In this document: positions 1-64,000 of the stretch, one piece after another
Layout of the letters: every line of letters begins with the position of its first letter
Position numbering within the stretch: the stretch's first letter is position 1
Source of the DNA: a virus
Direction: 5' to 3' (one strand)
Virus genome (UHGV): UHGV-0209088
Length of the DNA stretch: 64,000 bases
The notes under the pieces: generated by a model
Database searches by the model: none
Told to the model about the DNA's origin: nothing
The model's input: only the letters and a program-made list of their open reading frames with translations
Made by a program: the position numbers and the translations under genes

Positions 1-483
1 ATGGCTATTCTGACAGATTCAGGCCGCGCTGCGGTCGCTAATTCCATTAAGGCACAGCCCATTCATCTGGCATGGGGTTCTGGCTCCGTTGACTGGGACG
101 TTTCGCAGCCGCCTGAAAGCATCAGCACCTCTACGCTGCTTGCTGAGGTTGGCCGCCGCAAGGTCACGCAGGCAATGTTCTGTTCGCCGGATCCTCTGGG
201 CGAGATTGTCGTGTCCGAAGGGCGCTTCACTATCTCTAACGAACCGACCAAATTTCTGTATCTGCGCTTCGCGTTCGATTTCCTTGATGCTCAGGACGCT
301 ACTATCCGCGAGCTTGGCGTCTTCGTCGGCACCGAAGCCAAATCGACTACTCCTGCCGGTCAGGACTACCTGCTGCCGGAAGATATCGAAGCGCCGGGCC
401 AGCTGCTGGTGCTCGAATACATCCAAAAGCTCCAGCGTAGTCCGCAGATCCGCCAGCAATTCGAATTCGTTGTTCAATTCTAA
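1..483 (+). CDS. phage virion structural protein in the tail/baseplate module (160 aa; window begins exactly at its ATG, so it could be 5'-partial)
   Basis: Heads a co-directional block of structural ORFs that ends in tail fibers; no recognisable enzymatic motif. Confidence 0.35.
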   Translation: MAILTDSGRAAVANSIKAQPIHLAWGSGSVDWDVSQPPESISTSTLLAEVGRRKVTQAMFCSPDPLGEIVVSEGRFTISNEPTKFLYLRFAFDFLDAQDATIRELGVFVGTEAKSTTPAGQDYLLPEDIEAPGQLLVLEYIQKLQRSPQIRQQFEFVVQF

Positions 484-495
484 GGCCCAGACACT

Positions 496-2517
496 ATGAG
501 CTTAAACGGCTACTATGACCGCTCGGAGGCGGAGCAGGCGAAAGGCTACGAACGCCACGAGTTTCTGGCGGGCCGGGTTCTCCAGTCTTCCGAACTTAAC
601 GAGGTTCAGGCTTACGCCACGGCCCGTGCCAAAGCGCTGGGCGACGCACTGTTCAAAGACGGTGACATCGTTCGTGATGCCCGCGCTATCGTCAACCAGG
701 ATACCGGCGTCACTCAGCTCGAGTCCGGTGCTGTTTACCTGCGCGGGACTGTCCGCGGAGTTCCGAGCGGAACGATTACGATCCCTGTCACCGGGACCGT
801 GATTATCGGCATCTATCTGAACGAAAACACCATCACCGAAGAACAAGACCCGGATCTGCTTGACCCGGCGCGTGAGACGCGAAGCTATCAGGAACCTGGC
901 GCCGCCCGCCTGCAGATCATTCCGCAGTGGGGTTATCAGGGCGACGGCTCATCCGATGGCGAGTTCTTCCCGATCTACTACGTTGATGACGGTCAGCTCC
1001 GCGCCAAAGAAGCGCCTCCGCAACTGGATAGCGTCTCTCAGGCGATCGCGCGCTACGACCGCGACAGTACCGGCTCCAGCTACATTGTTTCCGGCTTGCA
1101 GGTAACGGCCATGAACGACCTGGAGGATGGGACGCAGGTCTACAGCATCAAGGATGGCCGTGCGCGCGTTAACGGGTTCGGTGTTTCCGTCAGTACGGCA
1201 CGCCGTCTGGAATACCCCGCGGTTCCTGATCTTCGTTTTATCGACAGCGAGCCGCACGCGTCTACGACAGCCGGTTCCCAGCGCGTCGAGCTGGACCGCA
1301 CGCCAATTAACGAGATCACGCAGGTTCGCATCACGGCGGAAAAACAGGCCACGATGGTGCATGGCACCTTCTCCGGCGCTCAGGATCCTCTGCCTGATAC
1401 ATCTGTCATTGAAATCGTGGCGGTGAATCAGGGCGGAACCTGGAACGGAACCGCATTTGTTGGCGGAACCACCTATGTCAAGGACAGCGACTATAAACTG
1501 ACCTCCGGCAAGGTGGATTGGTCGCTTCCGGGAAACGAGCCTGCTCCCGGTTCGACCTATTCCGTGGTTTACCGGCACATCACATCGGTTGACCCGACTG
1601 GCGTGGATAACACCGGCTTTACCATCGAAGGCGCGGTAACGGGAACGCTCATCCTAATCAACTACTCGGCAAAGCTGCCGCGTATTGACCGTCTGTGCAT
1701 GGATGAAAGCGGAGCCTTCCTGTGGGTGCAGGGTGTTGCAACCGACTATGATCCGGTTCGCCCATCCATCCAGAGCAACATGCTGGCCATCTGCCAGATT
1801 TACCAGACCTGGGATGGCAATCGCCGCGTCGTCAATGACGGCACCCGTGTGGTCAGGATGGATGAGATTGAAGGGCTGAACTTCCGTCTGGATAACCTGA
1901 CCGACCTGGTGGCTCAGCAGAAGCTGGTTTCAGATATCGGAACGCGTGAAGCGGCCGCCAAGAAGGGCATGTTCGTTGACCCGTTCACCGGCGACGAGCA
2001 GCGCGATCAGGGTATCACCCAGACCGCCGCGGTTCTCGGTTACGCGCTCACGCTGCCGATTGACGGCTATGCAATCTCGGTGAGTTCTGATGTAGCTGGC
2101 CCGACTTCCTGCGAATTCACGCTGGAGCCGATCCTGCAGCAGACCTCCCGCACGGGTGACATGAAAATCAACCCGTACATGGCGTTCACCGTTCCGGCAA
2201 AACCCGTCGTACTGACGCCAAACATAGATCGCTGGACTGAAACGCAGACCACCTGGCTCAGCCCGATTACGCAGAAGTTCATTGTCGATAACGCGATCAA
2301 GGACGCCTACCACTACCGCCTGTACGGCACCAATCTGGCAGGCTGGCCGTCCTATACCACGACCACGACCGAAACCGTGCTCGTCAGTTCGAAGAACTCG
2401 CGCATCGAGAACCTGCGCCAGATCGAAGTGAAGTTCGAAGCCACCGGCTTCGGCCCGAATGAGCAGCTTGTTTCCCTCAAGTTTGACGGGATCTCCGTCA
2501 CGCCTGTTGCGATTTAA
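496..2517 (+). CDS. large tail/baseplate structural protein (673 aa)
   Basis: Sits between a small structural ORF and the tail fibers; the size order small-then-~670-aa resembles a baseplate wedge pair, but no motif is verifiable by eye. Confidence 0.4.
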   Translation: MSLNGYYDRSEAEQAKGYERHEFLAGRVLQSSELNEVQAYATARAKALGDALFKDGDIVRDARAIVNQDTGVTQLESGAVYLRGTVRGVPSGTITIPVTGTVIIGIYLNENTITEEQDPDLLDPARETRSYQEPGAARLQIIPQWGYQGDGSSDGEFFPIYYVDDGQLRAKEAPPQLDSVSQAIARYDRDSTGSSYIVSGLQVTAMNDLEDGTQVYSIKDGRARVNGFGVSVSTARRLEYPAVPDLRFIDSEPHASTTAGSQRVELDRTPINEITQVRITAEKQATMVHGTFSGAQDPLPDTSVIEIVAVNQGGTWNGTAFVGGTTYVKDSDYKLTSGKVDWSLPGNEPAPGSTYSVVYRHITSVDPTGVDNTGFTIEGAVTGTLILINYSAKLPRIDRLCMDESGAFLWVQGVATDYDPVRPSIQSNMLAICQIYQTWDGNRRVVNDGTRVVRMDEIEGLNFRLDNLTDLVAQQKLVSDIGTREAAAKKGMFVDPFTGDEQRDQGITQTAAVLGYALTLPIDGYAISVSSDVAGPTSCEFTLEPILQQTSRTGDMKINPYMAFTVPAKPVVLTPNIDRWTETQTTWLSPITQKFIVDNAIKDAYHYRLYGTNLAGWPSYTTTTTETVLVSSKNSRIENLRQIEVKFEATGFGPNEQLVSLKFDGISVTPVAI

Positions 2518-2528
2518 GGGGATTTTTC

Positions 2529-3743
2529 ATGGCAATTGTTGCCGACGCTAATGGCGTCATCAAAGGTAAGTTCACCATCCCGGCCAATATTCAGGCCGGG
2601 GCAAAGAGCGTTGAGCTGGTCGGTTCTGGCGGCAGTCGTGGCAGCGCGGTCTTCGTAGGCGAGGGGAACCTCGTCAGCGAGGTTCTGCAGAGCGTCACCC
2701 GCACCACCCAGACCTACTACGACCCGCTGGCTCAGACCTTCTCGCTGAGCGAAGAGAACCAGCTCGGCGGGGTGGATATCTTCGTCACTGCCAAGGGCAG
2801 TACGGCGATGAGCGTCCAGATCCGTGAGACGCAGACCGGCTTCCCGACCCAGACCATTCTGGCGGAGGCAACCATCGAGCCGACACAGATCACCGTGGGT
2901 GCCTGGAACCGCTTCACGTTCAATACGCCGGTTCGCGCTCTGGCGAACGTGGAATATGCGATTGTCGTGCTGTGCAACGATCCGCTTGGTTCGGTGGCGA
3001 TTGCTGAACTGGGCAAGTGGGACAGCACCAATGGTCGCTGGGTGACGCAGCAGCCGTATCAGATCGGCGTCCTGCTATCGTCTTCCAACGCCTCAACGTG
3101 GACAGCGCACCAAGACCGTGACCTGACGTTCCGCCTGCTGGCGCGCCGCTACACCCAGGCTGAGCGCACCGTGGATATGGGCACCGTGAGCGTGACGGAC
3201 GCCACCGACATCGTGGTGCTGTCGATGACGGATAATCCCGCGACCGGCGCCGACAGCGAGCTCATCATGACCATGCCGGACGGCTCAACCATCAGCTCCA
3301 GTGACGGCCAGACCATCCGCTTTGCTACCAAGGTGACCGGCAACGTAGGCGTGAAAACTAAACTCAGGGCTACGCAGAAGGCGTCCGCCATGCTGTACCC
3401 GGGGTCACAGCTGGTCGTTGGTACGATTGCCGCGACTGCTGAGTACGTGTCCCGTGCCGTTGATGCTGATGCCGCTGGCTGTACAGTTCGCGTCATCTTC
3501 GATGCCAACGTTCCATCCGGGGCTTCGGTGGCCGTCTACCTCAGTGGTGTGGATTCTGGCGACACCTGGCAGCTGATGTCTCCTGACCCACTCAAGACGC
3601 CGATCCCGGTCGGGGATAATGTCTACGAGTTCAACTACAAGATGGCCAGCGTAATGGAGGCGAAGGTCCGCGTGAAGCTGGTTCTCAGCGGCACGCCTGC
3701 GGCTCGCCCATACGTCTACAACCTCCGCGTCAGTATTGTTTAA
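2529..3743 (+). CDS. tail structural protein (404 aa)
   Basis: Tightly coupled (11-nt gap) to the upstream structural gene and precedes the receptor-binding protein genes. Confidence 0.35.
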   Translation: MAIVADANGVIKGKFTIPANIQAGAKSVELVGSGGSRGSAVFVGEGNLVSEVLQSVTRTTQTYYDPLAQTFSLSEENQLGGVDIFVTAKGSTAMSVQIRETQTGFPTQTILAEATIEPTQITVGAWNRFTFNTPVRALANVEYAIVVLCNDPLGSVAIAELGKWDSTNGRWVTQQPYQIGVLLSSSNASTWTAHQDRDLTFRLLARRYTQAERTVDMGTVSVTDATDIVVLSMTDNPATGADSELIMTMPDGSTISSSDGQTIRFATKVTGNVGVKTKLRATQKASAMLYPGSQLVVGTIAATAEYVSRAVDADAAGCTVRVIFDANVPSGASVAVYLSGVDSGDTWQLMSPDPLKTPIPVGDNVYEFNYKMASVMEAKVRVKLVLSGTPAARPYVYNLRVSIV

Positions 3744-3755
3744 GGAAGATAAAAA

Positions 3756-4124
3756 ATGATCGACCAAAAAACCCCTCGTCTGGCGCTGCCGCTTCCGAAT
3801 ATCGACAACTACCTTGAGGATGATGTCGTCAGATTGGCAGACTCGTTATCAATCCTTGACGGGAAAGTTGCGACTGTAGGCGAGGATGGAAAGGTTCCAG
3901 CTGAGCAAATGCCGGATCTTTCAATGTCATGGGAAGGTGAGCTGGTTACTGGTGGTGGTTCTCCATCGGGGTCGGTAAGCACGTACAGCACTGGAAGCCT
4001 ACCGACCGCGAGCAGCAATGCGCTCAGGACAATCTTTGTGACTGGGATCCTCTCTCATCCAATACCATGTTACAGCGACGGAGCTAGCTGGAGAAAGTTC
4101 TCCGACAACTCTGTGATTGCATGA
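3756..4124 (+). CDS. short protein made mostly of the conserved N-terminal anchor domain of receptor-binding proteins
   Basis: N-terminus PRLALPLPNIDNYLEDDVVRLADSLSILD matches the N-termini of the fiber at 4217 and the tailspike at 61321 (LPLP...DV.RL motif). Confidence 0.4.
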   Translation: MIDQKTPRLALPLPNIDNYLEDDVVRLADSLSILDGKVATVGEDGKVPAEQMPDLSMSWEGELVTGGGSPSGSVSTYSTGSLPTASSNALRTIFVTGILSHPIPCYSDGASWRKFSDNSVIA

Positions 4125-4128
4125 TTTC

Positions 4129-4156
4129 AACCCCGCTTCGGCGGGGTTTTCTTTTG
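4129..4156 (+). terminator. rho-independent terminator
   Basis: CCCCGC-TTCG-GCGGGG hairpin followed by TTTTCTTTT, directly after the stop at 4124. Confidence 0.55.
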
Positions 4157-4216
4157 GCTGCGCACACTTGTTGTGATGTTACACTAAATCAACATCCATC
4201 CACGCAGACGAAAGAT

Positions 4217-5464
4217 ATGTTCGATGACCGTTCTGAGAATTATGAACTGCCGCTCCCCAACGTAGCGAACCCGCTGCGGATCGACGTTGACCGGCTCCGC
4301 ACGACAATCAGCACGCTCGACACGCTGCTGAAGAATATCGAGACAGCCGCCAATGCCGCCATGCACTATGCTGGTGACTGGGACGCGGCCACCAATACTC
4401 CAGCGATGCCTGCTGCGGCGGCCGCGAACAAGGGCGCCTACTACGTCATCTCCGTGTCAGGATCGACGGCGGTGGATGGCACAAACAAATGGGTGGCCGG
4501 AGACTGGATCGTCTCAAACGGCGCGAAATGGGTGCGTATCGCTAACAGCGAGGTGTTCGACGCAGCCGCTATCACGTCTGGCATCTTCGACCAGGCGCGC
4601 ATCCCTGAGATCCCGATTGAGCGGGTGACCGGCCTTCATGATGTGCTGAATGCAGAACTGCCAATCAGCCAGATTACCGGCCTGAACACTGCGCTCGACT
4701 CCAAACAGCCAAACCTCGGATTCACGCCGGTGCAGCAGGGCGGTGGCACCAACCAGCTCACCAACAAGGTGAAGATCGGGTGGGGTACTGACAGCCGCCT
4801 GCGCGTCACGGTGGATAGCACCGATCTCGGTTACTTCTGGACCAGCAACAACCTGAACCCGTCAAGCTACTTCCCGGTTGCCGGAGGTGCCTATACGGGC
4901 ATGGTCTACACCGCATCGATCAATGGCGTGATGGCTCAGGGTGACGGGTCATCCTCTCTCGAGGTCCGCAGCGGAAGTGGTGCTGGCGACGGCGGCATGG
5001 CACTGATGGGTTTCCATGCTCAGGGTTACTACGGGATCAAGCTGGGCCTTCGTTCAGATGGCTACTTCGGCCTTGGCGGCTGGTCATCGGCTGCCTGGCG
5101 CTGGTATTCGGTGCCGAACGGCGACATGGTTGCCTCTGGAAACATCGGCGCTTACTCGGATCCGCGTTTGAAAGACGACGTGGAACTCATCGACGGTGCG
5201 CTGGATATCATCGAGAAGCTGGATGGTGTCCGCTTCACATGGAACCACAAGACTAAGCTCATCGGGAAACCTGGGGAACGCGATATCGGCGTTCTGGCAG
5301 ATCAGGTTGAAGCCGTCCTGCCTGAGCTCGTTTCCCGCTCAATTCCTGATGACGAGAACGATGGCGAACGCTGGCGCGTGGTAGCCTACGACAAGCTGGT
5401 TCCGGTGCTGATTGAGGCCGTGAAGGAGCTGGCTGGTCGGGTGAGAGAACTGGAGGGCCGATAA
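4217..5464 (+). CDS. tail fiber with C-terminal intramolecular chaperone (peptidase S74-like auto-cleaving domain)
   Basis: C-terminal SDPRLKDDVELIDGALDIIEKLDGVRFTWNHK...VAYDKLVPVLIEAVKEL is the classic endosialidase-chaperone motif. Start moved to the internal ATG at 4217 because the track ORF's N-terminus overlaps the terminator; N-terminal LPLP anchor motif present. Confidence 0.7.
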   Translation: MFDDRSENYELPLPNVANPLRIDVDRLRTTISTLDTLLKNIETAANAAMHYAGDWDAATNTPAMPAAAAANKGAYYVISVSGSTAVDGTNKWVAGDWIVSNGAKWVRIANSEVFDAAAITSGIFDQARIPEIPIERVTGLHDVLNAELPISQITGLNTALDSKQPNLGFTPVQQGGGTNQLTNKVKIGWGTDSRLRVTVDSTDLGYFWTSNNLNPSSYFPVAGGAYTGMVYTASINGVMAQGDGSSSLEVRSGSGAGDGGMALMGFHAQGYYGIKLGLRSDGYFGLGGWSSAAWRWYSVPNGDMVASGNIGAYSDPRLKDDVELIDGALDIIEKLDGVRFTWNHKTKLIGKPGERDIGVLADQVEAVLPELVSRSIPDDENDGERWRVVAYDKLVPVLIEAVKELAGRVRELEGR

Positions 5465-5465
5465 T

Positions 5466-6182
5466 ATGGCACTTCATGGTTCTGGCACGATCTGGCTGTC
5501 CCAGATCCGCGATGAATTCGGAAACTGGGGGCCGCCTAACTACCTGTCGCATTACTATCGCGGGCAGCTCACCACAACCAACAATACCAACGTGCCAGCA
5601 AGCGGGCCGATTTACTTCAGTCAGTTCTTCGGCGCGGTAAAAGCTACGTCAGGAACGAGAGACTACGCCTCGCCAGGTTCGTTCACGTTCACAGTACCGC
5701 CGTTCCAGAGGCTGCGCGTGCGCGTCTGGGGTGGTGGTGGCGCGTCATACGGAGGGACGGCTGGCACGCGTAGCTCGTTCAATGGTGTGGTCGGTAACGC
5801 CGGTGGTACGGGCGGCGTCCGCGGCGGCGAAACCAGTGGGCCTAACGTTGGAGGCGCTGGCGGCACCTATTCCGTTCCAAGCGGAGGCAGTGGCGGTAAC
5901 GGTGAAAAGGGCGGCGAGATCTACTACTACAACCTAGCAGCCCGAGCAGCGTCCGGTTCCGGCTCCGTGACATATGGTGGTGGCTCTCACGGTGTCGCGC
6001 AGGGCAACGTCGGTACAATTCGCGGTCTGGGTGGCGGTGGTGGTTATGCTGACTACACGTTCAGCCCGGGGCAGCTCACTGTCGGCGGGCAGTACACCGT
6101 CACGGTCGGTAAGGGCGGCACATCCCCTCAAGGCGCGAGCTACAACGCCAACGATGGCCGCGTCTATATCGACTGGTCGTAA
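5466..6182 (+). CDS. glycine-rich tail fiber-associated protein
   Basis: Long GGxGG-rich stretches; ATG sits 1 nt after the fiber stop (TAATATG). Confidence 0.45.
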   Translation: MALHGSGTIWLSQIRDEFGNWGPPNYLSHYYRGQLTTTNNTNVPASGPIYFSQFFGAVKATSGTRDYASPGSFTFTVPPFQRLRVRVWGGGGASYGGTAGTRSSFNGVVGNAGGTGGVRGGETSGPNVGGAGGTYSVPSGGSGGNGEKGGEIYYYNLAARAASGSGSVTYGGGSHGVAQGNVGTIRGLGGGGGYADYTFSPGQLTVGGQYTVTVGKGGTSPQGASYNANDGRVYIDWS

Positions 6183-6245
6183 ACGCGCCACTCTGTCGGC
6201 CTGAAAGGGTCGTGACACGACAATGCACCTATCCCAACCAGATAG

Positions 6246-6578
6246 GTGCAAATCATGCCTCAGTTCATTTCCAGTTTTCTCAAGCGCTTTAAGGCGCTGG
6301 GCGACAAGTCCGCACTCTTCCTCATCATCCCTGCAGTGGCCGCCCTGTTCTTCATCGACGCAGCGATGGTGAAGACGCTGGTGCAGTGGCTCATCTTCGC
6401 ACCGATCATCGCCGGCGTCGCCATCATGGTCAGCCGGGTGGTGTTCCCGCAGGTAAACCTGACCCAGCTCGTTAAGGAGACGCACGAGGGGAACAAGGCG
6501 TCAGCCATCCTCGCCGGCGCTCTGCTGCTATTCGTCGGCCTGCTGGTCTACGCACTCGTTACGTGGGCCAAAGCATAA
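6246..6578 (+). CDS. holin-like membrane protein
   Basis: 110 aa with about three hydrophobic helices; sits immediately upstream of the endolysin. Confidence 0.4.
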   Translation: MQIMPQFISSFLKRFKALGDKSALFLIIPAVAALFFIDAAMVKTLVQWLIFAPIIAGVAIMVSRVVFPQVNLTQLVKETHEGNKASAILAGALLLFVGLLVYALVTWAKA

Positions 6579-7270
6579 TGGTCAGGTTCCTGCTCCAGAT
6601 CGTGCTGTTCGCGTACTGCATTCCAGCTGCGGCAGCTGACATTCCGAAGGGTGCGGTGAAATACCTGCCGGAGCTGGTCTCCGTCCAACAGGATATCTGG
6701 CCATCCGCGCCGATGCCGTCGTTCCTGGCGGCTCAGGTGGAGCAGGAATCCTGCATTACTCTGACGCACTCGAAATGCTGGAACCCGCGCGCCGAGCTCA
6801 AGACATCTCGCGAGAACGGCATCGGCTTCGGGCAGTTCACCCGGGCATACAAAGCGGACGGCAGCATCAGGTTCGATAAGATCTCTGAGCTTGCCGCGGC
6901 GCACGAAAGCCTGCGCGGGTGGTCATGGGCTACCCGGTACGATCCGCACTTTCAGCTCACAGCCATTGTCGAGATGGATAAGGGCATTTTTAACCGCCAG
7001 AAGGGGGCGGCCACCGACCGTGACCGGCTCTCCTTCACGCTCTCCGCATACAACGGCGGCGAGGCAGGCGTACTGCAGGATCGCAGGCTCTGCGCCAACA
7101 CTCGTGGATGCAACTCGACCCGCTGGAAGGGCCACGTCGCAAACACCAGTCTGAAGTCCAAAGTGCCTCACCCCGGATACAAGAAATCTTTCTACGCCAT
7201 CAACCGCGAATACGTGACCAACGTGCTCGAGGTCCGGCGTCCAAAATATGACCCATACTTTAAGCGGTGA
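6563..7270 (+). CDS. endolysin: SLT-domain lytic transglycosylase with an N-terminal signal/SAR-like hydrophobic segment
   Basis: AQVEQESCITLTHSKCWNPRAELKTSRENGIGFGQFT carries the SLT catalytic-Glu region; hydrophobic N-terminus MVRFLLQIVLFAYCIPAAAA. The start may instead be the ATG at 6578 overlapping the upstream stop. Confidence 0.65.
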   Translation: MGQSIMVRFLLQIVLFAYCIPAAAADIPKGAVKYLPELVSVQQDIWPSAPMPSFLAAQVEQESCITLTHSKCWNPRAELKTSRENGIGFGQFTRAYKADGSIRFDKISELAAAHESLRGWSWATRYDPHFQLTAIVEMDKGIFNRQKGAATDRDRLSFTLSAYNGGEAGVLQDRRLCANTRGCNSTRWKGHVANTSLKSKVPHPGYKKSFYAINREYVTNVLEVRRPKYDPYFKR

Positions 7271-7276
7271 GCCTGA

Positions 7277-7480
7277 ATGGACAACCAATCTGAAGACATC
7301 CGTGAACTCAGCAACAACGTCGTCAGGCTTCAGGAGCAGGTCGCAACCTTGCAGACCGCCGTGAAAGACCTGGTGACCCGCGTCGAGTTCACGCCAGTAA
7401 AGCTGATCGCCTACGGGCTGGCGGGCACCATCCTGTCGTCGGTTCTGATGGCGATCCTTTCAAAGGTGCTGATGAAATGA
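7277..7480 (+). CDS. small protein with a C-terminal transmembrane helix (lysis accessory or holin-like)
   Basis: 67 aa: coiled-coil N-terminus plus a C-terminal TM segment; lies within the lysis cassette. Confidence 0.3.
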   Translation: MDNQSEDIRELSNNVVRLQEQVATLQTAVKDLVTRVEFTPVKLIAYGLAGTILSSVLMAILSKVLMK

Positions 7481-7938
7481 CAGACATTCTCTACAGCCGG
7501 AAGGAGAAGACCTTCTTCTACGCGTGCGCGTACCTTGGCGCACTGTTCGCATCGACCATCATCCTCTGGTGGTCGGTTCTGGTCGGCGGCAACCCGCTGA
7601 CCTTCAAAAGCGCGCACATCGTGAATAACGAGGGCAGGGAGGTCGCTGCTCTCCACGTCGGAGAGGCGGCAGGGATACGGCGCTTCGTTTGCTCGAAACA
7701 ACCCGTTGGCGTCGAGTTCTTCCCCACCCTACGGGATCAAGCCGGTCTCCTCTACCCGCTGCCATCAGGCATGATCGAAGCCCAGAAGGGCTGTGCGTTC
7801 CGAACCTACGGGTTCGTGGTCCCTGATATCCCTCCCGGCGAGTACGTCTACCAGAGCACCATACGATTCCAGGCAAACCTGGTCGGGCGCGATGAGATGT
7901 CCGCCTCTCCCGAAGTCAAACTGAGGATCGTCAAATGA
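7477..7938 (+). CDS. membrane-anchored protein of unknown function inside the lysis cassette
   Basis: N-terminal TM segment (YACAYLGALFASTIILWWSVLV); overlapping start and stop codons with its neighbours. Confidence 0.3.
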   Translation: MTDILYSRKEKTFFYACAYLGALFASTIILWWSVLVGGNPLTFKSAHIVNNEGREVAALHVGEAAGIRRFVCSKQPVGVEFFPTLRDQAGLLYPLPSGMIEAQKGCAFRTYGFVVPDIPPGEYVYQSTIRFQANLVGRDEMSASPEVKLRIVK

Positions 7939-8357
7939 GCCAGATTATCGACGCAGCAACCGCGCCGGCGAAGAAGGCCGCCCTTCCGTGGATTGTGGCC
8001 GCCGTCCTGTTTGCCATCATCGCCACCGGTGCCGCGTGCCTGTATTTCGGCATGCTGATCCAGCGCGGATGGGATGCGGATGATAAAGTCCAGATGGCGA
8101 ACGCCTACGGCGACGCGATGAAGGAGCGGGAGGCCCGCCTGAAGGAACTGCAGGCCAAAGGGGGACTCATCGAGGGCGATTTCCTGACGGCCCTGAAGGG
8201 CATGCAGGTGGTCAACAAGACCTACTACAATGAGGTCCAGAAAGAGACCGAGAAGCTGGTCTACACGGACTGCAAGCTGCCTGACAGCGGCGTGGATCTG
8301 CTGAACAAGCACATCGATGACGTGAACATGCGCCTGATTGGCAAGGGGGCAAAATGA
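7935..8357 (+). CDS. i-spanin (Rz-like)
   Basis: N-terminal TM segment followed by a charged coiled-coil periplasmic domain; immediately precedes a lipoprotein gene. Confidence 0.5.
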   Translation: MSQIIDAATAPAKKAALPWIVAAVLFAIIATGAACLYFGMLIQRGWDADDKVQMANAYGDAMKEREARLKELQAKGGLIEGDFLTALKGMQVVNKTYYNEVQKETEKLVYTDCKLPDSGVDLLNKHIDDVNMRLIGKGAK

Positions 8358-8611
8358 AGACGCTGACCATTATCCTGCTGGCGGCGATGCTGTCCGGATG
8401 CGGCGCGACCTACAAGTACAGTGTCGACGCAGCGGTGAATAAGATGCCCGAGTCCGTCCGCCAGAAGTGCGACCCGGTTCCGAAGGATCTGAAGCACGGT
8501 GCCACGATGGGCGACCAGACGAAGGCTTACGATAACCTGGTGGGCCTCTACGGCGAATGCGCTGAGCGCGATGCCGCAAAGGCCGACTGGATCGCGTCTC
8601 AGGGTCAGTGA
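8354..8611 (+). CDS. o-spanin lipoprotein (Rz1-like)
   Basis: Signal peptide with lipobox LSGCGA; 85 aa. Confidence 0.5.
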   Translation: MKTLTIILLAAMLSGCGATYKYSVDAAVNKMPESVRQKCDPVPKDLKHGATMGDQTKAYDNLVGLYGECAERDAAKADWIASQGQ

Positions 8612-8832
8612 CGGAAGTTCCGCTGGCGGGCTTCCAGCTTTGATTTGCAGTCCACGCAGATTGTGAAACCGTGTTCGCGTCTTGCCGCTGGCATCTCAGC
8701 GTCACAGTATTCGCAGAACTCCGGGCCATATCCGGCGTCGTCAGGGGTGTAGCGCACAGGGGCCGGGCGGGAAGCATTATTGCGCTCCCACTGCATCAGC
8801 TCCTGTTCTTGTGCCTTGTCTTCTTGTGACAT
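8605..8832 (-). CDS. TraR/DksA-family C4 zinc-finger protein
   Basis: CEYCDAEMPAARRE...CVDCK zinc finger in a 75-aa protein; typical neighbour of int/xis regions in lambdoid phages. Confidence 0.7.
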   Translation of the reverse strand: MSQEDKAQEQELMQWERNNASRPAPVRYTPDDAGYGPEFCEYCDAEMPAARREHGFTICVDCKSKLEARQRNFRH

Positions 8833-8898
8833 AATTACTCTCCAAATGAATACGGCCCCGGAAAACCCGGAGCCGTTTTTATTTTCGCGTCACGCTGT

Positions 8899-10188
8899 TC
8901 AGGCCGCTAACTTTACCGGCTCGCCGCTCCCGTTCAGAACGGCATCCAGCCACGCTGACCACTTATCCATGGCCGCTCGCTTCTCAGGCATATAATCCGC
9001 GCGGTCATAGTGCTTGCTGCCCGTGTCGTTCTGGGCGTGCTGCTGGATCAGGTCGCGGGTGAAGCGGTCGATACCGGCGTCCTTGGCCCGGGACTTCCAC
9101 GTCCGGCGCAGGTCGCGCGGCGTGAACGGTTCCATGCCCTCAATGACCGGATTGTAGCCATCCCCGCCGAAGGCCCGGCGAACGGCGTGGGAGACGCTGA
9201 CAGCCCCGAGGATTTCATCGGCGCTGTCCGAGCGGGCAGGGAAGAGGTATCCTTCGCCGTACTTGTCCTTCAGGCGCTTCAGGTCAGGGATGATGACATC
9301 GGGTAACGGAATATCGTGGGGGTACATCCGCCCTTTGGTCTTCTCTTTCGGCATCATCCAGAGCTTGGCGTCGAGGTCGATCTCGTGGCCTTCGATCCGC
9401 AGCGTCTCCTGCACGCGTTGTCCACAGGCAATCAGCATGCGCAATAGTATTTCAGTTCCTTCGCTGAAACCGAAGTTCCCATCCTGACAGCCGAACCAGA
9501 CCGTCTTGATCTCTTCGGCGCTCAGGTTCCGGTCGCGCAGGGTGCGGGCACCCGAATCCTTCGCCACGGCGGCGGCTGGATTCGTGGTCACGCCCCAGTC
9601 CTTACGCTCCTTGACCGTATAGTCATTGGCGGAGGTGATGGCCCATTCGAAGGTCGCCCGCAGGTAACTGCGCGCCTTGTCGGCTGCGCCGCGATTCCCG
9701 TCCTGGTAGTGCTTCGACACGAACTTGATGATGTCGTCAGGGGTGACCGTGGAGGGTGCCCGGTCGCGGCCAATGACATCGGCGGCGTTGTGTTTTGCCT
9801 TCAGGAGCACCCGCTCGACCTCGCTGGTCATGGCGATGTTCTTCGACTTCATGAAGGCGACCCGGGCCTCAAACATGGCCTCTAACGTAATTTCGTTTTT
9901 AACCTTCTCCTTGACCCGTTCACCCGCTGGATCGCCGCCCGCAGCGACCGCCAGAAAGACATCGCGGGCGAGGGAGCGCGCCTTATCCGGGGTGGTGTCC
10001 GAGACCCGGCAGAGGTTCATCTTCCGCTGCTTGCCGTCAGACTTGCGGCGGTACCGGACAACATATGTTTTCCGACCGCTCGACTGGATACGGACGCCGA
10101 ATCCCTGCAGCTCGCTGTCCCAGAGCCACGCATCGCCGGAGGCAGGTGCAACAAGGTTATCAATCGCAGTTTTTGTGATTTTCGGCAT
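8899..10188 (-). CDS. int: tyrosine integrase, P4-type, with an N-terminal DUF4102-like arm-binding domain
   Basis: N-terminus MPKITKTAIDNLVAPASGDAWLWDSELQGFGVRIQSSGRKTYVVRYR; catalytic-domain length and R...HxxR...Y layout. Start taken at the internal ATG with an AAGAGGG Shine-Dalgarno (+/-1 nt). Confidence 0.85.
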   Translation of the reverse strand: MPKITKTAIDNLVAPASGDAWLWDSELQGFGVRIQSSGRKTYVVRYRRKSDGKQRKMNLCRVSDTTPDKARSLARDVFLAVAAGGDPAGERVKEKVKNEITLEAMFEARVAFMKSKNIAMTSEVERVLLKAKHNAADVIGRDRAPSTVTPDDIIKFVSKHYQDGNRGAADKARSYLRATFEWAITSANDYTVKERKDWGVTTNPAAAVAKDSGARTLRDRNLSAEEIKTVWFGCQDGNFGFSEGTEILLRMLIACGQRVQETLRIEGHEIDLDAKLWMMPKEKTKGRMYPHDIPLPDVIIPDLKRLKDKYGEGYLFPARSDSADEILGAVSVSHAVRRAFGGDGYNPVIEGMEPFTPRDLRRTWKSRAKDAGIDRFTRDLIQQHAQNDTGSKHYDRADYMPEKRAAMDKWSAWLDAVLNGSGEPVKLAA

Positions 10189-10248
10189 AAAACCCTCTTT
10201 ACATTTTCGCTCTTCCGATCCTTCGACCGGGTGGATTTCCCCGCGATT

Positions 10249-10268
10249 TAGGGCGCAGCTAGGGCGCA
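10249..10268 (+). promoter_or_regulatory. TAGGGCGCA-gc-TAGGGCGCA direct repeat (11-bp register)
   Basis: Exact 9-mer repeated twice, 60 nt upstream of int. Confidence 0.5.
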
Positions 10269-10387
10269 AAATCCCGGGGTGTTGAGCGTTTTTAGAGGAA
10301 AGGCCGTGAATGGGTCAGAGTGTTAAACCATTGAAATCACGTCCAAAAAAGATTTCGCGTGACTTCCCGGTAAAGCGTGGTTTAAGA

Positions 10388-10431
10388 CTTCCAAGCTGAA
10401 TACGGGGGTTCGATTCCCCTCACCCGCTCCA
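10388..10431 (+). other. attP-like core: 44-nt 3' half of a tRNA-Gly(UCC) gene (anticodon loop to CCA) with no 5' half
   Basis: CTTCCAAGCTGAATACGGGGGTTCGATTCCCCTCACCCGCTCCA has the T-arm GGGGG/TTCGATT/CCCCT, acceptor 3' strand plus CCA, and the anticodon loop CUUCCAA (UCC). Very close to E. coli glyT. No complementary 5' acceptor strand (GCGGGTG) lies upstream. Confidence 0.6.
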
Positions 10432-10522
10432 CTTTTTCCTTCAAAAAACACCAACAATCACAGGCACTAACCTGGATCGGCCCGCCCGGTCAACCGCTAC
10501 GTTTGCGCCCTGAATTTTGAGT

Positions 10523-10542
10523 TAGGGCGCAGGTAGGGCGCA
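10523..10542 (+). promoter_or_regulatory. TAGGGCGCA-gg-TAGGGCGCA direct repeat
   Basis: Exact 9-mers; a single extra copy at 10568-10576 and an inverted partial copy at 10504-10512. Confidence 0.5.
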
Positions 10543-10645
10543 AGAAACGACGGGAAGTCCCGTGATTTAGGGCGCAGGCCCGAGAAGAGCCGCGCTTCCG
10601 GGTTCTTCGCGTTCCAGATAGCCTGTAAGGGGAAGTGTAACTCTG

Positions 10646-10663
10646 TTACTCAAATTTGAGCAA
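10646..10663 (-). promoter_or_regulatory. palindrome TTACTCA-AATT-TGAGCAA (family TTRCTCA-N4-TGAGYAA)
   Basis: 18-bp inverted repeat; the minus strand reads TTGCTC-N17-TTACAC, promoter-like, pointing toward att/int. Confidence 0.45.
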
Positions 10664-10711
10664 GTGCTTTTTAAGGGGGCGCGGATCCCTGCGCCCTGCG
10701 GGTTCGATATG

Positions 10712-10743
10712 TGCGCCCTAAAGTGCGCCCTAACTGCGCCCTA
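10712..10743 (-). promoter_or_regulatory. three tandem TGCGCCCTA copies (minus-orientation TAGGGCGCA) at 11-bp spacing
   Basis: 10712-20, 10724-32, 10735-43; the last copy overlaps the TAG stop of the minus-strand gene ending at 10741. Confidence 0.5.
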
Positions 10744-11499
10744 AATCAGTTTGTCGGACTCGGGCGGTGGGTTGGTGCGGGTGAACTCGCGTACCTTGGA
10801 GGCGAACCGCTCAGCTTCGGAGGCCATACCCTCCAGCCCTCGCCAGGTGCCAAGCGCGCCGGTGTGTTGGATGAAGCGAACGGCATCGGCAATCTCTTTG
10901 ATCGCGCCGTAGCCATTCAGGGACAGTCCTGTCTCGCGCTCAAACTCCGCCAGCTTTTCGAGGGCTTCGCTGGACTTGCGGGTGCGCATTTCCACCTCCC
11001 GCTCGACGCGTGCGCTGTACTGCTCATCCAGCTTCTGCCGCTCCCGCTCGACCGCCGCTCGCACCTCATCCTCATCCACGCCGCCAGCGCGGCGCATCAT
11101 CGCGGCCATAAACGCTCTGGTTGTAGGGATGGCATCGAGTTTCGGAGCCGCAACGATCTGGCGGATGCCTCCCGGCGTCACGTCATAATGGCCCCATGTC
11201 GGCGGCAGTTCGCCCGGCTTGATGATGTCCTTCGGTGCCACAATCCACCAACGGTCGCAGTATTGTTGCACCGGTGAGGACTTCGCCGGGTCTTTGAGTT
11301 CGCGCAGCCAGTCCGACCGGCTGACCTTGATTTCGAAACCATGTATCTCCAGCCCGCGCGACGGGTACATGTTCATGGCCACCGCGTCAGCCCAGCGGCG
11401 TTGGGCGGATCCGGTACCGTCGCCAACCTCGAAAAAGATGGCCCATTCAGGGGAGCAGAAGCACGCCCGGAGCAGCGATTTGACCTCGGGCGTTCTCAT
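10741..11499 (-). CDS. MmcB-like PD-(D/E)XK DNA-repair nuclease family protein
   Basis: N-terminus FFEVGDGTG...RRWADAVAMNMYPSRGLEIHGFEIKVSRSDW matches the D...E.K nuclease-core pattern of MmcB-like proteins; coiled-coil C-terminus. Confidence 0.45.
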   Translation of the reverse strand: MRTPEVKSLLRACFCSPEWAIFFEVGDGTGSAQRRWADAVAMNMYPSRGLEIHGFEIKVSRSDWLRELKDPAKSSPVQQYCDRWWIVAPKDIIKPGELPPTWGHYDVTPGGIRQIVAAPKLDAIPTTRAFMAAMMRRAGGVDEDEVRAAVERERQKLDEQYSARVEREVEMRTRKSSEALEKLAEFERETGLSLNGYGAIKEIADAVRFIQHTGALGTWRGLEGMASEAERFASKVREFTRTNPPPESDKLI

Positions 11500-11690
11500 G
11501 ATGATGCCCTCGGCAGCTTCTGCTCAATGAACGCCATCCCGGGAGCCGGGATAACCCGAAGCCGTCCGTCGCCGCTCAGACCCTCAGCCATCTTAATCAG
11601 GATCTGCATGTGCTCCGGGGGGAGCACCACCTGCTTAACCTCGCCGTCGATCTCTGCGTAGATGACGACGCGGCCAATCTCTCCGCTCAT
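11496..11690 (-). CDS. hypothetical protein (64 aa)
   Basis: ORF with start/stop overlap to its neighbours in the leftward operon. Confidence 0.25.
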   Translation of the reverse strand: MSGEIGRVVIYAEIDGEVKQVVLPPEHMQILIKMAEGLSGDGRLRVIPAPGMAFIEQKLPRASS

Positions 11691-11732
11691 AAATTTCCTT
11701 AGCCACTGGTAGGGTGGCGTGTAATTGAATAA

Positions 11733-11963
11733 CTATTTCCGCGCTGCCTGAACTTCGAAGGTGCGCAGCCTGAGCACTTCGGCCTCGAGCGCTTTGATTC
11801 GCGCCTGGGCCTTCTGCATTTCCGTTTTCGGGCGGCGCTGGATTGCCCGCGGGTCGCGGTGGATGATCCCCAGCACCTGCCCTTTGGTGAGCTTGTACTT
11901 GCGGGCCAGCTGCCCGCTCGTGAGCTCTGTGGTGTTCCATTCCCACACGATCTCGTCACGCAT
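11733..11963 (-). CDS. small HTH DNA-binding protein (76 aa)
   Basis: TSGQLARKYKLTKGQVLGIIHR helix-turn-helix-like segment. Confidence 0.3.
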   Translation of the reverse strand: MRDEIVWEWNTTELTSGQLARKYKLTKGQVLGIIHRDPRAIQRRPKTEMQKAQARIKALEAEVLRLRTFEVQAARK

Positions 11964-13060
11964 CAGATGACCACCGTCACCCGCTCGGCGGCTCGCGTTA
12001 CCGCCGTATAGAGCCAGCGCTGCGCGTCCTCGCGGAACGTCCGGCTCTCATCGAACACCATTACATTGTTCCACTGGCTGCCCTGCGACTTATGCACGGT
12101 CAGGGCGTAGCCGTAGTCGAACTCCTGAAAGCCGCGGCGGTCGTTCCATTTCAGCTTGTCCTCAACGCCGAGGAAGAACTCTTCCCGCACGTCCACATCC
12201 ACCGGCTTCGTCACCATAGGATCGTCGTCGGTCATCACCGGCAGGCTGACGATCCCCTTTTCGTCGGGGAACGCGGCGCGGGTCGCCGTCCAGATGCCGC
12301 CATTCAGCAGCTGCTTCTCCTTGTCGTTCTTCAGGCAGACGAGGCGGTCACCTTCCACCGGGTAGGGCGTGTCAAATCCCTTCAGGCGCCGGATCTTGTC
12401 ATTGAACGTGCGACGCGTGCGGTTCAGGCCAATCAGTACCTGGTCGGCGGCCAGTACCGCCTTCTGCCCGACGCGGTCGCGGCTGATGACCTTGCTGTCG
12501 CCGTACATCCCGACCTGAAGCCGCTTACCCTCGCGGATCTCCATGCTCATCCGGATGATGGGGTTATCCGCTGCCTGACGGTGGATCTCGGTCAGCATCG
12601 CGTCCGGCTTCTGTGAGGTGAAGAACCCGGTACCGCTCACTGGCGGCAGCTGGGCCGGGTCGCCAAGAACCAGCACCTTGGTGCCGAAGGAGAGCAGGTC
12701 TGTTCCCAGCTCTTCGTCCACCATCGAGCATTCATCAATGATGATCAGGCCCGCCGTGGCTACGTTGCTGTCGGGGTTGAGCACGAAAGTCGGCTGCGGG
12801 CCGTCGTCCTCGACCTTGTAAATCATGCTGTGAATGGTCGACGCGCCTTGGCATCCCTTATTCCTGAGCACCAGGCTGGCCTTGCCGGTGAATGCGCCGA
12901 ACAGGACGCGCCCCTTAACCTCATCGCGGATGGCCTGAGCGATAGTGGTCTTGCCGGTACCGGCATAACCAAACAGGCGAAAAACCTGCGGGCCTGACTT
13001 GCTTCTATGCCAATCGTTGACAGCCTTAATTGCCGCTGACTGTTGCGGGCTCCAGCTCAT
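11963..13060 (-). CDS. RecD/Dda-like SF1 DNA helicase (AAA_30 / UvrD_C_2 type)
   Basis: Walker A GYAGTGKT, IIDECSM, GDPAQLPPV, YALTVHKSQGSQW, LYTAVTRA motifs in the canonical order. Confidence 0.7.
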   Translation of the reverse strand: MSWSPQQSAAIKAVNDWHRSKSGPQVFRLFGYAGTGKTTIAQAIRDEVKGRVLFGAFTGKASLVLRNKGCQGASTIHSMIYKVEDDGPQPTFVLNPDSNVATAGLIIIDECSMVDEELGTDLLSFGTKVLVLGDPAQLPPVSGTGFFTSQKPDAMLTEIHRQAADNPIIRMSMEIREGKRLQVGMYGDSKVISRDRVGQKAVLAADQVLIGLNRTRRTFNDKIRRLKGFDTPYPVEGDRLVCLKNDKEKQLLNGGIWTATRAAFPDEKGIVSLPVMTDDDPMVTKPVDVDVREEFFLGVEDKLKWNDRRGFQEFDYGYALTVHKSQGSQWNNVMVFDESRTFREDAQRWLYTAVTRAAERVTVVI

Positions 13061-13115
13061 AACCTTTCCTCAATCAGATAAAGAAATGGCGGGGTCTGGC
13101 CCCGCCTTTTTGCGT

Positions 13116-13394
13116 TTAGGCCACTGCGTCTTTCAGAGCCTTCGCCGCCTTGAACTTCACGGCGCGCTTCGCTTCGATCTGCACTTCTTCACCAGTCTTC
13201 GGGTTGCGACCGGTGCGGGCGGCGCGGAATGTCAGTTCCAGCTTGCCGACTCCGGGGATCAGCGCTTCGCCGTTTTCCAGAATGGATTCCGAGGTGATGT
13301 CCGCCAGGCGAGCGAGGACGTTTTCAGTCTGGGCGACACCCATGCCGGTTTTGGTAGAGAGGGTTTTGATCAGTTCTGCTTTAGTCATTTTCAA
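13116..13394 (-). CDS. HU/IHF-family DNA-binding protein
   Basis: 92 aa; MTKAELIKTLSTKTGMGVAQ...RAARTGRNPKTGEEVQIEAKRAVKFKAAKALKDAV is the HU signature. Confidence 0.8.
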   Translation of the reverse strand: MKMTKAELIKTLSTKTGMGVAQTENVLARLADITSESILENGEALIPGVGKLELTFRAARTGRNPKTGEEVQIEAKRAVKFKAAKALKDAVA

Positions 13395-13395
13395 A

Positions 13396-13638
13396 TTACC
13401 TTGCGGCGTTGCCGCGATATTGGCTTGTGCTGTTGACAGTGTTCAGGTTCTCCCACTCGATCAGTTTGTTGAGTGGGTACATGATACTGCCTCCGATCTT
13501 GGTAAAAGCCGGGCCATTACCCTGGCTTCTCCAGTTTGCCAGCGTCCTGGCGCTGATGTTGCCGTCGTAACGGGCCACTACATCAGCAGGCGTCAGGAAC
13601 TGCTTGGCGGGTTGCTGCTTCTTTGCTTCGACATCCAT
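13396..13638 (-). CDS. AlpA/Vis-family HTH protein (excisionase or regulator candidate)
   Basis: LTPADVVARYDGNISARTLANWRSQGNGPAFTKIGGSIMYPLNKLIEWE matches the Phage_AlpA pattern. Confidence 0.5.
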   Translation of the reverse strand: MDVEAKKQQPAKQFLTPADVVARYDGNISARTLANWRSQGNGPAFTKIGGSIMYPLNKLIEWENLNTVNSTSQYRGNAAR

Positions 13639-13654
13639 GTCGTTTTTCTATCCC

Positions 13655-14764
13655 TTAGAAGACATCATCAGGCTCGCCGGTTTGCGGTGCTGCGGCGTCA
13701 TCCGCTGTTTGCTCCGCGTCGGCTGATGGGGAATTTGCGGGATTTTCCGGGGTCGGCTCTTCCACGGTATTGCTGTTCTCTTCCACGGAATTGCTCTCTT
13801 CCTCGGCACCGGCCTCCGGCGTGGCTTCACGCGGGTCAGGCTGCGGTTCCGGCTTCGGCTTCGTCTGCCGGGCAGGGGTCGCCTTCTTCGCCTGCTGCTG
13901 GCGCTGCTGCGCGCCTTCATGAGACGCCAGTGTCAGTGCTTCGGCAGTGGCGACATTGGCCTCTGTCTCCACCTCACCGAAGTAATCAGCGATCTTTGCG
14001 CCATCCTTAATGGCGTTGAAAATGCCGGTCAGGTCGGCAATCTCGTCGGTGTTCACCGTGTCGAGTCCGTGACCGAGGAACCCTTCGAGGTGCTTGGTGG
14101 TCACGCCGAACTTGGCGAACACCTGCGTCATCTTGCGGACACGCTCGGCTACCGGGATCTCGCTATTGCCAGCCAACGTTTCGCGGCATGCAGCGATCGC
14201 AGCCTCAGATAACCACTTCGGCACCAGCGCCAGGATGCGGCCACGCACCTGCTTGGACGCAACGTTCGCGATCTTGTCGTCAATGTCCTTCTGGTCGCGC
14301 AGCTTGCGCGGGCCTTCTTTGGTGTCCAGAACGTGCATGACGGTGATCTGGCGCTTGGAGTAGTTGTTCTTCTCCATGTCCCACGCGTACACCTCGACCT
14401 CTGACTTTTTATCGTCGCGGGACAGCTCGCGGTGGCCGTACTGGAAGTTGCCGTAGACGCGGGCGATCTCTTCAGCCAGGCGAATGCTGGGGCCAGTCAC
14501 GGAGCTTTTGCCGCGTGGCAGCGTGTAGAACGCAACCGCCGCCAGCGCTGGCAGCCTGCAGGCTTCCATCAGCTCTGCAAAGGCAGCGTTCAGGTCGCGA
14601 GGGAAGCGCTTCGCCAGCATGAGCTGGCCTTGTGCTTCTGCGATGGCGCGCTGCTGCTCAATGGATACGGAACCAGCGTTGACCGGCGAGGGCATCGAAC
14701 CCTGCTGAAATTGATGGAAAGGGTGATCGCCGCCGTGAGTTTGTGAAACCAGTTCTTGAGACAT
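13655..14764 (-). CDS. putative single-strand annealing recombinase (RecT/ERF-like)
   Basis: 369 aa; sits between an SbcC-like ATPase and an HU gene, with a PD-(D/E)XK exonuclease upstream in the same operon; acidic, disordered C-terminus. Family assignment rests on context and size, not on a confirmed motif. Confidence 0.45.
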   Translation of the reverse strand: MSQELVSQTHGGDHPFHQFQQGSMPSPVNAGSVSIEQQRAIAEAQGQLMLAKRFPRDLNAAFAELMEACRLPALAAVAFYTLPRGKSSVTGPSIRLAEEIARVYGNFQYGHRELSRDDKKSEVEVYAWDMEKNNYSKRQITVMHVLDTKEGPRKLRDQKDIDDKIANVASKQVRGRILALVPKWLSEAAIAACRETLAGNSEIPVAERVRKMTQVFAKFGVTTKHLEGFLGHGLDTVNTDEIADLTGIFNAIKDGAKIADYFGEVETEANVATAEALTLASHEGAQQRQQQAKKATPARQTKPKPEPQPDPREATPEAGAEEESNSVEENSNTVEEPTPENPANSPSADAEQTADDAAAPQTGEPDDVF

Positions 14765-14829
14765 TCTGTATTTCTCCTTGCAGGGCGAAGACTTTCGCCC
14801 TTTCTTTATTCAAAAAAGATTATGCCTGT

Positions 14830-16161
14830 TTACTCTGCCGATTGCGATGTTTTTACTTGAAACTCATCGCCGGTTACTCGCGAAACGAACAATTGCAGGT
14901 TCGATTCCAGAGCTTGCTTGCGGAACTCTTCGAACGCGTTCGGATCCAGCAGCTCAATGCCGTCGACGCAGCACACGCCCAGAGCGCCGGCGCGCAGCTT
15001 CGCGATCTCGACAGCCACCCACACCTGCTGAGCAGTGTTGAGGCGGTCGAAATGAACGCCGTCGCGGTAAATCTCACCGTCCTTCACTTCCACGCCAGGG
15101 ATCGGCAGCGAGGCCAGCAGGTCGGCCTTGTACTGATCCAGATCGGCCAGCGCCTTCGTCTGGCGGGCTACGTCGGCATGAAGGTCGATCAGCTCCTTCT
15201 CCATCTGCTGGATGGTCTGCATGGCCTGCTCGCGCTTCGCGTGGGCGCTGCGGTTGGCCTTGATCGACTCCAGCGCGGTGTTGAGCGGCGCTACCGTGTC
15301 GGCGTGCTTCTGGATGGTTTTCTCGCGCTGCTGGCCTGCCAGGCCCTCAATGCGGCGCTCTTCGGTCTGGATGGCTTCAACGTCCGCGACGGCCTTCGCT
15401 TTGATTGCATCAATCTGGCGCTGCGCTTCGGCGCGGATTTCGTCAATCTTCTGCTGATTGGTTTTCTTGATGCCCGTCAACTTGGCGGCGATGCGATCCA
15501 GTTCGGCAGTCTTCTCTTCCTCAGCAGAGCGCACCTTCGCCTGCAGCTCGTCCTCGCTGCCTTCCACACCGCCTGGCGCTTCCGGCATTGCCAGCTTGAG
15601 CTGATTGATCGCGTTATCTTTCTCCTTCACGGCGCGGTTGGTGCCGGTGCGGTCGTCGTACACTTCTTTGTAAACGACTTCGATCACGGACAGCGCGTGA
15701 GTGCCGGGCTCGGCGGTGACCGGGATTCCAGTCATCCCCGCCAGCTTATCGAGGTCAGCTTCCAGCGGCATCGTCTCCAGCAGCACCTTCACGCGGTCCT
15801 GTTTACGGGCGCGCAGGAAGTCTATCGGGTTGATTGACAGCGCATCGGTGAGCTTTTTGATGGCCTCAGCCGGGCGCGAGGTCAGTTTCCCGTCGACGCG
15901 GACTTTGCTGGTGGACTTGTCGGCGGTGACTGTCTTCGACAGCTCGGTACCGTCGTCCAGCACCAGAACGGCTTCGCCCTTTTCAGCGCCTTTGCGCAGC
16001 AGGGTGGCATCGTGCCCGGTGGACAGTGCCGACTTGATCGCTTCCAGCACGCTGGTCTTGCCAGTGCCGTTCGGACCGGAAATTTCGTTGAATCCTTCCG
16101 GCGTAAACTCCAGTTCGGCAATGCCGAGAATATTGCTGATTTTGATCTGCGCGATACGCAT
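14830..16161 (-). CDS. SbcC/RecF/SMC-like AAA ATPase
   Basis: N-terminus MRIAQIKISNILGIAELEFTPEGFNEISGPNGTGKTSVLEAI (Walker A); long coiled-coil middle; D-loop/Walker B region near the C-terminus (LGVCCVDGIELLD). Confidence 0.55.
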   Translation of the reverse strand: MRIAQIKISNILGIAELEFTPEGFNEISGPNGTGKTSVLEAIKSALSTGHDATLLRKGAEKGEAVLVLDDGTELSKTVTADKSTSKVRVDGKLTSRPAEAIKKLTDALSINPIDFLRARKQDRVKVLLETMPLEADLDKLAGMTGIPVTAEPGTHALSVIEVVYKEVYDDRTGTNRAVKEKDNAINQLKLAMPEAPGGVEGSEDELQAKVRSAEEEKTAELDRIAAKLTGIKKTNQQKIDEIRAEAQRQIDAIKAKAVADVEAIQTEERRIEGLAGQQREKTIQKHADTVAPLNTALESIKANRSAHAKREQAMQTIQQMEKELIDLHADVARQTKALADLDQYKADLLASLPIPGVEVKDGEIYRDGVHFDRLNTAQQVWVAVEIAKLRAGALGVCCVDGIELLDPNAFEEFRKQALESNLQLFVSRVTGDEFQVKTSQSAE

Positions 16162-16187
16162 ACATGTTCCTTAGTTGATAGTTTTTG

Positions 16188-16547
16188 TCACTCAGCCGCG
16201 TCGCGGCCAATAAACTGGTTCAGCATGGCCTGTGCCTGCGGTGCCTTGCCCGCGGCTTCGCGCCAGTCTGGATCTTCCACGTCCTGAAGCAGGCAGAGGT
16301 CTTCCCAGAAGTTCACGATCTCTGCCCACTCCCGGGACAAGTGGCCGACGCGCGGCAGGCAGGAACGCAGCTCCGGCGCGGTCTCAAACATCAGGCGGCA
16401 GCGGCGCAGATCTTCCATCGTGCGCGGCAGGTCTTCGCCGTGGTCGCTCAGCGCGTTCTCACCCGTGCAGTAGGTGAAGATGGTCTCGGCGGCAGCGCAG
16501 CGCTCGCCGGTGCTGAGCCACAGCTCAGCGTTCGGTGAAAGGCTCAT
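16188..16547 (-). CDS. hypothetical protein (119 aa)
   Basis: ORF overlaps the exonuclease gene start by 4 nt. Confidence 0.3.
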   Translation of the reverse strand: MSLSPNAELWLSTGERCAAAETIFTYCTGENALSDHGEDLPRTMEDLRRCRLMFETAPELRSCLPRVGHLSREWAEIVNFWEDLCLLQDVEDPDWREAAGKAPQAQAMLNQFIGRDAAE

Positions 16548-17416
16548 AGTTTCATCCAGTTCGGCAATGGAAGTTTTCGGATCTGCTCGCCGTAGTCAGG
16601 CCAGTGGTTGGCGCGGCGGCACTCAACGATGCGCTTGTAGTCGCGCTCGGCAGCCACGCGACCGCGAGCAACGTCAAACTCATCAAGGTAATAGATGCCA
16701 AGGGCGTATGGCGGCTCTTTCTCAAAGCAGAGGAACGCCCAGTTCTCGTTCTGCCAGTCTCCCCCAGCGCGCAGCACGTCCTCATACCAGGCTTGCTGCA
16801 CCGGATAGCGATAGTTGGCGCAGGACTTCCCGAAACCTGCTTCGCTGGCGTCCTCCGTCGATTTGAGATCGACAATGTGAGAGCCGCGCACGCGGTAGTC
16901 GGTCTGACACTTGGTTAGTTCCTGGATGATCTCGCCGGTCTCGTGGTCGATGAGAACGCCGCCTTCACCGTCAGGCACATCCATCATGGCGAAGAACGAC
17001 TGCTCAGGGCGTCCGCCAGTCAGCAGGCCAGCAGCGACAGGGTGCGCCCAGATGGCATCAACGACACGGCGAACGTGGTCGATATTCTCCTGACTGAGGA
17101 TGATCTTGCCTGCGTGCTCCAGCTCATATTCGGCCCATGCCTGCTGGTTCGCCTTGCTGCGGCGGTCATGCGGCAGACCTTTGATCACGCGCATGTCCAT
17201 CGTTTCCGGCTCAAGAATAGCCGTGTGCATCGCCTGGCCAATAAGGAAGACCTGAGACTTCGGATCCTCTTCGTGGTCTGGGTTGATGTACTTCTCCCAG
17301 TAATGCTTTGGCGATTTGCGGGCGATTACATCCAAATGGCTTTTACTGATGCCCGGGGCAGCGTGGTACTGCTCGTTGGTCATATCGACCAGCCCGAGTG
17401 GAATCTCTGCGTTCAC
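16544..17416 (-). CDS. PD-(D/E)XK exonuclease (YqaJ/lambda-Exo/RecE-like)
   Basis: HIVDLKST...Q..Y motif arrangement; pairs with the annealing-protein gene in the same operon. Confidence 0.55.
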   Translation of the reverse strand: MNAEIPLGLVDMTNEQYHAAPGISKSHLDVIARKSPKHYWEKYINPDHEEDPKSQVFLIGQAMHTAILEPETMDMRVIKGLPHDRRSKANQQAWAEYELEHAGKIILSQENIDHVRRVVDAIWAHPVAAGLLTGGRPEQSFFAMMDVPDGEGGVLIDHETGEIIQELTKCQTDYRVRGSHIVDLKSTEDASEAGFGKSCANYRYPVQQAWYEDVLRAGGDWQNENWAFLCFEKEPPYALGIYYLDEFDVARGRVAAERDYKRIVECRRANHWPDYGEQIRKLPLPNWMKL

Positions 17417-17607
17417 ACGTTTTCCTCAAGTAATGGTGAAGGTGTGAGTAAATTGTATGCTCAAAAAAGAGTATCATGCAACTACATTTCATGATTTTTC
17501 CCTTTTACTACTTGGGAATCACGGAAACGCACTATTTGTACTTTGACGTTACTTGATCAAATAAGTTATGCTTTGTTCATTAATCTTTTTTGTAACCGAG
17601 GGAGTTT
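17417..17607. promoter_or_regulatory. divergent early control region between the leftward recombination operon and the rightward replication operon
   Basis: 190-bp AT-rich gap; TTGACG-N17-TTATGC sigma70-like promoter facing right; a TGAGTAA...TGCTCA half-site pair. Confidence 0.4.
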
Positions 17608-17829
17608 ATGAGCACGAATACCTTTGAGGCTGAGTTCAAGCGTCGCGTGGAAGACATTAAAGCGCGTGCGACCGCAGCCGGTACGAGCATTACCGCCTTA
17701 TGCCAGGCGACAGGCATTGCACGAGCGACCCCAGACCGCTGGGCACTACGCACCCCGAAGACCGTGAAACTGGTCGATGAGCTGGAAAGCGCACTGGCCG
17801 AAGTAGAACGGCAGGCGGGTCAGAAGTAG
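17608..17829 (+). CDS. small HTH regulator (Cro-like candidate)
   Basis: 73 aa; SITALCQATGIARATPDRWA helix-turn-helix; first gene of the rightward operon. Confidence 0.35.
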   Translation: MSTNTFEAEFKRRVEDIKARATAAGTSITALCQATGIARATPDRWALRTPKTVKLVDELESALAEVERQAGQK

Positions 17830-17891
17830 CCGCGGACCCTTTTCGATAACCTAATCAATAGTGGGGCGCAGACCTACAGATAAAGCTGCGC

Positions 17892-19586
17892 TTGTATATG
17901 ACTTTTGCTCTCCGAGATTATCAGGAAACAGCTGTAGTTGACGTGCGTATGGCGTTTCGTCTGTACCGGCTCATTCTATTGGTGCTGAGTACCGGTGCGG
18001 GCAAAACGGTAATTTTCAGCTACATCGCCCGCAGTTCGGCATCCAAAGGAAAGCGCGTTCTCATCCTCGCGCACCGGGACCAGCTCATTAAGCAGGCCAG
18101 CCGTAAACTCAACGACTACGGCGCGCGTCACGGCATCATTATGGCGGGATATACGCCTGACCACGCCGCCAAAATACAGGTCGCTTCCGTCCAGACGCTG
18201 GTACGCCGCCTCGACAAAATCCGCTTTGAACCAGATCTCATCGTCATTGATGAAGCGCACCTCTCCGCCGCGGTATCCTACCGCAAGATCCTTGAGCGCT
18301 TCCCAAAGGCGAAGGTGCTGGGCGTCACCGGTTCCCCGTGCCGTCTGGACAACAAGCCGCTGGGCAGGGATCACGGCGGCATCTACGAATACATGGTCAC
18401 CGGCATTTCCATCCGCCAGCTCATCGAGCGCGGCTTTCTGGTGCGCCCGGTGGTCTACGCCCCTGCTGAGCAGATCGACCTGTCCGGCATCAAAAAGAGC
18501 ATGGGCGACTACAACACTGAGGAACTGGCCGCGGTGGTCGATAAGCCGAAACTCATCGGTGACGCCGCAGACCAGTATCAGAAAATCTGTCCCGGCAAGC
18601 CTGCCGTCGCCTGGTGCGTCACCGTCCAGCACGCGCAGCACGTAGCCGATGAATTCAACGCCCGCGGCATTACGGCGGTGATGCTCTGCGGCGAGCACGA
18701 TGGTGCCTACCGCGATGATACCCTGCGTAAGCTGGCAACCGGCGAGGTTAAGGTCGTCACGTTCGTAGGCATTCTGGTCGAAGGCGTGGACGTGCCGGAA
18801 ATCGCCGCGATCCTGCTGCTGCGCCCTACCATGTCCCTAGCGTCCTACCTTCAGGTCATCGGACGCGGCCTGCGCCCGGCAGAGGGGAAGGATTGCTGCT
18901 ACGTCCTCGACCATGCCGGGCTGTCATTCAAGCACGGGCTGGCCGACGAGGAACGCGAGTGGTCCCTCGACTGGGGCGAGAAGAAGAAAAAGGGAAAGGC
19001 CAAGGTCAAAGAGGCCACCGTCGATGTCATCCAGTGCCAGAAGTGCTACGCCGTGTTCTCCCCAGACGCTGGCAAGCTGGCGGCCACCAAGCGGACGATG
19101 GCCGACCCTGCGTTCAAGGGTGAATGCTGCTGCCCGAACTGCGGCGAGGAAGTGAAGCGCAAAGGGCGCAAACTGGACCAGCAGGAAGGCGAGCTGCAGG
19201 AAATCACCCCGGAAATGGCTGAGCGCATGCGTAAGCAGAAGAAGCGCGAGGTGAACAGCGCCCGCACGCTGGAAGACCTGCTCCGCATCGCTGCACAGCG
19301 CGGCTACTCATCCGGCTGGGCACATCAGGTTCACGCGTCCCGCACGCGTAAGCTGGAGAAAGAGCAGGCCGCGATCCTGGCTTCTCGTATTGAGAAGATG
19401 ATCACCGTCTTTGAGCGGGTAGGCGTCACGGTAGAGATGCTGGAAGGCTACCTGAATCACGATGTCAAACTGGCGGATGAGAAAGAGCTCGAAACGCTCA
19501 CCACCGTCTACAACAAGATCAAGACCGGCACGCCGGTATCCGAGTTCTTCACCACTGAAGGTGAAGACGACAAACCAGTATTTTAA
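17892..19586 (+). CDS. SF2 DEAD/DEAH-box DNA helicase with a C-terminal zinc ribbon
   Basis: Motif I LSTGAGKT, motif II VIDEAH, CQKC...CPNC zinc ribbon. Confidence 0.7.
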   Translation: MYMTFALRDYQETAVVDVRMAFRLYRLILLVLSTGAGKTVIFSYIARSSASKGKRVLILAHRDQLIKQASRKLNDYGARHGIIMAGYTPDHAAKIQVASVQTLVRRLDKIRFEPDLIVIDEAHLSAAVSYRKILERFPKAKVLGVTGSPCRLDNKPLGRDHGGIYEYMVTGISIRQLIERGFLVRPVVYAPAEQIDLSGIKKSMGDYNTEELAAVVDKPKLIGDAADQYQKICPGKPAVAWCVTVQHAQHVADEFNARGITAVMLCGEHDGAYRDDTLRKLATGEVKVVTFVGILVEGVDVPEIAAILLLRPTMSLASYLQVIGRGLRPAEGKDCCYVLDHAGLSFKHGLADEEREWSLDWGEKKKKGKAKVKEATVDVIQCQKCYAVFSPDAGKLAATKRTMADPAFKGECCCPNCGEEVKRKGRKLDQQEGELQEITPEMAERMRKQKKREVNSARTLEDLLRIAAQRGYSSGWAHQVHASRTRKLEKEQAAILASRIEKMITVFERVGVTVEMLEGYLNHDVKLADEKELETLTTVYNKIKTGTPVSEFFTTEGEDDKPVF

Positions 19587-19607
19587 CGCCCGAAGGAGGG
19601 TAGCCGC

Positions 19608-20081
19608 ATGGCAAACGATATGAATCAGTGCAACTTCACCGGACGACTGGGCAAAGACCCTGATATCCGACAGGCCGCAAACAGCAAGGTTGCGAACTTC
19701 TCCATCGCGGTAGGCGAGCAGTGGAAGGATCGCCAGACTGGCGAGAAGAAGGAGAAAACGACCTGGGTCAACGTGGTTATCTGGGGAGCGCTGGCAGATA
19801 CCGTCGAGCGCTTCATGGTCAAAGGCACGTTCATCCGCGTGTCGGGTAAGCTGCAGACCCGTCAGTACGAGCAGGACGGCCAGACGCGCTACGCCACGGA
19901 GCTGTTAGCAAACGATCTTCAAATCCTCGGTGGATGGAAGGGTGAGCAGAACGGCGGCGGTTCTGGTGGTTCTGGCAGTGGTCGAACAGGAAGCAGCGGC
20001 GGCGGTCAGCAGCAGCAACAGCGTCCACAGCAGCAGGGCAACCAGCCGCCGATGGACTTTGATGATGACGTGCCATTCTAA
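19608..20081 (+). CDS. ssb: single-stranded DNA-binding protein
   Basis: OB-fold N-terminus (FTGRLGKDPDIR...VVIWGALAD), Gly/Gln-rich linker, C-terminal acidic tip DFDDDVPF. Confidence 0.85.
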   Translation: MANDMNQCNFTGRLGKDPDIRQAANSKVANFSIAVGEQWKDRQTGEKKEKTTWVNVVIWGALADTVERFMVKGTFIRVSGKLQTRQYEQDGQTRYATELLANDLQILGGWKGEQNGGGSGGSGSGRTGSSGGGQQQQQRPQQQGNQPPMDFDDDVPF

Positions 20082-20090
20082 GGAGCACGA

Positions 20091-20447
20091 ATGAAAAGCA
20101 TCGAAGGCATTATCTTCTACATCGCCGGTCCTGTGACCGGCATCGAGGACTGCAACCGTCCTATGTTCGATCAGGCTGAAGGCTGGCTGGCGGAGCAGGG
20201 CGCTATCGCTCTCAATCCGACCGTTCTGCCGGAGGGGCTGCGTTCTCACCAGTCATACATGAATATCTGCATCCCGATGCTGCGCGAGGCGGACGCTGTC
20301 CTGATGCTGCCGGGCTGGCATAAGAGCGCCGGAGCGAAGATGGAATACGACGAGGCCCGTCGTCTGGGTATGCCCATCTTCAGCTTCACCCCGATCCAGG
20401 ATGCATACGCCAGCCTGATGACGGAGGGCGCTGCTAATGGCCACTGA
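20091..20447 (+). CDS. DUF4406-family protein (nucleoside 2-deoxyribosyltransferase-like fold)
   Basis: IFYIAGPVTG...NP...MLPGWHKSAGAKMEYDEARRLGMPI pattern. Confidence 0.45.
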   Translation: MKSIEGIIFYIAGPVTGIEDCNRPMFDQAEGWLAEQGAIALNPTVLPEGLRSHQSYMNICIPMLREADAVLMLPGWHKSAGAKMEYDEARRLGMPIFSFTPIQDAYASLMTEGAANGH

Positions 20448-20898
20448 ATCCACGGTTCAACGTAAAATCTGGCTCGGCCTCGGCGCGATCAGCCGCCTGT
20501 TCCGCCTGAACACCGGACGCGCATGGCTGTCGAATCTCGGCCCGGCCGGCGTGCAGAAGCTGGCAGACGGCGCGGTGCTGATTAAGTCCGCACGCTCCAT
20601 CGCTATCGGGTTCGCGGCACCGTCCGGTGACCCGGTAGAGGGTGCCAGCGACCTCAACGGCTGGACGACGGTCGAGGTAACGCCAGAGATGGTGGGCAAG
20701 CGGGTCGCGATCTATACCGCCATCGAGACAAAGGCCACGAAAGGCGGTCGCAAGCGGGAAGGGCAGATCAATTTCTGCGAACAGGTAGATGCCGCTGGCG
20801 GAATTGCTGGTTTCGCGAACTCGGAAGAGTCAGCCCGTGGTATAGTTGAGAACTGGCTCAAACGTTTCGGCGCAAAAAAGATTAACGCTGGCTACTAA
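20437..20898 (+). CDS. VRR-NUC-like nuclease domain protein
   Basis: AIETKATKGGRKREGQINFCEQV resembles the E.K...Q VRR-NUC core; 153 aa. Confidence 0.4.
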   Translation: MATESTVQRKIWLGLGAISRLFRLNTGRAWLSNLGPAGVQKLADGAVLIKSARSIAIGFAAPSGDPVEGASDLNGWTTVEVTPEMVGKRVAIYTAIETKATKGGRKREGQINFCEQVDAAGGIAGFANSEESARGIVENWLKRFGAKKINAGY

Positions 20899-21102
20899 AG
20901 CGACGCTATACTTCACGCTCCATCCCAAAATTTACCGGGTTAAAGGCTGCGCACGCGGCACCGATGACCCATGATGATTTCGGGCTAGGACACGGGTAGC
21001 TCCCATGTCCGAAAGGCGGTTCCTGCCTCCGCTTGCCCAACTTTTTTATTCGGCAGAAGGCAAAAGGTAGAATGAGTATGCATAACAGGATCTCAAACTG
21101 GG

Positions 21103-23904
21103 GTGATTATGAACAATGACCTCAGCAAAAAACTCAGCCTTTCAGAAACTATAGAGCAGTTCCGCGATGCCATGAGAGATCAGGGCATCGAAACGAAGAG
21201 CCATATCGAAGCTGACGGAAAACTTCATCGCTTCCACGTTGATGGCGATGCTAAAGGATCGCTCAACGGGTTCTACTGCCTGCATTTTGATGAGAAGCCA
21301 GCTGGCATCTTCGGGTGCAATAAGCGCTATGGCTTCGACAAAAAATTCCAGTGGCAGTCCAACCAGAAAACGCAGGAGTGGACACCGGAAGAGCGCGCGG
21401 CGTACAAGGCCCGCGTTGCGAAGGAGCGCGCCGAGAAGGACGCAGCTGAGAAAGCGCGTCATGAGGCTGCCGCCGCCGCTGCCAATGCCCTCTGGGAAGC
21501 GTCATCCGAAGCCTCGGACGATCACCCCTACCTGAAAGCCAAAGGCGTGAAGGCTCACGGCCTGCGCGTCGGTAAGTGGGAGAAGGTCAACAAGGATACC
21601 GGCGAGGTTCGCCTTATCAGCGATAACGCGCTGCTGGTGCCCATCTGCGACCGCACGCGCAAAATCCACTCACTGCAGGCTATCTTCCCGGCCAAATTGA
21701 AGGCCATGGGAGACCGCAACAAGGATTACCAGGCTGACGGTGCCAAGCGCGGCCTGTTCCACACCATCGGCAAACCGCTGATGCACGACGGCAAGCCCGT
21801 TTTCGTGCTCTGTGAGGGGTATGCCACCGGCGCGTCTATCCACGAGTGTACCGGGCACCTGGTGCTGGTCTGCTTCGACGCGGGCAACCTCCCGGTGGTG
21901 GCACAGGCCATCCACGATCGCATGAAGGCGTCGGGGAAAGAGGCTGTCATCATCCTGGCGGCAGATAACGACCGCTGGACCACGCAGCCAGTCGAGAACC
22001 CGGGCGTCTACCACGCGAAGAACGCCGCGAAGGCGGTCAACGGCCTGCTGGTAGTCCCTGATTTCGAGACCCTTGACGGGAACCCGACCGACTTTAACGA
22101 TCTGCACCTGCGGCAGGGTGCGGCGGCCGTTGCCAAGGCGTTTGATGAGACGCTGAACCCTCCGGCGCCGACAGAGGAAGATCTGCCGTGGGATGACACA
22201 CCGACCACACCGGAGCCGCCTCAACCGTCGCAGGATAAGCCACAGGATGACGAGTTCGAAGACGAGCTGGTGAAGAACACCTATTTCACCATTCTCGGCT
22301 ACGACGGCCCGACCTATTTCCTGTTCCAGCACGAGAAGCGTCAGGTGATGGACATCACCAAAAGCGATCTGTCCGATACCGGCCTGATTGAGCTCGCCCC
22401 CATCAACTGGTGGGAAGAGCATTTCCCGGGCGAGAAGGGTGGTATCGACAAAAAGGCCGCGGCAAACTGGCTGTTCCGTCAGGCCAACGCCCGCGGCATC
22501 TATGACCCAAGCAGGATCCGCGGACGCGGGGCCTGGAAGGACAAGGACCGCTATGTGTTCCACCATGGCGACCGCCTGACGGTTGACGGTGTGCCGACCG
22601 ATATAACCCGAATAGCCTCCGCCTATGTTTACCCGATGGCCCGGCGCATGCCGGAACCGGCAGAGAAGATGCTGACGGCTGAGGAAGGGCGGCACCTGCT
22701 GGAAGTCTCCAAGATGATCCGCTGGAGCATGCCTGCCTCTGCCCCGCTTTTCGCTGGCTGGGTTATGCTGGCTCCAATCTGCGGCGCGCTGAAATGGCGT
22801 CCGCACATCTGGCTGACCGGTCCTGCCGGTTCCGGTAAATCGACCATCCAGCGCGATTTTGCATGCGCGCTGACAGCCGGAGTGAACGTCTACGCTCAGG
22901 GTAACTCGACCGAAGCCGGTATCCGCCAGAAGCTGAAGGCTGACGCTATGCCTGTCCTGATGGATGAGGCCGAGTCGAACGATGATAAGGAGCGCGCGAA
23001 GATGGAGCAGATCCTCGCCATGATCCGGCAGTCATCGAGCGAGTCGCAGGCCCAGACGCTGAAGGGCACCATCTCCGGCAGCAGCATGAACTTTTCCATC
23101 CGTTCAATGTTCTGCCTGGCGTCGGTGAACACCAATCTGGACAAGAAGGCCGACGTGGACCGTCTGACCAAGCTGGTGATCCGGTCTCCTGACCCTCTGA
23201 ACGGCGCCGACCACTGGGACAAGCTGGGTGACGAGCTGCATAAGATCTCGACTGATGAGACCATCGCGAGCCGTATGCTGGCCCGGGCGTTGGTGATGCT
23301 CCCTACGATCCTGAAGAACGTTGATGTGTTCACCCGGGCAGCGGCCAGATTTTTCGGCAGCCAGCGCGAGGGCGACCAGTTCGGCACCATGATGGCGGGT
23401 GCCTGGTCTCTCTGCAGTGATGAGGTAGCGACCGATGAGCAGGCCGACAAAATGATGACCAGATACGACTGGGGCGAGCACACGGAAGACAACGAGCAGG
23501 ACGACGCAGAACGAGCCCTGGAAGCCGTCCTCGGTGCCAAGATCAGAATGGGCACCGCTGGTGATCTGACGGTCTACGAGCTGGTGAGAGAGAGCCTGAC
23601 GGCCTACAAGGAAATGGATAGCGTGACCGCAAAAGAGGCTGATGCAGCTCTGCGGCGCCATGGGATCCGCGTGGACCTGAAAACCGACGCGCTCCTGTTC
23701 GGAACGAGCGTTTCCAACCTGAAGAAGCTGGTGGAGAGAACCAGCTTTGTTACTGACCTGCGTGGTCAATTGCTGCGCCTGCCGGATGCTCACCGCAACG
23801 AGGACAAGGCGCTCTGGTTCAATGGTCACAAGTCCAAGTGCGTGGCGATTAAGCTCAGCCCGCTGCTGAAGGATGATTCAGGGCCGGAAGAGCTACCCAT
23901 CTGA
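21103..23904 (+). CDS. replicative primase-helicase (TOPRIM primase fused to a D5/P4-alpha-like ATPase)
   Basis: TOPRIM block VFVLCEGYATGASIHE...LAADNDRW; Walker A LTGPAGSGKST and Walker B VLMDEAES; 933 aa. Confidence 0.7.
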   Translation: MIMNNDLSKKLSLSETIEQFRDAMRDQGIETKSHIEADGKLHRFHVDGDAKGSLNGFYCLHFDEKPAGIFGCNKRYGFDKKFQWQSNQKTQEWTPEERAAYKARVAKERAEKDAAEKARHEAAAAAANALWEASSEASDDHPYLKAKGVKAHGLRVGKWEKVNKDTGEVRLISDNALLVPICDRTRKIHSLQAIFPAKLKAMGDRNKDYQADGAKRGLFHTIGKPLMHDGKPVFVLCEGYATGASIHECTGHLVLVCFDAGNLPVVAQAIHDRMKASGKEAVIILAADNDRWTTQPVENPGVYHAKNAAKAVNGLLVVPDFETLDGNPTDFNDLHLRQGAAAVAKAFDETLNPPAPTEEDLPWDDTPTTPEPPQPSQDKPQDDEFEDELVKNTYFTILGYDGPTYFLFQHEKRQVMDITKSDLSDTGLIELAPINWWEEHFPGEKGGIDKKAAANWLFRQANARGIYDPSRIRGRGAWKDKDRYVFHHGDRLTVDGVPTDITRIASAYVYPMARRMPEPAEKMLTAEEGRHLLEVSKMIRWSMPASAPLFAGWVMLAPICGALKWRPHIWLTGPAGSGKSTIQRDFACALTAGVNVYAQGNSTEAGIRQKLKADAMPVLMDEAESNDDKERAKMEQILAMIRQSSSESQAQTLKGTISGSSMNFSIRSMFCLASVNTNLDKKADVDRLTKLVIRSPDPLNGADHWDKLGDELHKISTDETIASRMLARALVMLPTILKNVDVFTRAAARFFGSQREGDQFGTMMAGAWSLCSDEVATDEQADKMMTRYDWGEHTEDNEQDDAERALEAVLGAKIRMGTAGDLTVYELVRESLTAYKEMDSVTAKEADAALRRHGIRVDLKTDALLFGTSVSNLKKLVERTSFVTDLRGQLLRLPDAHRNEDKALWFNGHKSKCVAIKLSPLLKDDSGPEELPI

Positions 23905-23924
23905 TGGCGGGACGCAGACAAAAG

Positions 23925-23955
23925 AAAGCCGGGCATTGCCCGGCTCTTTTATTTC
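23925..23955 (+). terminator. rho-independent terminator
   Basis: AGCCGGGCA-TT-GCCCGGCT hairpin then CTTTTATTT, 20 nt after the primase stop. Confidence 0.6.
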
Positions 23956-24179
23956 CCGTTCCAGGTCAGCCAGAGGGCCAAACCGATAACGAATATGGTT
24001 GCAACCAGCGCCCCATCGATCACGTATCCCCCTGTTTGTCTTTGCGAGTGGTCCACATGATGTGCGTATCGCGGCAAACGTCAGGGAAGATAGCTATCGT
24101 GTTTCGGTGCTGGATAAGGCACTGGTGAACCCCGGTTTTCGCGTAAATTTGTCTGGCTTTGGCAATGGCCAGCTCGATG

Positions 24180-24566
24180 TTATTCATGATTACCTCTGAT
24201 TGACGTATAGCCCTTCCCCATGTACCGCGGCGTCATCACGGTAGTGACAACGTGACTGCCGGTCTTCGGGTCAGGAACGACCACAAAATAGCAGGTCTCG
24301 TAGAACAGCACGTACCCGCCGCGCTCCTGAGCGACGCGGATGACCCGCTTTATGCCGGCGCGCTTCGCACGCTCCAGGCAGGCCAGAACGGCATTATGCA
24401 GCATCGGCAGGATGTCCGCTGCCGGGCGATCGCAGCGCTCAACGAAGCGGTCAATCGCGTGCAGCGATATGGTGTAGTGCCTGAAAAGGATTGACCCGCC
24501 CTGCATCATGACCGCCTCCGGCGCGCCATCAACGGGAATTCGTTTAAGCCGTCCCTGAGTCTCCAT
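24180..24566 (-). CDS. hypothetical protein
   Basis: Track ORF 24180..24641; start trimmed to the internal ATG to reduce overlap with the upstream gene. Confidence 0.3.
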   Translation of the reverse strand: METQGRLKRIPVDGAPEAVMMQGGSILFRHYTISLHAIDRFVERCDRPAADILPMLHNAVLACLERAKRAGIKRVIRVAQERGGYVLFYETCYFVVVPDPKTGSHVVTTVMTPRYMGKGYTSIRGNHE

Positions 24567-24783
24567 CCTCACCCCCTTTGAGTATGTCCAGGACCTCCAG
24601 AATGCTGCGGCTATTGCCCAGAACGTAAGAAGAGAAGCCACCAGATGACTTGATGGTCTGCTGCGCCTTCATGGCGTCTGCCGGAGAGCAAACGTTCGGC
24701 ACGCTGGCGTTGATGAGCGTCCTGTTAAACGAGAGCTGCTGCTCGAGCAGTTCGGTCAGCTTCGCTATGGTCGGGTCTTTCAC
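24544..24783 (-). CDS. hypothetical protein (79 aa)
   Basis: ORF in the leftward operon. Confidence 0.3.
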   Translation of the reverse strand: MKDPTIAKLTELLEQQLSFNRTLINASVPNVCSPADAMKAQQTIKSSGGFSSYVLGNSRSILEVLDILKGGEDGDSGTA

Positions 24784-25088
24784 ATAGTGTCCTTAGCCGC
24801 GGCGCGGCGGTTCGGTGCAATGCTGGTGGCTTTGGCGACAGAGAGGATCCTCCGCCAGTCTTTCTGACGCAGCTCTTCGATGATCTCTCGGGCAGTTCCG
24901 ATCCTGGTCAGGTGAATGCTGCCGGTAGTGCCGTTGATGCTGGCGCGGTAATGGCATCCCCCGCTTTTATAGCGTTGGTTGTACTCCATGAACACGGAGC
25001 CAGCCTCGCCGCTATCGACATTGTGCTTCACGTTCAGATTGCGGATGAAACGCAGGAGATCATTGCCGGTGACGCGTTTTGTTTTCAT
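24780..25088 (-). CDS. hypothetical protein (102 aa)
   Basis: ORF in the leftward operon; ATGA overlap with the downstream gene. Confidence 0.3.
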   Translation of the reverse strand: MKTKRVTGNDLLRFIRNLNVKHNVDSGEAGSVFMEYNQRYKSGGCHYRASINGTTGSIHLTRIGTAREIIEELRQKDWRRILSVAKATSIAPNRRAAAKDTM

Positions 25089-25127
25089 GGCGCTTAATCC
25101 AAAAAAGGGGCCGAAGCCCCTTTGAAA

Positions 25128-25460
25128 TCAACCGGCGTGGCGCGCTTTGTTGATGGCGCGACCTTTACGCTTCTTCGCTTCACGCTTGTGAATGGCGGCG
25201 TTCTTCGGTGCCGGGCTGCGGCGACCTTTGCCCTTGCCGGAACGCTCGCGACGGAGGCGTCCCTCGTCGGATTCAGCGATAGGAGCGGCAACAAATCGCG
25301 GCAAGCGGTGGGCGAAGAATGCGCCACTGAACAGGGTGAGAAACTTGCGAACGTTAGAAAACATAGAAACCTCGTTATTGATAAGTGAAACCACGGAAGC
25401 CGGTAATAATAACCTGCCAATTGCAGCCAGCCGGGCGGACCATCTTAGCAGCCCAACCAC
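25128..25460 (-). CDS. small, highly basic protein (start possibly at the internal Met, 25364)
   Basis: Lys/Arg-rich C-terminus RRERSGKGKGRRSPAPKNAAIHKREAKKRKGRAINKARHAG. Confidence 0.3.
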   Translation of the reverse strand: MVGLLRWSARLAAIGRLLLPASVVSLINNEVSMFSNVRKFLTLFSGAFFAHRLPRFVAAPIAESDEGRLRRERSGKGKGRRSPAPKNAAIHKREAKKRKGRAINKARHAG

Positions 25461-25581
25461 CCTTAATCAGTGAGAACAGATGCTTTTCTGCTGCTTTGAC
25501 ATCGGTATGATTATGAACAATTGGGAGTGTCATAGTTTTAGTCCGGTAGTTGCTTGACCTGGTTATTTAAATATAACATCG

Positions 25582-25599
25582 TTACTCAAATATGAGCAA
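25582..25599 (-). promoter_or_regulatory. palindrome TTACTCA-AATA-TGAGCAA
   Basis: On the minus strand this reads TTGCTC-N17-TTATAT, a sigma70-like promoter, immediately after the terminator. Confidence 0.45.
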
Positions 25600-25628
25600 G
25601 AAATAAATAACCCCGCATTAGCGGGGTT
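25598..25628 (-). terminator. rho-independent terminator (minus strand)
   Basis: CCCCGC-TAAT-GCGGGG hairpin followed by TTATTTATTT on the minus strand, just past the stop at 25633. Confidence 0.6.
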
Positions 25629-25632
25629 GGTG

Positions 25633-26469
25633 TCATTCGCCTTCTGGCTGATAAGCGATCAGAACTGGTTTCCCGCATCCCGGGCAGAACCGCATCCTGT
25701 TTTCGTTCGGTCCATCTTCGAAGAACAGCCAGGACGCTCCGCACTTCCCATTCCACGAGTGTTCCTGACCGTCGAATGACCATTCGCAGGTGGCGCCGCC
25801 GACACGCTCGACCAGCGCCGCGGCATCCTCTGCGATCTTCTCGGCACGCTGGAGAAGTTCGCTCTTCGGTTTTGAACCATCCTGAACTGCCGGAGAGTTG
25901 CCAGTCTGGAGCATGGCGGCACGGCAGGAGTCAGGGGGAGTGAAACCAATCACTTGGTCTCCCTCTTTCACCAGGCGCAGTAGCATAGCCAGGTTGTCAA
26001 TGATTTCAGATTCAACGTTCGACCACTCTTCGCGACCTTCGGTGTAGTGAATTACGGCCTTTATGACCTCGCCGCTTTCCTCTGCCACCTTGTTCAGCAC
26101 GTAGTTCGGCTGCGGAAACTTACGCATCGCTTTATCAGCTCTGATTCTTGCAGCAGCTACCAGCGATGCGAAGTAATCCGGCACTACCGGCGCTGGCTGC
26201 GGTGTGGTACGTCGAGCGTACCGAAACCCGGCGCGGAATGCGTCCGATAGCTGGCTGTGACCGTCAACCTTCAGCCGATGAAGCTGTAACGCAGCATTAA
26301 GCTCATCGTCGGTTACAGCCAATGGATCGCTGTCCATTGCGGCCAGCAGCTGGCGCATTCCTGAAATTGCAATATCAAGATAAACCGACTGCACGCCCCG
26401 ACTGATAAGCCCTTCCAGACCTTCAATCGCGTCCTCTGCCTGCTCTCTAGCTACATTGCTGATACCCAT
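25633..26469 (-). CDS. MazG-like all-alpha NTP pyrophosphohydrolase with a C-terminal zinc ribbon
   Basis: AEESGEVIKAV...VESEIIDNLAMLLRL (EExxE...D MazG motif); C-terminal CEW...CGASW...CPGCG; start set at the ATG with a GAGGTG Shine-Dalgarno. Confidence 0.5.
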   Translation of the reverse strand: MGISNVAREQAEDAIEGLEGLISRGVQSVYLDIAISGMRQLLAAMDSDPLAVTDDELNAALQLHRLKVDGHSQLSDAFRAGFRYARRTTPQPAPVVPDYFASLVAAARIRADKAMRKFPQPNYVLNKVAEESGEVIKAVIHYTEGREEWSNVESEIIDNLAMLLRLVKEGDQVIGFTPPDSCRAAMLQTGNSPAVQDGSKPKSELLQRAEKIAEDAAALVERVGGATCEWSFDGQEHSWNGKCGASWLFFEDGPNENRMRFCPGCGKPVLIAYQPEGE

Positions 26470-26476
26470 AAACACC

Positions 26477-26695
26477 TCACTGCAAAATTTTGAATTCAAC
26501 GAAATCAGCGTACTCGTGCGCCGACGCGTTCGTGCTGTACTTTTCGCGGAGGATCTTCTGCACGTTCCACCAGTGGAACCGGCTGCCGATGATGCCGTTC
26601 GCGACACGGACGCGATCCTTGCGGAGCCATTGGAACCGGTGGGCAACCTCTTCGGCTACCCAGTCGGCTGGCATTGGCGGTCTTGCTGCGGTCAT
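26477..26695 (-). CDS. hypothetical protein (72 aa)
   Basis: ORF; ATGA overlap with the upstream gene. Confidence 0.3.
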   Translation of the reverse strand: MTAARPPMPADWVAEEVAHRFQWLRKDRVRVANGIIGSRFHWWNVQKILREKYSTNASAHEYADFVEFKILQ

Positions 26696-27111
26696 TTCGC
26701 CAGCTCCTTCACAAGGAGTTCGACGGTAGAGACTGTATCAGCAATGAGGTCTGGCGCGTTATCATAGCGCCCGGAGGCCAGCATCCCATCCATGGCAGCC
26801 AGAAGCGCATGCTGGCGGAAGAGCTCAGGCGACATTGGCGCGATGCCTGTCATGCCCATGCTGGCGGAAACCGGGTAGCCGGACGCTTTCATCTGGTCGA
26901 TAGTTCGCTGGCGCAGGGCAGACTCGCGATACAGTTCTTCTTTTTCCGCGCGCAGACGCTCGTTCTCTTCGTGCAGGCCGATTTTGATAGCCAGCGTGTC
27001 TTCATTGAACTGAGCTGACTTTTCCAGCTCGTCGCACAGACGCTGCACCGTGTGCATGTTTGGGTAGGCACCACGGGCGGCAGCGATCAGGTTCTTGATA
27101 TCGTCTTTCAC
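26692..27111 (-). CDS. hypothetical coiled-coil protein
   Basis: GTG start preceded by the conserved GAGGAAAGGAT Shine-Dalgarno. Confidence 0.3.
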   Translation of the reverse strand: MKDDIKNLIAAARGAYPNMHTVQRLCDELEKSAQFNEDTLAIKIGLHEENERLRAEKEELYRESALRQRTIDQMKASGYPVSASMGMTGIAPMSPELFRQHALLAAMDGMLASGRYDNAPDLIADTVSTVELLVKELAK

Positions 27112-27154
27112 AATCCTTTCCTCGATGAGGCCAGCCCGGAGGCTGGCTAGGTGG

Positions 27155-27382
27155 TTAACGGTACTCGGTGGCGTCGACGCAGACGGCGTAGAACGTCTTA
27201 CCTTTGAAAATGTACGGAGAACTGTAAACGCCCGGAACACAGCCGTCGTCGCCAGGCATATCGCGCAGGGAGTAGACCTCCTTCAGCGCCACTTGCTTTT
27301 CAATGACAGCATCGGTGCGGCAACCGGACAGCAGCGTAGTCACCAGCAGCGCATATAGAGTGATAAGCAGGTTACTCTTCAT
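27155..27382 (-). CDS. small lipoprotein (75 aa)
   Basis: MKSNLLITLYALLVTTLLSGC gives a signal peptide plus lipobox; overlaps the upstream stop (ATGAAGAGTAA). Confidence 0.4.
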   Translation of the reverse strand: MKSNLLITLYALLVTTLLSGCRTDAVIEKQVALKEVYSLRDMPGDDGCVPGVYSSPYIFKGKTFYAVCVDATEYR

Positions 27383-27869
27383 ACGCGGCCTGCATTGCGT
27401 CGTAGAGGCCATCGTCGTCGGCGTTGTACATTTCCACCCAGTCGGCCCAGTTAGTGGCGACGGCCAGCCACTCTTTCCCGCGGTGCGCCATCTCAGGGAT
27501 CTTCCCGCCGAACTCCGGTACCGCCTCGATAAGGCGGATGCAGCGCCCGAGGTCGTCGGGGTCGTGGGGATAGGCCAGATGCGGCGGGTTCCGCCCCCAA
27601 AACAGCACCTGCTGGTCGTAGTCGGAGAGCGCCCATGCCATGTACTCGCTGCTGGCGCCCACATCGTCACTGTCCAGCCACGCCTTCAATCCCATGGCAG
27701 GCGCAGCCTTCACGATGGGCTTGGCGAACTCTTCCACGATGCTATTGGCGGCCGCGATAACGGCATTGAACAGACGCGGCTGGGCGGTCAGGCCCGGAAC
27801 CTGCCGGATGAGCTCGTCGCTGATGGCGGAAATCAGTTCGATCTGATTGAGTTGAATGCCTTCTTTCAC
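27372..27869 (-). CDS. hypothetical protein (165 aa)
   Basis: GTG start after the GAGGAAAGGAT Shine-Dalgarno; N-terminus VKEG parallels VKDD of the gene at 27111. Confidence 0.35.
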   Translation of the reverse strand: MKEGIQLNQIELISAISDELIRQVPGLTAQPRLFNAVIAAANSIVEEFAKPIVKAAPAMGLKAWLDSDDVGASSEYMAWALSDYDQQVLFWGRNPPHLAYPHDPDDLGRCIRLIEAVPEFGGKIPEMAHRGKEWLAVATNWADWVEMYNADDDGLYDAMQAAYEE

Positions 27870-27910
27870 AATCCTTTCCTCAGTAATGCGCCCCGAAGGG
27901 CGCACGTTGG

Positions 27911-28699
27911 TTATTTGCCTACGTTCAGGATCTTTCCGGTGCCGGAGCCGTCCACGACCAGCGTGCATTTGTCGTTTGCGGCGCAGGTAGCGATCGCCTG
28001 GTTGTATTCGTGCTGCAGGAACTCAGGGGTGAGAGACTGAGCGATTTTCTGGTTCGCCAGCCCTTCCTGCTCGCGGATTTGCACCAGCTTTCTGGCGGTA
28101 TCCAGCCGCTTGCCTGCGGTAACGTTCTCCTGGATTGACCGCTCAATCGTCGGGTCGGTCTGAACGTTGGTCACCACGACGCGGGTGATCGTGAAGGTGC
28201 CGGCGCTTGCCGCATCGAGCTGGCGCTGCGTCTCGGACTTGATCTCCTGTTCCAGCTTCGGTCGATTGGCATGGATGGTCAGGCTGTCCATGCGGGACAC
28301 TGCGTCCATGGAGACGCTACGCCCGAGGGTGTCGATCATCACGTATCCAGGGCGGTAGAAGCTATCGCCATCCAGTCTGGAGCTCTGCCCGGAGTAGCTG
28401 GCCTGGAAGTGGGGCAGCTGAGCTGGGTTCGTGGTGTAGTAGATCACCACGTCCAGTTCGCGCAGGGTAAGGTTGTCGGCGGCGCGCGGCGTCATTTTTG
28501 CAATGGAGACGCTGGTTTCCTTCACCGTGTACTCATCCACGCTTGACAGGAACGCAGTGTACATGCCGGTCACCGGCTCGTTTTCAACCTTACCGAACGA
28601 GGTGCGAACCCCTGCGTTACCCTGGTCAATGATGCCGAAGCACCCCGTCAGCTGGGTACATGCCGCCAGCAGAACCAGCCCCGCGATTAGTCTTTTCAT
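27911..28699 (-). CDS. SPFH/band-7 (stomatin/prohibitin-like) domain lipoprotein
   Basis: Signal plus lipobox LLAAC; GIIDQGNAGVRTSFGKVENEPVTG is the SPFH-domain N-terminus typical of HflK/C and QmcA-like proteins. Confidence 0.55.
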   Translation of the reverse strand: MKRLIAGLVLLAACTQLTGCFGIIDQGNAGVRTSFGKVENEPVTGMYTAFLSSVDEYTVKETSVSIAKMTPRAADNLTLRELDVVIYYTTNPAQLPHFQASYSGQSSRLDGDSFYRPGYVMIDTLGRSVSMDAVSRMDSLTIHANRPKLEQEIKSETQRQLDAASAGTFTITRVVVTNVQTDPTIERSIQENVTAGKRLDTARKLVQIREQEGLANQKIAQSLTPEFLQHEYNQAIATCAANDKCTLVVDGSGTGKILNVGK

Positions 28700-28707
28700 A
28701 AGTTTCC

Positions 28708-28905
28708 TTAGTTGATTAAGTTCAAAACAAGGGCCAAACCACAGCCCGCTATCACTGCTGAAACAACGCCGAATAATGCCCGGCGCGCGATGCGCTTGTT
28801 ACGGCGCTTGTTAAAGTACGGTGTCATCGTTGCCAGATACAGAACCACGTATACGGCGGCGAACAGCAGCGCGAAGATGAGCACTGCACGCAATATCATG
28901 AACAT
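28708..28905 (-). CDS. small two-TM membrane protein
   Basis: MFMILRAVLIFALLFAAVYVVLYLA...FGVVSAVIAGCGLALVLNLI; AGGAAA Shine-Dalgarno; the pairing with an SPFH gene is reminiscent of NfeD-type partners. Confidence 0.35.
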   Translation of the reverse strand: MFMILRAVLIFALLFAAVYVVLYLATMTPYFNKRRNKRIARRALFGVVSAVIAGCGLALVLNLIN

Positions 28906-28943
28906 AAAATTTCCTGATAGCGCCCCGCGGGGCGCGGTGTGGG

Positions 28944-29732
28944 TTAGTAATCGCCGTTCGGGTAGCTGAAGTCTTCGGGATCGCAATCAAACACGAGATC
29001 GGCCTGACCGTAATACAGCGCGACCATGTAGCGTTCCCAGTCGTTGTGGATCAGCCCCAGTGACACGATGTGCTGCACCGCCTTGTCGCCCAGCTTGGCA
29101 CTATAGATGCGGTATACCGGATGCCCGTTTTCGTCTTTACCTTCTTCCAGGCGCGAGGCGATGCTGTTTTCCAGGTCGTATTTGCTGCGTTGCCGCGATG
29201 AGTAGGAATAGCCACTGCCGCTATCTTTTTGCTGCTTGTCAAAGTAGATATGCAGGTATTTACCATCCTCGTCGCAGCGGACGTCCGGTGCTTCCCAGCC
29301 TTCCCGAGAAGCCTCTTCCTGATGCTCTTCGATGAAGCTCTCAATCAGCTTGCTCAGGAGAACACGCTTCGGAACAGCGCTATCAGCCATCACTGAGGCC
29401 AGCGCCTCTTCCGCTTTTTGCACCATGTCATCAGCGATGCCAGAAGACTGCCACTTGGCGCGCAGAGCATTGGTTACCAGCTCGTTATAGCGACCAACCT
29501 CCAGGAGGCTATCAACATTCGACGGCAAAGCGGATTTAAACGCTTCGCTCATAACTTTGCCGAAATCGCCATATGAACGGAAGGCTTCGCCAACCAAATC
29601 CTTGAACATCTTCTCAATACCGGCGTCGATGATCTCGACGGCCTTCGGGCTGGTTGCAAAGTCGACGCAGCGCCGGGTCAGCAGATCGGCAAGCGAAGTA
29701 TTGACGTTTACCGGGGTGTTTTCGTTGCTCAT
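28944..29732 (-). CDS. hypothetical protein (262 aa)
   Basis: ORF in the leftward operon. Confidence 0.35.
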   Translation of the reverse strand: MSNENTPVNVNTSLADLLTRRCVDFATSPKAVEIIDAGIEKMFKDLVGEAFRSYGDFGKVMSEAFKSALPSNVDSLLEVGRYNELVTNALRAKWQSSGIADDMVQKAEEALASVMADSAVPKRVLLSKLIESFIEEHQEEASREGWEAPDVRCDEDGKYLHIYFDKQQKDSGSGYSYSSRQRSKYDLENSIASRLEEGKDENGHPVYRIYSAKLGDKAVQHIVSLGLIHNDWERYMVALYYGQADLVFDCDPEDFSYPNGDY

Positions 29733-29785
29733 ATCCTTTCCTTAATAGTGGTGGTGAAAGCGCCCTGTTTTAGGTGCTGATGTTG

Positions 29786-30013
29786 CTATTCTGCAGCCTG
29801 CTCAGCAGATTTATCTGCGAGTTCCGCTTCCTTTTGGATCAAATCAGCGTGTGCCTGGTTGAGCTGATCCAGCATTTTCTGTCGAAGTTCAGCTGGCATA
29901 GAAATGAACATCATCCTGGTGACCCCGATGATACTGCCGCTGACCTCACCGGTGTGGGTATCAGCCCAGTATTTAGCCCTGGCTGACCACGGTGCTTTTT
30001 TATTACTCGCCAT
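29786..30013 (-). CDS. hypothetical protein (75 aa)
   Basis: ORF; coiled-coil C-terminus. Confidence 0.3.
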   Translation of the reverse strand: MASNKKAPWSARAKYWADTHTGEVSGSIIGVTRMMFISMPAELRQKMLDQLNQAHADLIQKEAELADKSAEQAAE

Positions 30014-30375
30014 ATTAAGTTCCTGTGTTGTTGGTGAATTTGCAACCGGCCCGCACGCGAACCGGTGGTAAAGTCACCAGAGTTTCCAGATGGCAAAAGC
30101 CATCGACCAGCATGCAGCAGGAAAGTAGACAAGCGTCACGCGGCGAGCTGCAGCCGGGTGGAGCGTCATAAGCCAGTCTATGATCATCGAACACCTCACT
30201 TGAAAAAGTTGAAGAAGATTGCCAGCGGTACCGCGATAGCCAGCGTCAAAATAATCGTCAGCAAGCAGCTGCGGCGCTCTTCTTTGTTACGGAACCGGGA
30301 CGCCTCAGTCATCAGGTCTTTCACGGAAATTACCTCTTTGTAATTGCTTTGTGTCGTTAGAGAAATACTATTGCA

Positions 30376-30393
30376 TTACTCAAAAATGAGCAA
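30376..30393 (-). promoter_or_regulatory. palindrome TTACTCA-AAAA-TGAGCAA
   Basis: The minus strand reads TTGCTC-N17-TAGTAT, a sigma70-like promoter upstream of two small membrane ORFs. Confidence 0.45.
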
Positions 30394-30399
30394 GCGTTT

Positions 30400-30882
30400 T
30401 TAAACATTATTTCTTGATTTCCCGCTTACCCAGACAACAACACGCTGATACGGTACCTCCATCTTCTCAGCGATATCTTTACGCGATACCCCGGCTTCAA
30501 AGAGCTGGCGGCAAAGGCTGACATCTTCGTCGCTGTACTTCTTCCTCAGCAGAGGCAGGCCGATTGCCCAGCATTTCTTTTTGATCGACGCCTCGGTTCG
30601 GTTGAGGGCCACCGCCATTTCCGCAGGGGTCATCGTCTGGTGGTTGGCCTCGAGGAAGGCCATCTCTTCGAATGACCACTCAACCCAGTTCTGCTGTCTT
30701 ACCGGCTTGATCCCGGCCCGTTGCATCCTGGTGCGGACGGAAGAGAATGAACGGCCCATCATGGCGGCTACCTGGCGCGCCGGATACAGACGCGCGAGCT
30801 CGCGCAGCCTATCCATGTCCTCGGTAGTCCAGCGCGTTCTGTCGAAGTTGGTTCTCACCTTTCTCGGTGTTTTGGTGCCCAT
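30400..30882 (-). CDS. DNA-binding protein with repeated HTH-like modules
   Basis: Repeated TEDMDRLRELARLYPARQVAAMMGRS / FEEMAFLEANHQTMTPAEMAVALNRT modules. Confidence 0.4.
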   Translation of the reverse strand: MGTKTPRKVRTNFDRTRWTTEDMDRLRELARLYPARQVAAMMGRSFSSVRTRMQRAGIKPVRQQNWVEWSFEEMAFLEANHQTMTPAEMAVALNRTEASIKKKCWAIGLPLLRKKYSDEDVSLCRQLFEAGVSRKDIAEKMEVPYQRVVVWVSGKSRNNV

Positions 30883-30917
30883 AAAGCTCCAAAGCCCGCG
30901 CTAGGCGGGCAGGTAAG

Positions 30918-31325
30918 TTATTGCCAGGTCACACCTGCAGCGACGAGCTGGCGACAGTGACGGATGACTTCGGCGCGGGTTACATCACCAATGCGCCACG
31001 GAGAGTAGAACGGCTCCTTGTCCACCGGCTCGCCACCGGAGATTTCAATGTCATCTGCATTGCCGATCCCATCCCAGTCGGTCGTCTGCTGGATCAGAGC
31101 GCTATGCAATAGGAAGAATGCATCGTAACTGTCGGCCTCACCCCAGTAGTCAACGGTGCAAACCTGCCATTCCTGGTACCAGAGTCCACCGATATAGGCT
31201 TCATCAAGGGTGAACGCCTCTGGCGGATACTGCTTCGGCATAAGAGCAATCAGGAGACGCATCGCCTCAGTGCTAAACTTCTTCTCAATGCGCGCTTTGA
31301 GGTTGGTGTACTTTTTACGTCCCAT
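30918..31325 (-). CDS. hypothetical protein (135 aa)
   Basis: ATG preceded by GAGGAAAGGAT. Confidence 0.35.
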   Translation of the reverse strand: MGRKKYTNLKARIEKKFSTEAMRLLIALMPKQYPPEAFTLDEAYIGGLWYQEWQVCTVDYWGEADSYDAFFLLHSALIQQTTDWDGIGNADDIEISGGEPVDKEPFYSPWRIGDVTRAEVIRHCRQLVAAGVTWQ

Positions 31326-31367
31326 ATCCTTTCCTCAGTGATGCCCGCGCGGGGCGGGCAGGGTGGA

Positions 31368-32012
31368 TTATTCGTCGTCTTCCTTATCGGTGACGGTCGT
31401 CAGGTCGTAGAACTGGCCATAGGTCAGCTGCTGGAACTCTGGCGGGATCTCGACGCTGCCGTGGCGCACCTCTCCAGGCTCCTTCGCCTTGCTGTTCGGG
31501 ATCGCGAACAACAGGCAGTCATCGCGTCCCGGGCAGCGGCCACCGTAGGTGGTGAGCATGCTGATACCCCAGCCGCGATCAGCTGCGCTCCCGAAGCCGG
31601 TTCGCAGTACCCCGTAGTGATCAATGATGTAGGCTTGCCATACCGGCAGGCTCTTCAGCTTCTCATTTGCCGCGCGAAGCGACGCATCCAGCTTCTTGTT
31701 GAACTCCCGGCCATCGGCGGTGTTGGCCTTGCCGCGAGCAATGATGACGTGCTGGTCACCTAAGAAGTCGCGTCTCTTGACAGTCATCTGGCAGGGGAAC
31801 TGGTGGTCCGAAGGCCACGCCAGACTCTGGATCAGCCCACCCTTATCGCCCCAACCGGCGCTGTCGATAAAGCCTGCGGCGCCAAACTCGCCAAGGATGC
31901 CGTTGATGATCTCCTTGCGCTGCTCTTCGATAGCGTTGTACCCGTCAATCAGGGCTTTAACCGCTGGACCCTCGACTTTGTAATAGTCGTAGTGCTTTGC
32001 GTTCTTTGACAT
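31368..32012 (-). CDS. hypothetical protein (214 aa)
   Basis: Immediately downstream of, and translationally coupled to, the PAPS-reductase-like gene. Confidence 0.35.
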   Translation of the reverse strand: MSKNAKHYDYYKVEGPAVKALIDGYNAIEEQRKEIINGILGEFGAAGFIDSAGWGDKGGLIQSLAWPSDHQFPCQMTVKRRDFLGDQHVIIARGKANTADGREFNKKLDASLRAANEKLKSLPVWQAYIIDHYGVLRTGFGSAADRGWGISMLTTYGGRCPGRDDCLLFAIPNSKAKEPGEVRHGSVEIPPEFQQLTYGQFYDLTTVTDKEDDE

Positions 32013-32023
32013 ATGTTCCTCTC

Positions 32024-32803
32024 TTATTGTCGCTGGCTCGGCATGCGTGCGGCCAGCTCGTCACGGGTGTCGCCCGAAAACATCTGGATGATGCCGTCGA
32101 ACGTGTTCTTGCCGCGGTACATCACCAGGTCGGTACCGCAGCGGGATTCCATCATGCGAACGTCGTCGGCGGTCAGGATGTCCCAGAACTGGCGCGCCAG
32201 CTCCGGTTCGTCCTTGGCGGCCAGCGCGATTTTCTGGATGGATTTCTTGATGCAGAAGACGCAGTTCCCCAGGTGCTCGGGGATCTGCAGGTCGAACGCC
32301 TGCTGGCTCCACCAGTTGATGACATCCTGCTTCCCGAAGTCGGAGATCTCGGCCAGGTAGTGAACTGGCGGCTTGCCGGTCAGGCGCTTCGGCTCGTCGG
32401 CGCGAATGCCTATCCACGTATTGTAGGCATTACGGCCAATGTGCTCGTCACAGTATTTCTTGAACGGCCCCAGCTTCATGCGGTCTGTGCAGAACTCGCC
32501 GCCGACATATGGCGTGCCGTATTTGCGGAGCATATCGACCCACGGCGTCAGGTCTGGGCCGATCTCATCGAGCGTTACGACGCGGTAGCCGTTGCCCTTG
32601 CCCAGAACAGGGTTCACCACCACGCGAAGGCAGACCAGATCAATGCCCCAGTGTTTCACCGCGTCACGGATGAAGTCATAGGTTTTCGGGTGCTCGGCAC
32701 CGGTGTCCATGAACACAAAGCGGGTGTCCGGGTCACGCTGGCGCATCAGGTGCGCGAGATAGGCAGAGGTGCGCCCACCGGAGAAACTTACGACATTGAT
32801 CAC
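32024..32803 (-). CDS. PAPS-reductase-family PP-loop ATP pyrophosphatase
   Basis: N-terminal PP-loop VVSFSGGRTSAYLAH (SGGxxS); GTG start after GAGGAAAGGATA. Confidence 0.6.
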   Translation of the reverse strand: MINVVSFSGGRTSAYLAHLMRQRDPDTRFVFMDTGAEHPKTYDFIRDAVKHWGIDLVCLRVVVNPVLGKGNGYRVVTLDEIGPDLTPWVDMLRKYGTPYVGGEFCTDRMKLGPFKKYCDEHIGRNAYNTWIGIRADEPKRLTGKPPVHYLAEISDFGKQDVINWWSQQAFDLQIPEHLGNCVFCIKKSIQKIALAAKDEPELARQFWDILTADDVRMMESRCGTDLVMYRGKNTFDGIIQMFSGDTRDELAARMPSQRQ

Positions 32804-32821
32804 TATCCTTTCCTCGGTTGA

Positions 32822-33307
32822 TTACTGGTTCCGCAGCTTGCGCAGCTGCGCTTTCACGGCCTCGAGCGAGCGGCCCAGGTGCTCAGCGATAGCCTTTTGC
32901 GTCATGCCCTGCTGGCGGAGAAGCAGGAGTTCCACATTCTGCTCAGGCGTCCACCGGGGCTTAATGAATGCCAGGCTGATGCCGAACTGCTGCGCCAGCT
33001 CATTCACATAGCGCTCGGACAGACGCATGCTTTCTCCTATTCGCCATGCTGGCATCTGCCCGGCCCGAAGTGCGATCGCGTACCGGATGCGGCGGCGCCG
33101 GTTGATGCGTCTGGCGTTCCGCTTCCAGTATCTCTGGTTCGAAGCGCTGATGGCCTGCTTTCGTTCTGCCCGCTGCCGCTCCTTACTGGCGCGCTCACAC
33201 GCCTTGCAGTAGCTTCGCAGGCCGTCTGCCCGTCGCTTGTCCCTGGTGAAACTGCTGGCCGGTTTATCCTCTTCGCACCGGCAGCAGCGTTTAGTGTCAG
33301 GGTTCAT
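32822..33307 (-). CDS. zinc-ribbon plus sigma-70 region-4/LuxR-like HTH protein
   Basis: N-terminal CCRCE...CKAC; C-terminal QGMTQKAIAEHLGRSLEAVKAQLRKLR. Confidence 0.4.
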   Translation of the reverse strand: MNPDTKRCCRCEEDKPASSFTRDKRRADGLRSYCKACERASKERQRAERKQAISASNQRYWKRNARRINRRRRIRYAIALRAGQMPAWRIGESMRLSERYVNELAQQFGISLAFIKPRWTPEQNVELLLLRQQGMTQKAIAEHLGRSLEAVKAQLRKLRNQ

Positions 33308-33311
33308 TACA

Positions 33312-33647
33312 TCAGTGGGCTATCGCAGCCCGGCGAGCGCGGCATTGTTCGCAGTCGCATTCGCCGTTGTCAGTACGGTTCTTAGTGACCAGGGCGTCCA
33401 CCACCTCATACGGCACAGTCGCGCCGTTCATTTTCAGCATTTCGAGGCCAGCGATGAGAGCATTATCAGCCAGCTCTTCGTCGGAATTGATCAGGGCGCA
33501 AATACGCTTTTTCTGCATGATTTCATCGTTCCCGGTCACAACGCACGCCACGTATGGGATACGGTTAGTGGTGCAAACTTCGTGCAGCTCCGTGATGAGA
33601 GCGTTGAGCTTTTCTTCGACTTCAGGTGCCAGTTTAAAGGTTTTCAT
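33312..33647 (-). CDS. hypothetical protein (111 aa) with a C-terminal CxC...C...C cluster
   Basis: Start set at the Met with an AAGGAA Shine-Dalgarno; GECDCEQCRARR. Confidence 0.3.
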   Translation of the reverse strand: MKTFKLAPEVEEKLNALITELHEVCTTNRIPYVACVVTGNDEIMQKKRICALINSDEELADNALIAGLEMLKMNGATVPYEVVDALVTKNRTDNGECDCEQCRARRAAIAH

Positions 33648-33660
33648 AGAATTTCCTTGG

Positions 33661-33843
33661 TTAGAGAATAGTGGGGTGTGCCTTTCCGGTAGCCGCGAAA
33701 TGCTCGGCTTCCGCTTGCGTTCTGAAATACTGACCGAGACAGCCATGCTGGCCCAACCACGGATACTCACGCCCGGCGTGGTATGCTATTTTTCCAACTG
33801 CTACGGCGTACTGGTTCTCGCCGGTCTTGATGAGTGTATGCAC
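33661..33843 (-). CDS. hypothetical protein (60 aa)
   Basis: GTG start after GAGGAAAGGATC (track ORF extends further 5'). Confidence 0.25.
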   Translation of the reverse strand: MHTLIKTGENQYAVAVGKIAYHAGREYPWLGQHGCLGQYFRTQAEAEHFAATGKAHPTIL

Positions 33844-33883
33844 GATCCTTTCCTCGTTTAGCCCCGTCGCCGGGGCGGGTTGG

Positions 33884-34276
33884 TTAGAACTCGCCGTAAC
33901 GGCCAGATTGTGGATCGAGCGGCGCGAACTTCGCTTCCATCTGGTCCTGATGCGCGGCGTCCATCCAGCCAGCGTCTTCAAGGTGGCGCTCGTAGGCGGC
34001 GTCAGGGTCGGAATGGTCGCAGAACTGCTCGTAAAGGTAGTCCTCGGTTTCTTTGTGCCATTCCTTAAAAGAGGACAGCGCGGCGTTAATCATCACCGGA
34101 GACTGGGAAGCGAACAGCACCTTCTTCTCGGTGCGCTCAGCACTGCCAGTCAGTGCCCAACGCAGGACAACGACTTTGCCCTCGCCACCGATTTCGACGT
34201 TCAGGTTATGGGCCGGCTTGGTCATTACCAGATCAGTCACCAGCAATTCGAATTCTTCTTTGGTCATGCGTTTCAT
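33884..34276 (-). CDS. hypothetical protein (130 aa)
   Basis: First ORF after a long (~230 nt) leader. Confidence 0.35.
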   Translation of the reverse strand: MKRMTKEEFELLVTDLVMTKPAHNLNVEIGGEGKVVVLRWALTGSAERTEKKVLFASQSPVMINAALSSFKEWHKETEDYLYEQFCDHSDPDAAYERHLEDAGWMDAAHQDQMEAKFAPLDPQSGRYGEF

Positions 34277-34484
34277 GGGCCTTGCCTCTTCTATGATTAT
34301 TGGCTGAGCGGCGGTTCGTTCGTCTTGCGCCTCGGTTCAAGAGCCAGTCTCGCGTTCTCCCTTTCGGGTAGTGGGACTGGGTTTGGCCTCACGGTTGGGA
34401 ATCCTGACACTACGATCAAGCCCCTGCGTTGCGCATCTCCCCTGGCATCCTTGCCCGCCGCTCCTTGAAAGTAACTATATTGCA

Positions 34485-34502
34485 TTACTCAAATATGAGC
34501 AA
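34485..34502 (-). promoter_or_regulatory. palindrome TTACTCA-AATA-TGAGCAA
   Basis: The minus strand reads TTGCTC-N17-TATAGT, promoter-like, after the terminator. Confidence 0.45.
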
Positions 34503-34526
34503 GTAGTTTTTACGATTTCCGTTGCA

Positions 34527-34556
34527 AATAAAGGAAAAACCCGCCGAAGCGGGTCA
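34527..34556 (-). terminator. rho-independent terminator (minus strand)
   Basis: ACCCGC-TTCG-GCGGGT hairpin followed by TTTTTCCTTTATTT on the minus strand, overlapping the stop at 34554. Confidence 0.6.
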
Positions 34557-34769
34557 TTTGTTTTCTTCCATTTCTTCGTAGAGCCGTTCGTCTACGTAGC
34601 CTTCCCACTTCCCGCGGATGAAGATGACATCCTCACCGCACGGGTGCCGACTGTCGATGACTATATCCCGCCTGATGCACTGGTGCTTCCGCATCAAGTA
34701 GTTCACCACCTCGGGGAAGTCGTCGGCGCTATCCCAGATATCGTCGGGGTGGTAGCGGACCTTTGGCAT
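34554..34769 (-). CDS. hypothetical protein (71 aa)
   Basis: ORF. Confidence 0.3.
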   Translation of the reverse strand: MPKVRYHPDDIWDSADDFPEVVNYLMRKHQCIRRDIVIDSRHPCGEDVIFIRGKWEGYVDERLYEEMEENK

Positions 34770-34777
34770 GCTGCCGC

Positions 34778-34963
34778 CTACCCGTGACGGTTCGTGTTGC
34801 TGGCGTTCTTTACCGCAGCAATCAGATCGCTGGCGGAGACCGTTCGCTTCTCATCACCGATATTCAGCACCACGAGATCAGGGTCGTTCCAGTGCGAGTG
34901 GACCCGCACCGGTGTGTTGGCCACGTCGCCGCGGGTGGGTACCTCGTTGCTGACGGCGATCAT
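34778..34963 (-). CDS. hypothetical protein (61 aa)
   Basis: ORF; ATGA overlap. Confidence 0.25.
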   Translation of the reverse strand: MIAVSNEVPTRGDVANTPVRVHSHWNDPDLVVLNIGDEKRTVSASDLIAAVKNASNTNRHG

Positions 34964-35316
34964 AGCAGGCGCTCCAGCTCAGCCAGGTCGGCTTCAATTT
35001 CGCCAAGACGCCGCGCTTCGTATTCCAGCTGCTCGAGGTGAACGACCAGCATCCCGCGCGGCTCGGAATCATCATCTTCGCTACCGCCGCCTGTTCGCGG
35101 TTCAAGGCCGCGAAGTCGGGTCAGGAGGCCGGAAACGCGACTGCCGATATTGTTGATGACGTGCAGGTTATCCATCGCCTGGTCCCGGCACTTCTCCATC
35201 GTGGTGGGGTTGTACGCTATTTTGGATGATGCCACCAGGTTAGCGCTGTCGTCCGAACCCAGTTTCGTCGGCTGGACAAAGCCGTTAGATCGGTTTGCGT
35301 TAGATGGGTTTGCCAT
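34960..35316 (-). CDS. hypothetical protein (118 aa)
   Basis: Start set at the ATG with an AAGAGGAA Shine-Dalgarno; first gene of the leftward operon, leaving the iteron region. Confidence 0.3.
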   Translation of the reverse strand: MANPSNANRSNGFVQPTKLGSDDSANLVASSKIAYNPTTMEKCRDQAMDNLHVINNIGSRVSGLLTRLRGLEPRTGGGSEDDDSEPRGMLVVHLEQLEYEARRLGEIEADLAELERLL

Positions 35317-35483
35317 GGGTAGTTCCTCTTTATGAATGGAGGCCCATTGTCCCAGCGGGCGAAGCGGAACTTCAAATCGCATCCTCTATCGTCGCGATTG
35401 GCTGCGCTCATCGAGCAGCGGAACCGCCTGGCGCTCGCGGCGCGACACCACCGCCAAAGAGGCGCACGGCACGACGCAGCACT

Positions 35484-36030
35484 CAGTTCCACCTTTACCG
35501 CAAAGCATTGATTGCGCGCATAAACCTTATGGAACTGAAAACGGAACCAGCGCTCAGTTCCAGTTCCAGTTCCATCTACAGTTCCATTTGCTCAGCGGCT
35601 CATTAACGGAGGCGGAACTGCCAGCCGGAACTTCTGGCCGGAACTGCTGGTTCCGCTACGCAGATCAATAGCTTACGCTGATTACACCACCCCGTAAGCA
35701 TGAGTCAGTTCCGGGGCGGTTCCAGTATTTATCTATATAAATCAGGTGCTTGCTCAAAATTGATGAAATGGAACTGCTTTTTTGCGGAAAAATACAATAC
35801 CCATACATGTGTGTGAGTGGGGGTGAGGGTGTAACAGATTTGATCATGACACCTCATTCTCACGTAGTCCTATGTAGGGTGTAGAATTCAGTTCCAGTAT
35901 GTGTGTTTGTCTCTATATAATATATATATCTTATTGATAAATAATAATAATAATAATAGGAGGGGATGGAACTGGTGCCGGAACTTTGCCGGAACTGGAT
36001 GGAACTCAGCAGCACACCCAGTTCCATTAC
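35484..36030. repeat. iteron array: at least 20 GGAACTG/CAGTTCC hexamers or heptamers in both orientations around an AT-rich core with (TA)n and (AAT)n tracts
   Basis: Includes CAGTTCCAGTTCCAGTTCC at 35547-35565; GGAACTGccagccGGAACTtctggccGGAACTGctgGTTCC; GGAACTGgtgccGGAACTttgccGGAACTGgatGGAACT; AT-rich core 35921-35965; no ORF plausible. Confidence 0.7.
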
Positions 36031-36143
36031 CCGGAAATAGTAATAAACTCCCGCATTGTCACTAAAAATATTCCTAAATCTGTTCTCTACTTGCTCATTT
36101 TTGTTTTATACTCCCGGCATCACAGGTCAGTGGTGTCAACAGC

Positions 36144-36683
36144 ATGGTCGAATACTTCACGATTCCCGAGCTGCCCGATAAGCAAATGTTCAGATGCGAA
36201 CGCAGGAATGCCACTCTCCAGGTGGCTTCCTGTGCTTCCATGTGGAAGGCAGCCAACAGCAAGAACAGCGCCGAGTGCAACATGTCATGCCGGACTTGCA
36301 GTCTGGGTGCCGTGCATGCTGGTGAGGGCGACGCACAAATGTCCCACCTGCGTGGCATCGAGATCTGCTCGCGGTGTCATCGTGTCGGTATGCGCCTGAT
36401 AGGCGGTGATATCTGCGTCAGCTGCTGGAACAGGCAGAGGGAAGTCATCATCGGGAAGAATGCCCGCGGGCGTAAACCTCTCAACCATCCCCCCATTGTG
36501 CCGCACGAAATCACCGTCATGACCGGGAAGAAACTGGTCACCATCAAACGCACCCACGCGGTCTGTACCGAAGAGCTGGTTATCTCAGCACTGCGCGACA
36601 GCACCAGGCAGGTGTTCTTTGGGTTTCATTCGAAAGGTCAGACAGGTGTGCAGGCTATGCCTGTGCAGGGGGAATTGTTTTGA
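36144..36683 (+). CDS. Cys-rich putative zinc-binding protein (179 aa)
   Basis: Multiple CxxC pairs (CSRCHRVG...CVSCWNRQ); first gene to the right of the iteron region. Confidence 0.35.
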   Translation: MVEYFTIPELPDKQMFRCERRNATLQVASCASMWKAANSKNSAECNMSCRTCSLGAVHAGEGDAQMSHLRGIEICSRCHRVGMRLIGGDICVSCWNRQREVIIGKNARGRKPLNHPPIVPHEITVMTGKKLVTIKRTHAVCTEELVISALRDSTRQVFFGFHSKGQTGVQAMPVQGELF

Positions 36684-37033
36684 TGCAGAGTATGCAACAA
36701 TCCGAGGCGTTACAGTCAGATTCTGCAACGCTTAAAAAAAACGAGCAATGGGAGCTGGAGCCGCATATCTGCCGTCACTGCTTCGGAAGGCTGGTCTCCC
36801 GCCCGGTTCCTGGCGGTGCCCTGCGCATCTACCGCTGCAGCAACTGCGGGGCTGAGGCCCAGCACAGCCACGCCGACGCACTGTGCTGCTGCGGCATCAA
36901 GATTAAGCGCGCCGGACGCAACGGCACCAAATCGGGATCCATGGTCGATGCCGGCGTGCGGTGCATTCCGAACCCTGAGCGATCGCTGATGTTCCCGAGC
37001 GAGATTGTGGCCAGCGAGGTCGTGCGAAAATGA
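36680..37033 (+). CDS. Cys-rich putative zinc-ribbon protein (117 aa)
   Basis: CRHCFGRL...CSNCGAEA...CCCG. Confidence 0.35.
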   Translation: MMQSMQQSEALQSDSATLKKNEQWELEPHICRHCFGRLVSRPVPGGALRIYRCSNCGAEAQHSHADALCCCGIKIKRAGRNGTKSGSMVDAGVRCIPNPERSLMFPSEIVASEVVRK

Positions 37034-37407
37034 GAATTCTCATCACCGGCGAACTGGATCATGTGTCCACCGTTCGTGCGATCCTCGACGCTGCTCACAA
37101 CAAACGCCGCATAAGCCTGCTGCTGCACCATGGGCGGTCAGCTGCTGCTGGCATCGCTGAGAAGTGGGCCAATGATACCGGCGTGCTCGTGGCTGAGTTG
37201 GAATGGGTAGGCGGTCAATGCTGGTGGGATATTGCCAGCGTCATCATCGCGTTCCCGCCTCCGGTCATCGATGCCTGCTCGCTGCCGAATGCGGACGCAA
37301 TGCTGGATGATTGCCGCTCGCACGGAATGAAAATCTGGAAGCCAGTTGCTTGGCCTGATTACGAGCCGATGACTCAGCAGGAGCGCGAGGAAAGGCCGTT
37401 TGATTAG
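37030..37407 (+). CDS. DUF2493/SLOG-like Rossmann-fold protein
   Basis: MRILITGELDHVSTVRAILDAAH...LLLHHGRSAAAGIAEKWA pattern. Confidence 0.3.
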   Translation: MRILITGELDHVSTVRAILDAAHNKRRISLLLHHGRSAAAGIAEKWANDTGVLVAELEWVGGQCWWDIASVIIAFPPPVIDACSLPNADAMLDDCRSHGMKIWKPVAWPDYEPMTQQEREERPFD

Positions 37408-37422
37408 AAATCAGCTCTCAAA

Positions 37423-37435
37423 GCTGATGCTCTAA
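37423..37435 (+). repeat. GCTGATGCTCTAA post-stop motif
   Basis: Same 13-mer (Y = C/T at position 6) lies within 20 nt after four + strand stops (37407, 41263, 44366, 51909). Confidence 0.4.
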
Positions 37436-37483
37436 AACTTTATTCATTGCCAAATCAATAACTTAATGAAATCGCCCAAGTAT

Positions 37484-37503
37484 TAGGGCGCACATAGGGC
37501 GCA
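37484..37503 (+). promoter_or_regulatory. TAGGGCGCA-ca-TAGGGCGCA direct repeat
   Basis: Exact 9-mers. Confidence 0.5.
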
Positions 37504-37537
37504 GATTATTCAAAAAAGATAAGTTGACAGGTGGTAT

Positions 37538-37555
37538 TTACTCAAAAATGAGTGA
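37538..37555 (+). promoter_or_regulatory. palindrome TTACTCA-AAAA-TGAGTGA
   Basis: Preceded by TTGACA at 37523; upstream of the gene at 37568. Confidence 0.4.
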
Positions 37556-37567
37556 TAAGATTACTGC

Positions 37568-37891
37568 GTGTTCAACAACAACCCAAGGATATACATCATG
37601 ACCAAGAATGCAAAGCGCTACACGTCCGTGAGCAAGGGCGGAGAATTCGAGCTCGTTGGTACGTCCAGCGGCGCCGGTCAGCGCAAGGGTGACGTGGTTA
37701 TCGTCTACCGAAACGTTGAAACCGGTCAGGTTCTCCACCGCGAGCCGGAAGACTTCGCGATGCGGATGAAGCCTGCCGCGCCAAGCATCAACGCTCAGCT
37801 TGTGGCGGCTCTTGAAGCGGTCGTGAACGGTGACCGTCTCGCGATTACCAAAGCGCAGGCAGCACTTGATGCGGCTAAGGGGGCTGTGTGA
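37568..37891 (+). CDS. hypothetical protein (107 aa)
   Basis: ORF downstream of the regulatory cassette. Confidence 0.35.
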   Translation: MFNNNPRIYIMTKNAKRYTSVSKGGEFELVGTSSGAGQRKGDVVIVYRNVETGQVLHREPEDFAMRMKPAAPSINAQLVAALEAVVNGDRLAITKAQAALDAAKGAV

Positions 37892-38328
37892 AATTCTCCA
37901 AATTCTCTGAGCTGGTTGCGCGCCTCTGGTCTAATCCGCAGACCCAGCGGCGCGATCCTGAAGTGACCATCCTCATCAACGCGCCCGGAAGAATCGGGCC
38001 GTCACCATCGGTCGAGGTCGAAGCCATTCATGCTGGATTCGACTGGGACGCAGGGCAGGTGATCATTTTCCCGACCCATCCGTTGACCGTGCTCACCCCA
38101 GAGCAGGTATCCGCCATCGAAGAGAGCGTGCGCAAAGGCCAGTCGTGGCATGCCTACGAGGCGCATAAGAAAAACCGTGCTGAGATCAAAGAGCTTACAG
38201 CCCAGCGCGACGAGCTGCTGGCGGCGCTGGAAACCATCATCCTGTTCACGAAGCCTTCGAAAAGCAATGCGGTTGCCCTGCACAATGCCCATGAAGTCAT
38301 CGCCCGGGTCAAAGGCGGTGCCTCATGA
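37888..38328 (+). CDS. hypothetical protein (146 aa)
   Basis: ATGA overlap with the upstream gene. Confidence 0.35.
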   Translation: MKFSKFSELVARLWSNPQTQRRDPEVTILINAPGRIGPSPSVEVEAIHAGFDWDAGQVIIFPTHPLTVLTPEQVSAIEESVRKGQSWHAYEAHKKNRAEIKELTAQRDELLAALETIILFTKPSKSNAVALHNAHEVIARVKGGAS

Positions 38329-38747
38329 GCGAATGGATTGACCCGTTCTACGAGTCGCCGCCGACCGGGAAGGTGGTTGAGGGCGACTACGGCACGTTCA
38401 CGCTGCGCATCATGAAGCGGGATGGCGAGTGGAAGAGCGAGAGCGGCGGTCTGCTGGTTCAGGGCAGGCCAGCCCGCTGGCGTCTGCTGCCGGAGACTCC
38501 AAAAACCGGCAACGCCTGCAGCTGGAAAGCGCCGCTGGTGACCCTAGCCACCGGCGAGCAGGTGCCAAGCGACAGCAAAGCCTGGAAGGACGAGTGCGAG
38601 GCCCGGCACATCCTGAATTTACCGACCAAAGCGGCTCGCCTCGAGCTGCTGGACCAAATCGAGAAGCGGCGCGGAGCCGACGCAGCCAATGAGCTGCGCC
38701 AGCGCGTGCTGCTGCTGTGGGAACTAACCAAGGGGGCATCGCAATGA
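38325..38747 (+). CDS. hypothetical protein (140 aa)
   Basis: ATGA overlap. Confidence 0.35.
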   Translation: MSEWIDPFYESPPTGKVVEGDYGTFTLRIMKRDGEWKSESGGLLVQGRPARWRLLPETPKTGNACSWKAPLVTLATGEQVPSDSKAWKDECEARHILNLPTKAARLELLDQIEKRRGADAANELRQRVLLLWELTKGASQ

Positions 38748-38992
38748 AAACACTGAGAACGCTGTGGGAGTACGTTCTGTTCATGGTGCCGCACATCACC
38801 ACCTCGGAGGTCGTATACGAGCTGGCTGATGGCGGCGTGTGGGTTCCGGTCTGTGAGGTCAAGCACATCCAGCCGGGCGAGTTTTACGAGAAGGTCGGCA
38901 AGGTTCGCTCCTTCCAGTGGCTGTGGTTCGGCTTCGATTTTCAGGAAGAATACCCGCTGCGCAAATTCGATAACCGGAGGCCGCGTGGATAA
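38717..38992 (+). CDS. hypothetical protein (91 aa)
   Basis: ORF. Confidence 0.3.
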   Translation: MGTNQGGIAMKTLRTLWEYVLFMVPHITTSEVVYELADGGVWVPVCEVKHIQPGEFYEKVGKVRSFQWLWFGFDFQEEYPLRKFDNRRPRG

Positions 38993-39248
38993 ATTCGAAC
39001 CGGTGAGAACCGTCGCGGACATGAAAACCCTCGACCTTGAGCAGGTGTCCGATGGATACCTCGCAGCCATTGACGGCTATGTCCTGAAAGGCACTGAGAG
39101 CCGCAGTTTCGTGCATGGCTGGCGCAACGGCATGGTCGACGCTGGTCAGGTATGCCCAGATGAGCACCAGCAGGCCCTGGCGCGCGACATCATCGCCACC
39201 AAGTACGATCTCTTTGACCGCGGGGGCCAGGATGGCAATTCTGATTGA
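38985..39248 (+). CDS. hypothetical protein (87 aa, GTG start)
   Basis: GTGGATAA start/stop overlap with a GGAGG Shine-Dalgarno 4 nt upstream. Confidence 0.3.
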   Translation: MDKFEPVRTVADMKTLDLEQVSDGYLAAIDGYVLKGTESRSFVHGWRNGMVDAGQVCPDEHQQALARDIIATKYDLFDRGGQDGNSD

Positions 39249-39825
39249 TAGCGGCACGCCGGAGGCGGATAAGAACTTCTGGGCCACTACGCCGGAGTGC
39301 TTTCAGGATGGGCAGGCGCTCTACGGTCGCCCGTTCGCGGTCGATGTGTGCGCCGAGCCGCTGACTGCGAAATGCCAGCGCTACTACGGCAACCCGGCAC
39401 TGTACGACGCGGTGCTGGACTACCGCACCGGCGCTGATGTCCGCGCCATGATGCGTGAATCCGGCAACATCTGCGTCGCCCTCGACTCTCTGGCGGTCGA
39501 TTGGCCCGAGCACTGGTGGTGCAATCCACCGTTCGATCACAAGCTGGCATTCATCGGGCAGGCCCGCCGTCAGCAGGCCGCAGGCCGTCCCGGCATGATG
39601 CTGCTGCCGTATGAGCCGCTGGCTGGCTGGTGGCGCAAGCGCCTTGCGTTCGGCGTCATCGTCTACGAGCCTGATGGCCGCTACCAGTTCTGCGAGCGTG
39701 ACGGCGTGACCCGCAAGCAGGGTGCAAACTTTGGTTCCGCGCTGGTGGTATTCCCGACCCATCACATAGGCGAGTCTCCGCGCATAAGATTTGAACGCGG
39801 TATTGGACAGCTTGCTCAAAAATGA
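39229..39825 (+). CDS. phage-type DNA N6-adenine methyltransferase (Dam family)
   Basis: WWCNPPFDHK catalytic motif IV (NPPF); start placed at the internal MAILIDSG. Confidence 0.6.
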   Translation, partial: RMAILIDSGTPEADKNFWATTPECFQDGQALYGRPFAVDVCAEPLTAKCQRYYGNPALYDAVLDYRTGADVRAMMRESGNICVALDSLAVDWPEHWWCNPPFDHKLAFIGQARRQQAAGRPGMMLLPYEPLAGWWRKRLAFGVIVYEPDGRYQFCERDGVTRKQGANFGSALVVFPTHHIGESPRIRFERGIGQLAQK

Positions 39826-39882
39826 AATAGAATATCGCTTTCCGCGCCGGGCGGCTCCCGGCATCCTCCCGAGGAAAGGAAT

Positions 39883-40098
39883 GTGAAACTACTCCGCGCA
39901 TTTCGGGGCATCTTTGGCTCACCGGCGTCTAACATCTGGTTCGGCGGATACTTCCTGTGCCGCTTCCTGTGGCTCGTGAAAGATTACCCGCATAGCGGGC
40001 GCACAGCATGGGACATCGCCTACGTCGTCATCATCGGCATCGCTGCCGTCTACCTCTCCACCCGTGGCATCCGCAGATTCCGTAAGGGGTGCGCATGA
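39883..40098 (+). CDS. small membrane protein (71 aa)
   Basis: Two hydrophobic helices. Confidence 0.3.
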   Translation: MKLLRAFRGIFGSPASNIWFGGYFLCRFLWLVKDYPHSGRTAWDIAYVVIIGIAAVYLSTRGIRRFRKGCA

Positions 40099-40976
40099 GC
40101 GAATTCAACTATCTGACCGGGCGCCCGGAGCTATTCGAGAACGCGCCAGCCGACGCGCTGGTGGTGCTGGAGCATGAGGACGGCCGCCTGTTCTATGCGA
40201 TCGCCCACGACCTGGGCGCGAAATACTGGAACGAGGACGGCTCCCCGGGCAGCAAGGTCGGCCTGATTGCCCTGCACAAGAAAACCCGCGTCATTGCCAG
40301 CCGCGTGCGTACTGGGGGCTTGCGCCCGGCAGAACCGAAGCGAGACCCGATCCCAAAATCCCGGATTGAACGCATCCAGCAGGCGCAGAACGGCCTGAAG
40401 AAGGCTATCAGTCAGCCGTTCCCTGTTGCGCCAAAACCTGAGCCTAAGCCAGCGCCGGTGAAGGTTGACCCGCAAAAGGTCGCGCCGAAGCGCAAAACCC
40501 CAAACGTTGCCTGCCCGAAGTGCGGCGTCACCGGCATTCACGCCTGCATGGGCGCGCCCGTTTCGTGGAGCGAGCAGGACAAACAGCGCTTGGATGACGC
40601 CGTGAAGCAGATCAACGCTGCGGAGACGAAACCGCGGATAGTAGCTGGCGATGGCTTCGTGTCCATCCTCGATTTGGCTAATCGTTCAGGCTGCGCGGTG
40701 CTGACCATCTACGCCAAAGGGACATTCATGGTTACCACTGCGGTGGCCAGTTCCGGCGACCGTATTGACGTTCAGCTCGATCCAAAGAGCGGTAAAATCC
40801 GGGTCCGCAAGGTTGAGCAGGGCGGGGCTAAGCTGGCCGGAGGGCAGACATTCTCATGCGCTGGCGGCGCGAGACTATTCCACTTTGCAAATGGCGCGAA
40901 GAAGGTTCGCATCGAACTGACCAAAGTAGATGGCTGGTGGCAGGGTCAGGCTGAGCTGGTGCGGGTGAAGCCATGA
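40089..40976 (+). CDS. hypothetical protein (295 aa) with a Pro/Lys-rich linker and CPKCG motif
   Basis: ORF. Confidence 0.35.
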   Translation: MRMSEFNYLTGRPELFENAPADALVVLEHEDGRLFYAIAHDLGAKYWNEDGSPGSKVGLIALHKKTRVIASRVRTGGLRPAEPKRDPIPKSRIERIQQAQNGLKKAISQPFPVAPKPEPKPAPVKVDPQKVAPKRKTPNVACPKCGVTGIHACMGAPVSWSEQDKQRLDDAVKQINAAETKPRIVAGDGFVSILDLANRSGCAVLTIYAKGTFMVTTAVASSGDRIDVQLDPKSGKIRVRKVEQGGAKLAGGQTFSCAGGARLFHFANGAKKVRIELTKVDGWWQGQAELVRVKP

Positions 40977-41263
40977 GCCAGCGAATGGTAAGGCCGTTGC
41001 CGGTGTGGACCGAGAAGGCCACCGGTAAGCAGGTATGGGCGCTGCAGGTAGGGCGCATCATCCCGTGCCCGCGTGGAGTGTCCATCTACCCGAAGGACGA
41101 GCGCTACGCCGCGTTTGAGATGCCGCTGTGGTGGTCTGCGACCACACGGGTGGCCGAGGGCGATTTCGTCGTGTGGGAAACAGGTGAGCCGGTGTTCAGC
41201 TGGAAGCCTGCCGAGTTCGAAGCGCGGTTCCGGCCTGCTGCCGACAGCAAAACAGACCCGTAG
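40973..41263 (+). CDS. hypothetical protein (96 aa)
   Basis: ATGA overlap. Confidence 0.3.
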   Translation: MSQRMVRPLPVWTEKATGKQVWALQVGRIIPCPRGVSIYPKDERYAAFEMPLWWSATTRVAEGDFVVWETGEPVFSWKPAEFEARFRPAADSKTDP

Positions 41264-41264
41264 G

Positions 41265-41277
41265 CTGATGCTCTAAC
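41265..41277 (+). repeat. GCTGATGCTCTAA post-stop motif
   Basis: 2 nt after the stop at 41263. Confidence 0.4.
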
Positions 41278-41324
41278 ACGGCAAAGCCAGAGGATACGCG
41301 GCCTCGCGGGGCCGCAAATCAATT

Positions 41325-41344
41325 TAGGGCGCACATAGGGCGCT
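41325..41344 (+). promoter_or_regulatory. TAGGGCGCA-ca-TAGGGCGCt direct repeat
   Basis: Ends about 20 nt before the start codon at 41364, so it lies in the 5' UTR or overlaps the promoter. Confidence 0.5.
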
Positions 41345-41363
41345 AAATCACCAAAAATGAGGA

Positions 41364-41708
41364 ATGAAGATGGACAATCAGCACCGCAAGATCGTCGGCT
41401 ATCGCGAGCTGACACAGGCCGAAATCGACCTGATGAACGAAATCAAAGCGAAAGGGAAGGAGCTGTTAGCGCTCCATGACAAAGTGGTGGAGTTGATTGG
41501 CGAACAGGATTTGGTGCCAGCAATCATGGCTGCTGCAGACCATAACTCTAAGGGTATGTCTTACATGATCCCACCTAAGCAGGACGCTGATGTCATGGCG
41601 CGACACGCAATCGCAGAACCACGCCGCTGGGCGTCCATCGGCAAGACCGATCTCCAGAAGGGCATCATGGCGCTGGTGCGCGCCGTAGCCCAGCCGACTG
41701 ACTGCTAA
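41364..41708 (+). CDS. hypothetical protein (114 aa)
   Basis: GAGGA Shine-Dalgarno. Confidence 0.35.
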   Translation: MKMDNQHRKIVGYRELTQAEIDLMNEIKAKGKELLALHDKVVELIGEQDLVPAIMAAADHNSKGMSYMIPPKQDADVMARHAIAEPRRWASIGKTDLQKGIMALVRAVAQPTDC

Positions 41709-41734
41709 CCAGCGCACCGCGCTAAGGAAAGGAA

Positions 41735-41956
41735 ATGCTCAAGAAAGTTATTCTGGCTGCACTGGTATACCTGCTCATCGGCGGGATCCTCAACGGCTTC
41801 GCGATCGATGAGAGCGCGAAGAAATGCGGGGGGAAAGTAAACGATATCGAAGGGTATGCTGAATCCGCTCTGCTCTGGCCTTCTCTGATGGCAACCGGCT
41901 TCGTTCTGGCGGTAATGGGTACAGAGCTGGACAGTACCTGTACGACCACAAAATAA
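41735..41956 (+). CDS. small membrane protein (73 aa)
   Basis: Two TM helices. Confidence 0.3.
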   Translation: MLKKVILAALVYLLIGGILNGFAIDESAKKCGGKVNDIEGYAESALLWPSLMATGFVLAVMGTELDSTCTTTK

Positions 41957-41961
41957 CCCCA

Positions 41962-42168
41962 GTGCCACGGACGGCGCCCAACAACCACCGAGGCACTGAA
42001 ATGATCGAACAGACTGACCGCCTGACCCAACTGACCACCGGCATCGCAAAGCTGCTGGACGCTGCCCTGGCTCTGCCTGCTGATACTGACCGCGATGCAG
42101 CGGCCCGACAGCTGGCCCGCTCCCTCATCGAAGAAGCCTACAAAGCGATCCCGACTACCGCCGCCTGA
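41962..42168 (+). CDS. hypothetical protein (68 aa)
   Basis: ORF. Confidence 0.3.
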   Translation: MPRTAPNNHRGTEMIEQTDRLTQLTTGIAKLLDAALALPADTDRDAAARQLARSLIEEAYKAIPTTAA

Positions 42169-42228
42169 CTACCCTCCCTCCAGTCGTGATGCCAACGTGT
42201 CCGGTACATTGTTACCGGACATTTTTTT

Positions 42229-42849
42229 ATGACCGAACCGAAGAAACCAACCAGGGCGAGGAAAGCGCCCGCGAAACCCGGCGCCACAAAGGCGAGCGGG
42301 GTATCCGCTATTGGGCAGAAGGTCACCGACGCCGCCAAGACTGGCCGCCGTGGCTTTTCCGATGAGCTGAAAGCTGCCGCCCGCGCGCTGTGGGAGGGCG
42401 ACCCGAATATCAGCATGGCTGATGTCGCCGCAGAGGTGGGCGTCACCGTGCGCGCCATGCGGCGCTGGAGCCAGGATGAGAACTGGTCGAAGCGTCAGGC
42501 CGATATGTCCGAGCGCGCTCATGCGGCTGCCGACCAGTACAAGAACAAGCTCTCTGAGCTGGGGCCGGAGATCACCACCGAGCAGCAGAAGCAGGCCGAG
42601 TCCGACGCAGCGGAGGAGACCGCCGTGCAGCTGCGCGCCCAGGTGCTCGACCGCCACCGGAAGGAATGGAACGCGCCGCGCAAGCTCTCCTACGACGCGG
42701 TGAAGGCCAAGAACTTCGACCAGATGAAGATGGCCAAAATCACGGCTGAGGCGCTGACCCTGATCCAGAACGGCGAGCGCAAGGCGTGGGGCATCGATTC
42801 CGGGGGCGATGGGCAAACCAACGTGAAAGTCATTATTGAGCGTGAGTGA
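42229..42849 (+). CDS. HTH DNA-binding protein (terminase-small-subunit-like HTH)
   Basis: ISMADVAAEVGVTVRAMRRWSQDENW winged-HTH segment; basic N-terminus; coiled-coil C-terminus. Confidence 0.35.
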   Translation: MTEPKKPTRARKAPAKPGATKASGVSAIGQKVTDAAKTGRRGFSDELKAAARALWEGDPNISMADVAAEVGVTVRAMRRWSQDENWSKRQADMSERAHAAADQYKNKLSELGPEITTEQQKQAESDAAEETAVQLRAQVLDRHRKEWNAPRKLSYDAVKAKNFDQMKMAKITAEALTLIQNGERKAWGIDSGGDGQTNVKVIIERE

Positions 42850-44366
42850 TGGATAAAAACCTCGAAAAGATGCTGGGCTTCCGGCCTGATGCCATCCCGC
42901 AAATGCGGCTCAAGCCGGTTGAATCTCTGGTGGCCTACGCCCGCAACACCCGCACCCATTCAAAGGTGCAGGTCGAGCAGATCAAGCGCTCTATGCTGGA
43001 GTTCGGATGGACGAACCCCATTCTGGCGGATGATATGGGCATCGTGGCCGGGCATGGTCGCGTTATGGCTGCCGAAGAGCTGTACAAGGCCGGTGAGCAG
43101 ATCCTCTTCCCGAACGGCACGCCGATCCCCATCGGCCAGGTGCCGGTCATCGATTGCACCGGCTGGTCAGACGCGCAGCGCCGGGCGTACATCATCGCGG
43201 ATAACAAGCTGGCCCTGAACGCCGGCTGGGACGATGACATGCTGAGCCTCGAGCTGAAGGAGCTGGACGCGGCGGGCTATGACCTGGATGTCATCGGGTT
43301 CGATGAGAACGAGCTCGCGGAGCTGCTGGCCGATCCCGAGCTGGATCTTGATAGCGACAAAGACCCGGATGAGACACCGGACCTGCCTGATGCGCCGGCG
43401 AGCCGCGAGGGCGACACCTGGATCCTCGGCGCGCACCGGGTTCACTGCGGCAGCGCGACCAGTATGGATGCATGGGACCACCTGATGCAGGGCGAACTGG
43501 CCAACGCGGTATGGACCGACCCGCCATACAACGTCGATCTGGGCCTGAAGAACAAGCGGATGGATAAAGCCATTGGCGGCGAGCGGTTCGCCACTGGTGC
43601 GATCGCCAACGACAAGATGAGCCTGGAAGAGTTTGAGGCGCTGCTCTACGACGCGTTCAGCTGCCTGTTCTCGGTCATGCAGGCAGGGGCGGCCATCTAC
43701 GTGGCCCATTCCGACAAGGCCGGGCGCGAGTTCCGCGAGCAGTTCGAAAGGGCTGGCCTGCACTTTAGCCAGATGCTCATCTGGAAGAAGAACGTCCACG
43801 TTCTGGGGATGGCCGATTTCCAGCCCATTCACGAGCCGATCATGTACGGCTGGAAGAAGGGGAGCCGTCACAAGTGGCACGGCGGCCGCAAGCAGACCAC
43901 CGTCATGGAGATAGGCGAGGGCGGTCCGATCTCCCGGGATGAAGCCGGGCGCTGGCTCATCAAGGTGGGTGACAGCGTGCTGGTCGTGGACGGCCAGGCG
44001 GAACTGGCGGAGATCCCCTCGACCGTGTTCAATGTGCCGAAGCCGGAGAAGTCCGGCCTGCACCCGACGCAGAAGCCGGTGGAGCTCATCGAGCGCATGC
44101 TGCGCAACTCTGCCCGCGGCGGCGATATCGTGGTGGATGCGTTCGGCGGTTCGGGCTCAACGCTGATTGCCGCTGACCGTCTGGGCATGTGCGCCAGGCT
44201 GATGGAGCTGGAGCCGCGCTTTGTCGATGTCATCGTTCGCCGCTGGCAGGACTACACCGGGCGCCGGGCGGTTCACGCGCTCACCGGCGAGGAATTCCCC
44301 GAAGAGGGGCAGGAGCGGAAGACCGGCCCAATCCTCACCGACAACAGCGATACGGATGTGTTTTAG
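42846..44366 (+). CDS. ParB-like nuclease domain fused to an N4-C/N6-A DNA methyltransferase
   Basis: ParB N-domain (AYARNTRTHS...GHGRVMAA); MTase motif IV DPPYN; C-terminal SAM-binding region FGGSGST. Confidence 0.75.
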   Translation: MMDKNLEKMLGFRPDAIPQMRLKPVESLVAYARNTRTHSKVQVEQIKRSMLEFGWTNPILADDMGIVAGHGRVMAAEELYKAGEQILFPNGTPIPIGQVPVIDCTGWSDAQRRAYIIADNKLALNAGWDDDMLSLELKELDAAGYDLDVIGFDENELAELLADPELDLDSDKDPDETPDLPDAPASREGDTWILGAHRVHCGSATSMDAWDHLMQGELANAVWTDPPYNVDLGLKNKRMDKAIGGERFATGAIANDKMSLEEFEALLYDAFSCLFSVMQAGAAIYVAHSDKAGREFREQFERAGLHFSQMLIWKKNVHVLGMADFQPIHEPIMYGWKKGSRHKWHGGRKQTTVMEIGEGGPISRDEAGRWLIKVGDSVLVVDGQAELAEIPSTVFNVPKPEKSGLHPTQKPVELIERMLRNSARGGDIVVDAFGGSGSTLIAADRLGMCARLMELEPRFVDVIVRRWQDYTGRRAVHALTGEEFPEEGQERKTGPILTDNSDTDVF

Positions 44367-44384
44367 CTGTAAACAGAGTTCTAA

Positions 44385-44397
44385 GCTGACGCTCTAA
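44385..44397 (+). repeat. GCTGACGCTCTAA post-stop motif
   Basis: 19 nt after the stop at 44366. Confidence 0.4.
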
Positions 44398-44401
44398 GTA
44401 G

Positions 44402-44440
44402 AAACGGCAATGCAAATCAATGCGTTGCCGTTTTCGTTTG
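44402..44440 (+). terminator. rho-independent terminator
   Basis: AACGGCAA...TTGCCGTT hairpin followed by TTTCGTTTG. Confidence 0.5.
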
Positions 44441-44444
44441 TGGT

Positions 44445-44464
44445 TAGGGCGCATATAGGGCGCA
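44445..44464 (+). promoter_or_regulatory. TAGGGCGCA-ta-TAGGGCGCA direct repeat
   Basis: Exact 9-mers. Confidence 0.5.
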
Positions 44465-44478
44465 CCGCAAAGTATTTC

Positions 44479-44496
44479 TTGCTCATATTTGAGTAA
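44479..44496 (+). promoter_or_regulatory. palindrome TTGCTCA-TATT-TGAGTAA
   Basis: TTGCTC-N17-TTACAC promoter-like; heads a ~105-nt leader shared with the 48105 locus. Confidence 0.45.
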
Positions 44497-44601
44497 CTGC
44501 GTTACACTTCACTTGAGGTAACGGCTATTCCCGCGTTACCGGACCCAGTTCTACTGGCGTGACAAAAACAATCAACCGCGAACCAACGCGGTAGGGATTT
44601 T

Positions 44602-46383
44602 ATGAATATTACATATGGCTCTGTGTGCAGCGGCATCGAAGCTGCATCCATTGCATGGGAGCCGCTGGGGCTGAAGCCAGCGTGGTTTTCCGAGATTGAG
44701 GCTTTTCCGTCTGCTGTTCTGAAGCACCACTGGCCGCACGTCAGCAACCTCGGAGATATGACCAAAATCGCCGCCGCTGTGCGTGCTGGCACCGTTCCTG
44801 CTCCAGACATAGGCGTGGGTGGCACACCTTGTCAGGCATTTTCAGTCGCTGGCGCTCGCGCTGGCCTTTCAGACCCTCGCGGTCAACTCACCATTTCATA
44901 CGTGGAATTAGCCGATGCAATTGACGACACCCGAACCGCAGCCGGAAAACAGCCAGCCATCTTCGTCTGGGAGAACGTGCCCGGAGTCCTCAGCTCCAAA
45001 GACAACGCTTTCGGAGCCTTCCTTGGACTGCTTGCCGGGGAAGACTGTGAGCTACAACCGCCAGGGGGAAAATGGAAGAACGCTGGTTGTGTGCTTGGAC
45101 CCAAAAGAACAATCGCGTGGCGGGTCGTTGATGCCCAATATTTCGGAGTGGCCCAACGACGCCGCCGTGTGTTTGTTGTCGCAAGTGCTCGAACCGATTT
45201 CGATCCCCGAAAAGTATTTTTTGAGTCCGAAGGCGTGCGCCGGGATACTGCGCCGAGCCGAAGCGCGGGGTCGGCAGTTGCCGCCCTTACTGCGAATGGC
45301 GTTGGAACATGTGGTGCGGACGACAACCAAGGACAAGCAGGACACCTGATCGCTGCGTTCGGCGGTGGGAACTGCTCAGGCGCGCTGGATGTAGCGGCCT
45401 GCCTGACAGCGCGCGGCCAGCGCATTGACTTCGAAGTCGAGACCTTTCTCGCCCAGTACAGCAGCACCGGGCAGGGCGCATGGGCTGAGGGCTTTGGCAC
45501 GCTGCGCGCCAGAGAGCAGGAGAGCCACGAGCATCTGGCGGTGATGGCCGTTCACGGCACGCAGGATCCTGACACGCTCAACGAGCTGGCGCACACGCTG
45601 GGGCGCAATCAGGGGCAGGAGAACGCCGTCATCGCGTTCAACAGCAAAGACCACGGGCAGGATGCCGCGGAGGAAATATCCCCGACGCTGCGCTCCGCTG
45701 GTCACGGTACCAGCCACGCGAACGCTGGCGCGCCGCCTGCTGTGGCCTATGGCTTCCAGCCGCGTATTGCCCGCAACGGTCGCGGCGATATGGGCGATGT
45801 TTGCCACGCTCTTACTGCGGAGGCCGGGGAGACCGGGAAGGGGGATTCTGCGCCGCATGTGGCCGTTGCCTTCGCTGAGAACAGCCGCGGCGAAATCCGC
45901 CTTCAGGATGGCGACGGCGGCATCACCGGCCCGCTGTCTACCGGGGGCGGAAAGCCAGGGCAGGGTTATCCGGCAGTGGTCGCCTTTCAGGAACGCGGTC
46001 GCGCTGATGGTCGCACGCTGGAGATTAACGGCGATCTGGCCTACGCGCTGACAGCGCCAAACGGCGGTGGCCGGGCGCAGGAGCGGAACATTGTCGATTT
46101 CCGCACAATGGCCGTGCGTCGCCTGACGCCGCGCGAGTGCGAGCGCCTGCAGGGCTTCCCCGATGACCACACGCTCATCCCATACGGGAAGGCTATCAGG
46201 CCGGAGAAGCTGGAAGCGGACTACGCAAAATATCTGATGCGCGGCGGTCGCATGACCTTTGACGAGTGCTGCCGCGCTGCCGCTGATGGCCCGCGTTACA
46301 AGGCAATCGGCAATTCAATGGCGGTGCCGTGCATGGCTTGGATCGGTCGCCGCATCCTGCAACAGCTCGAGGGGGCTATGTGA
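44602..46383 (+). CDS. DNA cytosine-C5 methyltransferase (Dcm-like) with a long C-terminal extension
   Basis: Motif I region [13 protein letters not shown] motif [15 protein letters not shown] motif FVWENVPG. Confidence 0.8.
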
Positions 46384-47063
46384 AAGATATCTACCAGAAG
46401 ATAAACGGCGATGAGTACCGCGGCGTGTGGGTCGTAGGTGACCTGCACGGCTGCTACACCAACCTGATGAACCGGCTGGACGCAGTCGGTTTCGACCCGG
46501 CGCAGGATCTGCTGGTTTCGGTTGGCGACCTGATTGACCGCGGGGCGGAGAACGTCGAGTGCCTGGACCTGATTAATCAGCCGTGGTTCCGGGCAGTGCG
46601 CGGAAACCATGAGCAGATGATGCTGGACGCGCTGCTCAATGGGGGCAGCTTCGGTCACTGGATGTCGAACGGTGGTGGCTGGTGGCACAGCATGGATTAT
46701 GAGCAGGATATGCGGCTGAAATCCCTGCTCCCCAAGGTAGCTGGTCTGCCGCTGATCATCGAGCTGGAGAAGGGTGGGAAGAAGTTCGTCATCTGCCATG
46801 CTGACTACCCGAAAGAAGAGTACGAATTCGGAAAGCCGGTAGTCGAGCAGGATGTCATCTGGAACCGCGAGCGTGTCAGCACGTCAATGGATCTGGTGGA
46901 TAAGGTGCCGGTGAATGACCTGCTCATTCCTGGCGCTGATCTGTTCATCTTCGGGCATACGCCAGCGCGACAGCCAATGCGTTTCAGCAACCAGCTCTAC
47001 ATCGACACCGGTGCCGTGTTCACCGGCAATCTGACACTGGTCAATCTTGGGGAAGTTCTGTGA
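46380..47063 (+). CDS. Ser/Thr protein phosphatase (lambda-PPase-type metallophosphoesterase)
   Basis: GDLHG...GDLIDRG...RGNHE motifs; GTG start overlaps the Dcm stop (ATGTGA). Confidence 0.75.
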
Positions 47064-47248
47064 AGACGCTGCTGAAGGTGGTTCTGTGGGTGGCGGGGAT
47101 AGCCGCCTTTATCTGGCTGCTTGGGGTTGCCGGTGAACATGATCGCCAAGACTGCGAGGTGCGTATCGCGCAGGAGCTTGGCACAACCGCTCGCTACATC
47201 GACGGCCATTGCATGGTGAAAGGGTACGGGAGGGTGGATGGCCGGTAA
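47060..47248 (+). CDS. small membrane protein (62 aa)
   Basis: One TM helix. Confidence 0.3.
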
Positions 47249-47606
47249 ACGCCTCAACATCATCCTTGAGCCACGGAAGGCCGGGATCTGCCTCAAGGCG
47301 CAGGTGCGCGCAACGCTGGTGGCGCTGGATGGCCGCTGGTTCATCGGTACCAACGGAGTGAGATCACCGCAGGAGGTCTGCCCGCGCGCTGGCTCTCCCC
47401 ACTTCACCGGGTATGAGGCGTGCAAGGGTATCTGCCGTCAGGAGTCGCATGCAGAAGTGAGCGCCATCAATCTGGCGGGAGAAGCCGCCCGCGGCGCCAC
47501 GATCTACCTCGAGGGGCACTTCGCCGCGTGTCCGGATTGCCAGGCGGCAGCCGACGCAGCTGGCATCGCGCAAATCATCATCGGCGCACCGCCAGTGCAA
47601 CAGTAG
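47238..47606 (+). CDS. dCMP/cytidine-deaminase-family zinc-dependent deaminase
   Basis: HAEVSAI zinc-binding motif and ACPDC...AAGIAQII, matching the dCMP-deaminase HAE...PCxxC...AGI pattern. Confidence 0.6.
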   Translation: MAGKRLNIILEPRKAGICLKAQVRATLVALDGRWFIGTNGVRSPQEVCPRAGSPHFTGYEACKGICRQESHAEVSAINLAGEAARGATIYLEGHFAACPDCQAAADAAGIAQIIIGAPPVQQ

Positions 47607-47670
47607 ATCATTTTGGTTGGATCCCGCCTCAATAGACGCTATTGGTGCCTTCCGTAACAGGAGGGCACCT

Positions 47671-48030
47671 ATGAGCCGCGCACTTACCCCTGAAGAACTA
47701 CGCAATAACGTCCTGAACCACGTCCGCCTGATGGTCGAATACTGGGCCACCCTGCCGGGCCTTGATGAGCACGCGCGCTGCGATGGCGTGGCGTTCTCGA
47801 TCCTCACCATGATTGACGGCAGCGCAGACCAGCCGCCGATGGCGCTGGTGGCGCTCTCCAGCGATGAGGACAAGCAGTATTACGTCGAGAAGGGCGAGAA
47901 CTGGGTCGAGCACGGCACCGTCATCAACGATGATGTGATGCTGCACGAGGAATATAACGCGCCTGAGCGCGCCGAATATGCCAAGTCCGTCATGAAATCA
48001 GCTGTGAAAGCTGACGACCAGAAGAACTAA
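47671..48030 (+). CDS. hypothetical protein (119 aa)
   Basis: Start set at the Met with an AGGAGGG Shine-Dalgarno. Confidence 0.35.
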   Translation: MSRALTPEELRNNVLNHVRLMVEYWATLPGLDEHARCDGVAFSILTMIDGSADQPPMALVALSSDEDKQYYVEKGENWVEHGTVINDDVMLHEEYNAPERAEYAKSVMKSAVKADDQKN

Positions 48031-48070
48031 CCTCTATAAATTCAATCACCTGCGCTGCGCCCTGACATTC

Positions 48071-48090
48071 TAGGGCGCAGGTAGGGCGCA
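48071..48090 (+). promoter_or_regulatory. TAGGGCGCA-gg-TAGGGCGCA direct repeat
   Basis: Exact 9-mers. Confidence 0.5.
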
Positions 48091-48104
48091 ATGTTCAATA
48101 TTAC

Positions 48105-48122
48105 TTGCTCAAATATGAGTAA
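48105..48122 (+). promoter_or_regulatory. palindrome TTGCTCA-AATA-TGAGTAA
   Basis: TTGCTC-N17-TTACAT promoter-like; heads a leader homologous to 44479-44601. Confidence 0.45.
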
Positions 48123-48225
48123 TTGAGTTACATTATCGGCTATCCCGTTTATTCACGGGAAACATGGCCCAGCGCTGCTGGCGTGACGACAATCAATAAG
48201 CCGCGAAAAACGCGGCGAGGAATTT

Positions 48226-49476
48226 ATGAATCGATATGAACTACACCTCGGCAACTGCCTTGAGGTGTTGAAGGACTTACCAGACAACTCCGTAGACAGT
48301 ATCGTCACCGACCCGCCATACGGCCTTAGCTTCATGAACAAGAAGTGGGATTATGATGTGCCGAGCGTCGAGGTATGGTCCGAATGCCTGCGAGTTCTGA
48401 AACCTGGCGGTCATTTGCTGTCGTTCGCTGGTACCAGAACTCAGCACAGAATGGCCTGCAACATAGAGGACGCTGGCTTCGAGATCCGCGACATGGTGTC
48501 ATTCCTCTACGACACTAATGAAACCGCTCAGGCACTGATTGAAAGCCTGACACCGGAACAGTTGAAAATGCTGGACGCCACCTTCGGTCGAGACTCTATG
48601 CTTGCATGGGTGTACGGCAGCGGTTTCCCTAAATCTCACAACCTCAAAGATGACTGGACAGGCTGGGGCACCGCCCTGAAACCAGCGCTGGAGCCAATCA
48701 CCGTAGCCCGTAAGCCGTTCAGAGGAACCGTTGCGGCAAACGTGCTGAAGCATGGCACCGGTGCTCTGAATATTGATGTGTGCCGTATCTCAACGGCAGA
48801 TAAGCTCGGTGGTGGCGCGGAAAAGGCGAAGAATGCTGGTCTAATCCATGAAGGGTGGCAGCGTCCGTGGATGAGCGACCCGCAAGCCGCTGAAGCGTAT
48901 GCGAAACGGATAAGAGAAAATGTCGAGAAGAGCGAAGCGCTAGGCCGCTGGCCTGCCAACTTGATTCACGACGGCAGCGATGAGGTTCTTGACCTTTTCC
49001 CTGAGACCAAATCAGGGGTCATGAAAGCAGGAACCCGGCGCGCTGCTCAGGATGAGCCTGGGAGCGTTTGTTACGGTACATACGGCGGCAATGCCGCGAG
49101 CACCGATACCTATGGGGATTCCGGTAGTGCTGCCCGTTTCTTCTACTGCGCGAAAGCTACTCGCAAAGACCGTAACGAGGGAATGCAGGATCCAGGCCCG
49201 CAGTTCGAACACGGCGCGACGCTGCGCAAGGTGGAGAATACCGAAACCAAAGGCAACAACCATCCGACAGTGAAGCCGACAGACCTGATGGCCTATCTAT
49301 GCAGGCTGGTCACGCCTCCTGGCGGAGTGGTGCTCGACCCTTTCATGGGAAGCGGAAGCACTGGAAAGGCGGCAATGCGAGAAGGGTTCCGATTTATCGG
49401 CATTGAGATGGACGCGGACTACCTTGCGATCGCTGAGGCGCGCATTGCGCATGAGGCCGGGAAGGGGGCAGCATGA
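48226..49476 (+). CDS. beta-class amino (N6-A or N4-C) DNA methyltransferase
   Basis: N-terminal motif IV DPPYGL; C-terminal motif I FMGSGSTGKAA. Confidence 0.75.
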   Translation: MNRYELHLGNCLEVLKDLPDNSVDSIVTDPPYGLSFMNKKWDYDVPSVEVWSECLRVLKPGGHLLSFAGTRTQHRMACNIEDAGFEIRDMVSFLYDTNETAQALIESLTPEQLKMLDATFGRDSMLAWVYGSGFPKSHNLKDDWTGWGTALKPALEPITVARKPFRGTVAANVLKHGTGALNIDVCRISTADKLGGGAEKAKNAGLIHEGWQRPWMSDPQAAEAYAKRIRENVEKSEALGRWPANLIHDGSDEVLDLFPETKSGVMKAGTRRAAQDEPGSVCYGTYGGNAASTDTYGDSGSAARFFYCAKATRKDRNEGMQDPGPQFEHGATLRKVENTETKGNNHPTVKPTDLMAYLCRLVTPPGGVVLDPFMGSGSTGKAAMREGFRFIGIEMDADYLAIAEARIAHEAGKGAA

Positions 49477-49958
49477 TGCCCGAGCAACCAAAACGCATCT
49501 CGTATAACGAGAGAGGTGCAACTGCGCCTTACGACCCGCGAGAGGTTTTTCCGCCCGAACTGACTGAATCCAGCAGAAAGATGACTCGCATTCTGGCGCG
49601 CGGCGGGCTGCAAAAACACATCCGCCAGTTCGGCGCTGATGGGCGCTTTACCTTCCACGCCGGGCTGACGGTCGAAGAGGCGGCAGCGCCAGGGATAGTC
49701 GAGGCTGTGAAGCGGTCGACGCTGCATGAGTTCGCCTCCGGTGACCTGGTGGTCATCCGCGGCACCACCGAAGCCGTTGAGATCGAGAAGGTCTGCGGCG
49801 TGTTCCTGATCCTGCGCTCATACGGCGATGGCGGCTGCAACGCGTTCCGCCGCGTGAACCCGCCGCACGGTCGATACAGCTACGGGCGCATTCACATCTA
49901 CAAAGGGCATGTTGAGCCAAACGGGAGGGTCTATGGACCTGGAAAAACACAGAAATAA
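49473..49958 (+). CDS. hypothetical protein (161 aa)
   Basis: ATGA overlap. Confidence 0.35.
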   Translation: MMPEQPKRISYNERGATAPYDPREVFPPELTESSRKMTRILARGGLQKHIRQFGADGRFTFHAGLTVEEAAAPGIVEAVKRSTLHEFASGDLVVIRGTTEAVEIEKVCGVFLILRSYGDGGCNAFRRVNPPHGRYSYGRIHIYKGHVEPNGRVYGPGKTQK

Positions 49959-50208
49959 GAACGGCACCATCAACGGTGTCAGTGCGCTCGGTGAGTTCAC
50001 GGGGCTGGGGCAGGGGGAGGTTCAGGCCATCTTCCAGCAGGTGAAGGAGAACAACGCCAAACTGGAAGCCTGCCAGTACCATGAGTTCGAACTGCACGAG
50101 CAGGGACCAGTAGTCAGCCGATGGAAATATCGTTGCGCCCACTGCGGCGGCATCATCAACGGCAGTGACTACCGCTGGCACGAGCTCGGGCGCAGGGCAA
50201 AGCCGTAA
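49933..50208 (+). CDS. hypothetical protein with a CxxC pair (91 aa from the internal Met)
   Basis: CAHCGG. Confidence 0.3.
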   Translation: MDLEKHRNKNGTINGVSALGEFTGLGQGEVQAIFQQVKENNAKLEACQYHEFELHEQGPVVSRWKYRCAHCGGIINGSDYRWHELGRRAKP

Positions 50209-50211
50209 GGG

Positions 50212-50547
50212 TCAGGCGACGATCCCCCTGACCGTCGCCATCACCTTTACCAGCGTCTCATCATCGACGCGTCCGAGCTGGTCCGCGTGCGATGCCTCAA
50301 TGGTGGCCAGCTTCACGGGCCGTATCATCGAAGGGGCGGGAAGCCCCGCCTTCTCATGACCGAATATAACCACATCATTATCCCACTGCCGGTTCTCGGC
50401 GCTGGTTATCATCGCCACCCAGAGCAGTGAGCTATCCGGTCCTATGCCGCCGCCAGAAACGACCAGAGCTGGCCTGTGCTGGCGGGTATTCTTGTCGGTG
50501 TAGGGGAAAGGTACGCGAACAACATCCCCCTGCTTAAAGGTTGGCAT
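50212..50547 (-). CDS. PemK/MazF-family toxin (type II toxin-antitoxin)
   Basis: MPTFKQGDVVRVPFPYTD...RPALVVS is the MazF/PemK N-terminal signature; overlaps the antitoxin stop by 14 nt. Confidence 0.6.
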   Translation of the reverse strand: MPTFKQGDVVRVPFPYTDKNTRQHRPALVVSGGGIGPDSSLLWVAMITSAENRQWDNDVVIFGHEKAGLPAPSMIRPVKLATIEASHADQLGRVDDETLVKVMATVRGIVA

Positions 50548-50764
50548 AGGCTCTCCGGTCCGCTTCGCTGTCCCACTCACTGAACGTCACGAACGGATCG
50601 TCAGCCTGCTGCGTTACCTCGGCGCGCATGAGCACGACGCGGCCATCTTCAATCTGGTAGGCCAGCTCGTCTCCAGGCTTCAGGTTGAGTGCATTGCGCA
50701 CTGCCTGCGGGATCGTCGTCTGGGCCTTGCTGGTCATCCTGCTGGTTATCACCGGCACCTCCAT
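50534..50764 (-). CDS. AbrB/MazE/SpoVT-type antitoxin
   Basis: TSKAQTTIPQAVRNALNLKPGDELAYQIEDGRVVL swapped-hairpin AbrB motif; start approximate. Confidence 0.5.
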   Translation of the reverse strand: MEVPVITSRMTSKAQTTIPQAVRNALNLKPGDELAYQIEDGRVVLMRAEVTQQADDPFVTFSEWDSEADRRAYANL

Positions 50765-51060
50765 TGCTCCATCTGATGTAAGGAATTTCCTTACCGATCG
50801 CAAGGGGGATGTATGCTGCGCTGCACAACATTGGTTTTCAAGGAGTCAAGCCCGCAATTGTCCGTGATATTGTGCATCGTAGCATGCTGAATTTCGAATC
50901 AGCGATCCTCGTCAACAACTTATCTTAGTCCTGCATACGGGACGGAACAGCCATGCTTGTCCGTATGCTAGCCCTCCCAATCAACGAAATTAGAACACAC
51001 CCATAAGAAGTGCCCATAGGCACCGATTCGATAAGAAAATAATCGCTTCTGGGGCTATTT

Positions 51061-51909
51061 ATGGAAGTAATTACTCGCATCCGCAGTGAGTCCGCGGAGT
51101 TGCGTCGCGTATCCGATCTAAAGGTCTATGAGTTCAAGGGGCATCAGGGAACGGACAATCTTAAATCCAATGATCATTTCGCCGTACTTATGAACAGCGG
51201 CGGTAGACTGAGCGTACAGTGGGAAGGCAATAAAACCTTGTGCAATGAAGTTGACGCAGGGGATGTGATATTCAGCCCGTCAGGCTCGACAATCTCATGC
51301 AATCATCGAGAGGCCGTAAGCAGCTCTTTCATAGCACTGAAACAGTCAGTGTTCGTGAACGCTTCGAAAGATCATGTTGATTACGGTAGTATTGATTTTA
51401 CCGGGCGACACATCAGGCGGCCAGTGACCACGACCATGGCCATGACCCTTCGCAACCTGAGTTCAGTTGAATCCTATCAGGAATGGCCGATGCTGATCGA
51501 GTCTGCCACTCTCGCGTTTGTGATAGCGCTGATTTCTGCGCTGTCTCCTGCTGCTACAAAGGCGTTCCGTGAAAAGCCATACGGGATAGGTGATGTGCGC
51601 AAGAAGCGGGTGGTTGAGTACATCGACGCGCACCTCACCAGAACGATATCCCTGGCTGAACTGGCGTATGAGGTTGGACTGAGCCAGTACCACTTCTCGC
51701 GGCTTTTCAAGAAGCGCTTCGGCATGAGTATCATGGAATACATCAGCATGCGTCGGGTTGAGGTGGCGAAGGAAAAGCTGCAACTGACCGGCGATACGCT
51801 GGCGAGTATCGCCCACGACTGCGGGTTTTGCAGTCAAAGCCACTTCACTGGGGTTTTCGTGAGGATCACCGGCGTTACGCCAGCAGCGTACCGTAATGGC
51901 GCAAAGTAG
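51061..51909 (+). CDS. AraC/XylS-family transcriptional regulator (AT-rich moron)
   Basis: C-terminal dual HTH (LSQYHFSRLFKKRFGMS...IAHDCGFCSQSHFTGVF); gene GC content visibly lower than flanking DNA. Confidence 0.8.
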   Translation: MEVITRIRSESAELRRVSDLKVYEFKGHQGTDNLKSNDHFAVLMNSGGRLSVQWEGNKTLCNEVDAGDVIFSPSGSTISCNHREAVSSSFIALKQSVFVNASKDHVDYGSIDFTGRHIRRPVTTTMAMTLRNLSSVESYQEWPMLIESATLAFVIALISALSPAATKAFREKPYGIGDVRKKRVVEYIDAHLTRTISLAELAYEVGLSQYHFSRLFKKRFGMSIMEYISMRRVEVAKEKLQLTGDTLASIAHDCGFCSQSHFTGVFVRITGVTPAAYRNGAK

Positions 51910-51927
51910 GAGGATCAGCTACTCAGG

Positions 51928-51940
51928 CTGACGCTCTAAA
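51928..51940 (+). repeat. GCTGACGCTCTAA post-stop motif
   Basis: 19 nt after the stop at 51909. Confidence 0.4.
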
Positions 51941-51987
51941 TGTGATCGCTGGTTAAAATCAAGGAATTGCCGTGAGCGCTCTGAAAT

Positions 51988-52007
51988 CAGGGCGCAGATA
52001 GGGCGCA
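51988..52007 (+). promoter_or_regulatory. cAGGGCGCA-ga-TAGGGCGCA direct repeat
   Basis: One mismatch in the first copy. Confidence 0.45.
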
Positions 52008-52053
52008 ACAACACGCAAAATCGTCGTGACCATACACTGGCTGCATCATTCTT

Positions 52054-55000
52054 TTGCGGCCAGTATGTATGCGACTCGTTCTCCTCAAAGCTCAGAAGTT
52101 TGCCAACCAGGCGGGTTATTACCTGCTGAACGGTCGTTGGCACAAAACCTCGCAGGATAAGCCTGCTCCGAAAGGCGCGCCGGTTTCCGCGCATCCTCAC
52201 TCCGCGGGTAAACCCGTCGCGAAAGAGACGCTGGCTGACCACGAGTGGCAGCAGCTGCAGCTCCCTGCCGAGAACGTCAACGCGAAGACCTTCAACAAGC
52301 AGCTCGACCAGCTCAAAGCGGCGGCCGTCGCCGGTGACGTGACTGGCATTCTGGGAAGCGGCTATGGCACGAACACCTACGGCAAAAAACTCGCGATCAT
52401 TGCGAACCACGTTCTCGGGCTGCTGGGCAGTGACCATAAGGTTACCCCGGGCCAGAAAGCTGGCACGCACGCCGCTGTGCAAACCGCGCCAGAGATCGAG
52501 GCAGAAGCGCCAGCGCCGAAGCCGGAGCCAAAAGCAGAGCCGGAGCCGAAGGCCGAAGAGAAACCTGCAGCGCCGGCGCCGGAGAAAAAGGCCGACGCAG
52601 AACTGGCGGTGCCGGAGTTTGCCGAAGGCAAGCAGGCCAAAGGCGTGAAGGCCCACTACGAGAAGGTGGCGAAGAAGATCATCCGCGCCGCCAAGGCCGG
52701 TGACCTGTCTGCGCTCCAGTTCATGGCAAAACCTGACCAGACGAGCTGGAAGGGTAAGACCGACAACAGCAAGAAGCTGATAGCGCTGCACCAGGCGGCG
52801 ATCGCTTACGCTCAGGCCAACAAGCCGGCTGGCAAAGACATCCAGCATCCGGACGCGGAGAAGCAGGCCGCGAAGGAGGCGAAGGAGCTCGCGAAAGAGC
52901 AGGGCACTCCTGAGAAGGCACCAGAACCGGAGAAGAAGCCGAAGCCAGCCAAAGCGGAAGAGCCGAAATTCACCGACAAGGGGACGCTCGCCAATCCGTC
53001 CGGATACGGGAAGACTTTCGCCAACCTGAAACAGGCCAACGCCGCGGCTGAGAAGCTGAAGGCGCAGGGGCATGATGTCTATGTCACCGCGCAGCACCCG
53101 TATCAGGTGAAACTCAATAAGCCGGAGCCGAAGCAGGAAGCCAAACCAGATCCGAAGCCGGAGCCGGCGAAGCAGGAAACCAAAGAACAGCCTAAAGGCG
53201 ACGCAGCCGGCAAGCTGTCCCAGATCCCGTGGGACAACCTGCTGCTGCCGGACAGCAACAAGAACGCCAAGAGCCACAACAAGCAGGTCGCCAAGATTAA
53301 GGCGATGGCTGAGGCTGGCGACATCGAGGGGCTGAAAAACTTCAAGGCTGGCACCAACACCTACGGCAAGAAGCAAAACCTGCTGGCCCAGACTGCACTG
53401 GCGGCGCTGGAAGAGTCTGCGCCTGCACCCAAGGCTGAGGAGAAGGCAGCGCCGGATGAGAAGCCGAAGGCCGCTGAACCTGCCGCCAATGGGTTGCCGA
53501 AGAAGCCGGACAACGCCGGTAAGTGGCAAGACACGGTGGATGCGCTGGAAGGTTGGGCGAAGAGCGGCAATCTCACCGAAGCCGAGAGCATGTATTACGA
53601 CCTGTATTCGCTGGTCGATGAAATGCCGGACGCAATGCCGATCCTGCACTACGCCCAGGATGTGGTCTCTCACATCAAGAAGGCTGGGGCAGAACAGGGT
53701 GGCAAGCCGCAGAAGCCGACCGGCCTCACCAGCGTCCACTGGAACTCGACCGTCAACGAGATCGAAGCGCAGATGGAGGCCGGGAACGAAGCCTATCTCC
53801 AGACCAAGGTAGAGCAGACTGCTGGCCTGGCGTCTGCCGAAGCGAAGTCTGTACATGATTACGCCGTTGGCGCGCTTGGGTTCGTGCAGGACCAGAAGCA
53901 GGGCAACAGCGCCAGCACCGAAAACGACGGCCCGATGGAAGGGGAGACCAAGCAGGGCGCGAACGGCACGCTCGTGTTCCACAATGGCCGCTGGCACAAA
54001 CAGGGCGATGAGAAGGCGGCAGAGAAACCGGCGCCAGCTGGCCCGGCTGATGTCGAGATCCCGACCTTCAACGGCCCCAATGCCACCCATAACGCGTGGC
54101 TGCAGAAGGCCGCTGAGGCGCTGAAAGAGAAGGTGGTTTCCGAGGGCAAGGACGGCCTGAAACAGCCGCTGACGAACCACAAGAATGGCTCGGTAACGGT
54201 CAACATCGCTGGCGTGAAGGTCGGCAAGGCCAGCGTGACCAGCTCAAACCCCGCGATCGCGAAATTCGCCCAGTTCGTGGATGAGCTGAAAGCCTCTGTC
54301 GGCAAGGTGAAGAAGGCCAAGCCGGCACCGAAGGCGACGCAGGCTCCAGCGCCGGCCGCCGAGCCGGAGCAGCCGAAGCAGCTCGAGAGCATGGACAGCT
54401 GGACGCAGACTGGCGGCCAAGGCGGTTCGAACCCTGGCGGGAAGTTCAAGGACGAGAACGGCGTCGAGTGGTACTGCAAGTTCCCAGAGAACGACCATAT
54501 CGCGAAGGCCGAGGTGCTGGCCGCGAAGCTCTACTCCGCGCTGGGCCTGAACGCTCAGGATGCGAAGCTCGTCACCAAAGATGGCAAGGTGGGCATCGCC
54601 AGCCGCTGGGTGAACGTCAAGAAAGCATCTCCGAAAGAGCTGGCCCAGACCCCGGGCGTTCTCGAAGGCTTCGCCGCTGACGCGTGGCTCGCGAACTGGG
54701 ATGTGGTGGGTCTCGGCTTCGATAACCTGCAGGTGGATGACCAGGGGCACGCCATGCGCGTCGACGCTGGTGGCTCCCTCATGTACCGGGCTCAGGGCAG
54801 CAAGAAGGCGTTCGGGGAACACGTCACCGAGCTGGACAGCCTGCGCGATCCGAAAATCAACCCGCAGGCGGCCGCAGTGTTCGGCCAGATGTCTGAGGCT
54901 GACATCACGGCGTCGGTGGCGAAGGTCGCGCAGATCTCCGATGCGCAGATCCGCATCATGGTGAACAACTTCGGCCCGGGCGATAAGGCCGAGCGGAAGG

Positions 55001-56121
55001 CGCTGGCTGAGACGCTGATTGCGCGCAAGAACGACCTGATCGCGAAGTACCCGAAGTCCGTGAAGGTCAAGAAGAAGCGCCTCGACCCGGAAAACCTGCC
55101 GGTGAAAGAGGATCGCCTGCCGAAAGAGCACGACTTCGCCAACTGGAACGGCCCGGGCGCCGGTCTGTCAGGGAAGGCTCACGTCAACGCCGCCAACCAG
55201 AAGGTTGAGAGCGAGATGCTGGCCATCGCGAAATCGGGCAACCTGACCAAGCTGAAGGACTACAAATTCCAGCCGGTTGACATTGCCACGGGCGAACCGA
55301 AAGGCGAACCGATCCCGGTGGGCCAGCACCCGTCGAAGCATGTGCAGCAGTTCCACCAGGACCTGATTCAGGCGCTGGATGAAATCGCGAACCCGCCGCA
55401 GCCGCTGAAGATCTTCCAGGAATCCGACCTGAACACGTTGGATGAGCTGGATATGGCCTTCCCGTCGAAGAAATTCGGCACGACGGTCAACGCCGTTCAT
55501 TCGAACGAGAAGATGGGATTTTGGGTGGTTCTCGGCGGCGTCCACAAGGCGGCCGAGAAGTTCATGCCGAAGAAGATCACCCACTTCACCACTCAGGCTA
55601 TCGACGCGGCCTACCAGAAGTTCAAGGAGGGTTCGAAGCTGGCGAAGCACTTCGTTCTCTCCGTGCAGGCGTCAGGCAGCTACAACGACCTGTTCCGCGA
55701 GGGCAAGGAGACGGACCACGCCGGGAACAAGCTGTCTGATGTGGCGAAAGCCGCGATGGAGTTTGCCACCGAGCAGCCGGAAGGGACGACCGTCTACCGC
55801 TGGCAGCACATGACCAAGGACATGGTGGACAAGATCATGAGCGCGCCGGACGGTACGGTGTTCCAGGCGACCGGCCCTATGTGTACCTCGATGTCGCCTA
55901 CGGCCACCTCGCACTTTGGCCCGCACCGGATCACCATCCATTACGCGAAGGGTGCGAAGGCGGTCGAGAGCTTCGGATCCGGCAAGTTCGCGGGCGAGAA
56001 GGAAGTCACAACGTTACCGAACAGCCGGTTCGTCATTCTCAAGAAAGAGATGGTCCCGGCTGGCAGCGGGAAACGCATGGAGCTGGAAGTGCTTATGCTT
56101 CCGCCTGACCTTGGGTTATAA
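52054..56121 (+). CDS. giant multidomain protein (1355 aa): N-terminal tandem repeats, kinase-like motif set, C-terminal ADP-ribosyltransferase-like (R-S-ExE) domain
   Basis: Repeated ~45-aa modules ending NTYGKK; Pro/Glu/Lys-rich PEPK linkers; GGQGGSNPGGKF / WYCKF / DAWLAN / RVDAGG (kinase-like); VYRW ... CTSMS ... AGEKEV (Arg-Ser-ExE ART triad). Start codon uncertain (TTG at 52054 or ATG at 52069). Confidence 0.45.
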   Translation: MRPVCMRLVLLKAQKFANQAGYYLLNGRWHKTSQDKPAPKGAPVSAHPHSAGKPVAKETLADHEWQQLQLPAENVNAKTFNKQLDQLKAAAVAGDVTGILGSGYGTNTYGKKLAIIANHVLGLLGSDHKVTPGQKAGTHAAVQTAPEIEAEAPAPKPEPKAEPEPKAEEKPAAPAPEKKADAELAVPEFAEGKQAKGVKAHYEKVAKKIIRAAKAGDLSALQFMAKPDQTSWKGKTDNSKKLIALHQAAIAYAQANKPAGKDIQHPDAEKQAAKEAKELAKEQGTPEKAPEPEKKPKPAKAEEPKFTDKGTLANPSGYGKTFANLKQANAAAEKLKAQGHDVYVTAQHPYQVKLNKPEPKQEAKPDPKPEPAKQETKEQPKGDAAGKLSQIPWDNLLLPDSNKNAKSHNKQVAKIKAMAEAGDIEGLKNFKAGTNTYGKKQNLLAQTALAALEESAPAPKAEEKAAPDEKPKAAEPAANGLPKKPDNAGKWQDTVDALEGWAKSGNLTEAESMYYDLYSLVDEMPDAMPILHYAQDVVSHIKKAGAEQGGKPQKPTGLTSVHWNSTVNEIEAQMEAGNEAYLQTKVEQTAGLASAEAKSVHDYAVGALGFVQDQKQGNSASTENDGPMEGETKQGANGTLVFHNGRWHKQGDEKAAEKPAPAGPADVEIPTFNGPNATHNAWLQKAAEALKEKVVSEGKDGLKQPLTNHKNGSVTVNIAGVKVGKASVTSSNPAIAKFAQFVDELKASVGKVKKAKPAPKATQAPAPAAEPEQPKQLESMDSWTQTGGQGGSNPGGKFKDENGVEWYCKFPENDHIAKAEVLAAKLYSALGLNAQDAKLVTKDGKVGIASRWVNVKKASPKELAQTPGVLEGFAADAWLANWDVVGLGFDNLQVDDQGHAMRVDAGGSLMYRAQGSKKAFGEHVTELDSLRDPKINPQAAAVFGQMSEADITASVAKVAQISDAQIRIMVNNFGPGDKAERKALAETLIARKNDLIAKYPKSVKVKKKRLDPENLPVKEDRLPKEHDFANWNGPGAGLSGKAHVNAANQKVESEMLAIAKSGNLTKLKDYKFQPVDIATGEPKGEPIPVGQHPSKHVQQFHQDLIQALDEIANPPQPLKIFQESDLNTLDELDMAFPSKKFGTTVNAVHSNEKMGFWVVLGGVHKAAEKFMPKKITHFTTQAIDAAYQKFKEGSKLAKHFVLSVQASGSYNDLFREGKETDHAGNKLSDVAKAAMEFATEQPEGTTVYRWQHMTKDMVDKIMSAPDGTVFQATGPMCTSMSPTATSHFGPHRITIHYAKGAKAVESFGSGKFAGEKEVTTLPNSRFVILKKEMVPAGSGKRMELEVLMLPPDLGL

Positions 56122-56142
56122 TGTATATTATTTGAGGAATAG

Positions 56143-56643
56143 ATTATGACCGATAAGAAAGAGATCGAGGGCACGCCGGAACGCGCCGCCGACCGCGGGC
56201 GCGAGGTGGATCTCGGGTTCAGCATGGACCCGCGCCCCTCTCTGGGTAATGCCGATGTTGTGCGCGAGCTGGTGTCGAAATTCGGCTCCGAAGTCGTGGC
56301 GGTCCGCCGTGACTACCTGGAAGACAAGCTGACCGGGCCGGAGGCTCAGGCCCGCATCCGCGACCTGGCGCGCGATTACGGCGCCATTGTCATGGGGCGC
56401 GACGCAGACTATTTCTCGCTGCCATGGAACAGCGAGGCCCGGCTTGGCCGCCGCATCAAGCTGGTTGTGCCGGCTGTCGAGGGCGTGAACGATCCCGGCG
56501 AGCTGCTGTTCCTGACCGTGGGAACCTCCCTTTCGAGTCTGGCGGCAAGCCACGAAGCTGGCCGGGTGACCGATAAAGAGGCCGAGCACCATACCAAGGA
56601 CATGCTCGAGGATACCGCCAATCTGATACTGGGGCTGCGCTGA
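56143..56643 (+). CDS. hypothetical protein (165 aa), candidate partner or immunity protein of the giant protein
   Basis: Begins 21 nt after the giant gene and is coupled (ATGA) to the NUDIX gene. Confidence 0.3.
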   Translation: MMTDKKEIEGTPERAADRGREVDLGFSMDPRPSLGNADVVRELVSKFGSEVVAVRRDYLEDKLTGPEAQARIRDLARDYGAIVMGRDADYFSLPWNSEARLGRRIKLVVPAVEGVNDPGELLFLTVGTSLSSLAASHEAGRVTDKEAEHHTKDMLEDTANLILGLR

Positions 56644-57413
56644 TGGACTTCCTGAAAGCTCACGTTAAGGGCTACTCTCGCCGGGACGGCACCTATGTCC
56701 CGCCGCACGAGCGCAAGGACGGGCCGGGTGCAGCACCGGAGAAACCGGTCTACCACCACCCGCGGCTGAGCGAGAACGGCCACAAGGTGCAGATCAAGAA
56801 CCCGACGCACGCTTCATCCCACACCACCTGGCACAACCCGAAGGCGGTGGCCACGTTCGTGCCGAACGGCGATGTGCCTGCCTCCCTCAACGGCGTCGCG
56901 CTGACCAGATGGAAGAACCCGCCTCGCACTCTGGAGGGCTGGGACTACGTGGACGGCGTGAACGATGACCTGCAGGAACCGCCGTTTCACCTGCCCGATG
57001 GCAAGCACGCGAGCTCAGGCGTCATCATCGAAGAGCCTGACGGGCGCGTCTGGGTGATTTCCCCCACCAACCAGTTCGGCGGCTACGAGGCCACGTTCCC
57101 GAAAGGGACGGCGGAGCCGGAGCTGTCGCTGCAGGCCAACGCCATCAAAGAGGCGTTCGAAGAGTCCGGCCTGAAGGTGGAGATCACCGGCTTTATCGGG
57201 GATTTCGAGCGCACCACGTCGGTGGCGCGGATGTACAAGGCCCGACGCATCGGCGGGTCGCCGGTCCATATGGGCTGGGAAACCCAGGCGGTCCACCTCG
57301 TTCCCAAAGAACAAATGTACAAATTACTCAATATGTGGCCGGATCATCCCATAGCTGAAAGTATTGGCGCTGGTAAAGCACCAGTAAAGCCAAGTAAAAA
57401 AATTGTGGAATGA
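56643..57413 (+). CDS. NUDIX hydrolase with an ~110-aa N-terminal extension
   Basis: Nudix box GTAEPELSLQANAIKEAFEESGL (Lys in place of the usual Arg in the REUxEE core). Confidence 0.6.
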   Translation: MDFLKAHVKGYSRRDGTYVPPHERKDGPGAAPEKPVYHHPRLSENGHKVQIKNPTHASSHTTWHNPKAVATFVPNGDVPASLNGVALTRWKNPPRTLEGWDYVDGVNDDLQEPPFHLPDGKHASSGVIIEEPDGRVWVISPTNQFGGYEATFPKGTAEPELSLQANAIKEAFEESGLKVEITGFIGDFERTTSVARMYKARRIGGSPVHMGWETQAVHLVPKEQMYKLLNMWPDHPIAESIGAGKAPVKPSKKIVE

Positions 57414-57425
57414 TCTATTGTAACC

Positions 57426-57443
57426 TTAATCATTTTTGAGTAA
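57426..57443 (+). promoter_or_regulatory. degenerate palindrome TTAATCA-TTTT-TGAGTAA
   Basis: Same family as TTRCTCA-N4-TGAGYAA, abutting the terminator. Confidence 0.35.
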
Positions 57444-57446
57444 GCT

Positions 57447-57485
57447 AACCCTCGTCAGGTAAACAACTAACGAGGGTTTTTTATT
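57447..57485 (+). terminator. rho-independent terminator
   Basis: CCCTCGT...ACGAGGG hairpin followed by TTTTTTATT. Confidence 0.55.
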
Positions 57486-57884
57486 ATGTGGATCATGCTG
57501 AACAATGCTTTCATTTCTGTAGTCGATAAAGCGCCGAACCCTGAACAGCTCGTGGTTCGTGCTCGTGTGGAAGGCCACATCGAGGCGGTATTCCCGCAGG
57601 CTGAGGTCATCCGTGATGCGTCCGGCGACTACCTGTTCCGGGCCTTCATTGACCGCCGTGTTGTGGCGGCTGCGATGCAGCGCGCGGTAATGGACATCGA
57701 CTACCCGAACTTCAAAAACAGCATCAAAGACGACCGCTACCACGATGCCTGTTCCAGCGTCTGGGGTGTGATGTCACGGTTGCAGCCGGTTCGCCCGTAC
57801 TCCGGTCGTCCATCCCGCAACTATGACCTGTTTGGCGCTGGCGGCGCTGGCAAAACTTCAACCCGCGCGAAAAAGGCTCGCTAA
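57486..57884 (+). CDS. hypothetical protein (132 aa)
   Basis: ORF starts right at the terminator's T-tract with no Shine-Dalgarno; start uncertain. Confidence 0.3.
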   Translation: MWIMLNNAFISVVDKAPNPEQLVVRARVEGHIEAVFPQAEVIRDASGDYLFRAFIDRRVVAAAMQRAVMDIDYPNFKNSIKDDRYHDACSSVWGVMSRLQPVRPYSGRPSRNYDLFGAGGAGKTSTRAKKAR

Positions 57885-59632
57885 TGAACGCTGTAGTCCA
57901 GAACCTGCACGGCGAGCTGGTCGATGGCATGGAGTTCTTCGCTCCGGCCTCGACCGACCTGCTGGACAGCCTGCTGGGGCAGTACAAGCAGCTCCGGGCC
58001 GACATCGAAATGATGGCAGGGCTGGTAACCACTCACCACGCGTCAGTTTACCATTTCCTGAACGGGAACAGAGGCGACCGCGACCGCACCCATCGTAGCG
58101 TGGCGGAGATCTTCAAGCTGGAAGGTGCCATCGGCAGCCTGAACGCTGAGTTCTGGTCGAAGGCGCTCAAATTGACCGACGTGTACGAGTACATGCCCAA
58201 CAACCGGCGCGAAGAGTGGAACGAGCAGATCCGCAACCCGCTGGGGGTGAAAGCTCCGCGCATCAGCGATTACGATTTACGCCATGGCGTAGAGCAGAAG
58301 GAATGGACAGTCGCCCCTCTGCCAGATTTCGAGGAAGAGGCGGTGCGTCCTACTATCATGGCGCTGCTCAATGCGCGCCAGCAGTTCTTCTCTGAGCGCG
58401 TTGACGGGATTTTCCGCGCGCTGTCCGGCGAGCATGTGACGAACCGCCCTGAAGGCTTCGGGAAGCGCATGATCCTCGCCCGCGTCTTCAACGAGTGGGG
58501 CAGCACAGACTACAAAATGGCTGGCTACATTCACGATTTGCGCATCGTGATCGCCAAGTTCATGGGCCGCGACGAGCCAAATGGGTGGGCACCGACCGAC
58601 GCCGCTCTGCTGGCAGCACGTCGCCGCCCTGGCGAGTGGTTAACGATTGACGGCGGCGCGCTGCGCATTCGTGGCTATCTGAAGGGTACGGCGCATCTGG
58701 AAGTTCACCCAGAAATGGCTTGGCGTCTTAACTGCATTCTGGCGCAGCTCTACCCGCTGGCGATCCCGCCGCAGTTCCGCCAGAAGCCGAAGCGCAAGCT
58801 CAAAGACTTTGTGATGATGGGCAAGCCGTTGCCGTTCGCGGTGCTGGGAGTGCTCGCAGGGATGAAGGCCGAGAAGCATACGCCATGGCGTGCTGATCGC
58901 TGGGAAGAACCACGCCAGCCTCTCACCACTAACCCGTTCAACCGTCGATTTGAATGGCGTGATGAGGGTAAGGCCGTCCTTTCTCAGGCTGAAAAGGTGC
59001 TGGAGAGTATCGGCGGCGTGAAGGTGATGGCCGGGCCGAAACAGAATATCGCGATCTGGGAGTTCGACTATGAGCCGGGCAGCGTTCTGGACGAGATTAT
59101 CGCGTCTGGCTGCATACCAGACCATCAATCGCACCAGTATTACCCGACGCCTGATGGTCTGGCGGAACTGGCCGAGAGCATTCTCGAAATCGGCCCCGAG
59201 CATAAGTGTCTGGAGCCGAGCGCAGGGCAGGGCGGTCTGGCGAAGTACATGCCAGCCGAGCGCACGACCTGCGTGGAGATCTCCAAGCTGCATTGCAAGG
59301 TGCTGGAGGCGAAGGGCTTCAACGTGCAGCAGGCAGATTTCATCGCGTGGGCGGATACCGTCAAATACCCGATCTTCGATCGCGTTCTGATGAACCCGCC
59401 GTTCTCCGAAGGCCGGGCAAAGGCTCACGTAGAGGCCGCTGCCTCGCTGGTGAAGAAGGGTGGCCGTCTTGTGGCGATCCTGCCGTCAGGGATACGCAAT
59501 ACCGATATCCTGCCGGGCTGGGATGTGAGCTGGACGCAGGTATTTGATAATGAATTCGGCGGCACGTCCGTCTCGGTGGTCATCCTGAAGGCTGACCGTA
59601 AAGCAGATAACCGGAAGGCTTCGGCCCTCTAA
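57884..59632 (+). CDS. large fusion: ~400-aa N-terminal domain of unknown function plus a C-terminal amino (N6-A-type) DNA methyltransferase
   Basis: C-terminus has motif I LEPSAGQGGLAKY and motif IV NPPF (MNPPFSEG). Confidence 0.6.
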   Translation: MNAVVQNLHGELVDGMEFFAPASTDLLDSLLGQYKQLRADIEMMAGLVTTHHASVYHFLNGNRGDRDRTHRSVAEIFKLEGAIGSLNAEFWSKALKLTDVYEYMPNNRREEWNEQIRNPLGVKAPRISDYDLRHGVEQKEWTVAPLPDFEEEAVRPTIMALLNARQQFFSERVDGIFRALSGEHVTNRPEGFGKRMILARVFNEWGSTDYKMAGYIHDLRIVIAKFMGRDEPNGWAPTDAALLAARRRPGEWLTIDGGALRIRGYLKGTAHLEVHPEMAWRLNCILAQLYPLAIPPQFRQKPKRKLKDFVMMGKPLPFAVLGVLAGMKAEKHTPWRADRWEEPRQPLTTNPFNRRFEWRDEGKAVLSQAEKVLESIGGVKVMAGPKQNIAIWEFDYEPGSVLDEIIASGCIPDHQSHQYYPTPDGLAELAESILEIGPEHKCLEPSAGQGGLAKYMPAERTTCVEISKLHCKVLEAKGFNVQQADFIAWADTVKYPIFDRVLMNPPFSEGRAKAHVEAAASLVKKGGRLVAILPSGIRNTDILPGWDVSWTQVFDNEFGGTSVSVVILKADRKADNRKASAL

Positions 59633-59641
59633 GGAATATGT

Positions 59642-60043
59642 GTGAACAATGAAGAACTGGCAGCGCAGGTTTCTGCGCTGCACATCCAGCCGGGCACAGT
59701 GGTGGTTCTGAGCCTGAATCTGGACGCTGATAATTTCGAAGCGGCCAAAGCCATGGCGGAGCAACTGCGCATGGCTATCCCAGAACAAAACAAACTCCTT
59801 GTGCTCCAGCGCCCGGCAGAAATTCAGGCGCTGGATGAAGCACAGATGCGCGAGCTGGGGTGGGTGCGCTGGGAGAAGGTAGAGCCGCTGATCGGGTGCG
59901 CTGAGCTGCTGGCTGACAATCTTCGCCGCGACGCCGAGAACGTGTCTGATGACATGGAAGCGGCTGGAATGGAGCGCCACGCCGATAACATTGATGCTCT
60001 GGTGCGTCAGGTCAAAGGCACCCAGCCGGAGCTGCCGCTATGA
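59642..60043 (+). CDS. hypothetical protein (133 aa, GTG start)
   Basis: AAGGAA Shine-Dalgarno. Confidence 0.3.
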   Translation: MNNEELAAQVSALHIQPGTVVVLSLNLDADNFEAAKAMAEQLRMAIPEQNKLLVLQRPAEIQALDEAQMRELGWVRWEKVEPLIGCAELLADNLRRDAENVSDDMEAAGMERHADNIDALVRQVKGTQPELPL

Positions 60044-60303
60044 GCAAATACGACCGCACCATCATTGGCCGCGATGCCAGAGGCAATCCGGTAGCCGTCA
60101 CGGTCGATGTCTACCGCGTTCTGGACGCGTTCGATGTAACCGACCCGGCATTGCAGCACCTCGCGAAGAAAGCGCTGTGCGCTGGCCTGCGCGGGCATAA
60201 AGACCTGGGTCAGGATCTCAAAGACATCCTGCTGTCTGCTCAGAAGGCACTCGCTTTGCACCTCGACAAGCAGGAGCTGGTGGAGGTGCCCCATGGGGAC
60301 TAA
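60040..60303 (+). CDS. hypothetical protein (87 aa)
   Basis: ATGA overlap. Confidence 0.3.
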   Translation: MSKYDRTIIGRDARGNPVAVTVDVYRVLDAFDVTDPALQHLAKKALCAGLRGHKDLGQDLKDILLSAQKALALHLDKQELVEVPHGD

Positions 60304-60559
60304 AACCATCTGGGACGGCGAGCAGCTGCCGCCGACAGGCTGCGAGGTGCTGATCCACCTGGCGAGCGTGGACAAGTGGGTGCCGTATACCGTGGAAGGC
60401 TTCACTATCAAGAAGCAGCCCGAGGGTTACGACCAGTACACGATCCATGTCACCGTCTATCGGACAGAAGGCGGCAAGAAGATCACCAATTGCCGCCTGC
60501 TGGGGGATATTCGCCCGGTGGACTGGCGGGAAGGGGAAGGGATCAGCTCCCAAGGCTGA
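60293..60559 (+). CDS. hypothetical protein (88 aa)
   Basis: ORF. Confidence 0.3.
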   Translation: MGTKTIWDGEQLPPTGCEVLIHLASVDKWVPYTVEGFTIKKQPEGYDQYTIHVTVYRTEGGKKITNCRLLGDIRPVDWREGEGISSQG

Positions 60560-60615
60560 ATCTGCGCACGAAATCCGCCAGTGCTTTCAATGGCTGGCGG
60601 CACAAATCCACGAGA

Positions 60616-60635
60616 TAGGGCGCTCATAGGGCGCA
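60616..60635 (+). promoter_or_regulatory. TAGGGCGCt-ca-TAGGGCGCA direct repeat
   Basis: Abuts the Shine-Dalgarno of the gene at 60646. Confidence 0.5.
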
Positions 60636-60645
60636 GGAGAAAGGA

Positions 60646-61047
60646 ATGAGCAATTTTAGAGGTGAAAAATTAAACCCCCTGGAAGTGATAAAGCAACAGA
60701 TTGGTATTACTTGCGACCATATCACTTATGACCCGACACTGAGAAAATCAAAATCCCAGTACCAGAGAATCCGCCAGTGCTCACATGACGGAACGATGAT
60801 CTTCACATGCGAATTGCTGGCAGATACCCTGCTGGACCTCATAAATATGCGGTCGTATGCCAAGAACTTCCCACCAGAAGAAGGAAAAACGGTTGTGGGA
60901 ATCAAGTACACGGTAGGTTCTCTTTGGCTTAGCACTGTTTGGGGAACGGTAGAATTACCAGCGGGAACATACCCCGGGCAATGCCAGCGCACCAGAATGT
61001 CTGTTGTCTGCGAATACATTTACGCAGAAGCACCGCAGCCGGAATAA
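60646..61047 (+). CDS. hypothetical protein (133 aa), AT-rich moron
   Basis: GC content clearly below that of its neighbours; Cys-containing. Confidence 0.35.
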   Translation: MSNFRGEKLNPLEVIKQQIGITCDHITYDPTLRKSKSQYQRIRQCSHDGTMIFTCELLADTLLDLINMRSYAKNFPPEEGKTVVGIKYTVGSLWLSTVWGTVELPAGTYPGQCQRTRMSVVCEYIYAEAPQPE

Positions 61048-61052
61048 CGCTT

Positions 61053-61283
61053 ATGACCCCGCAGGTCGAAAACGCCCTACGCTCTGTGGCAAGGGAATGC
61101 CGCAAAGCCGTGCTGGAGGCCATCGAGGATAAGCCAAAGGCGCAGCACGACGCCATAACTACCGCGCTGCTGGACCAGTACGCCACGCGCATCAAATCCC
61201 TACCGCCTGGCACATTCTCTGCGAAGCTCTGGCTGGTCTACTACATCCGCCTCATCGATAAGGAAGCACGGGGTAAGTCGTGA
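61053..61283 (+). CDS. hypothetical protein (76 aa)
   Basis: Start set at the internal Met of track ORF 60939..61283. Confidence 0.3.
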   Translation: MTPQVENALRSVARECRKAVLEAIEDKPKAQHDAITTALLDQYATRIKSLPPGTFSAKLWLVYYIRLIDKEARGKS

Positions 61284-61320
61284 CAGCACAATGGCGTAAA
61301 TTTCTGAGGACTTTTACGCC

Positions 61321-64000
61321 ATGGCTATTACTGACGAACGCACACCCCAATTTAACCTTCCGCTTCCCGTCAAAACTAACGCGCTGAAGGATGACGTTGA
61401 GCGTTTACGAGAAGGGCTTATCCTCCTCGATCAGCTGATCGTATCCGCAACCAAATTATCTTCGGAAGGTGGTTCTGAGTTTATTTTTGGCTTGGGGAAC
61501 ATAATCGGGACAACCAGCGAGATCCTGGCATCCACTAAAAATCCTCAAGCATACCAGACGAACGGGTTCTACGCGCAGAACGACGGTGGTGAAGGTGTCT
61601 GGAAATTCACCGGTAATACTGATGCGTCTAAGGCTGGAACCCACGCCATTACCAAGGGCATGGTCTATAACGCCAATGGTAATGAGTATGCGCTTGATAT
61701 CAGCTCCGGCAAAGTCAGCGTTCTGGCTAACGGTGCCAAAGCGTATACTTACGCGCAATGCGTCGACCAAACGACCGACAACTTTGTTTGCGTAGGTCAA
61801 GCCCATAATGGCATCACTTCGCTTCTGCCCCCAGCTGTCTCTACCTCGAACAACGTAGCGACCTATCAAGGTGGAAAGCGCCTTTCTATTACGTGCCCGT
61901 CAAACATCTGGCGTATCGGTAAGGAGCACATCAAGCTGGTATCCGGTGTTGACTACCGCTGGGATGGCGCTCGCTTCATGGTATACGCAGGCTTGTCGTA
62001 TACTTACGCCGCTACCGGGAAGAAACTGAACGGCGCGTGCCATGGGTACGACGAGATCAAGGAAAAATGGGAAGCCGTAGGTAGGCAGAGTTATTGGGGA
62101 TCGGTAAGCGCGCAGAACATCAATATTTACGGCGGCATCTTCTACGGTGATCACGCCATTAACAAGCAAGCTAATGATTGCTCTGCCGGTGTCGCTATCC
62201 TTGTGCTTAACCCTGAATACGTGAACCTATACGGAGTTTACACCCGCGGGTTCACTTGGGATGCTGTCGGTATTCCAGCTCAGCTGGCGGAAACCAACTA
62301 CAAAACCGTTTATGGGAACAAGTTTGACGATAACGAAAAAGACTATCGTTATGTCCTTGATTACATGGTTGAAGCAGGCGTAACCAGCCGCTTTGGCAAC
62401 TTCTATGGCTTCAACTGCACCAACTGCCAGTTCTCTGGTGGCCGCCGCGGTACTTACCGCAACGGTTCTGACTGGTCGCACTTCACTGGCGGCAAGATCA
62501 CCCAGGAACTCGCATGGCAAACTCCGGGTAACGTGTCTGGCGATGTCCCTCAGTACATTGGCGTCATCACTGGGACCGGCTTCCATTGTTCTGGGGCTTA
62601 TACATCTCCTGCTGCAGCGAAGGGGTATAACCCTTCAGAGAGCGTCTTCTATACCAGCGCAAGAAACCATGTGTTCACAGGTCTCTATACCGAATGGGCC
62701 TATAACCTGTTCACGATTTCAGCCTTTACATTTGTCGGTGCGGCATCTCGATTGCAGAGTCTGCATATCGACTGCGTAAGCACGTACAAAGATGATTTCA
62801 TGAACTACAATCAGGTCAAGTTTGAGCAAGGCTGCTTCGGGACCGTTGATGATGCTGGTAACTACATTTATCCAGCAGGATTCGCACATTTTGACCTACC
62901 GAACGGTGCTACTTGCTGGTCGTGGGGAACGCCGGTTCGTGATTTAGGGGCTTTCCGCCACGGAGGCTTCGATACCAAGTTTGGCCCGTACAATATGTAC
63001 ATGACTGCCGGAACTGACTGGGAGTCATGGCGCGACCGTCCGTATGCGAAAGAAATGTTTAACGCTTACGGTCTTCAGATCAACAGCGGCACCGTTTTCC
63101 TGCCGTGGCAGACGCCAGCTATCAAGTCCATGGCTTGTATCTGGATTAAAGACCTGACCGGTAATTTTGACCCACGAAATGTTGTGGCCTGGCAGACAGC
63201 AGCAAGCCAGGATGGTAGCAACAGCGACGAAGCGCTGTACAAATCGTTCGGCGAGAAGATGTTCGATTATGGCAACGGCTACAAGATGATCATGGTCGCT
63301 CAGAAACGCCTGAGCGCACATGACGGCCTTTATTCTTATGCCCGTAACCCGAACATCGTCATTACCGTTCCGCCTGAGACGCCAATCGTAATTAAAGCTG
63401 TTGAAGCCTATACTGGCGGTGTACCGATGTTCCCGAACGGTTGCGCCAACTACGAGCCTGAATCTCCATGCACCAGCGTCCTGAGCACTGTCTCTAACCA
63501 GGTAGGTCAGGACAGCAGCCTTGGCGGTGGATTGTTCGTAAACGGCGACGTAATTGCTCCGTGGGTTCATAAACGTCGCACTCAGACCGGGTATCGGATC
63601 ACTCCTAGCCTTACAGCGGGATATGGCGTGACCAAACGCATGGTAACTGGCGGCGTGACGCTTGAGAGTGCTTATAAAGTCGCTTTCAGCGCGACCATCG
63701 ACTCGGTGGATAGCACCAAAGGTCTGACTACAATAACTGTTCCGTCAGCTCAGCTGCCGTATGTTGCTGTTGGTATTCCGCTATATGTCACCGGTGGTTC
63801 AAGTACCAGCACGACGGGACAGGTTCATCTGCTGAAACGCTTGATGAATGCCGATGGAACTGCGACCGCAAAATATGTCGTAATGGGCGTCATTGGCGCC
63901 GCAGGCGATACGCTGACGATTGATCAGGCTCAGCTACCAGCTTACAGCTTCTATTCCGACTACAGCGTGAATACCCTGACTGCGACATCGGTCACGATCA
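61321..64000 (+). CDS. tailspike/receptor-binding protein, 3'-partial (runs off the window; no stop found)
   Basis: ATG at 61321 with a GAGGA Shine-Dalgarno; N-terminus TPQFNLPLPVKTNALKDDVERLREGL shares the LPLP anchor motif with the genes at 3756 and 4217; open frame of more than 890 codons with a Gly/Asn/Tyr/Thr-rich composition typical of beta-helical tailspikes; absent from the ORF track because it never terminates in the window. Confidence 0.6.
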   Translation, partial: MAITDERTPQFNLPLPVKTNALKDDVERLREGLILLDQLIVSATKLSSEGGSEFIFGLGNIIGTTSEILASTKNPQAYQTNGFYAQNDGGEGVWKFTGNTDASKAGTHAITKGMVYNANGNEYALDISSGKVSVLANGAKAYTYAQCVDQTTDNFVCVGQAHNGITSLLPPAVSTSNNVATYQGGKRLSITCPSNIWRIGKEHIKLVSGVDYRWDGARFMVYAGLSYTYAATGKKLNGACHGYDEIKEKWEAVGRQSYWGSVSAQNINIYGGIFYGDHAINKQANDCSAGVAILVLNPEYVNLYGVYTRGFTWDAVGIPAQLAETNYKTVYGNKFDDNEKDYRYVLDYMVEAGVTSRFGNFYGFNCTNCQFSGGRRGTYRNGSDWSHFTGGKITQELAWQTPGNVSGDVPQYIGVITGTGFHCSGAYTSPAAAKGYNPSESVFYTSARNHVFTGLYTEWAYNLFTISAFTFVGAASRLQSLHIDCVSTYKDDFMNYNQVKFEQGCFGTVDDAGNYIYPAGFAHFDLPNGATCWSWGTPVRDLGAFRHGGFDTKFGPYNMYMTAGTDWESWRDRPYAKEMFNAYGLQINSGTVFLPWQTPAIKSMACIWIKDLTGNFDPRNVVAWQTAASQDGSNSDEALYKSFGEKMFDYGNGYKMIMVAQKRLSAHDGLYSYARNPNIVITVPPETPIVIKAVEAYTGGVPMFPNGCANYEPESPCTSVLSTVSNQVGQDSSLGGGLFVNGDVIAPWVHKRRTQTGYRITPSLTAGYGVTKRMVTGGVTLESAYKVAFSATIDSVDSTKGLTTITVPSAQLPYVAVGIPLYVTGGSSTSTTGQVHLLKRLMNADGTATAKYVVMGVIGAAGDTLTIDQAQLPAYSFYSDYSVNTLTATSVTI

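Follow-up and report, generated by a model that had tools for sequence, protein, structure and literature searches.

Modules resembling orphan attL-type integrase sites at gene ends in the accessory block of a temperate phage

Results and discussion

The window, that is, the whole stretch of viral DNA analysed (64,000 nucleotides), contains a repeated intergenic cassette that we explain, with a probability of about 0.58, as two independent elements: integrase-recognition modules with a proposed regulatory role, and sigma70-like promoters carrying a dyad operator. The 93-bp modules look like orphan attL-type sites (core plus P' arm), putatively recognized by the phage integrase and located at the 3' ends of genes. 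The arrangement is best read as a temperate phage with six extra half integration sites at gene ends of an accessory (methylase and anti-defence) block. This plus-strand block is not a late-gene block: its products include methyltransferases, a protein resembling Acb2/Tad1, a toxin-antitoxin pair, an AraC regulator, and a homologue of a protein of Aeromonas phage ST4 annotated as an ADP-ribosyltransferase.

Repeated motifs in the window

The initial annotation described an ordered, non-random system of intergenic motifs, and this was borne out by counts far above expectation. There are 19 exact copies of the 9-mer TAGGGCGCA (0.49 expected, and a count never reached by any shuffle), slightly short of the "20+" claimed. 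All eight pairs described on an 11-bp register are present, three of them with one mismatch in one copy:

10249/10260, 10523/10534, 37484/37495, 44445/44456 and 48071/48082: TAGGGCGCA pairs, both copies exact
41325/41336 (TAGGGCGCT), 51988/51999 (CAGGGCGCA) and 60616/60627 (TAGGGCGCT): pairs with one mismatch in one copy
10712/10724/10735, minus strand: TAGGGCGCA triplet, register 12 then 11
10568: single exact TAGGGCGCA
10504, minus strand: single CAGGGCGCA

The triplet (10712–10743) and the single copy at 10568 stand as described, whereas the one at 10504 is not exact. Further exact singles of TAGGGCGCA lie within ORFs at 18820 (minus strand) and 41049 (plus strand), and further copies of CAGGGCGCA at 10690 and 48056 (both minus strand).

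The palindrome TTRCTCA-N4-TGAGYAA has six exact copies (0 expected), at 10646, 25582, 30376, 34485, 44479, and 48105. The copy at 37538, previously listed with these, has one mismatch; among those called degenerate, 57426 has one mismatch and 35750 two, and no match was found at 39812 with up to two mismatches tolerated. The 13-mer matches four times (0.01 expected), at 37423, 41264, 44385, and 51927, the second and fourth having been placed one position off. The order 13-mer, repeats, palindrome is complete only at 37423–37555 and 44385–44496, since the palindrome is absent at the 13-mer sites 41264 and 51927. The pairs at 48071 and 60616 lack the 13-mer, yet its underlying core element is present at both.

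Architecture of the module

That core element is a 5+7+5 inverted repeat, (T/A)CAG(C/A)-N7-GCTGA, of which the 13-mer is the right half. It begins the module and imitates the attP crossover core, which is formed by the anticodon arm of tRNA-Gly. The pattern CAGM-N5-AR-GCTGA has six matches in the window (0.16 expected), all on the plus strand, and a core lies 72–73 bp upstream of the pair at all six pairs outside att:

37411..37503, plus strand: module C1; core TCAGC-TCTCAAA-GCTGA (37411–37427), IHF-consensus box 37453–37465, pair 37484–37503
41252..41344, plus strand: module C2; core ACAGA-CCCGTAG-GCTGA, GC hairpin, pair 41325–41344
44373..44464, plus strand: module C3; core ACAGA-GTTCTAA-GCTGA, terminator-like hairpin, IHF-consensus box 44415–44427, pair 44445–44464
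47998..48090, plus strand: module C4; core TCAGC-TGTGAAA-GCTGA, pair 48071–48090
51915..52007, plus strand: module C5; core TCAGC-TACTCAG-GCTGA, IHF-consensus box 51957–51969, pair 51988–52007
60543..60635, plus strand: module C6; core TCAGC-TCCCAAG-GCTGA, hairpin, pair 60616–60635

The 7-bp core spacers of the six modules all differ from one another, with positions 6–7 (A-R), which adjoin the right half-site, conserved. Nine of the 12 arm sites are exact. The 56-bp spacer between core and pair often contains a terminator-like hairpin; a strict IHF consensus occurs in three of the six modules and is not general among relatives. The cores sit at gene ends: in C2 the stop codon TAG falls within the core spacer, and the next ATG follows 19 bp past the pair without a promoter; the C4 core lies inside the 3' end of ORF 47617–48030; and the TGA of the C6 core is the stop codon of ORF 60293–60559, with the pair abutting the next ribosome-binding site. 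In about one-third of modules, the pair is followed by a start codon with no promoter in between.

The integrase and attP

The window's own attP provides the reference for these modules:

8899..10191, minus strand: P4-type tyrosine integrase with N-terminal arm-DNA-binding domain (Pfam PF13356 and PF00589)
10249..10268, plus strand: attP left (P) arm, TAGGGCGCA pair, 58–77 bp upstream of the int start codon
10383..10431, plus strand: attP core TAAGA-CTTCCAA-GCTGA (10383–10399), then the 3' part of tRNA-Gly(UCC) to CCA
10504..10576, plus strand: attP right (P') arm, with CAGGGCGCA on the minus strand at 10504, pair 10523–10542, and single 10568–10576
10690..10743, minus strand: CAGGGCGCA and TAGGGCGCA triplet at the stop codon of gene 10741–11499

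The integrase matches Arm-DNA-bind_3 (PF13356) at 1.3e-14, is 60–61% identical to that of Pseudomonas phage Jeremy, and has an N-domain 59% identical to that of the ST4 integrase. The identity block with tRNA-Gly spans 10388–10431, and an exact 43-nt match to Alphaproteobacteria tRNA-Gly genes was obtained; no complete tRNA was found at attP by ARAGORN. A full tRNA-Gly is joined to the phage P' arm in a Microvirga genome, forming an integrated junction, and the P' arm beside tRNA-Gly in Microvirga sp. 2YAF29 is 97% conserved.

As annotated, the 9-mers flank the att core; they stand on either side of it in four genomes, those of the window, ST4, Jeremy, and the relative L016. ST4 and Jeremy also have a pair at the equivalent position of the P arm. 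The P' pair lies ~128 bp from the core in the attP of the window and of Jeremy, not 61 bp as in the modules, so the modules do not literally duplicate the resident att arm. In ST4, the true attP core is ~75 bp from its P' pair, as compared with 72–73 bp in the modules. The minus-strand triplet lacks a good core; a weak core-like CTCCGAA-GCTGA occurs 72 bp upstream of it, within gene 10741–11499. Homology to relatives L207 and L209 breaks off at 10744, where the triplet has its outer edge.

Conservation in relatives

We compiled 35 modules from the window, ST4, Jeremy, and IMG/VR contigs. The same core-pair geometry was found in all five ST4 modules, all seven Jeremy modules, and 17 IMG/VR modules, and the spacing of 72–74 bp is kept across the 35 while spacers and flanks diverge. 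C1 has orthologues at ST4 12578 and Jeremy 69482. Each genome has its own type of core, in agreement with the core of its attP: GCTGA in the window (tRNA-Gly loop CTTCCAA), TCAGA in ST4 (Lys, CTTTTAA), and TCWGG in Jeremy (Arg, CTACGAA). Cores at orthologous positions have co-evolved with three different tRNA targets. The 9-mers and 13-mer had been proposed as a free-standing activator or repressor code, which is at odds with both the 13-mer being half of an attP-core-like repeat and the switch of that core in relatives to suit the tRNA that each of them targets. Where the two core halves are not complementary, the positions are mismatches (18) rather than G-T (1), which points to a core that would be read by half-site recognition rather than as an RNA stem. 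Dispersed integrase sites of this kind were not described in the literature searched.

Dyad promoters

The second element is a set of sigma70-like promoters, which occur with or without the 93-bp module:

10634..10663, minus strand: dyad promoter directed leftward through attP towards int; TTGCTCAAATTTGAGTAA, 5 nt, TTACAC
25582..25599, minus strand: dyad promoter, no integrase module, preceded by a terminator
30376..30393, minus strand: dyad promoter, no integrase module, –10 TAGTAT
34485..34502, minus strand: dyad promoter, no integrase module, –10 TATAGT
37538..37555, plus strand: dyad with one mismatch before the extended –10 TGnTAAGAT
44479..44496, plus strand: dyad promoter for the C5 methyltransferase; TTGCTCATATTTGAGTAA, then TTACAC
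48105..48122, plus strand: dyad promoter for the N6/N4 methyltransferase

In the direction of the downstream gene, the six exact dyads share the sequence TTGCTCA-N4-TGAGTAA. The left half of the 18-bp dyad supplies the –35 (TTGCTC), and a –10-like hexamer follows TTGCTC at a distance of 17 bp. The earlier reading of the palindrome as an operator overlapping such promoters is plausible. The dyad is kept at orthologous ST4 promoters and has the version TTGATCA-N4-TGATCAA in Jeremy; the copy at 37538 is conserved in ST4 and two other relatives (L236 and L237). The leader after the 48105 dyad is paralogous to that after C3. A dimeric regulator conserved in the family presumably uses the dyad as its operator.

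Exchange between modules

A 7.5-kb segment bounded exactly by two 9-mer pairs (C3 on the left, C5 on the right) is missing from L237, a close relative. The L237 junction is a C3/C5 hybrid in which the switch lies inside the first 9-mer and the C3 core and spacer are kept, which places the crossover outside the core. In L228, C6 is present as a tandem copy that arose through exchange in the spacer, the second copy having no good core. Other breakpoints coincide with module edges or ordinary gene boundaries, and in L226 and L227 a variable slot directly follows the C5 pair. As a by-product, the identical 20-bp pairs serve as short-homology joints for gain and loss of accessory modules.

Recognition of the repeats and alternative explanations

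The arm-repeat type follows the integrase N-domain, with N-domain identity of at least 58% and GGGC(G/C)C repeats occurring together. In the 14 loci and the window that combine GGGCGC arms with an N-domain match, integrase Q54 is invariant; the residue is A or S in the five genomes with other repeats. By comparison, the excisionase-like HTH_17 protein (13396–13638), one of the binders initially suggested, has a predicted recognition helix, (I/V)(S/T)xRTLANWR, that is invariant in 21 relatives with eight unrelated types of att-flanking repeat, and its overall identity does not track repeat type. Because repeat type tracks the arm-binding domain and not HTH_17, the modules look like orphan attL-type sites. 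We infer that the integrase reads the 9-mers from position, geometry, and covariation, all of which are confounded by phylogeny. The integrase itself was not among the initial candidates.

A role for the HTH_17 protein as the reader, in place of the integrase, is improbable. Bound head-to-tail to direct repeats one helical turn apart, this winged-helix protein would be a directionality factor at attP and a transcription regulator elsewhere, a dual role likened to those of P2 Cox, 186 Apl, RdfS, and BldC. BldC-type proteins bind as head-to-tail dimers to 9-bp direct repeats one DNA turn apart, and recombination directionality factors bind attP as well as promoters (PMC11963761). The family match, conservation of the gene in ST4 (72%) and Jeremy (65%), and its location directly beside attP and int in small relatives all favor this protein. 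Beyond the invariant helix, repeats on both sides of the core argue against it, and a directionality factor leaves the fixed coupling of the pair to a tRNA-following core unexplained. It is highly unlikely that the repeats are read upstream of promoters by the AraC regulator or another small HTH or Cys-rich protein (17608, 11733, 30400, 32822, 36144, or 36680). The C3 and C4 pairs do end 14 bp upstream of the –35, in a class-I-like position, and 36144, 36680, 17608, and AraC are conserved in ST4 and Jeremy; however, 30400, 32822, and 11733 have no homologue in these two phages, which keep the repeats, the one-third of modules without an intervening promoter do not fit, and the att-flanking copies and fixed-distance, tRNA-matched core are left unaccounted for.

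Alternatively, the modules might be active recombination sites, recombined with each other by integrase (with IHF) such that gene modules excise as circles and re-insert, as in an integron-like accessory-gene cassette system. Lambda Int can recombine attL with attL. The full core and arm architecture, always in the same direct orientation and at the 3' ends of genes, the conserved A-R, and the mosaic accessory block with modules at many joints are as expected for such a system, as is the stretch of ~7 kb that separates AraC from the ADP-ribosyltransferase homologue in Jeremy, bounded and subdivided by modules where the window and ST4 have a single one. We consider it unlikely, because no two window modules have the same 7-bp spacer and orthologous modules of ST4 and Jeremy also differ in theirs, the sole clean recent event (L237 versus the window) crossed in the arm repeats, the remaining breakpoints fall at module edges or ordinary gene boundaries, the coreless L228 copy stems from exchange in the spacer, and no attR-like partners (pair upstream of core) were seen. 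Most tyrosine recombinases require overlap identity (PMC2817482). Degenerate copies, such as the ST4 repeats, the coreless second copy in L228, and the minus-strand triplet, would suit non-functional scars or selfish repeats of past integration or duplication tolerated between genes, which is very improbable given the exactness of most window arm sites, the constant spacing, and the co-evolution of cores with tRNA targets. Lastly, the core could act at the RNA level, as a hairpin similar to a tRNA anticodon arm that ends mRNAs and has a role in processing, stability, or boxA/boxB-like antitermination, the 9-mers being unrelated. It has a 5-bp stem and 7-nt loop at stop codons, with an anticodon-loop-like Y at loop position 1 and A-R at 6–7, and YGCTCTAA resembles boxA. 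This is exceedingly improbable: no Rfam family matches; of the 19 stem positions that are not Watson-Crick pairs, only one is G-T; in ST4 both half-sites read TCWGA, which often leaves the central position unpaired; GCTCTAA is confined to the lineage of the window; and the stem follows each phage's integrase target, which RNA function does not predict.

Proposed function

For the orphan attL-type modules, our preferred functional reading is integrase-dependent roadblock or regulation rather than module shuffling. The pair would be bound by the N-terminal arm domain of the integrase and the core by its C-terminal domains, with spacer bending helped by IHF or the phage HU-like protein. Modules are found both upstream of promoters and within operons, a placement that fits a roadblock and proves nothing. 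P4-family integrases autoregulate via arm sites at their own promoter, and the roadblock idea extends this autoregulation. IntS, an integrase with putative arm sites P1–P5 in attP, is thought to regulate PintS negatively (PMC11963761). The outcome would be a stable nucleoprotein complex like that at attL, seated exactly in the gap that separates a stop codon from the following promoter or ribosome-binding site. Through such complexes the integrase may double as a regulator, a roadblock or insulator on the long transcription unit that runs rightward.

Genome organization

Pfam scans of about 90 ORFs revealed the genes of a temperate myovirus, and on this evidence a host origin of the window was rejected. 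The main features are as follows.

1–8600: baseplate, tail fibre, and lysis genes
8899–10191 (−): P4-type integrase with an Arm-DNA-bind_3 domain (PF13356 and PF00589)
~10388–10431: partial tRNA 3' end
17416 down to 10741 (leftward): recombination operon, encoding a PDDEXK exonuclease, an SMC-like ATPase, an HTH_17 protein, an HU-like protein, and a RecD-like helicase
From 17608 (rightward): replication operon
35382 down to 24180: leftward block
36144 to beyond 60640: rightward block

The rightward block encodes five DNA methyltransferases, an Acb2/Tad1-like protein, a phosphoesterase, a deaminase, a PemK/MazE pair, an AraC regulator, a NUDIX protein, and a 1355-amino acid protein that has no Pfam match and whose homologue in Aeromonas phage ST4 is annotated as an ADP-ribosyltransferase. 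This is an accessory and anti-defence block; its gene content led us to reject its assignment as a late-gene block.

Two relatives of 90–95 kb, phage ST4 and Pseudomonas phage Jeremy, are syntenic with the window. Three Logan metagenome contigs (L208, L218, and L229) are 100% identical to the window, and eight more (L206, L207, L209, L226–L228, L236, and L237) are related to it at 85–98%. Searches for related loci with the integrase alone returned only two relatives, and those with the ParB-methyltransferase returned a widespread family without close relatives; two look-ups of exact proteins gave no hit. Over the whole window, Rfam 15 at gathering thresholds gave no match, nut/boxB and tRNA-like families included, and ARAGORN found no complete tRNA and no tmRNA.

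Of the 52 GGAACT/AGTTCC hexamers in the window, 17 lie in the 761-bp non-coding region between the divergent blocks (35383–36143), which also has an AT-rich (TAA)n centre and ends with a conserved promoter-like TTGCTCATTTTTGTTTTATACT ahead of gene 36144. The orthologous region of ST4 has dozens of GGTAGC/GCTACC copies instead. The region resembles an iteron-type origin or a binding array in which the repeat would have changed together with its reader.

Architecture of the 9-mer modules

The three recurring motifs reported by the initial annotation are real and occur far above chance in the window: 19 exact copies of the 9-mer TAGGGCGCA (0.49 expected), six of the 18-bp palindrome TTRCTCA-N4-TGAGYAA, hereafter the dyad (0 expected; nine copies when up to two mismatches are allowed), and four of the 13-mer GCTGAYGCTCTAA (0.01 expected). 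At att and six other loci the 9-mers are paired as direct repeats with an 11-bp register, as described there, with one mismatch in one 9-mer of the pair at 41325, 51988, and 60616. All four 13-mers were recovered, two of them one nucleotide from their reported positions. The supposedly conserved order of 13-mer, repeats, and dyad is complete at only two sites, 37423–37555 and 44385–44496. The reading of all these elements as a regulatory code is partly right, for the dyad promoters; for the 9-mers and 13-mer it is superseded, as together these are predicted from their sequence to be orphan attL-type integrase modules. The six modules are the following.

37411–37503 (+): C1
41252–41344 (+): C2
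44373–44464 (+): C3
47998–48090 (+): C4
51915–52007 (+): C5
60543–60635 (+): C6

The 13-mer belongs to a 5+7+5 inverted repeat, of which it makes up the right half. Only four perfect TCAGC-N7-GCTGA palindromes occur in the window (37411, 47998, 51915, and 60543), each followed at exactly 73 bp by a 9-mer pair, and the other two non-att pairs have ACAGA-N7-GCTGA at −73 and −72. Core half-sites of the form NCAGM-N7-GCTGA are present in all six modules; the pattern CAGM-N5-AR-GCTGA has six matches (0.16 expected), all on the + strand and all at module cores. No more than about 15 bp separate the core-type element from the stop codon of the upstream gene, and in C2 and C6 the element includes that codon. 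The TAGGGCGCA repeats on both sides of the genuine attP core (10249–10268 and 10523–10576) recur as arm repeats in all six modules. A module is composed of a crossover-core mimic, 56 bp, and two arm-type repeats, an attL-type layout in which a core is followed by a P' arm. About one-third of modules stand directly before a ribosome-binding site, without a promoter.

An IHF box was considered as a general part of the module. The window has four matches to the consensus WATCAANNNNTTR, against 0.8 expected, and three of these are 18–19 bp upstream of pairs; the other three modules and most relatives lack one, so that a box is seen in only three of six window modules. An RNA stem is improbable as the object of selection. 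Of the 175 positions compared in the core arms, 156 pair by complementarity and 18 are mismatched, with a single G-T, and there is no Rfam match. The preponderance of mismatches over G-T pairs, together with the TCWGA half-sites on both sides in ST4, fits protein half-site recognition rather than selection for an RNA stem.

The modules have an attP-like inverted core and the arm repeats of attP, and the same genome encodes an integrase with PF13356 and PF00589 (8899–10191). No two of the six module spacers are alike, and none equals the attP spacer CTTCCAA. Because these 7-bp spacers lack overlap identity with a partner site, we call the modules att-like binding modules and not functional att sites.

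Two exact single copies of TAGGGCGCA lie within ORFs, at 18820–18828 (−) in the helicase gene and at 41049–41057 (+) in the gene upstream of C2. As these have neither a partner nor a core element, they may be chance occurrences or auxiliary sites. In three unrelated AT-rich IMG/VR contigs a gene is preceded by the 11-mer TGTAGGGCGCA repeated five to eight times in tandem (L002, 5750–5830; L007, 4050–4120; L013, 5880–5960), with the same 9-mer and register as the window despite a very different background. These arrays may be a coincidence or may reflect a related reader domain.

Core types and integration targets in relatives

The core-pair distance of 72–74 bp is kept in 5 of 5 modules of ST4, 7 of 7 of Jeremy, and 17 modules from IMG/VR, for a total of 35 distinct modules. 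Across these the arm repeat is constant as T(A/C)GGGCGCA and the core type is genome-specific.

Table. Module core half-sites and attP cores by genome or contig.
Window: module TCAGC/GCTGA; attP core in tRNA-Gly
ST4: module TCWGA/TCWGA; attP core GAGA-CTTTTAA-TCAGA, tRNA-Lys loop
Jeremy, L004/L006, L015: module CCTGA/TCAGG; Jeremy attP core CTACGAA-TCTGGGGGTC, tRNA-Arg
L005/L009: module CCAGA/TCTGG, then GGGTCA
L011: module TCARA/TYTGA

In all three genomes with an attP at hand, the module core matches that genome's own attP core, and the genuine core of ST4 is ~75 bp from the P' pair, close to the module spacing. Orthologous modules, such as those after the ParB-methyltransferase and AraC genes, have different cores in the window, ST4, and Jeremy. 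That orthologous modules differ in core and yet match their own attP argues that the cores have co-evolved with integration specificity. A clean covariation of TAGGGCGCA in the window with TCGGGCGCA in Jeremy was entertained and dropped, as both forms are mixed in Jeremy's modules.

The window's attP core reads TAAGA-CTTCCAA-GCTGA, followed by the remainder of a tRNA-Gly(UCC); in the complete host tRNA-Gly gene the anticodon arm is GCAGC-CTTCCAA-GCTGA. In Microvirga sp. 2YAF29 (NZ_JBFRFB010000015.1) the tRNA adjoins a right arm that shares 97% identity with that of the window, and since this arm includes the pair and single 9-mer, we take the locus to be an integrated junction. Among species-representative genomes, exact matches to the tRNA-Gly part of att (10388–10431) occur only in Alphaproteobacteria and a few MAGs. 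Despite this alphaproteobacterial match, the phage proteins are up to 80–90% identical to those of Aeromonas phage ST4, and the hosts of the family seem to belong to more than one bacterial class.

Upstream of int (10191–10663) a single promoter can be recognised, the leftward dyad at 10646–10663. It lies on the far side of the attP core, so that integration would disconnect int from it. The attP core of ST4 (L017, 32895–33300) comprises only the anticodon loop and one stem of tRNA-Lys, without the tRNA 3' half, and is adjoined by a complete tRNA-Lys gene, which may replace the host tRNA gene disrupted on integration.

Candidate readers of the 9-mer

The main candidates for binding the 9-mer are the arm-binding domain of the integrase and the excisionase-like HTH_17 protein (13396–13638). 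In every relative the att core has 9-mers on both sides. Among relatives collected through the HTH_17 gene, the type of att-flanking repeat tracks the integrase N-domain. Domains at least 58% identical to that of the window go with GGGC(G/C)C repeats, and more distant ones with GGACACC, TGTGCGC, GTGGGCA, or AAGTGAC; one contig (L037) has the repeat GTGCCACC and no N-domain match. In the window and the 14 loci that combine GGGCGC repeats with an N-domain match, integrase residue Q54 (in QRK) is invariant; it is A or S in the five others.

BldC/Xis-like wHTH proteins bind 9-bp direct repeats head-to-tail (PMC11963761), so a wHTH protein of this kind could read the 9-mers in place of the integrase. 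The recognition helix of HTH_17, (I/V)(S/T)xRTLANWR, is nevertheless invariant across all eight repeat types, and the repeat does not follow the wHTH factor as expected of a Cox/Apl-type protein, which makes HTH_17 an improbable reader. Because the repeat type follows the integrase N-domain and not the HTH_17 helix, the comparison favours the integrase arm-binding domain as the putative reader, with the qualification that the association is confounded by phylogeny. The HTH proteins encoded at 30400 and 32822, also proposed earlier as binders, have no homologue in ST4 or Jeremy.

Mosaicism and possible roles of the modules

The accessory block is mosaic, and homology breakpoints are frequent at module edges.

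52010: 3 nt past the C5 pair
60635: end of the C6 pair
51916 and 37408: left edges of cores
10744: outer edge of the minus-strand 9-mer triplet (10712–10743)

Integrase-catalysed exchange at the core, by which accessory cassettes would be swapped, was our leading idea until the junction in contig L237 was mapped. This contig, the clearest case of a recent event, lacks 44465–51988 of the window (7.5 kb) and has a single hybrid module there, consisting of the C3 core, C3 spacer, and a C3-type first 9-mer, followed by the C5 inter-repeat dinucleotide and C5 downstream sequence. The joint, the only natural rearrangement mapped, is thus inside the arm repeats and not in the core spacer. The spacers, being all different, also stand against exchange, as most tyrosine recombinases require overlap identity (PMC2817482). 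Contig L228 carries C6-type modules in tandem, the second copy without a core, and a comparison of L004 with L006 found no indel bounded by modules. We consider cassette exchange catalysed by the integrase the weaker explanation. The L237 joint, the coreless tandem copy, the differing spacers, and the promoterless modules lead us to prefer a binding or architectural role, which would be as follows. An attL-like complex of integrase and IHF at a module would act as a roadblock or regulator, extending the arm-site autoregulation proposed for IntS (PMC11963761), and the 9-mer pairs would incidentally provide short-homology joints.

Gene content around the modules varies between close relatives. 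The slot after the C5 pair holds a 191-amino acid gene in L226 (5207–5900) and a PIN toxin-antitoxin pair in L227 (5060–5915), and the latter lacks the PemK/MazE pair that lies upstream of AraC in the window (50212–50803); toxin-antitoxin modules are swapped around C5. The right edge of this slot in L226 and L227 (~5880–5900) has the motif GTCGTGAY, which is not enriched in the window (4 copies versus 3.9 expected); all four copies are on the + strand (6209, 42183, 52023, and 61277), at least three of them intergenic and upstream of genes. CGTGAY recurs by the att cores of the window, ST4, and Jeremy. Next to the triplet, the 252-amino acid gene (10741–11499) is swapped for a 243-amino acid gene in close relatives, the break in homology falling on the triplet's outer edge. 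Between this gene and that of the RecD-like helicase (11496–11963), L206, L207, and L209 have alternative small genes (76 + 64 amino acids, 205 amino acids, or 76 + 205 amino acids).

Dyad promoters

All six exact dyads are oriented with the downstream gene, as TTGCTCA-N4-TGAGTAA. The TTGCTC of each resembles a sigma70 −35 element and is followed after 17 bp by a −10-like hexamer (TTATAT, TAGTAT, TATAGT, TTACAC, or TTACAT). A generic promoter scan of 36–53 kb missed these promoters, because only with an 18-bp spacer do their −10 hexamers have an A at position 2. Four of the six dyads (25582, 30376, 34485, and 10646) have no adjacent integrase module, the one at 10646 adjoining the triplet with only a weak core-like element, and three modules (C2, C5, and C6) have no dyad, which indicates that dyad and module are independent elements.

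The dyad is kept at orthologous promoters in ST4, L236, and L237, and takes the form TTGATCA-N4-TGATCAA in Jeremy and L021, where it occurs also within the att regions. The obvious reading is a putative dimeric regulator conserved in the family. Pfam identified no S24-type CI repressor among the ORFs scanned. The half-site polarity and sequence differ from the CRP/FNR and LexA consensus sequences, so the dyad is presumably of neither type.

Downstream of the dyad promoters at C3 and C4 lie 5' leaders (44497–44601 and 48123–48225) that are paralogous (~71% identity over ~160 bp), each with GGCGTGAC, then a CCGCG...CGCGG hairpin, then ATGAAT; the methyltransferase genes downstream are unrelated. 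In ST4 this leader precedes a third methylase, and in L236 the leader is kept and the ORF is swapped exactly at the ATG.

Comparison with known systems

Arm-type and core-type integrase sites are components of attP. The lambda-type attL (B-O-P') contains a core, the H' IHF site, and tandem P'1–P'3 arm sites, and is bound in an Int/IHF intasome. The modules resemble it in their core of half-sites inverted about 7 bp, in the bendable stretch of tens of base pairs that follows (with an IHF consensus in three of six), and in having tandem arm repeats on a 10–11 bp register, and a nearby integrase with a separate arm-binding domain. Unlike lambda attL, they exist in at least six copies inside the phage genome, away from attP and not made by integration at a host site; they sit at gene 3' ends, have spacers that all differ, have no partner attR-type sites, and show no core recombination.

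P4 Int autoregulates through its arm sites. The putative arm sites P1–P5 upstream of int in ICEMlSym-R7A are thought to repress transcription when bound by IntS (PMC11963761). Here, similarly, the left arm pair is 58–77 bp upstream of int; their autoregulation, however, concerns only the integrase's own promoter in attP, whereas here sites and cores are dispersed over ~23 kb of accessory genes.

The P2 Cox and 186 Apl boxes are short direct repeats about one helical turn apart, at attP and promoters. RdfS and BldC-like proteins are wHTH directionality factors (PMC11963761). The phage described here shares with these systems direct repeats of this spacing at attP and other loci and an HTH_17 protein, but its repeats are on both arms, are coupled to a core-type site, and vary while the HTH_17 helix is constant.

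As with integron attC cassettes, imperfect palindromic recombinase sites stand at ORF 3' ends in uniform orientation along a variable accessory array. Unlike in integrons, the integrase is by its PF13356 match P4-type with an arm domain and presumably not IntI, the sites are simple double-stranded 5+7+5 palindromes with arm sites, many units have their own promoters, and exchange is seen at arm repeats.

PeSL cassettes of T4-type phages and lambdoid boundary sequences place a conserved intergenic promoter and stem-loop beside variable genes, with short-homology joints. The 7.5-kb indel mediated by the C3 and C5 pairs and the tandem C6 copies are similar; the conserved unit here is an att-like integrase module, whereas those are promoters or terminators without a link to recombinase sites.

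P1 C1 operators and the stoperators of Cluster A mycobacteriophages reuse one asymmetric operator genome-wide, in an orientation tied to transcription. The dyad is also reused at many promoters in the direction of transcription but differs in being symmetric and in overlapping the −35 element and spacer.

Implications

In the literature searched, we found no description of arm and core integrase sites replicated at fixed geometry across gene boundaries of a phage accessory region, no account of dispersed integrase modules co-evolving with the tRNA target in several lineages, and nothing relevant on the 9-mer, phages ST4 and Dolphis, or dispersed arm-type sites. A more far-reaching reading than the one preferred above is tentative, with a probability of roughly one in four. 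It holds that in ~90-kb temperate myoviruses of alpha- and gammaproteobacterial hosts the integrase may act beyond integration, with orphan attL-type sites that would organise, insulate, or silence the anti-defence and methylase block and serve as standardised joints for gene swaps between phages, in a phage-borne cassette system centred on the integrase and co-evolving with the tRNA target. A tRNA-target core mimic, 56 bp, and an arm pair provide a signature with which to search for further cases. If the integrase binds the modules, a recombinase would gain a second, genome-wide role in the gene regulation or genome architecture of temperate phages, and the variable anti-defence and methyltransferase genes would sit in a standardised docking framework.

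Follow-up and report, generated by a model that had tools for sequence, protein, structure and literature searches.

A probable attP site for tRNA-Gly(UCC) in a ~93-kb temperate myovirus, with short repeats shared by promoter-like regions

The window analyzed here is a stretch of 64,000 nucleotides of the virus genome UHGV-0209088, in which an integrase gene (int) lies close to the 3' part of a tRNA-Gly gene surrounded by short repeats. This arrangement raises the questions of whether the locus is an attachment site, whether it belongs to a free phage genome or to a junction with a host chromosome, and which protein recognizes the repeats. From the comparison of sequences, the region 10189-10745 is very probably (about 90%) the unrecombined attP of a temperate myovirus of ~93 kb that belongs to the group of the phages PHB04, Dolphis and Touem01 and that targets the host tRNA-Gly(UCC). 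The only unusual feature of this attP is the presence of its surrounding short repeats at promoter-like regions across the phage. The features discussed below are located in Table 1.

Table 1. Location of the attachment site, of the repeats and of the associated genes in the window
Feature	Position	Strand	Description
Tyrosine integrase, 429 aa	8899-10188	-	P4-type N-terminal arm-binding domain and catalytic domain (Pfam, PHROG)
P arm of attP, int side	10189-10387		Tandem TAGGGCGCA pair at 10249-10268 (+, 11-bp phase)
attP core	10388-10431	+	3' 44 nt of tRNA-Gly(UCC), first anticodon-loop base through CCA
P' arm of attP	10432-10745		Repeats in order, palindrome, triple inverted array
P' arm, degenerate inverted copy	10504-10512		One mismatch
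P' arm, tandem TAGGGCGCA pair	10523-10542	+
P' arm, single TAGGGCGCA copy	10568-10576	+
P' arm, palindrome/promoter-like element	10645-10664
P' arm, second degenerate inverted copy	10690-10698		One mismatch
P' arm, triple inverted TAGGGCGCA array	10712-10743
Promoter-like module	10630-10745	-	Leftward through the core to int; three TAGGGCGCA copies, CTTGCTCAAATTTGAGTAAC, AGAG and TTACAC, in this order
HU/IHF-like DNA-bending protein	13116-13394	-	Adjoins the candidate excisionase gene; Pfam Bac_DNA_binding, E=8.6e-27
Candidate excisionase (recombination directionality factor), winged-helix, 80 aa	13396-13638	-	Pfam, profile and fold match
First of six intergenic tandem TAGGGCGCA pairs outside att	37484-37503	+
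Other five intergenic TAGGGCGCA pairs	41325-41344, 44445-44464, 48071-48090, 51988-52007, 60616-60635

The tRNA fragment and the neighboring integrase

The core sequence CTTCCAAGCTGAATACGGGGGTTCGATTCCCCTCACCCGCTCCA is identical at 44 of 44 positions to the tRNA-Gly(UCC) of Microvirga sp. 2YAF29, M. arsenatis and M. roseola. This identity has sharp boundaries on both sides, with the anticodon loop at the start and CCA at the end. The full 44-mer with its UCC anticodon loop was recovered exactly in 12 of the tRNA-Gly(UCC) genes retrieved, including those of the three Microvirga species, and a 34-nt part of it matches exactly at least 120 bacterial tRNA-Gly genes. ARAGORN detected no complete tRNA anywhere in the 64-kb window and the Rfam search of the window detected the T-arm alone, in addition to chance matches, so that this segment is a fragment and not a gene. 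No similarity to the 5' half of the tRNA was observed in the window upstream of position 10388. The original prediction of a tRNA-Gly segment running from the anticodon loop through CCA, with the 5' half absent, is therefore borne out by the alignment. An exact search of the viral contig collection gave no match for the 44-mer, nor for the junction between the P arm and the core. The phage MT838028, obtained by megablast, has a low GC content, is unrelated and possesses a complete tRNA-Gly(CCC); it confirms only the tRNA-Gly-like nature of the fragment.

The integrase contains the domain Arm-DNA-bind_3 (PF13356, residues 4-93, E=1.7e-15), which is also present in all the relatives tested, and displays a weak match to the domain Phage_integrase (PF00589, E=4e-7, 30.4 bits for a cut-off of 27.1). 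It matches PHROG 1 "integrase" with an E-value of 2e-47, and has no sequence match in the PDB. By inspection, the candidate catalytic residues are R258, R358-D-L-R361 (with Arg in the place usually taken by His), H384 and Y394. The start codon is separated from the core by 199 bp; both this distance and the Pfam domains agree with the P4-type integrase that had been announced about 200 bp from the core. Homologues with an E-value of at most 1e-30 number 893, many of them on contigs of 91-95 kb, and the search of the genome contig collection gave no confirmed relative. The integrase of this phage is presumably active.

On the left, the region is flanked by genes encoding tail, tail-fiber and endolysin proteins and, on the right, by genes encoding a Dda-like helicase, an SbcC-like ATPase and an exonuclease, in accordance with the earlier claim of phage genes and the same motifs on both flanks. 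A reading of the locus as attL or attR was rejected on account of these two flanks, and no host DNA was found anywhere in the 64-kb window. The homologues of a neighboring 252-aa gene in Klebsiella and Pantoea are uninformative on att, since the lambdoid prophages that contain them are unrelated and encode another integrase. The TAG stop codon of the neighboring gene is supplied by the last copy of the array of the P' arm.

Junctions in relatives and the state of the site

The attL and the attR-type junctions were taken from different lysogens (Microvirga and Tardiphaga, respectively), each of which carries a relative. In Microvirga sp. 2YAF29, a tRNA-Tyr and the full tRNA-Gly are followed by the right arm of the window, near-identical up to ~10545 (attL). 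The ~115 bp past the core are nearly identical to the window and the motifs are conserved where the spacers diverge. This prophage is a relative and not the same phage, as the arms diverge beyond ~10545; its contig ends 3.8 kb past the tRNA. In M. arsenatis and M. roseola, the same tRNA is followed by unrelated host DNA, corresponding to an empty attB. The cognate tRNA-Gly, whose occupied or empty attB had been proposed as a check, was thus seen in both states in Microvirga species. In the Tardiphaga lysogen, the order is host genes, 3' fragment of tRNA-Gly(UCC), 210 bp, int and tail genes, with no complete tRNA (attR-type), and the integrase is 61% identical to that of the window. The three-way comparison of attP, attL and attB supports the initial identification of an unrecombined attP rather than an attL or attR.

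According to this comparison, recombination by the integrase would take place between the 44-bp core and the 3' part of the host tRNA-Gly(UCC) that is identical to it. As the first base of the anticodon loop is where the block of identity begins, strand exchange would most likely occur in or near this loop. The phage copy would replace the 3' part of the tRNA, and the tRNA gene would consequently stay intact. After insertion, the complete tRNA would abut the P' arm and the side of the replication genes (attL), and int would be located at the far end beside the displaced 44-nt fragment (attR). Through the exact att match, this uncultured phage is linked with a probable host, for which Microvirga or one of its relatives within the Hyphomicrobiales is the most likely candidate. 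The 44-mer is present in the tRNA-Gly(UCC) of many Alphaproteobacteria and so does not narrow the host to one lineage. A copy with 95-97% identity sits in an assembly labeled Klebsiella pneumoniae.

The same layout was observed in other phage genomes. Over 650 bp of the att region, 100% identity was observed between two assemblies of the same phage obtained independently, and a contig of 93,680 bp (85-86% identity) has the same attP arrangement. The virion-sequenced phages PHB04, Dolphis and Touem01 have the same int, followed after ~200 bp by a tRNA 3' fragment, with targets that vary (Gly, Arg, His). The fragments of the isolated phages differ and all start at the anticodon loop. Genome-length metagenome contigs share the unrecombined layout, the relatives having a size of ~91-95 kb.

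Tandem lysogens regenerate an attP-like junction in lambda-type integration, and the window represents 64 kb of a ~93-kb element without its ends. The junction could thus be of the attP type but chromosomal, between the tandem prophage copies of a polylysogen, instead of belonging to a free or encapsidated genome. This is very unlikely: stand-alone contigs of genome length (91-95 kb) are repeatedly found for close relatives, virion-derived genomes carry the same junction, and the window is devoid of host DNA. The hypothesis of a decayed phage-encoded tRNA gene unrelated to integration, suggested by the frequent presence of tRNA genes in phages and by the complete tRNA-Lys beside the int of the relative ST4, can be dismissed given the 100% identity to the host tRNA exactly from the anticodon loop to CCA with an abrupt stop, the same boundary with four different tRNAs in relatives, and the use of the core block as the junction in integrated relatives.

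Of the two forms of the phage genome that the original prediction had envisaged, the circularly permuted genome fits the headful packaging of one related phage (PMC9503643). The phage-plasmid copy has no support in the window: the ParB-like domains are solely fused to DNA methyltransferases and integrated relatives exist. In the 64 kb seen of the ~93-kb element, plasmid-type partition or replication genes unaccompanied by integration functions were not found, Int and attP being present.

The repeats and their candidate binding proteins

The motif TAGGGCGCA is represented by 19 copies in the window, for 0.49 expected, and none of 100 shuffled sequences reached this number. Eight exact copies are included in the att interval (starts at 10249, 10260, 10523, 10534, 10568, 10712, 10724 and 10735). 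When one mismatch is allowed, 36 copies are counted, 10 of which, pointing either way, cluster in a 500-bp stretch that extends on the two sides of the core. Adjacent copies start 11 bp apart in nine pairs and 12 bp apart in one. The high density of direct repeats claimed for the interval between int and att thus corresponds to eight exact copies and two copies with one mismatch, an enrichment far beyond chance. The six intergenic pairs all have a start-to-start spacing of 11 bp and are located upstream of genes of the + strand, in regions that we infer to be promoters.

The alignment of the P arms of the family reveals conserved blocks at ~10322-10370, GTTAAnCCnTTGA on one hand and AAATGA..GTGACTT on the other hand. 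In the P' arm, the promoter-like module aligns with the modules that precede the operons at 44.4 kb and 48.0 kb, and its palindrome has further copies elsewhere in the phage. In 7 of 7 cases, the promoter-like element points the same way as the gene downstream of it. A scan of 8500-11600 for the sigma-70 consensus detected no site and did not call the module, which may nevertheless function as a promoter, judging from these alignments.

In the family alignment, the sequence of the motif varies among relatives while its place in the P arm is unchanged. Three intergenic sites of Touem01 likewise carry tandem pairs of its own motif, CGGGCCCCA. In Dolphis, a tandem pair is also present at 79591/79602, and 7 of the 16 copies of the motif are in att. 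As the att and promoter-like copies co-vary in these two phages, they are probably recognized by a single protein. The 11-bp-phased repeats are putative protein-binding sites common to the att arms and to at least six promoter-like regions, and this association of att with distant promoter-like sites would suit a recombination directionality factor of the dual-purpose type better than it would suit sites with an arm function alone.

The best candidate for such a factor is the protein of 80 aa. Its Pfam match to HTH_17 (E=1.4e-5, 25.7 bits) is just below the cut-off of 27, and the profile of its family has the RdfS excisionase (8dgl, E=3.8e-4) as best match in the PDB. With the AlphaFold model (pLDDT of 75.7), the best matches obtained by Foldseek are RdfS (probability 1.00, TM-score 0.60-0.69), BldC and the GIsul2 excisionase. 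The candidate excisionase gene and the HU/IHF-like gene are also side by side in Dolphis, ST4 and Touem01. We tentatively propose, with slightly less than an even chance of being right, that the repeats are bound by this RdfS/Xis-like protein, acting both as excision factor and as transcription regulator in the manner of Apl, Cox and RdfS. The co-variation of the motif class with the N-terminal domain of Int, the HTH_17 protein, HU, AraC and TraR was compared in eight phages and no single binder stood out; for most of the proteins compared, Touem01 and L001 form the lineage that diverges most.

The repeats might also be, as the original prediction suggested, classical arm-type sites of the N-terminal domain of Int, the promoter copies then being secondary Int-binding sites. 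Int indeed carries the domain Arm-DNA-bind_3, and the two copies of the P arm with the several tandem copies of the P' arm resemble a lambda-type attP. Moreover, in ST4 the catalytic part of Int is replaced (21-24% identity), yet both the N-terminal domain (57-71%, family alignment) and the GGGCGCA pairs are kept. However, the identity of the N-terminal domain within a motif class (59-80%) overlaps that between classes (58-68%), and the P-arm blocks conserved throughout the family are equally good candidates for recognition by this conserved domain. In addition, we know of no precedent for arm sites at six distant promoters. On balance, arm-type sites seem less likely than binding by the RdfS/Xis-like protein and come second.

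Still less likely is that the repeats are purely transcriptional operators of a phage regulator, controlling int and nearby promoters with no role in recombination. The six tandem pairs directly precede the promoter-like elements of operons on the + strand, and the window contains an AraC-family gene (51061-51909) that is conserved in Dolphis and Touem01. Against this, 10 of the 36 copies are packed around the core in both orientations, every relative has a tandem pair at a constant place in its P arm, and the Dolphis copies are also concentrated in att (7 of 16). The AraC homologues, moreover, are just 25-36% identical and follow no pattern matching the motif class. The binding of the repeats by a further regulator such as this AraC-type protein is, likewise, rather improbable.

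A wider model built on the RdfS/Xis-like protein is more speculative than its binding to the repeats and is, as a whole, doubtful. A single protein would read the TAGGGCGCA arrays at the attP arms and at the promoters of at least six operons, and transcription from a repeat-controlled promoter of the P' arm (~10745 to 10630) would run over the core and enter int; this connection would be severed by insertion and restored by excision or circularization. If true, the directionality of excision and integration would be wired to the genome-wide transcription program.

Comparison with known systems

The little-studied group of ~93-kb myoviruses represented by PHB04, Dolphis, Touem01 and many metagenome contigs is, on this evidence, temperate and tRNA-integrating, with targets that switch among the tRNAs for Gly, Arg, His and Lys within the group. 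Such a temperate lifestyle bears on host prediction and on the therapeutic use of these phages. The repeats common to att and promoters could offer a clean system for the study of an excision factor doubling as global regulator.

[quoted passage not shown] The block from the anticodon loop to CCA, the adjacent int, the regeneration of the tRNA at insertion and the use of different tRNAs within one integrase family are the same. A description of this attachment class is given in bioRxiv 10.1101/2020.11.02.365908, where the sublocation work is cited. Two differences are observed. In the orientation of the tRNA, int is here 5' of the core, so that in a lysogen it would be at the far end, with the displaced fragment rather than the intact tRNA as its neighbor; and instead of a satellite or an island, the element is a ~93-kb myovirus.

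Direct repeats one helical turn apart at att and promoters are also found with the dual-purpose factors Apl of coliphage 186 (PMC7498355) and Cox of P2 (PMC3936717). Contrary to these systems, where the sites belong to one switch region, the sites of the present phage are distributed across at least six promoter-like regions over ~25 kb. The candidate of 80 aa is RdfS/Xis-like, displays no homology to Cox or Apl by the tests run, and its binding to the repeats is predicted.

RdfS of Mesorhizobium ICEMlSymR7A is the best match of the 80-aa protein in both sequence and fold, with 29-36% identity over ~55 residues. The host of RdfS is a member of the bacterial order that also includes Microvirga. 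RdfS binds to attP as well as to promoters, at sites without a consensus motif (PMC11963761), whereas a sharp 9-bp motif characterizes this phage.

The Bordetella phage vB_BbrM_PHB04 (Phabquatrovirus), the Pseudomonas phages Dolphis, Jeremy and Touem01 and the Aeromonas phage ST4 share with the window the order tail, lysis, TraR-like, int, att and replication. No paper describing the att sites of these five phages was found. Their integrases are 50-60% identical to that of the window, the tRNA 3' fragment is ~200 bp from int and the P arm contains the tandem motif pair. They differ by their tRNA targets (Arg-ACG, His-GUG-like and Lys), by other variants of the motif and by a low DNA identity.

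A tRNA-Gly(UCC) fragment as attP core

The sequence at positions 10388-10431 of the window, CTTCCAAGCTGAATACGGGGGTTCGATTCCCCTCACCCGCTCCA (44 nt), corresponds to the anticodon loop through CCA of a tRNA-Gly(UCC), and phage DNA precedes it where the 5' half of the tRNA would stand. ARAGORN found no tRNA genes over the 64-kb window and the Rfam detection is limited to the T-arm, which makes this core a tRNA fragment rather than a gene. At least 120 bacterial tRNA-Gly genes, mostly CCC isoacceptors, match a 34-nt portion of it exactly. The whole 44-mer with its CTTCCAA loop is matched base for base by 12 of the tRNA-Gly(UCC) genes retrieved, and three of these are Microvirga genes. The identity block starts exactly at base 1 of the anticodon loop and stops at CCA, beyond which one extra base is in common with M. 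arsenatis. The start codon of the integrase gene (int) lies 199 bp from the core. The Arm-DNA-bind_3 domain agrees with the P4-type assignment of the original prediction, and the Phage_integrase domain match is weak yet significant.

Phage DNA had been predicted on both sides of the core. Genes for tail, tail-fibre and endolysin lie left of int, and on the right a Dda-like helicase, an SbcC-like ATPase, an exonuclease, a helicase and a primase are followed by a minus-strand block of genes with unknown functions and by a block of plus-strand operons in which DNA methyltransferases abound. The 64-kb window showed no host genes, and its GC content is even (52-63%). Homologues of int number 893 at E<=1e-30, many of them on contigs of 91-95 kb. 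The isolated relatives are Bordetella phage PHB04 (94.0 kb, genus Phabquatrovirus), the Pseudomonas phages Dolphis, Jeremy and Touem01, and Aeromonas phage ST4. Since the gene order of Dolphis is that of the window and the relatives measure 91-95 kb, the window covers roughly two thirds of a ~93-kb myovirus.

The 252-aa gene adjoining attP is mosaic: homologues 76-80% identical are located in Klebsiella (L140) and Pantoea (L142), within lambdoid prophages that are unrelated and encode another integrase. The five DNA methyltransferase genes are grouped within ~20 kb, one being fused to a ParB-like domain and several being preceded by a repeat module; this clustering suggests a large anti-restriction load. 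Genes similar in size to the 1355-aa ORF, in a matching plus-strand accessory block, are present in Dolphis (gp117, annotated ADP-ribosyltransferase) and Touem01, the likeness being one of size and position. Touem01 (L137, 24228-24917) also has a gene annotated as ParA-like partition protein.

Features of the window (kb or nucleotide positions)
Feature	Position	Strand	Remark
Zinc-ribbon protein, 75 aa	8605-8832	-	downstream of int; annotated TraR in Dolphis and Touem01
Strong terminator-like hairpin	8852-8876		between int and zinc-ribbon gene
Integrase (int)	8899-10188	-	N-terminal Arm-DNA-bind_3, E=1.7e-15
252-aa gene	10741-11499		relatives called MmcB family DNA repair protein by some sources
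80-aa protein	13396-13638		adjoins HU/IHF-like gene; candidate excision factor
AraC-type regulator	51061-51909		third binder candidate
DNA methyltransferases (n=5)	39115-39825, 42846-44366, 44602-46383, 48226-49476, 57884-59632		
1355-aa ORF	52054-56121		no PHROG match
Tandem TAGGGCGCA pairs outside att	37.5, 41.3, 44.4, 48.1, 52.0, 60.6 kb		
Hairpin-like element AAATCAGCT-N5-AGCTGACGCTCTAA	37408-37438, 41249-41279, 44370-44400, 47995-48025, 51912-51942		
Near-palindrome CTTGCTCAAATATGAGTAAC	10645-10664, 25581-25600, 30375-30394, 34484-34503, 37537-37556, 44478-44497, 48104-48123		intergenic

Junctions and host

The original prediction of an unrecombined attP, rather than attL or attR, is upheld most strongly by a three-way comparison of the window, an occupied-type site and empty sites, the latter two detected at the tRNA-Gly(UCC) gene of Microvirga genomes. 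Microvirga sp. 2YAF29 displays a tRNA-Tyr, a complete tRNA-Gly(UCC), then near-identity to window positions 10432-~10545, copies of the 9-bp repeat TAGGGCGCA included; this boundary is of the attL type. Unrelated host DNA follows the same two tRNA genes in M. arsenatis and M. roseola, which thus have empty attB sites. A Tardiphaga lysogen of a relative (Int 61% identical) supplies the opposite junction: host genes are followed by a tRNA-Gly(UCC) 3' fragment, ~210 bp, int and tail genes, and the complete tRNA is absent there. The same phage was assembled twice independently, with 100% identity over 650 bp of the att region. A 93,680-bp metagenome contig that shares 85-86% identity keeps the layout collinear across att, and virion-sequenced phages, too, carry the same int with a tRNA 3' fragment ~200 bp away. 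The agreement of these sources indicates that the unrecombined layout is no assembly accident. Judged from sequence, the interval 10189-10745 is thus a standard tRNA-targeting attP.

Strand exchange by Int would take place within or close to the anticodon loop, and the phage copy would replace the 3' part of the tRNA. In the prophage, the replication-gene side would abut the intact tRNA, and int would stand at the opposite end, next to the displaced fragment; this orientation is consistent with the junctions in Microvirga and Tardiphaga. Microvirga or a relative is the most likely host, but the 44-mer is common to many Alphaproteobacteria, so a Microvirga-type host is not proven. A copy of this phage 95-97% identical (L129, L130), also in the attP configuration and sharing the Gly-UCC core, is found in a 29-kb contig of GCA_964207745.1, labelled Klebsiella pneumoniae. 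This label is at odds with a core matching alphaproteobacterial tRNA-Gly, and the sample may have been contaminated or mixed. The PHB04/Dolphis/Touem01 group is already known from isolates, but a search of the accessible literature turned up no account of its att sites or lysogeny. The host link given by the att site is well supported.

Repeats and their candidate binders

The window contains 19 copies of TAGGGCGCA against 0.49 expected. Eight exact and two one-mismatch copies lie between 10249 and 10743, to the left and right of the core and in either orientation, in keeping with the predicted density of direct repeats. Outside att, six intergenic tandem pairs with 11-bp spacing are located upstream of plus-strand genes. 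A short hairpin-like element, perhaps a terminator or else an additional site for a protein, precedes all but the 60.6 kb pair by ~75 bp. The near-palindrome CTTGCTCAAATATGAGTAAC is found downstream of several pairs, as well as in the related locus L128 and next to int in ST4; its appearance is that of an operator that overlaps a promoter. On the minus strand, the right end of the att interval aligns with the outside modules and looks like one more promoter region, aimed through the core at int. A consensus scan called no sigma-70 promoter at this end, so promoter function rests on position and on the orientation of CTTGCTCAAATATGAGTAAC, which agrees with the downstream gene in seven of seven cases.

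At the equivalent place of the P arm (the int side of the core), relatives have a tandem pair of different sequence: the motif is TAGGGCGCA in the window, L128 and L129, TCGGGCGCA in Dolphis, TAGGTAGCR in the Tardiphaga prophage and CGGGCCCCA in Touem01 and L001. In the accessory operons of Touem01, three intergenic sites carry its own motif as tandem pairs, and one intergenic site of Dolphis likewise carries the Dolphis motif. Since these motifs are also paired outside att, one protein probably reads both kinds of site, its specificity having changed together with both.

The first-ranked candidate binder is the 80-aa protein, as an RdfS/Xis-like excision factor (probability of roughly 0.45). 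Its HTH_17 score is slightly below the cut-off, RdfS excisionase is the best PDB match of the family profile (E=3.8e-4), and a structural model (pLDDT 75.7) has RdfS as its closest match, ahead of BldC and the GIsul2 excisionase. RdfS binds at attP and at promoters (PMC11963761); Apl of phage 186 recognises direct repeats spaced by one helical turn, both at att and between its early promoters (PMC7498355), and Cox of P2 is similar to Apl (PMC3936717). Ranked second, and less likely, is the reading that the repeats are arm sites of the N-terminal domain of Int. The chimeric ST4 integrase (L136, 7140-8709) has a replaced catalytic part (21-24% identity) and has retained this domain (57-71%, family alignment) and GGGCGCA pairs, which fits arm binding; however, every other ST4 protein is conserved as well. 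Another regulator, such as the AraC-type protein, ranks third and is less likely still. A co-variation test on eight phages did not separate the candidates. A genome-wide, dual-purpose excision factor, combined with an int promoter that integration would disconnect, is a tentative proposal, and the motif patterns are suggestive of a regulatory layer around this attP.

tRNA targets across relatives

The ST4 locus (L136, 7140-8709) carries a complete tRNA-Lys(UUU) gene ~325 bp from int, with an anticodon-loop-like fragment, GACTTTTAATC, between them. Six other loci (L013, L015, L084, L085, L100 and L102; Novosphingobium, Acidimicrobiia and other genomes) contain 3' fragments of tRNA-Gly(CCC) that lack the 5' half of the tRNA on their upstream side; they are probably displaced pieces marking the far ends of other elements that have integrated.

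The tRNA fragments of the relatives all start at the anticodon loop and vary in identity: Gly-UCC in the window and the Tardiphaga prophage, Gly-CCC in L128, Arg-ACG in Dolphis, Touem01 and L001, and His-GUG-like in PHB04. The group thereby resembles the anticodon-loop-to-CCA integrase families described in a preprint (bioRxiv 10.1101/2020.11.02.365908), where the target switches from one tRNA to another and the position within the tRNA is kept.

Follow-up and report, generated by a model that had tools for sequence, protein, structure and literature searches.

A non-coding module at positions 35383-36143 of the 64,000-nucleotide stretch of phage DNA analyzed here, referred to below as the window, may well be a replication origin loaded by the primase-helicase encoded at 21103-23904, an assignment to which we give slightly better than an even chance. 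The window belongs to a temperate phage of about 90 kb, in the group of Aeromonas ST4, Bordetella PHB04, Morganella Mecenats66, and E. coli ECML-606-1. Sequence comparison with relatives most favors an origin composed of iterons and an AT-rich unwinding element, which the primase-helicase would bind; we consider a packaging (pac) site, an operator array, or a centromere less probable. The layout is known from other elements and appears not to have been described previously for this phage family; in the literature found on the group of about 85-100 kb (PHB04-, Mecenats66-, Dolphis-, ST4-, and ECML-606-1-like), no replication origin is described.

Repeat Cluster and Base Composition

The repeat cluster reported in the original prediction is real and unlike shuffled controls, and the triple repeat, clusters, and AT tract that had been quoted from it all lie where they had been placed. 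Within 35383-36143, GGAACT is present in 17 copies, whereas 2000 first-order Markov resamples contained 0.27 on average and never more than 3; post hoc choice of the word does not explain this number, because the commonest hexamer of any kind reached at most 7 copies in any resample. On both strands of the 64-kb window, GGAACT occurs 52 times (24 ± 5 in shuffles), with 19 of these copies in 35321-36025, and GGAACTG occurs 31 times (8 expected), 14 of them in the region. The core 5-mer GGAAC is found 21 times in 35383-36143 and about twice per 761 bp in the rest of the window, and no other 800-bp interval contains more than 2 repeat copies, leaving 35383-36143 as the sole such cluster. The GGAACT copies at 35321 and 35366 are probably not iterons, since they fall within the leader and ribosome-binding site of the leftward gene, sequences that are kept in relatives with other words. 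The features discussed in the text are as follows.

35383-36143, no strand: whole non-coding module, candidate replication origin, with 17 GGAACT and a GC trough, homologous in most relatives
35486-35723, no strand: distal (left) iteron array, 13 GGAAC-core copies in both orientations
35555-35573: triple CAGTTCCAGTTCCAGTTCC, contiguous CAGTTC-CAGTTC-CAGTTCC in the distal array
35614-35654: distal-array cluster GGAACTGccagccGGAACTtctggccGGAACTGctgGTTCC
35770-35776, plus strand: isolated spacer iteron GGAACTG
35859-35879, plus strand: conserved box CTCAC(G/A)T...TAGGG, recognized by eye, immediately left of the core
35889-35895, minus strand: proximal left iteron, reading CAGTTCC along the top strand, oriented opposite to the right array
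35910-35959, no strand: AT-rich core, proposed DNA-unwinding element, with (TA)n, cttattgata, and six AAT (35940-35957)
About 35914-35957: AT tract tatataatatatatatcttattgataaataataataataat
35960-35966, plus strand: G-run GGAGGGG, separating the AT core from the right array
35968-36006, plus strand: proximal right array GGAACTGgtgccGGAACTttgccGGAACTGgatGGAACT, four direct GGAACT(G) at spacings of 12, 11, and 10 bp
36019-36025, minus strand: terminal inverted iteron closing the right array, the same copy being present in most relatives
36107-36112, plus strand: TATACT box (-10-like), putative promoter element before the Cys-rich gene
36144-36683, plus strand: Cys-rich protein gene, always directly downstream of the module
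21103-23904, plus strand: TOPRIM primase/P-loop helicase of 933 aa, proposed trans-acting initiator

The sharp fall in GC content that had been claimed is confirmed, with values of 0.365-0.415 across 35700-36100 compared with 0.57-0.65 in the flanks, and 35903-35942 is 82% A+T. The flanking genes are likewise as described, with start positions of 35316 for the leftward gene and 36144 for the Cys-rich gene, which runs rightward. Mechanical ORFs of 100-111 aa overlap the left part of the region, but in annotated relatives no coding sequence covers the iteron arrays, apart from a short ORF of fHe-Yen8-01 that is not clear of them. Short annotated ORFs are present inside the interval in Touem01 and fHe-Yen8-01, and only that of Touem01, located between the iteron arrays and the Cys-rich gene, is clear of the arrays. 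An Rfam scan of the region returned no RNA family at E values up to 1; the region contains one terminator-like hairpin, itself built from iterons, and the module contains one IHF-like match. No DnaA box (TTWTNCACA) is found in the module, which counts against the origin reading. GC skew, which had been suggested as a check, is uninformative as evidence for an origin: the cumulative minimum of the window falls at 35693, but it coincides with divergent transcription, and the extremes of ST4, ECML-606-1, and phiT5282EW are located away from the module.

Conservation of the Module in Related Phages

Nucleotide searches with the region against phages, E. coli genomes, and plasmids gave no match, and relatives were reached via protein searches only, comprising 55 IMG/VR loci and 5 further contigs in addition to the named phages. 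The module is found upstream of a homologous Cys-rich gene in most of these approximately 60 relatives, and among named phages in ST4, ECML-606-1, fHe-Yen8-01, Dolphis, Jeremy, Touem01, PHB04, and Mecenats66. Its parts follow in the order of distal array, conserved box, iteron pair, AT-rich tract (often a trinucleotide repeat), G-run, and a phased set of 3-5 oppositely oriented iterons, and it persists where the left-flanking genes differ or have the other direction. A single iteron cluster per genome is found in the window, ST4, ECML-606-1, and phiT5282EW.

Distal arrays equivalent to that of the window, which includes three direct GGAACT(G) at 13-bp spacing (35614-35646), are present in ST4, Dolphis, Touem01, ECML-606-1, and fHe-Yen8-01, and the CTCAC(G/A)T...TAGGG box was recognized by eye in the window, L235, ST4, L236, L242, Dolphis, and PHB04. 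Left of the core, the window has one perfect proximal iteron and its relatives a pair at 7-10 bp; the nearest iterons to the left and right of the trinucleotide tract are oppositely oriented in 18 of 19 scored loci. Trinucleotide tracts of four or more tandem units were found in the upstream regions of 20 of 40 relatives, compared with 1 of 40 coding controls, the unit differing between phages (AAT, CTA, TAC, and TTC). An AGGGG/GGGG-type run occupies the position of the G-run in several relatives, including ST4, Dolphis, L019, and L165, and the GGGGG of ECML-606-1 lies farther from the trinucleotide tract. On the right, the spacings of 12, 11, and 10 bp would place the copies roughly on one helix face, and the array of the window, GGAACTttgccGGAACTG, is homologous, position for position, to the GCTAC(C/T) array of ST4, GCTACTttgccGCTACCA. 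The TATACT box is kept in ST4, ECML-606-1, fHe-Yen8-01, and L235-L238.

Apparent Covariation of the Repeat Word with the Primase-Helicase

The repeat word differs between phages, including GGAACT, GCTACC, GTAACC, GTAACT, GATACC, GGAACG, GGAACA, GTGACA, GCGACC, and GGTACA, all of which match 5'-GNNAC, with AAAACC or TTAACC at a few loci. In L044 and L046 the region is 86-88% identical, yet the word is altered in every copy, and such a change of all copies implies selection by a sequence-specific binder. The closest relatives of the window, with primases 87-91% identical to its own, retain GGAAC, and relatives with primases 72-73% identical have GTAACC or GCTACC. Dolphis and Jeremy have the same iterons, and their primases are 86-100% identical per block, except for one linker block at 68%.

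ECML-606-1 (word GGAACGG) and phiT5282EW (word GTGACAG) are 90-98% identical across most of 95 kb. Among the segments in which they diverge are the iteron region and, within the primase, the middle and C-terminal portions, with identities of 26-36% over the linker and 28-45% over the last ~150 aa. The L010/L195 contig combines a phiT-type primase (86-100% per 50-residue block, mostly at least 96%) and phiT-type iterons with an ECML-type Cys-rich gene (99% aa), and the ~7-8 kb between its primase and iteron segments are equally similar to both phages. From these sequences the iteron word appears to track the primase allele in the near-identical ECML-606-1, phiT5282EW, and L195, with few independent switches; the ECML-606-1/phiT5282EW contrast amounts to two alleles with 12 divergent segments genome-wide, and the chance that both segments differ is about 15% by itself. 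Across 25 phages, same-word pairs had higher primase identity after regression on Cys-protein identity (permutation, p = 0.002 and 0.007), and their C-terminal-domain identity showed no excess over helicase-domain identity (p = 0.83), the latter result counting against the primase as reader.

The primase matches Pfam Toprim_3 (E = 2.5e-8) and phrog_35358 'DNA primase', with a weak P-loop/DUF5906 match (E = 0.003), and the model of its C-terminal domain suggests a weak winged-helix-like fold. Sequence and profile searches against PDB returned P-loop noise only, with no match to structures including 1KA8, and no residue-to-base code was derivable from alignments of the C-terminal domain. In the window, 11.5 kb separate the end of the primase gene (23904) from the start of the module (~35383), a distance that counts against the origin reading. 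L165 is the sole adjacent case and counts in its favor, its module being bordered by the primase terminator on one side and by the Cys-rich gene on the other. The fHe-Yen8-01 record annotates the primase as particle-associated.

The alternative that survives best, although we consider it unlikely, is an origin read by a protein other than the primase, either a small DNA-binding protein or a host factor, with the primase covarying by linkage or protein-protein matching. It draws on the putative recognition helix TDLRGQLLR of the primase C-terminal domain, which is invariant across word classes and counts against the primase reading, on the absence of covariation specific to that domain together with the weak fold evidence, and on the linker (aa 350-500), which is as divergent as the C-terminal domain. 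Against it, none of 12 small proteins from other ECML-divergent segments has a homologue in the window or ST4, whereas the primase has one; tail-fibre segments and a DNA methyltransferase are divergent too, and the other small genes divergent between ECML-606-1 and phiT5282EW have no DNA-binding annotation. Between the swap partners, the block carrying the SF2 helicase and SSB genes is ~94% identical in DNA sequence, and phage-specific words go beyond what a host factor can explain. The adjacent Cys-rich protein, which had been put forward as a possible binder and has no fold match, is excluded as the specificity determinant by its 99% identity in two phages with entirely different words.

Two further candidates were set aside. 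ECML_042, beside the presumed terminase gene, is divergent but tail-fibre-like, with a C-terminal chaperone-type motif recognized by eye. The HTH gene adjoining the module in ECML-606-1 and phiT5282EW was rejected as a general binder because the two phages share one and the same putative recognition helix and the window has no homologue of the protein.

Proposed Mechanism of Initiation

The module is best read as an origin of the self-loading-helicase type, as in SaPI/PICI satellites and phage P4. The 933-aa primase-helicase would bind the GGAAC(T) iterons, probably via its C-terminal domain, and the oppositely oriented proximal iterons flanking the AT-rich tract at 35910-35959 would place helicase rings to melt the tract. 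The rings would then load on the single strands, and synthesis would be primed for the host polymerase, the sole basis for host-polymerase dependence being the absence of a DNA polymerase from the ST4 annotation. The role of the distal array (35486-35723) may be to raise the local concentration of initiator or to regulate firing. Conservation of the module, the concerted change of words, and allele tracking all favor the iteron origin bound by the TOPRIM primase-helicase that had been proposed; that replication fires at the module, that the primase is the binder, and that this domain reads the DNA are what we infer.

A more speculative combination, improbable as a whole, would have the specificity programmable, with a fixed 5'-GNNAC frame in which the two central bases are read by a few loop/wing residues of the C-terminal domain, so that the replicons of sister phages would be orthogonal and the trinucleotide core, (AAT)n, (CTA)n, or (TAC)n, would serve as a phased single-strand track for helicase loading, similar to DnaA-trios.

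Comparison with Known Origins

The C-terminal winged-helix domain of SaPI Reps reads penta- or hexanucleotide iterons, and SaPI origins contain 6-12 iterons with an AT-rich center and at least two iterons per side in opposite directions (PMC9371898); in E. coli PICI origins, an AT-rich region lies between two iteron sets (PMC6092414). In both, specificity is matched to the element's own helicase-initiator, and the primase is fused or adjacent (PMC9371898, PMC6092414). The window and its relatives share with these elements many short iterons in two sets around an AT-rich region and the opposed orientation across the center in 18 of 19 loci (in the window, four right and one perfect proximal left). 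The word appears to track the primase-helicase allele, although with few independent switches and no signal specific to the C-terminal domain. Unlike these satellites, the present element is a ~90-kb temperate phage, its origin is not immediately downstream of the initiator gene but, in the window, 11.5 kb away, and its AT core is often a trinucleotide repeat; SaPIs further differ in having 6-12 iterons, compared with ~20 and a large distal array here.

The alpha protein of P4 is a single polypeptide in which TOPRIM primase and P-loop helicase domains are joined to a C-terminal domain that binds DNA (PMC2777425). The window protein has Toprim_3, a weak P-loop/DUF5906 match, and a putative DNA-binding C-terminal domain. 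The P4 origin consists of short repeats in both orientations, of which the type I repeat, TGTTCACC, resembles the TGTTCC of the window; a literature search with this octamer returned primer sequences only. In contrast to P4, the words here are 5-7 bp rather than 8, and no sequence match to the alpha domain 1KA8 was obtained. A counterpart of the second cis site of P4 (crr), mentioned in the original prediction, was not found, there being one cluster per genome in the four phages named above.

In the core origins of SV40 and papillomaviruses, inverted arrays of penta- or hexanucleotides stand beside an AT-rich tract, and the origin-binding domain of the helicase reads these sites, forming two head-to-head hexamers. 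The present module belongs, unlike these, to another domain of life and other protein families, and the helicase class of the window protein rests on the weak DUF5906/P-loop match. The order of bacterial oriC, namely boxes, a G/C-rich run, trinucleotides, and an AT-rich region, is matched here by four iterons, GGAGGGG, and six AAT, and the complement of the ST4 (CTA)5, read 3'-5', is GAT, which we take to be the DnaA-trio consensus. Unlike oriC, however, the module lacks DnaA boxes, and perfect trinucleotide tracts are present in only 20 of 40 relatives, with varying units. Classical iteron origins (lambda O/ori, P1 oriR, and plasmid Rep) are similar in that initiator-type repeats lie beside an AT-rich unwinding element, but their iterons are direct repeats of 17-22 bp, recognized by dedicated Rep/O proteins and usually accompanied by DnaA boxes, whereas the words here are 5-7 bp, in both orientations and at variable spacing. 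No Rep/O homologue was found in the ST4 annotation or among the scanned proteins of the window.

The phage group is widespread, with many metagenomic relatives. If the assignment holds, the SaPI/PICI/P4-style origin with a self-loading primase-helicase would extend to large temperate phages, and the group would offer a natural series of matched initiator/iteron pairs, one or two bases apart, suited to the study of how initiators read DNA and how replicon specificity, including the incompatibility of co-infecting relatives, evolves. It would also provide a simple annotation signature for origins in genomes of the group and help to tell the origin from the nearby packaging start of Mecenats66.

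Less Likely Alternatives: Transcriptional Control, Packaging, and Partition

A phage regulator could instead use the repeats as operators to control the early promoters of both operons, leftward and rightward, which we regard as improbable. The region parts divergent operons in the window, the Cys-rich gene has the conserved TATACT box ahead of it, the module of ECML-606-1 and phiT5282EW directly borders a Cro/YdaS-like HTH gene, and initiator sites frequently serve as operators too. However, ~20 sites over 600 bp around an AT-rich core form an atypical operator layout, and a strict sigma-70 scan of the region found no consensus promoter. The structure of the module is also kept where the upstream genes are co-oriented and terminator-ended, and it is therefore not tied to divergent promoters. 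As for the regulator, the helix of the HTH protein is identical across different words, with no homologue in the window, and the family has its repressor-like gene at a distance of 18 kb.

A pac site, at which the small terminase subunit would bind the iterons and the large subunit would cut nearby for headful packaging rightward, has a poorer standing still. Known pac sites, such as the hexamers of P1 and pacL/pacR of SPP1, are also arrays of short repeats, and this likeness counts in favor. The validated preferred packaging start of Mecenats66 is position 1 of its record (PMC9503643), which lies 14 nt before the stop of the Cys-rich gene homologue, and Touem01, with the PhageTerm call 'Headful (pac)' (PMC11256456), has its record end 12 nt past the same stop. 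These positions place the cut to the right of the module and ~0.5 kb into the Cys-rich gene, counted from its start, at the 3' end of that gene; the corresponding positions in the window are about 36670-36695.

The cut is at least about 0.55 kb to the right of the nearest iteron, a relation that counts against the origin reading and, the cut being outside the array, may count against the pac reading as well; no conserved motif is evident at the two cut positions. A distance of over 20 kb separates the module from the large terminase gene (~30 kb around the circular map in ST4, or 58 kb in record coordinates; in the window the gene lies beyond position 60.3 kb), and no small-subunit gene was found. 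The iterons of ECML-606-1 and phiT5282EW are entirely different, yet their 33-kb structural block is 97.8% identical, although the presumed large terminase gene in this block is assigned by size and position only and the comparison covers the large subunit. The word appears to go with the primase allele instead, and the symmetric inverted layout around an AT-rich trinucleotide tract is a feature of origins. The terminase site suggested originally retains mapped cuts near the module in two relatives, but not covariation with the terminase block. Under the primase-loaded origin, the origin-bound complex might also mark the packaging start, because the fHe-Yen8-01 primase is annotated as particle-associated and the cut lies ~0.5 kb from the origin.

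Partition is very improbable: a parS/parC-like centromere of a plasmid-like prophage, bound by a ParB-domain methyltransferase or another segregation protein, would be in keeping with the short-repeat arrays flanking a promoter in type Ib/II centromeres and with the ParB-like domain fused to the methyltransferase at 42846-44366, but such fusions are common phage proteins not known to bind centromeres, the one in the window lies 6.7 kb from the module, and no par operon stands beside the module, where the neighbors are a 118-aa protein and the Cys-rich protein, both without family matches. The family encodes an integrase, with a tRNA beside it in ST4, so that integration rather than plasmid maintenance is expected, and the idea of a plasmid prophage was dropped on finding the family essentially absent from the plasmids of PLSDB. 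A ParA-like gene has been reported in Touem01 (PMC11256456), which counts for a centromere; against it, the window and ST4 have different words although their ParB-methyltransferases are 81% identical.

Iterons and base composition of the non-coding region

The non-coding region at 35383-36143 is probably a replication origin, and the fuller explanation in which its iterons are read by the primase-helicase of the same genome is somewhat favored. Read this way, the element is of a known kind, an iteron origin for a self-loading primase-helicase. The main features are as follows.

8899-10269 (- strand), integrase
21103-23904, TOPRIM primase/P-loop helicase, 933 aa
24640-33880, leftward accessory block
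35383-36143, repeat region (the module)
36144-36683, Cys-rich gene
36680-37033, second Cys-rich gene
52054-56121, 1355-aa ORF

The repeat features of the original prediction, copies of GGAACT(G) surrounding an AT-rich tract, are present as described. On both strands of the 64-kb window, GGAACT occurs 52 times, compared with 24 +/- 5 in shuffles, with 19 of these copies lying within 35321-36025, while GGAACTG occurs 31 times (8 expected), including 14 copies in the repeat region. Inside 35383-36143, the 17 copies of GGAACT far exceed the density of Markov resamples of the region (n = 2000; mean 0.27, maximum 3), and since the commonest hexamer of any resample reached 7 at most, the excess is not caused by post hoc choice of the word. 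The 5-mer core GGAAC has 21 copies there, and no second repeat-dense 800-bp window was found, all others containing at most 2 copies. The GC content of the repeat region is 0.37-0.42, compared with 0.57-0.65 in the flanks, and A+T is 82% over 35903-35942. Two outlying copies of GGAACT, at 35321 and 35366, are located in the ribosome-binding site and leader of the leftward gene and are probably not iterons, because these sequences are conserved in relatives using other words. A conserved TTCAAATCG leader (35371-35379), found in the window, ST4, and the related loci L236, L238, and L242, adjoins the start of the leftward operon.

Placement of the window in a phage family

Based on the primase-helicase and the Cys-rich protein, the window is assigned to a family of ~86-96-kb phages, including Aeromonas ST4 (amino-acid identity of 71-72% for the primase and 82% for the Cys-rich protein), Pseudomonas Dolphis, Jeremy, and Touem01, Bordetella PHB04, Morganella Mecenats66, Yersinia fHe-Yen8-01, E. 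coli ECML-606-1, and Enterobacter phiT5282EW. The window and ST4 are collinear through the baseplate genes, lysis, integrase, replication module, and variable accessory block, and then through the repeat region, methyltransferases, and a giant ADP-ribosyltransferase-like gene, ending at the genes that directly precede the terminase. Because this synteny continues on both sides of the integrase, the window is a genome in unintegrated form rather than an integrated prophage junction.

The integrase is only ~32% identical to that of ST4, compared with 50-85% for neighboring genes, probably reflecting a different integration site. Between the primase and the repeat region, the accessory block is nearly without an ST4 counterpart although both flanks are collinear; it is a hypervariable cargo region. 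The C-terminal ~800 aa of the 1355-aa ORF, which is unusually large among phage accessory proteins, are homologous to ST4_109, annotated as an ADP-ribosyltransferase. No DNA polymerase is listed in the ST4 annotation.

Conserved architecture of the module

In every GenBank relative, a non-coding region of 0.5-1.2 kb is present upstream of the Cys-rich gene, and the order of its parts is kept in all of them except Mecenats66, where the repeats are few and degenerate.

Table. Parts of the module, in order
1. Distal short-repeat cluster, with copies in either orientation
2. Spacer carrying a TATATA / CTCACA...GGGG box
3. Repeat pair, 7-10 bp apart
4. AT-rich tract, often of trinucleotide units: (CTA)n, (TAC)n, (TA)n then (AAT)n or (ATT)n
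5. Short G-run
6. Three to five direct repeats, spacing 10-13 bp, with an inverted copy at the end
7. Conserved TATACT box, then the Cys-rich gene

The same arrangement is observed in most of 55 IMG/VR loci found via the Cys-rich protein and five further contigs; in one locus, L165, the module directly follows the primase terminator. A trinucleotide-repeat core, noteworthy for its frequency, is present in 20 of 40 loci and in 1 of 40 coding controls, and the iterons nearest this tract on its left and right are oppositely oriented in 18 of the 19 loci scored. The structure is intact in ECML-606-1 and fHe-Yen8-01 even though their upstream genes are co-oriented, with a terminator at the end, and the module is therefore not simply a divergent-promoter region.

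Variation of the repeated word

While the architecture is conserved, the repeated word varies from phage to phage.

Table. Repeated words and the phages or related loci (L numbers) carrying them
GGAACT(G): window and its closest relatives L235, L238
GTAACT: L236, L237
GTAACC: L242, Dolphis, Jeremy, Touem01, many others
GCTACC: ST4
GATACC: PHB04, L024, L048
GGAACG: ECML-606-1
GGAACA: fHe-Yen8-01
GTGAC(A/G): phiT5282EW, L010
GCGACC and GCAACC: L019
GGTACA: L058

The right arrays of the window (GGAACTttgccGGAACTG) and ST4 (GCTACTttgccGCTACCA) can be aligned position for position, which fixes a common frame, 5'-G-N-N-A-C-Y, that fits nearly all words; it is noteworthy how widely the word switches inside this single GNNAC frame. 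L044 and L046 share 86-88% identity across the whole region, yet one has GGTTTT at all copies and the other has GGTAAC. That all copies change together, with the intervening DNA kept, implies that they are read by one sequence-specific protein with shifted specificity. L019 (1850-2400) contains two repeat families in one module, GCGACC distally and GCAACC(A) in the proximal arrays and far left, which may represent a specificity-switch intermediate or a dual-specificity origin.

Candidate iteron-binding proteins

The complete genomes of ECML-606-1 (GGAACGG) and phiT5282EW (GTGACAG) were compared. Across most of the 95 kb their identity is 90-98%, and 12 segments differ, including two tail-fiber regions, several small accessory genes, the iteron region, and the primase gene. 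Identity between the two primases is 70-86% in the N-terminal part, 26-36% in the linker (aa ~350-500), and 28-45% in the last ~150 residues. One contig (L010, also L195) is a natural recombinant, with phiT-type iterons, an ECML-type Cys-rich operon, and a primase matching that of phiT5282EW at 86-100% per 50-residue block (mostly at least 96%); the ~7-8 kb between its primase and iteron segments are equally similar to both phages. The Cys-rich protein, which the original prediction had named as a possible binder, is excluded by its 99% identity between ECML-606-1 and this contig (GTGACG) despite their different words.

Since the frame and architecture are common to the family, the binder must be as well, and twelve small proteins from the other divergent segments have no homologues in the window or ST4, whereas the primase does, leaving it as the sole candidate among the proteins tested. 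A partly divergent DNA methyltransferase falls outside this set, and an origin read by another protein is considered unlikely. Further observations agree with the primase as the reader, including the position of the module in L165. Dolphis and Jeremy have both primase and iterons in common, and GGAAC is kept in relatives of the window with primases 87-91% identical, with other words found in those at 72-73%. In a permutation test of 25 phages, which ignores phylogeny, same-word pairs had higher primase identity after allowing for Cys-protein identity (p = 0.002, 0.007). The proposal of an iteron origin read by the primase-helicase is supported by architecture, layout, and co-variation of word and primase, but not by an excess of the C-terminal domain over the helicase domain in the same test (p = 0.83).

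A likely helix of the primase, TDLRGQLLR, is invariant, and variation is mostly found in the loop and hairpin after it (LPDAHRNEDK..WFNGHKS in GGAAC phages, IPNATNFDNK..RFNGHAS in L240, and LDGADRYDNK..KFNGHNS in ST4), with 5-6 of 9 hairpin residues differing between L046 and L044; no recognition code could be extracted from these differences.

At 1284 aa, the primase homologue P0152 is longer by ~350 aa and contains a LAGLIDADG_3 (PF14528) domain, suggesting that an intein or homing endonuclease is inserted in the primase gene. The fHe-Yen8-01 record (L008/L068) labels the primase 'phage particle associated', which suggests that virions may carry the initiator; the same label is given to several products of the operon that follows the Cys-rich gene, among them the second Cys-rich protein and an anti-restriction protein. 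A Cro/YdaS-like HTH gene lies directly beside the module in phages of the ECML-606-1 type (L002 3060-3485, L195 19850-20428), its product having a conserved N-terminal HTH and a C-terminal half that differs in all three sister genomes.

Proposed origin mechanism

The layout of the module is that of SaPI origins, which comprise 6-12 iterons and an AT-rich region near the center, with at least two iterons per side in opposite directions; the SaPI Rep helicase, whose C-terminal winged-helix domain recognizes these penta- or hexanucleotide iterons, melts the origin and is self-loading (PMC9371898). In E. coli PICIs, an AT-rich region is located between two iteron sets and the pri-rep-ori unit is functional (PMC6092414), and in P4 alpha a single chain contains primase, helicase, and a C-terminal winged helix (PMC2777425). 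Given this layout and the opposite orientation of the nearest iterons, the proximal iterons (35889-35895 and 35968-36025) would be bound by primase-helicase molecules, which would melt the tract at 35910-35959 and load in opposite directions before priming synthesis, with the distal array (35486-35723) possibly acting as a reservoir or regulator.

No DnaA boxes, Rfam match, or consensus sigma-70 promoter were found in the region. GC skew, proposed earlier as a check, was uninformative: the cumulative minimum of the window, at 35693, coincides with divergent transcription, and the extremes in ST4, ECML-606-1, and phiT5282EW are not at the module. No replication origin is described in the papers on Mecenats66 (PMC9503643) and Touem01 (PMC11256456).

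Alternative functions of the iterons

An operator array is quite doubtful given the number and arrangement of sites, the independence of the module from promoter orientation, and the lack of a family-wide regulator adjoining it. A pac recognition site, also raised in the original prediction, gains from cuts mapped near the module in two relatives, a proximity that is itself noteworthy. The preferred packaging start of Mecenats66, validated experimentally (PMC9503643), precedes the stop codon of the Cys-rich gene homologue by 14 nt, and Touem01, a headful (pac) phage per PhageTerm (PMC11256456), is opened 12 nt past the same stop codon; the equivalent position in the window is ~36670-36695, at the 3' end of the Cys-rich gene. 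The nearest iterons lie at least ~0.55 kb to the left of this cut, and the two cut positions have no evident conserved motif. However, the iterons are entirely different between ECML-606-1 and phiT5282EW, whose 33-kb block of structural genes and presumed large terminase gene is 97.8% identical, and the word follows the primase allele instead, making this reading improbable. A ParB-type centromere is highly improbable: no par operon is present, the family encodes an integrase, plasmid records contain essentially none of its members, and the methyltransferase to which the ParB-like domain is fused has 81% identity between the window and ST4 despite their different words.

An 8-A run (cttaaaaaaaacg) is located at ~36728-36738, ~50 nt into the second Cys-rich gene, and runs of 6-9 A occur at a similar offset in ST4, ECML-606-1, fHe-Yen8-01, Mecenats66, and PHB04; the run may simply be Lys-Lys codons or may be a slippery site.
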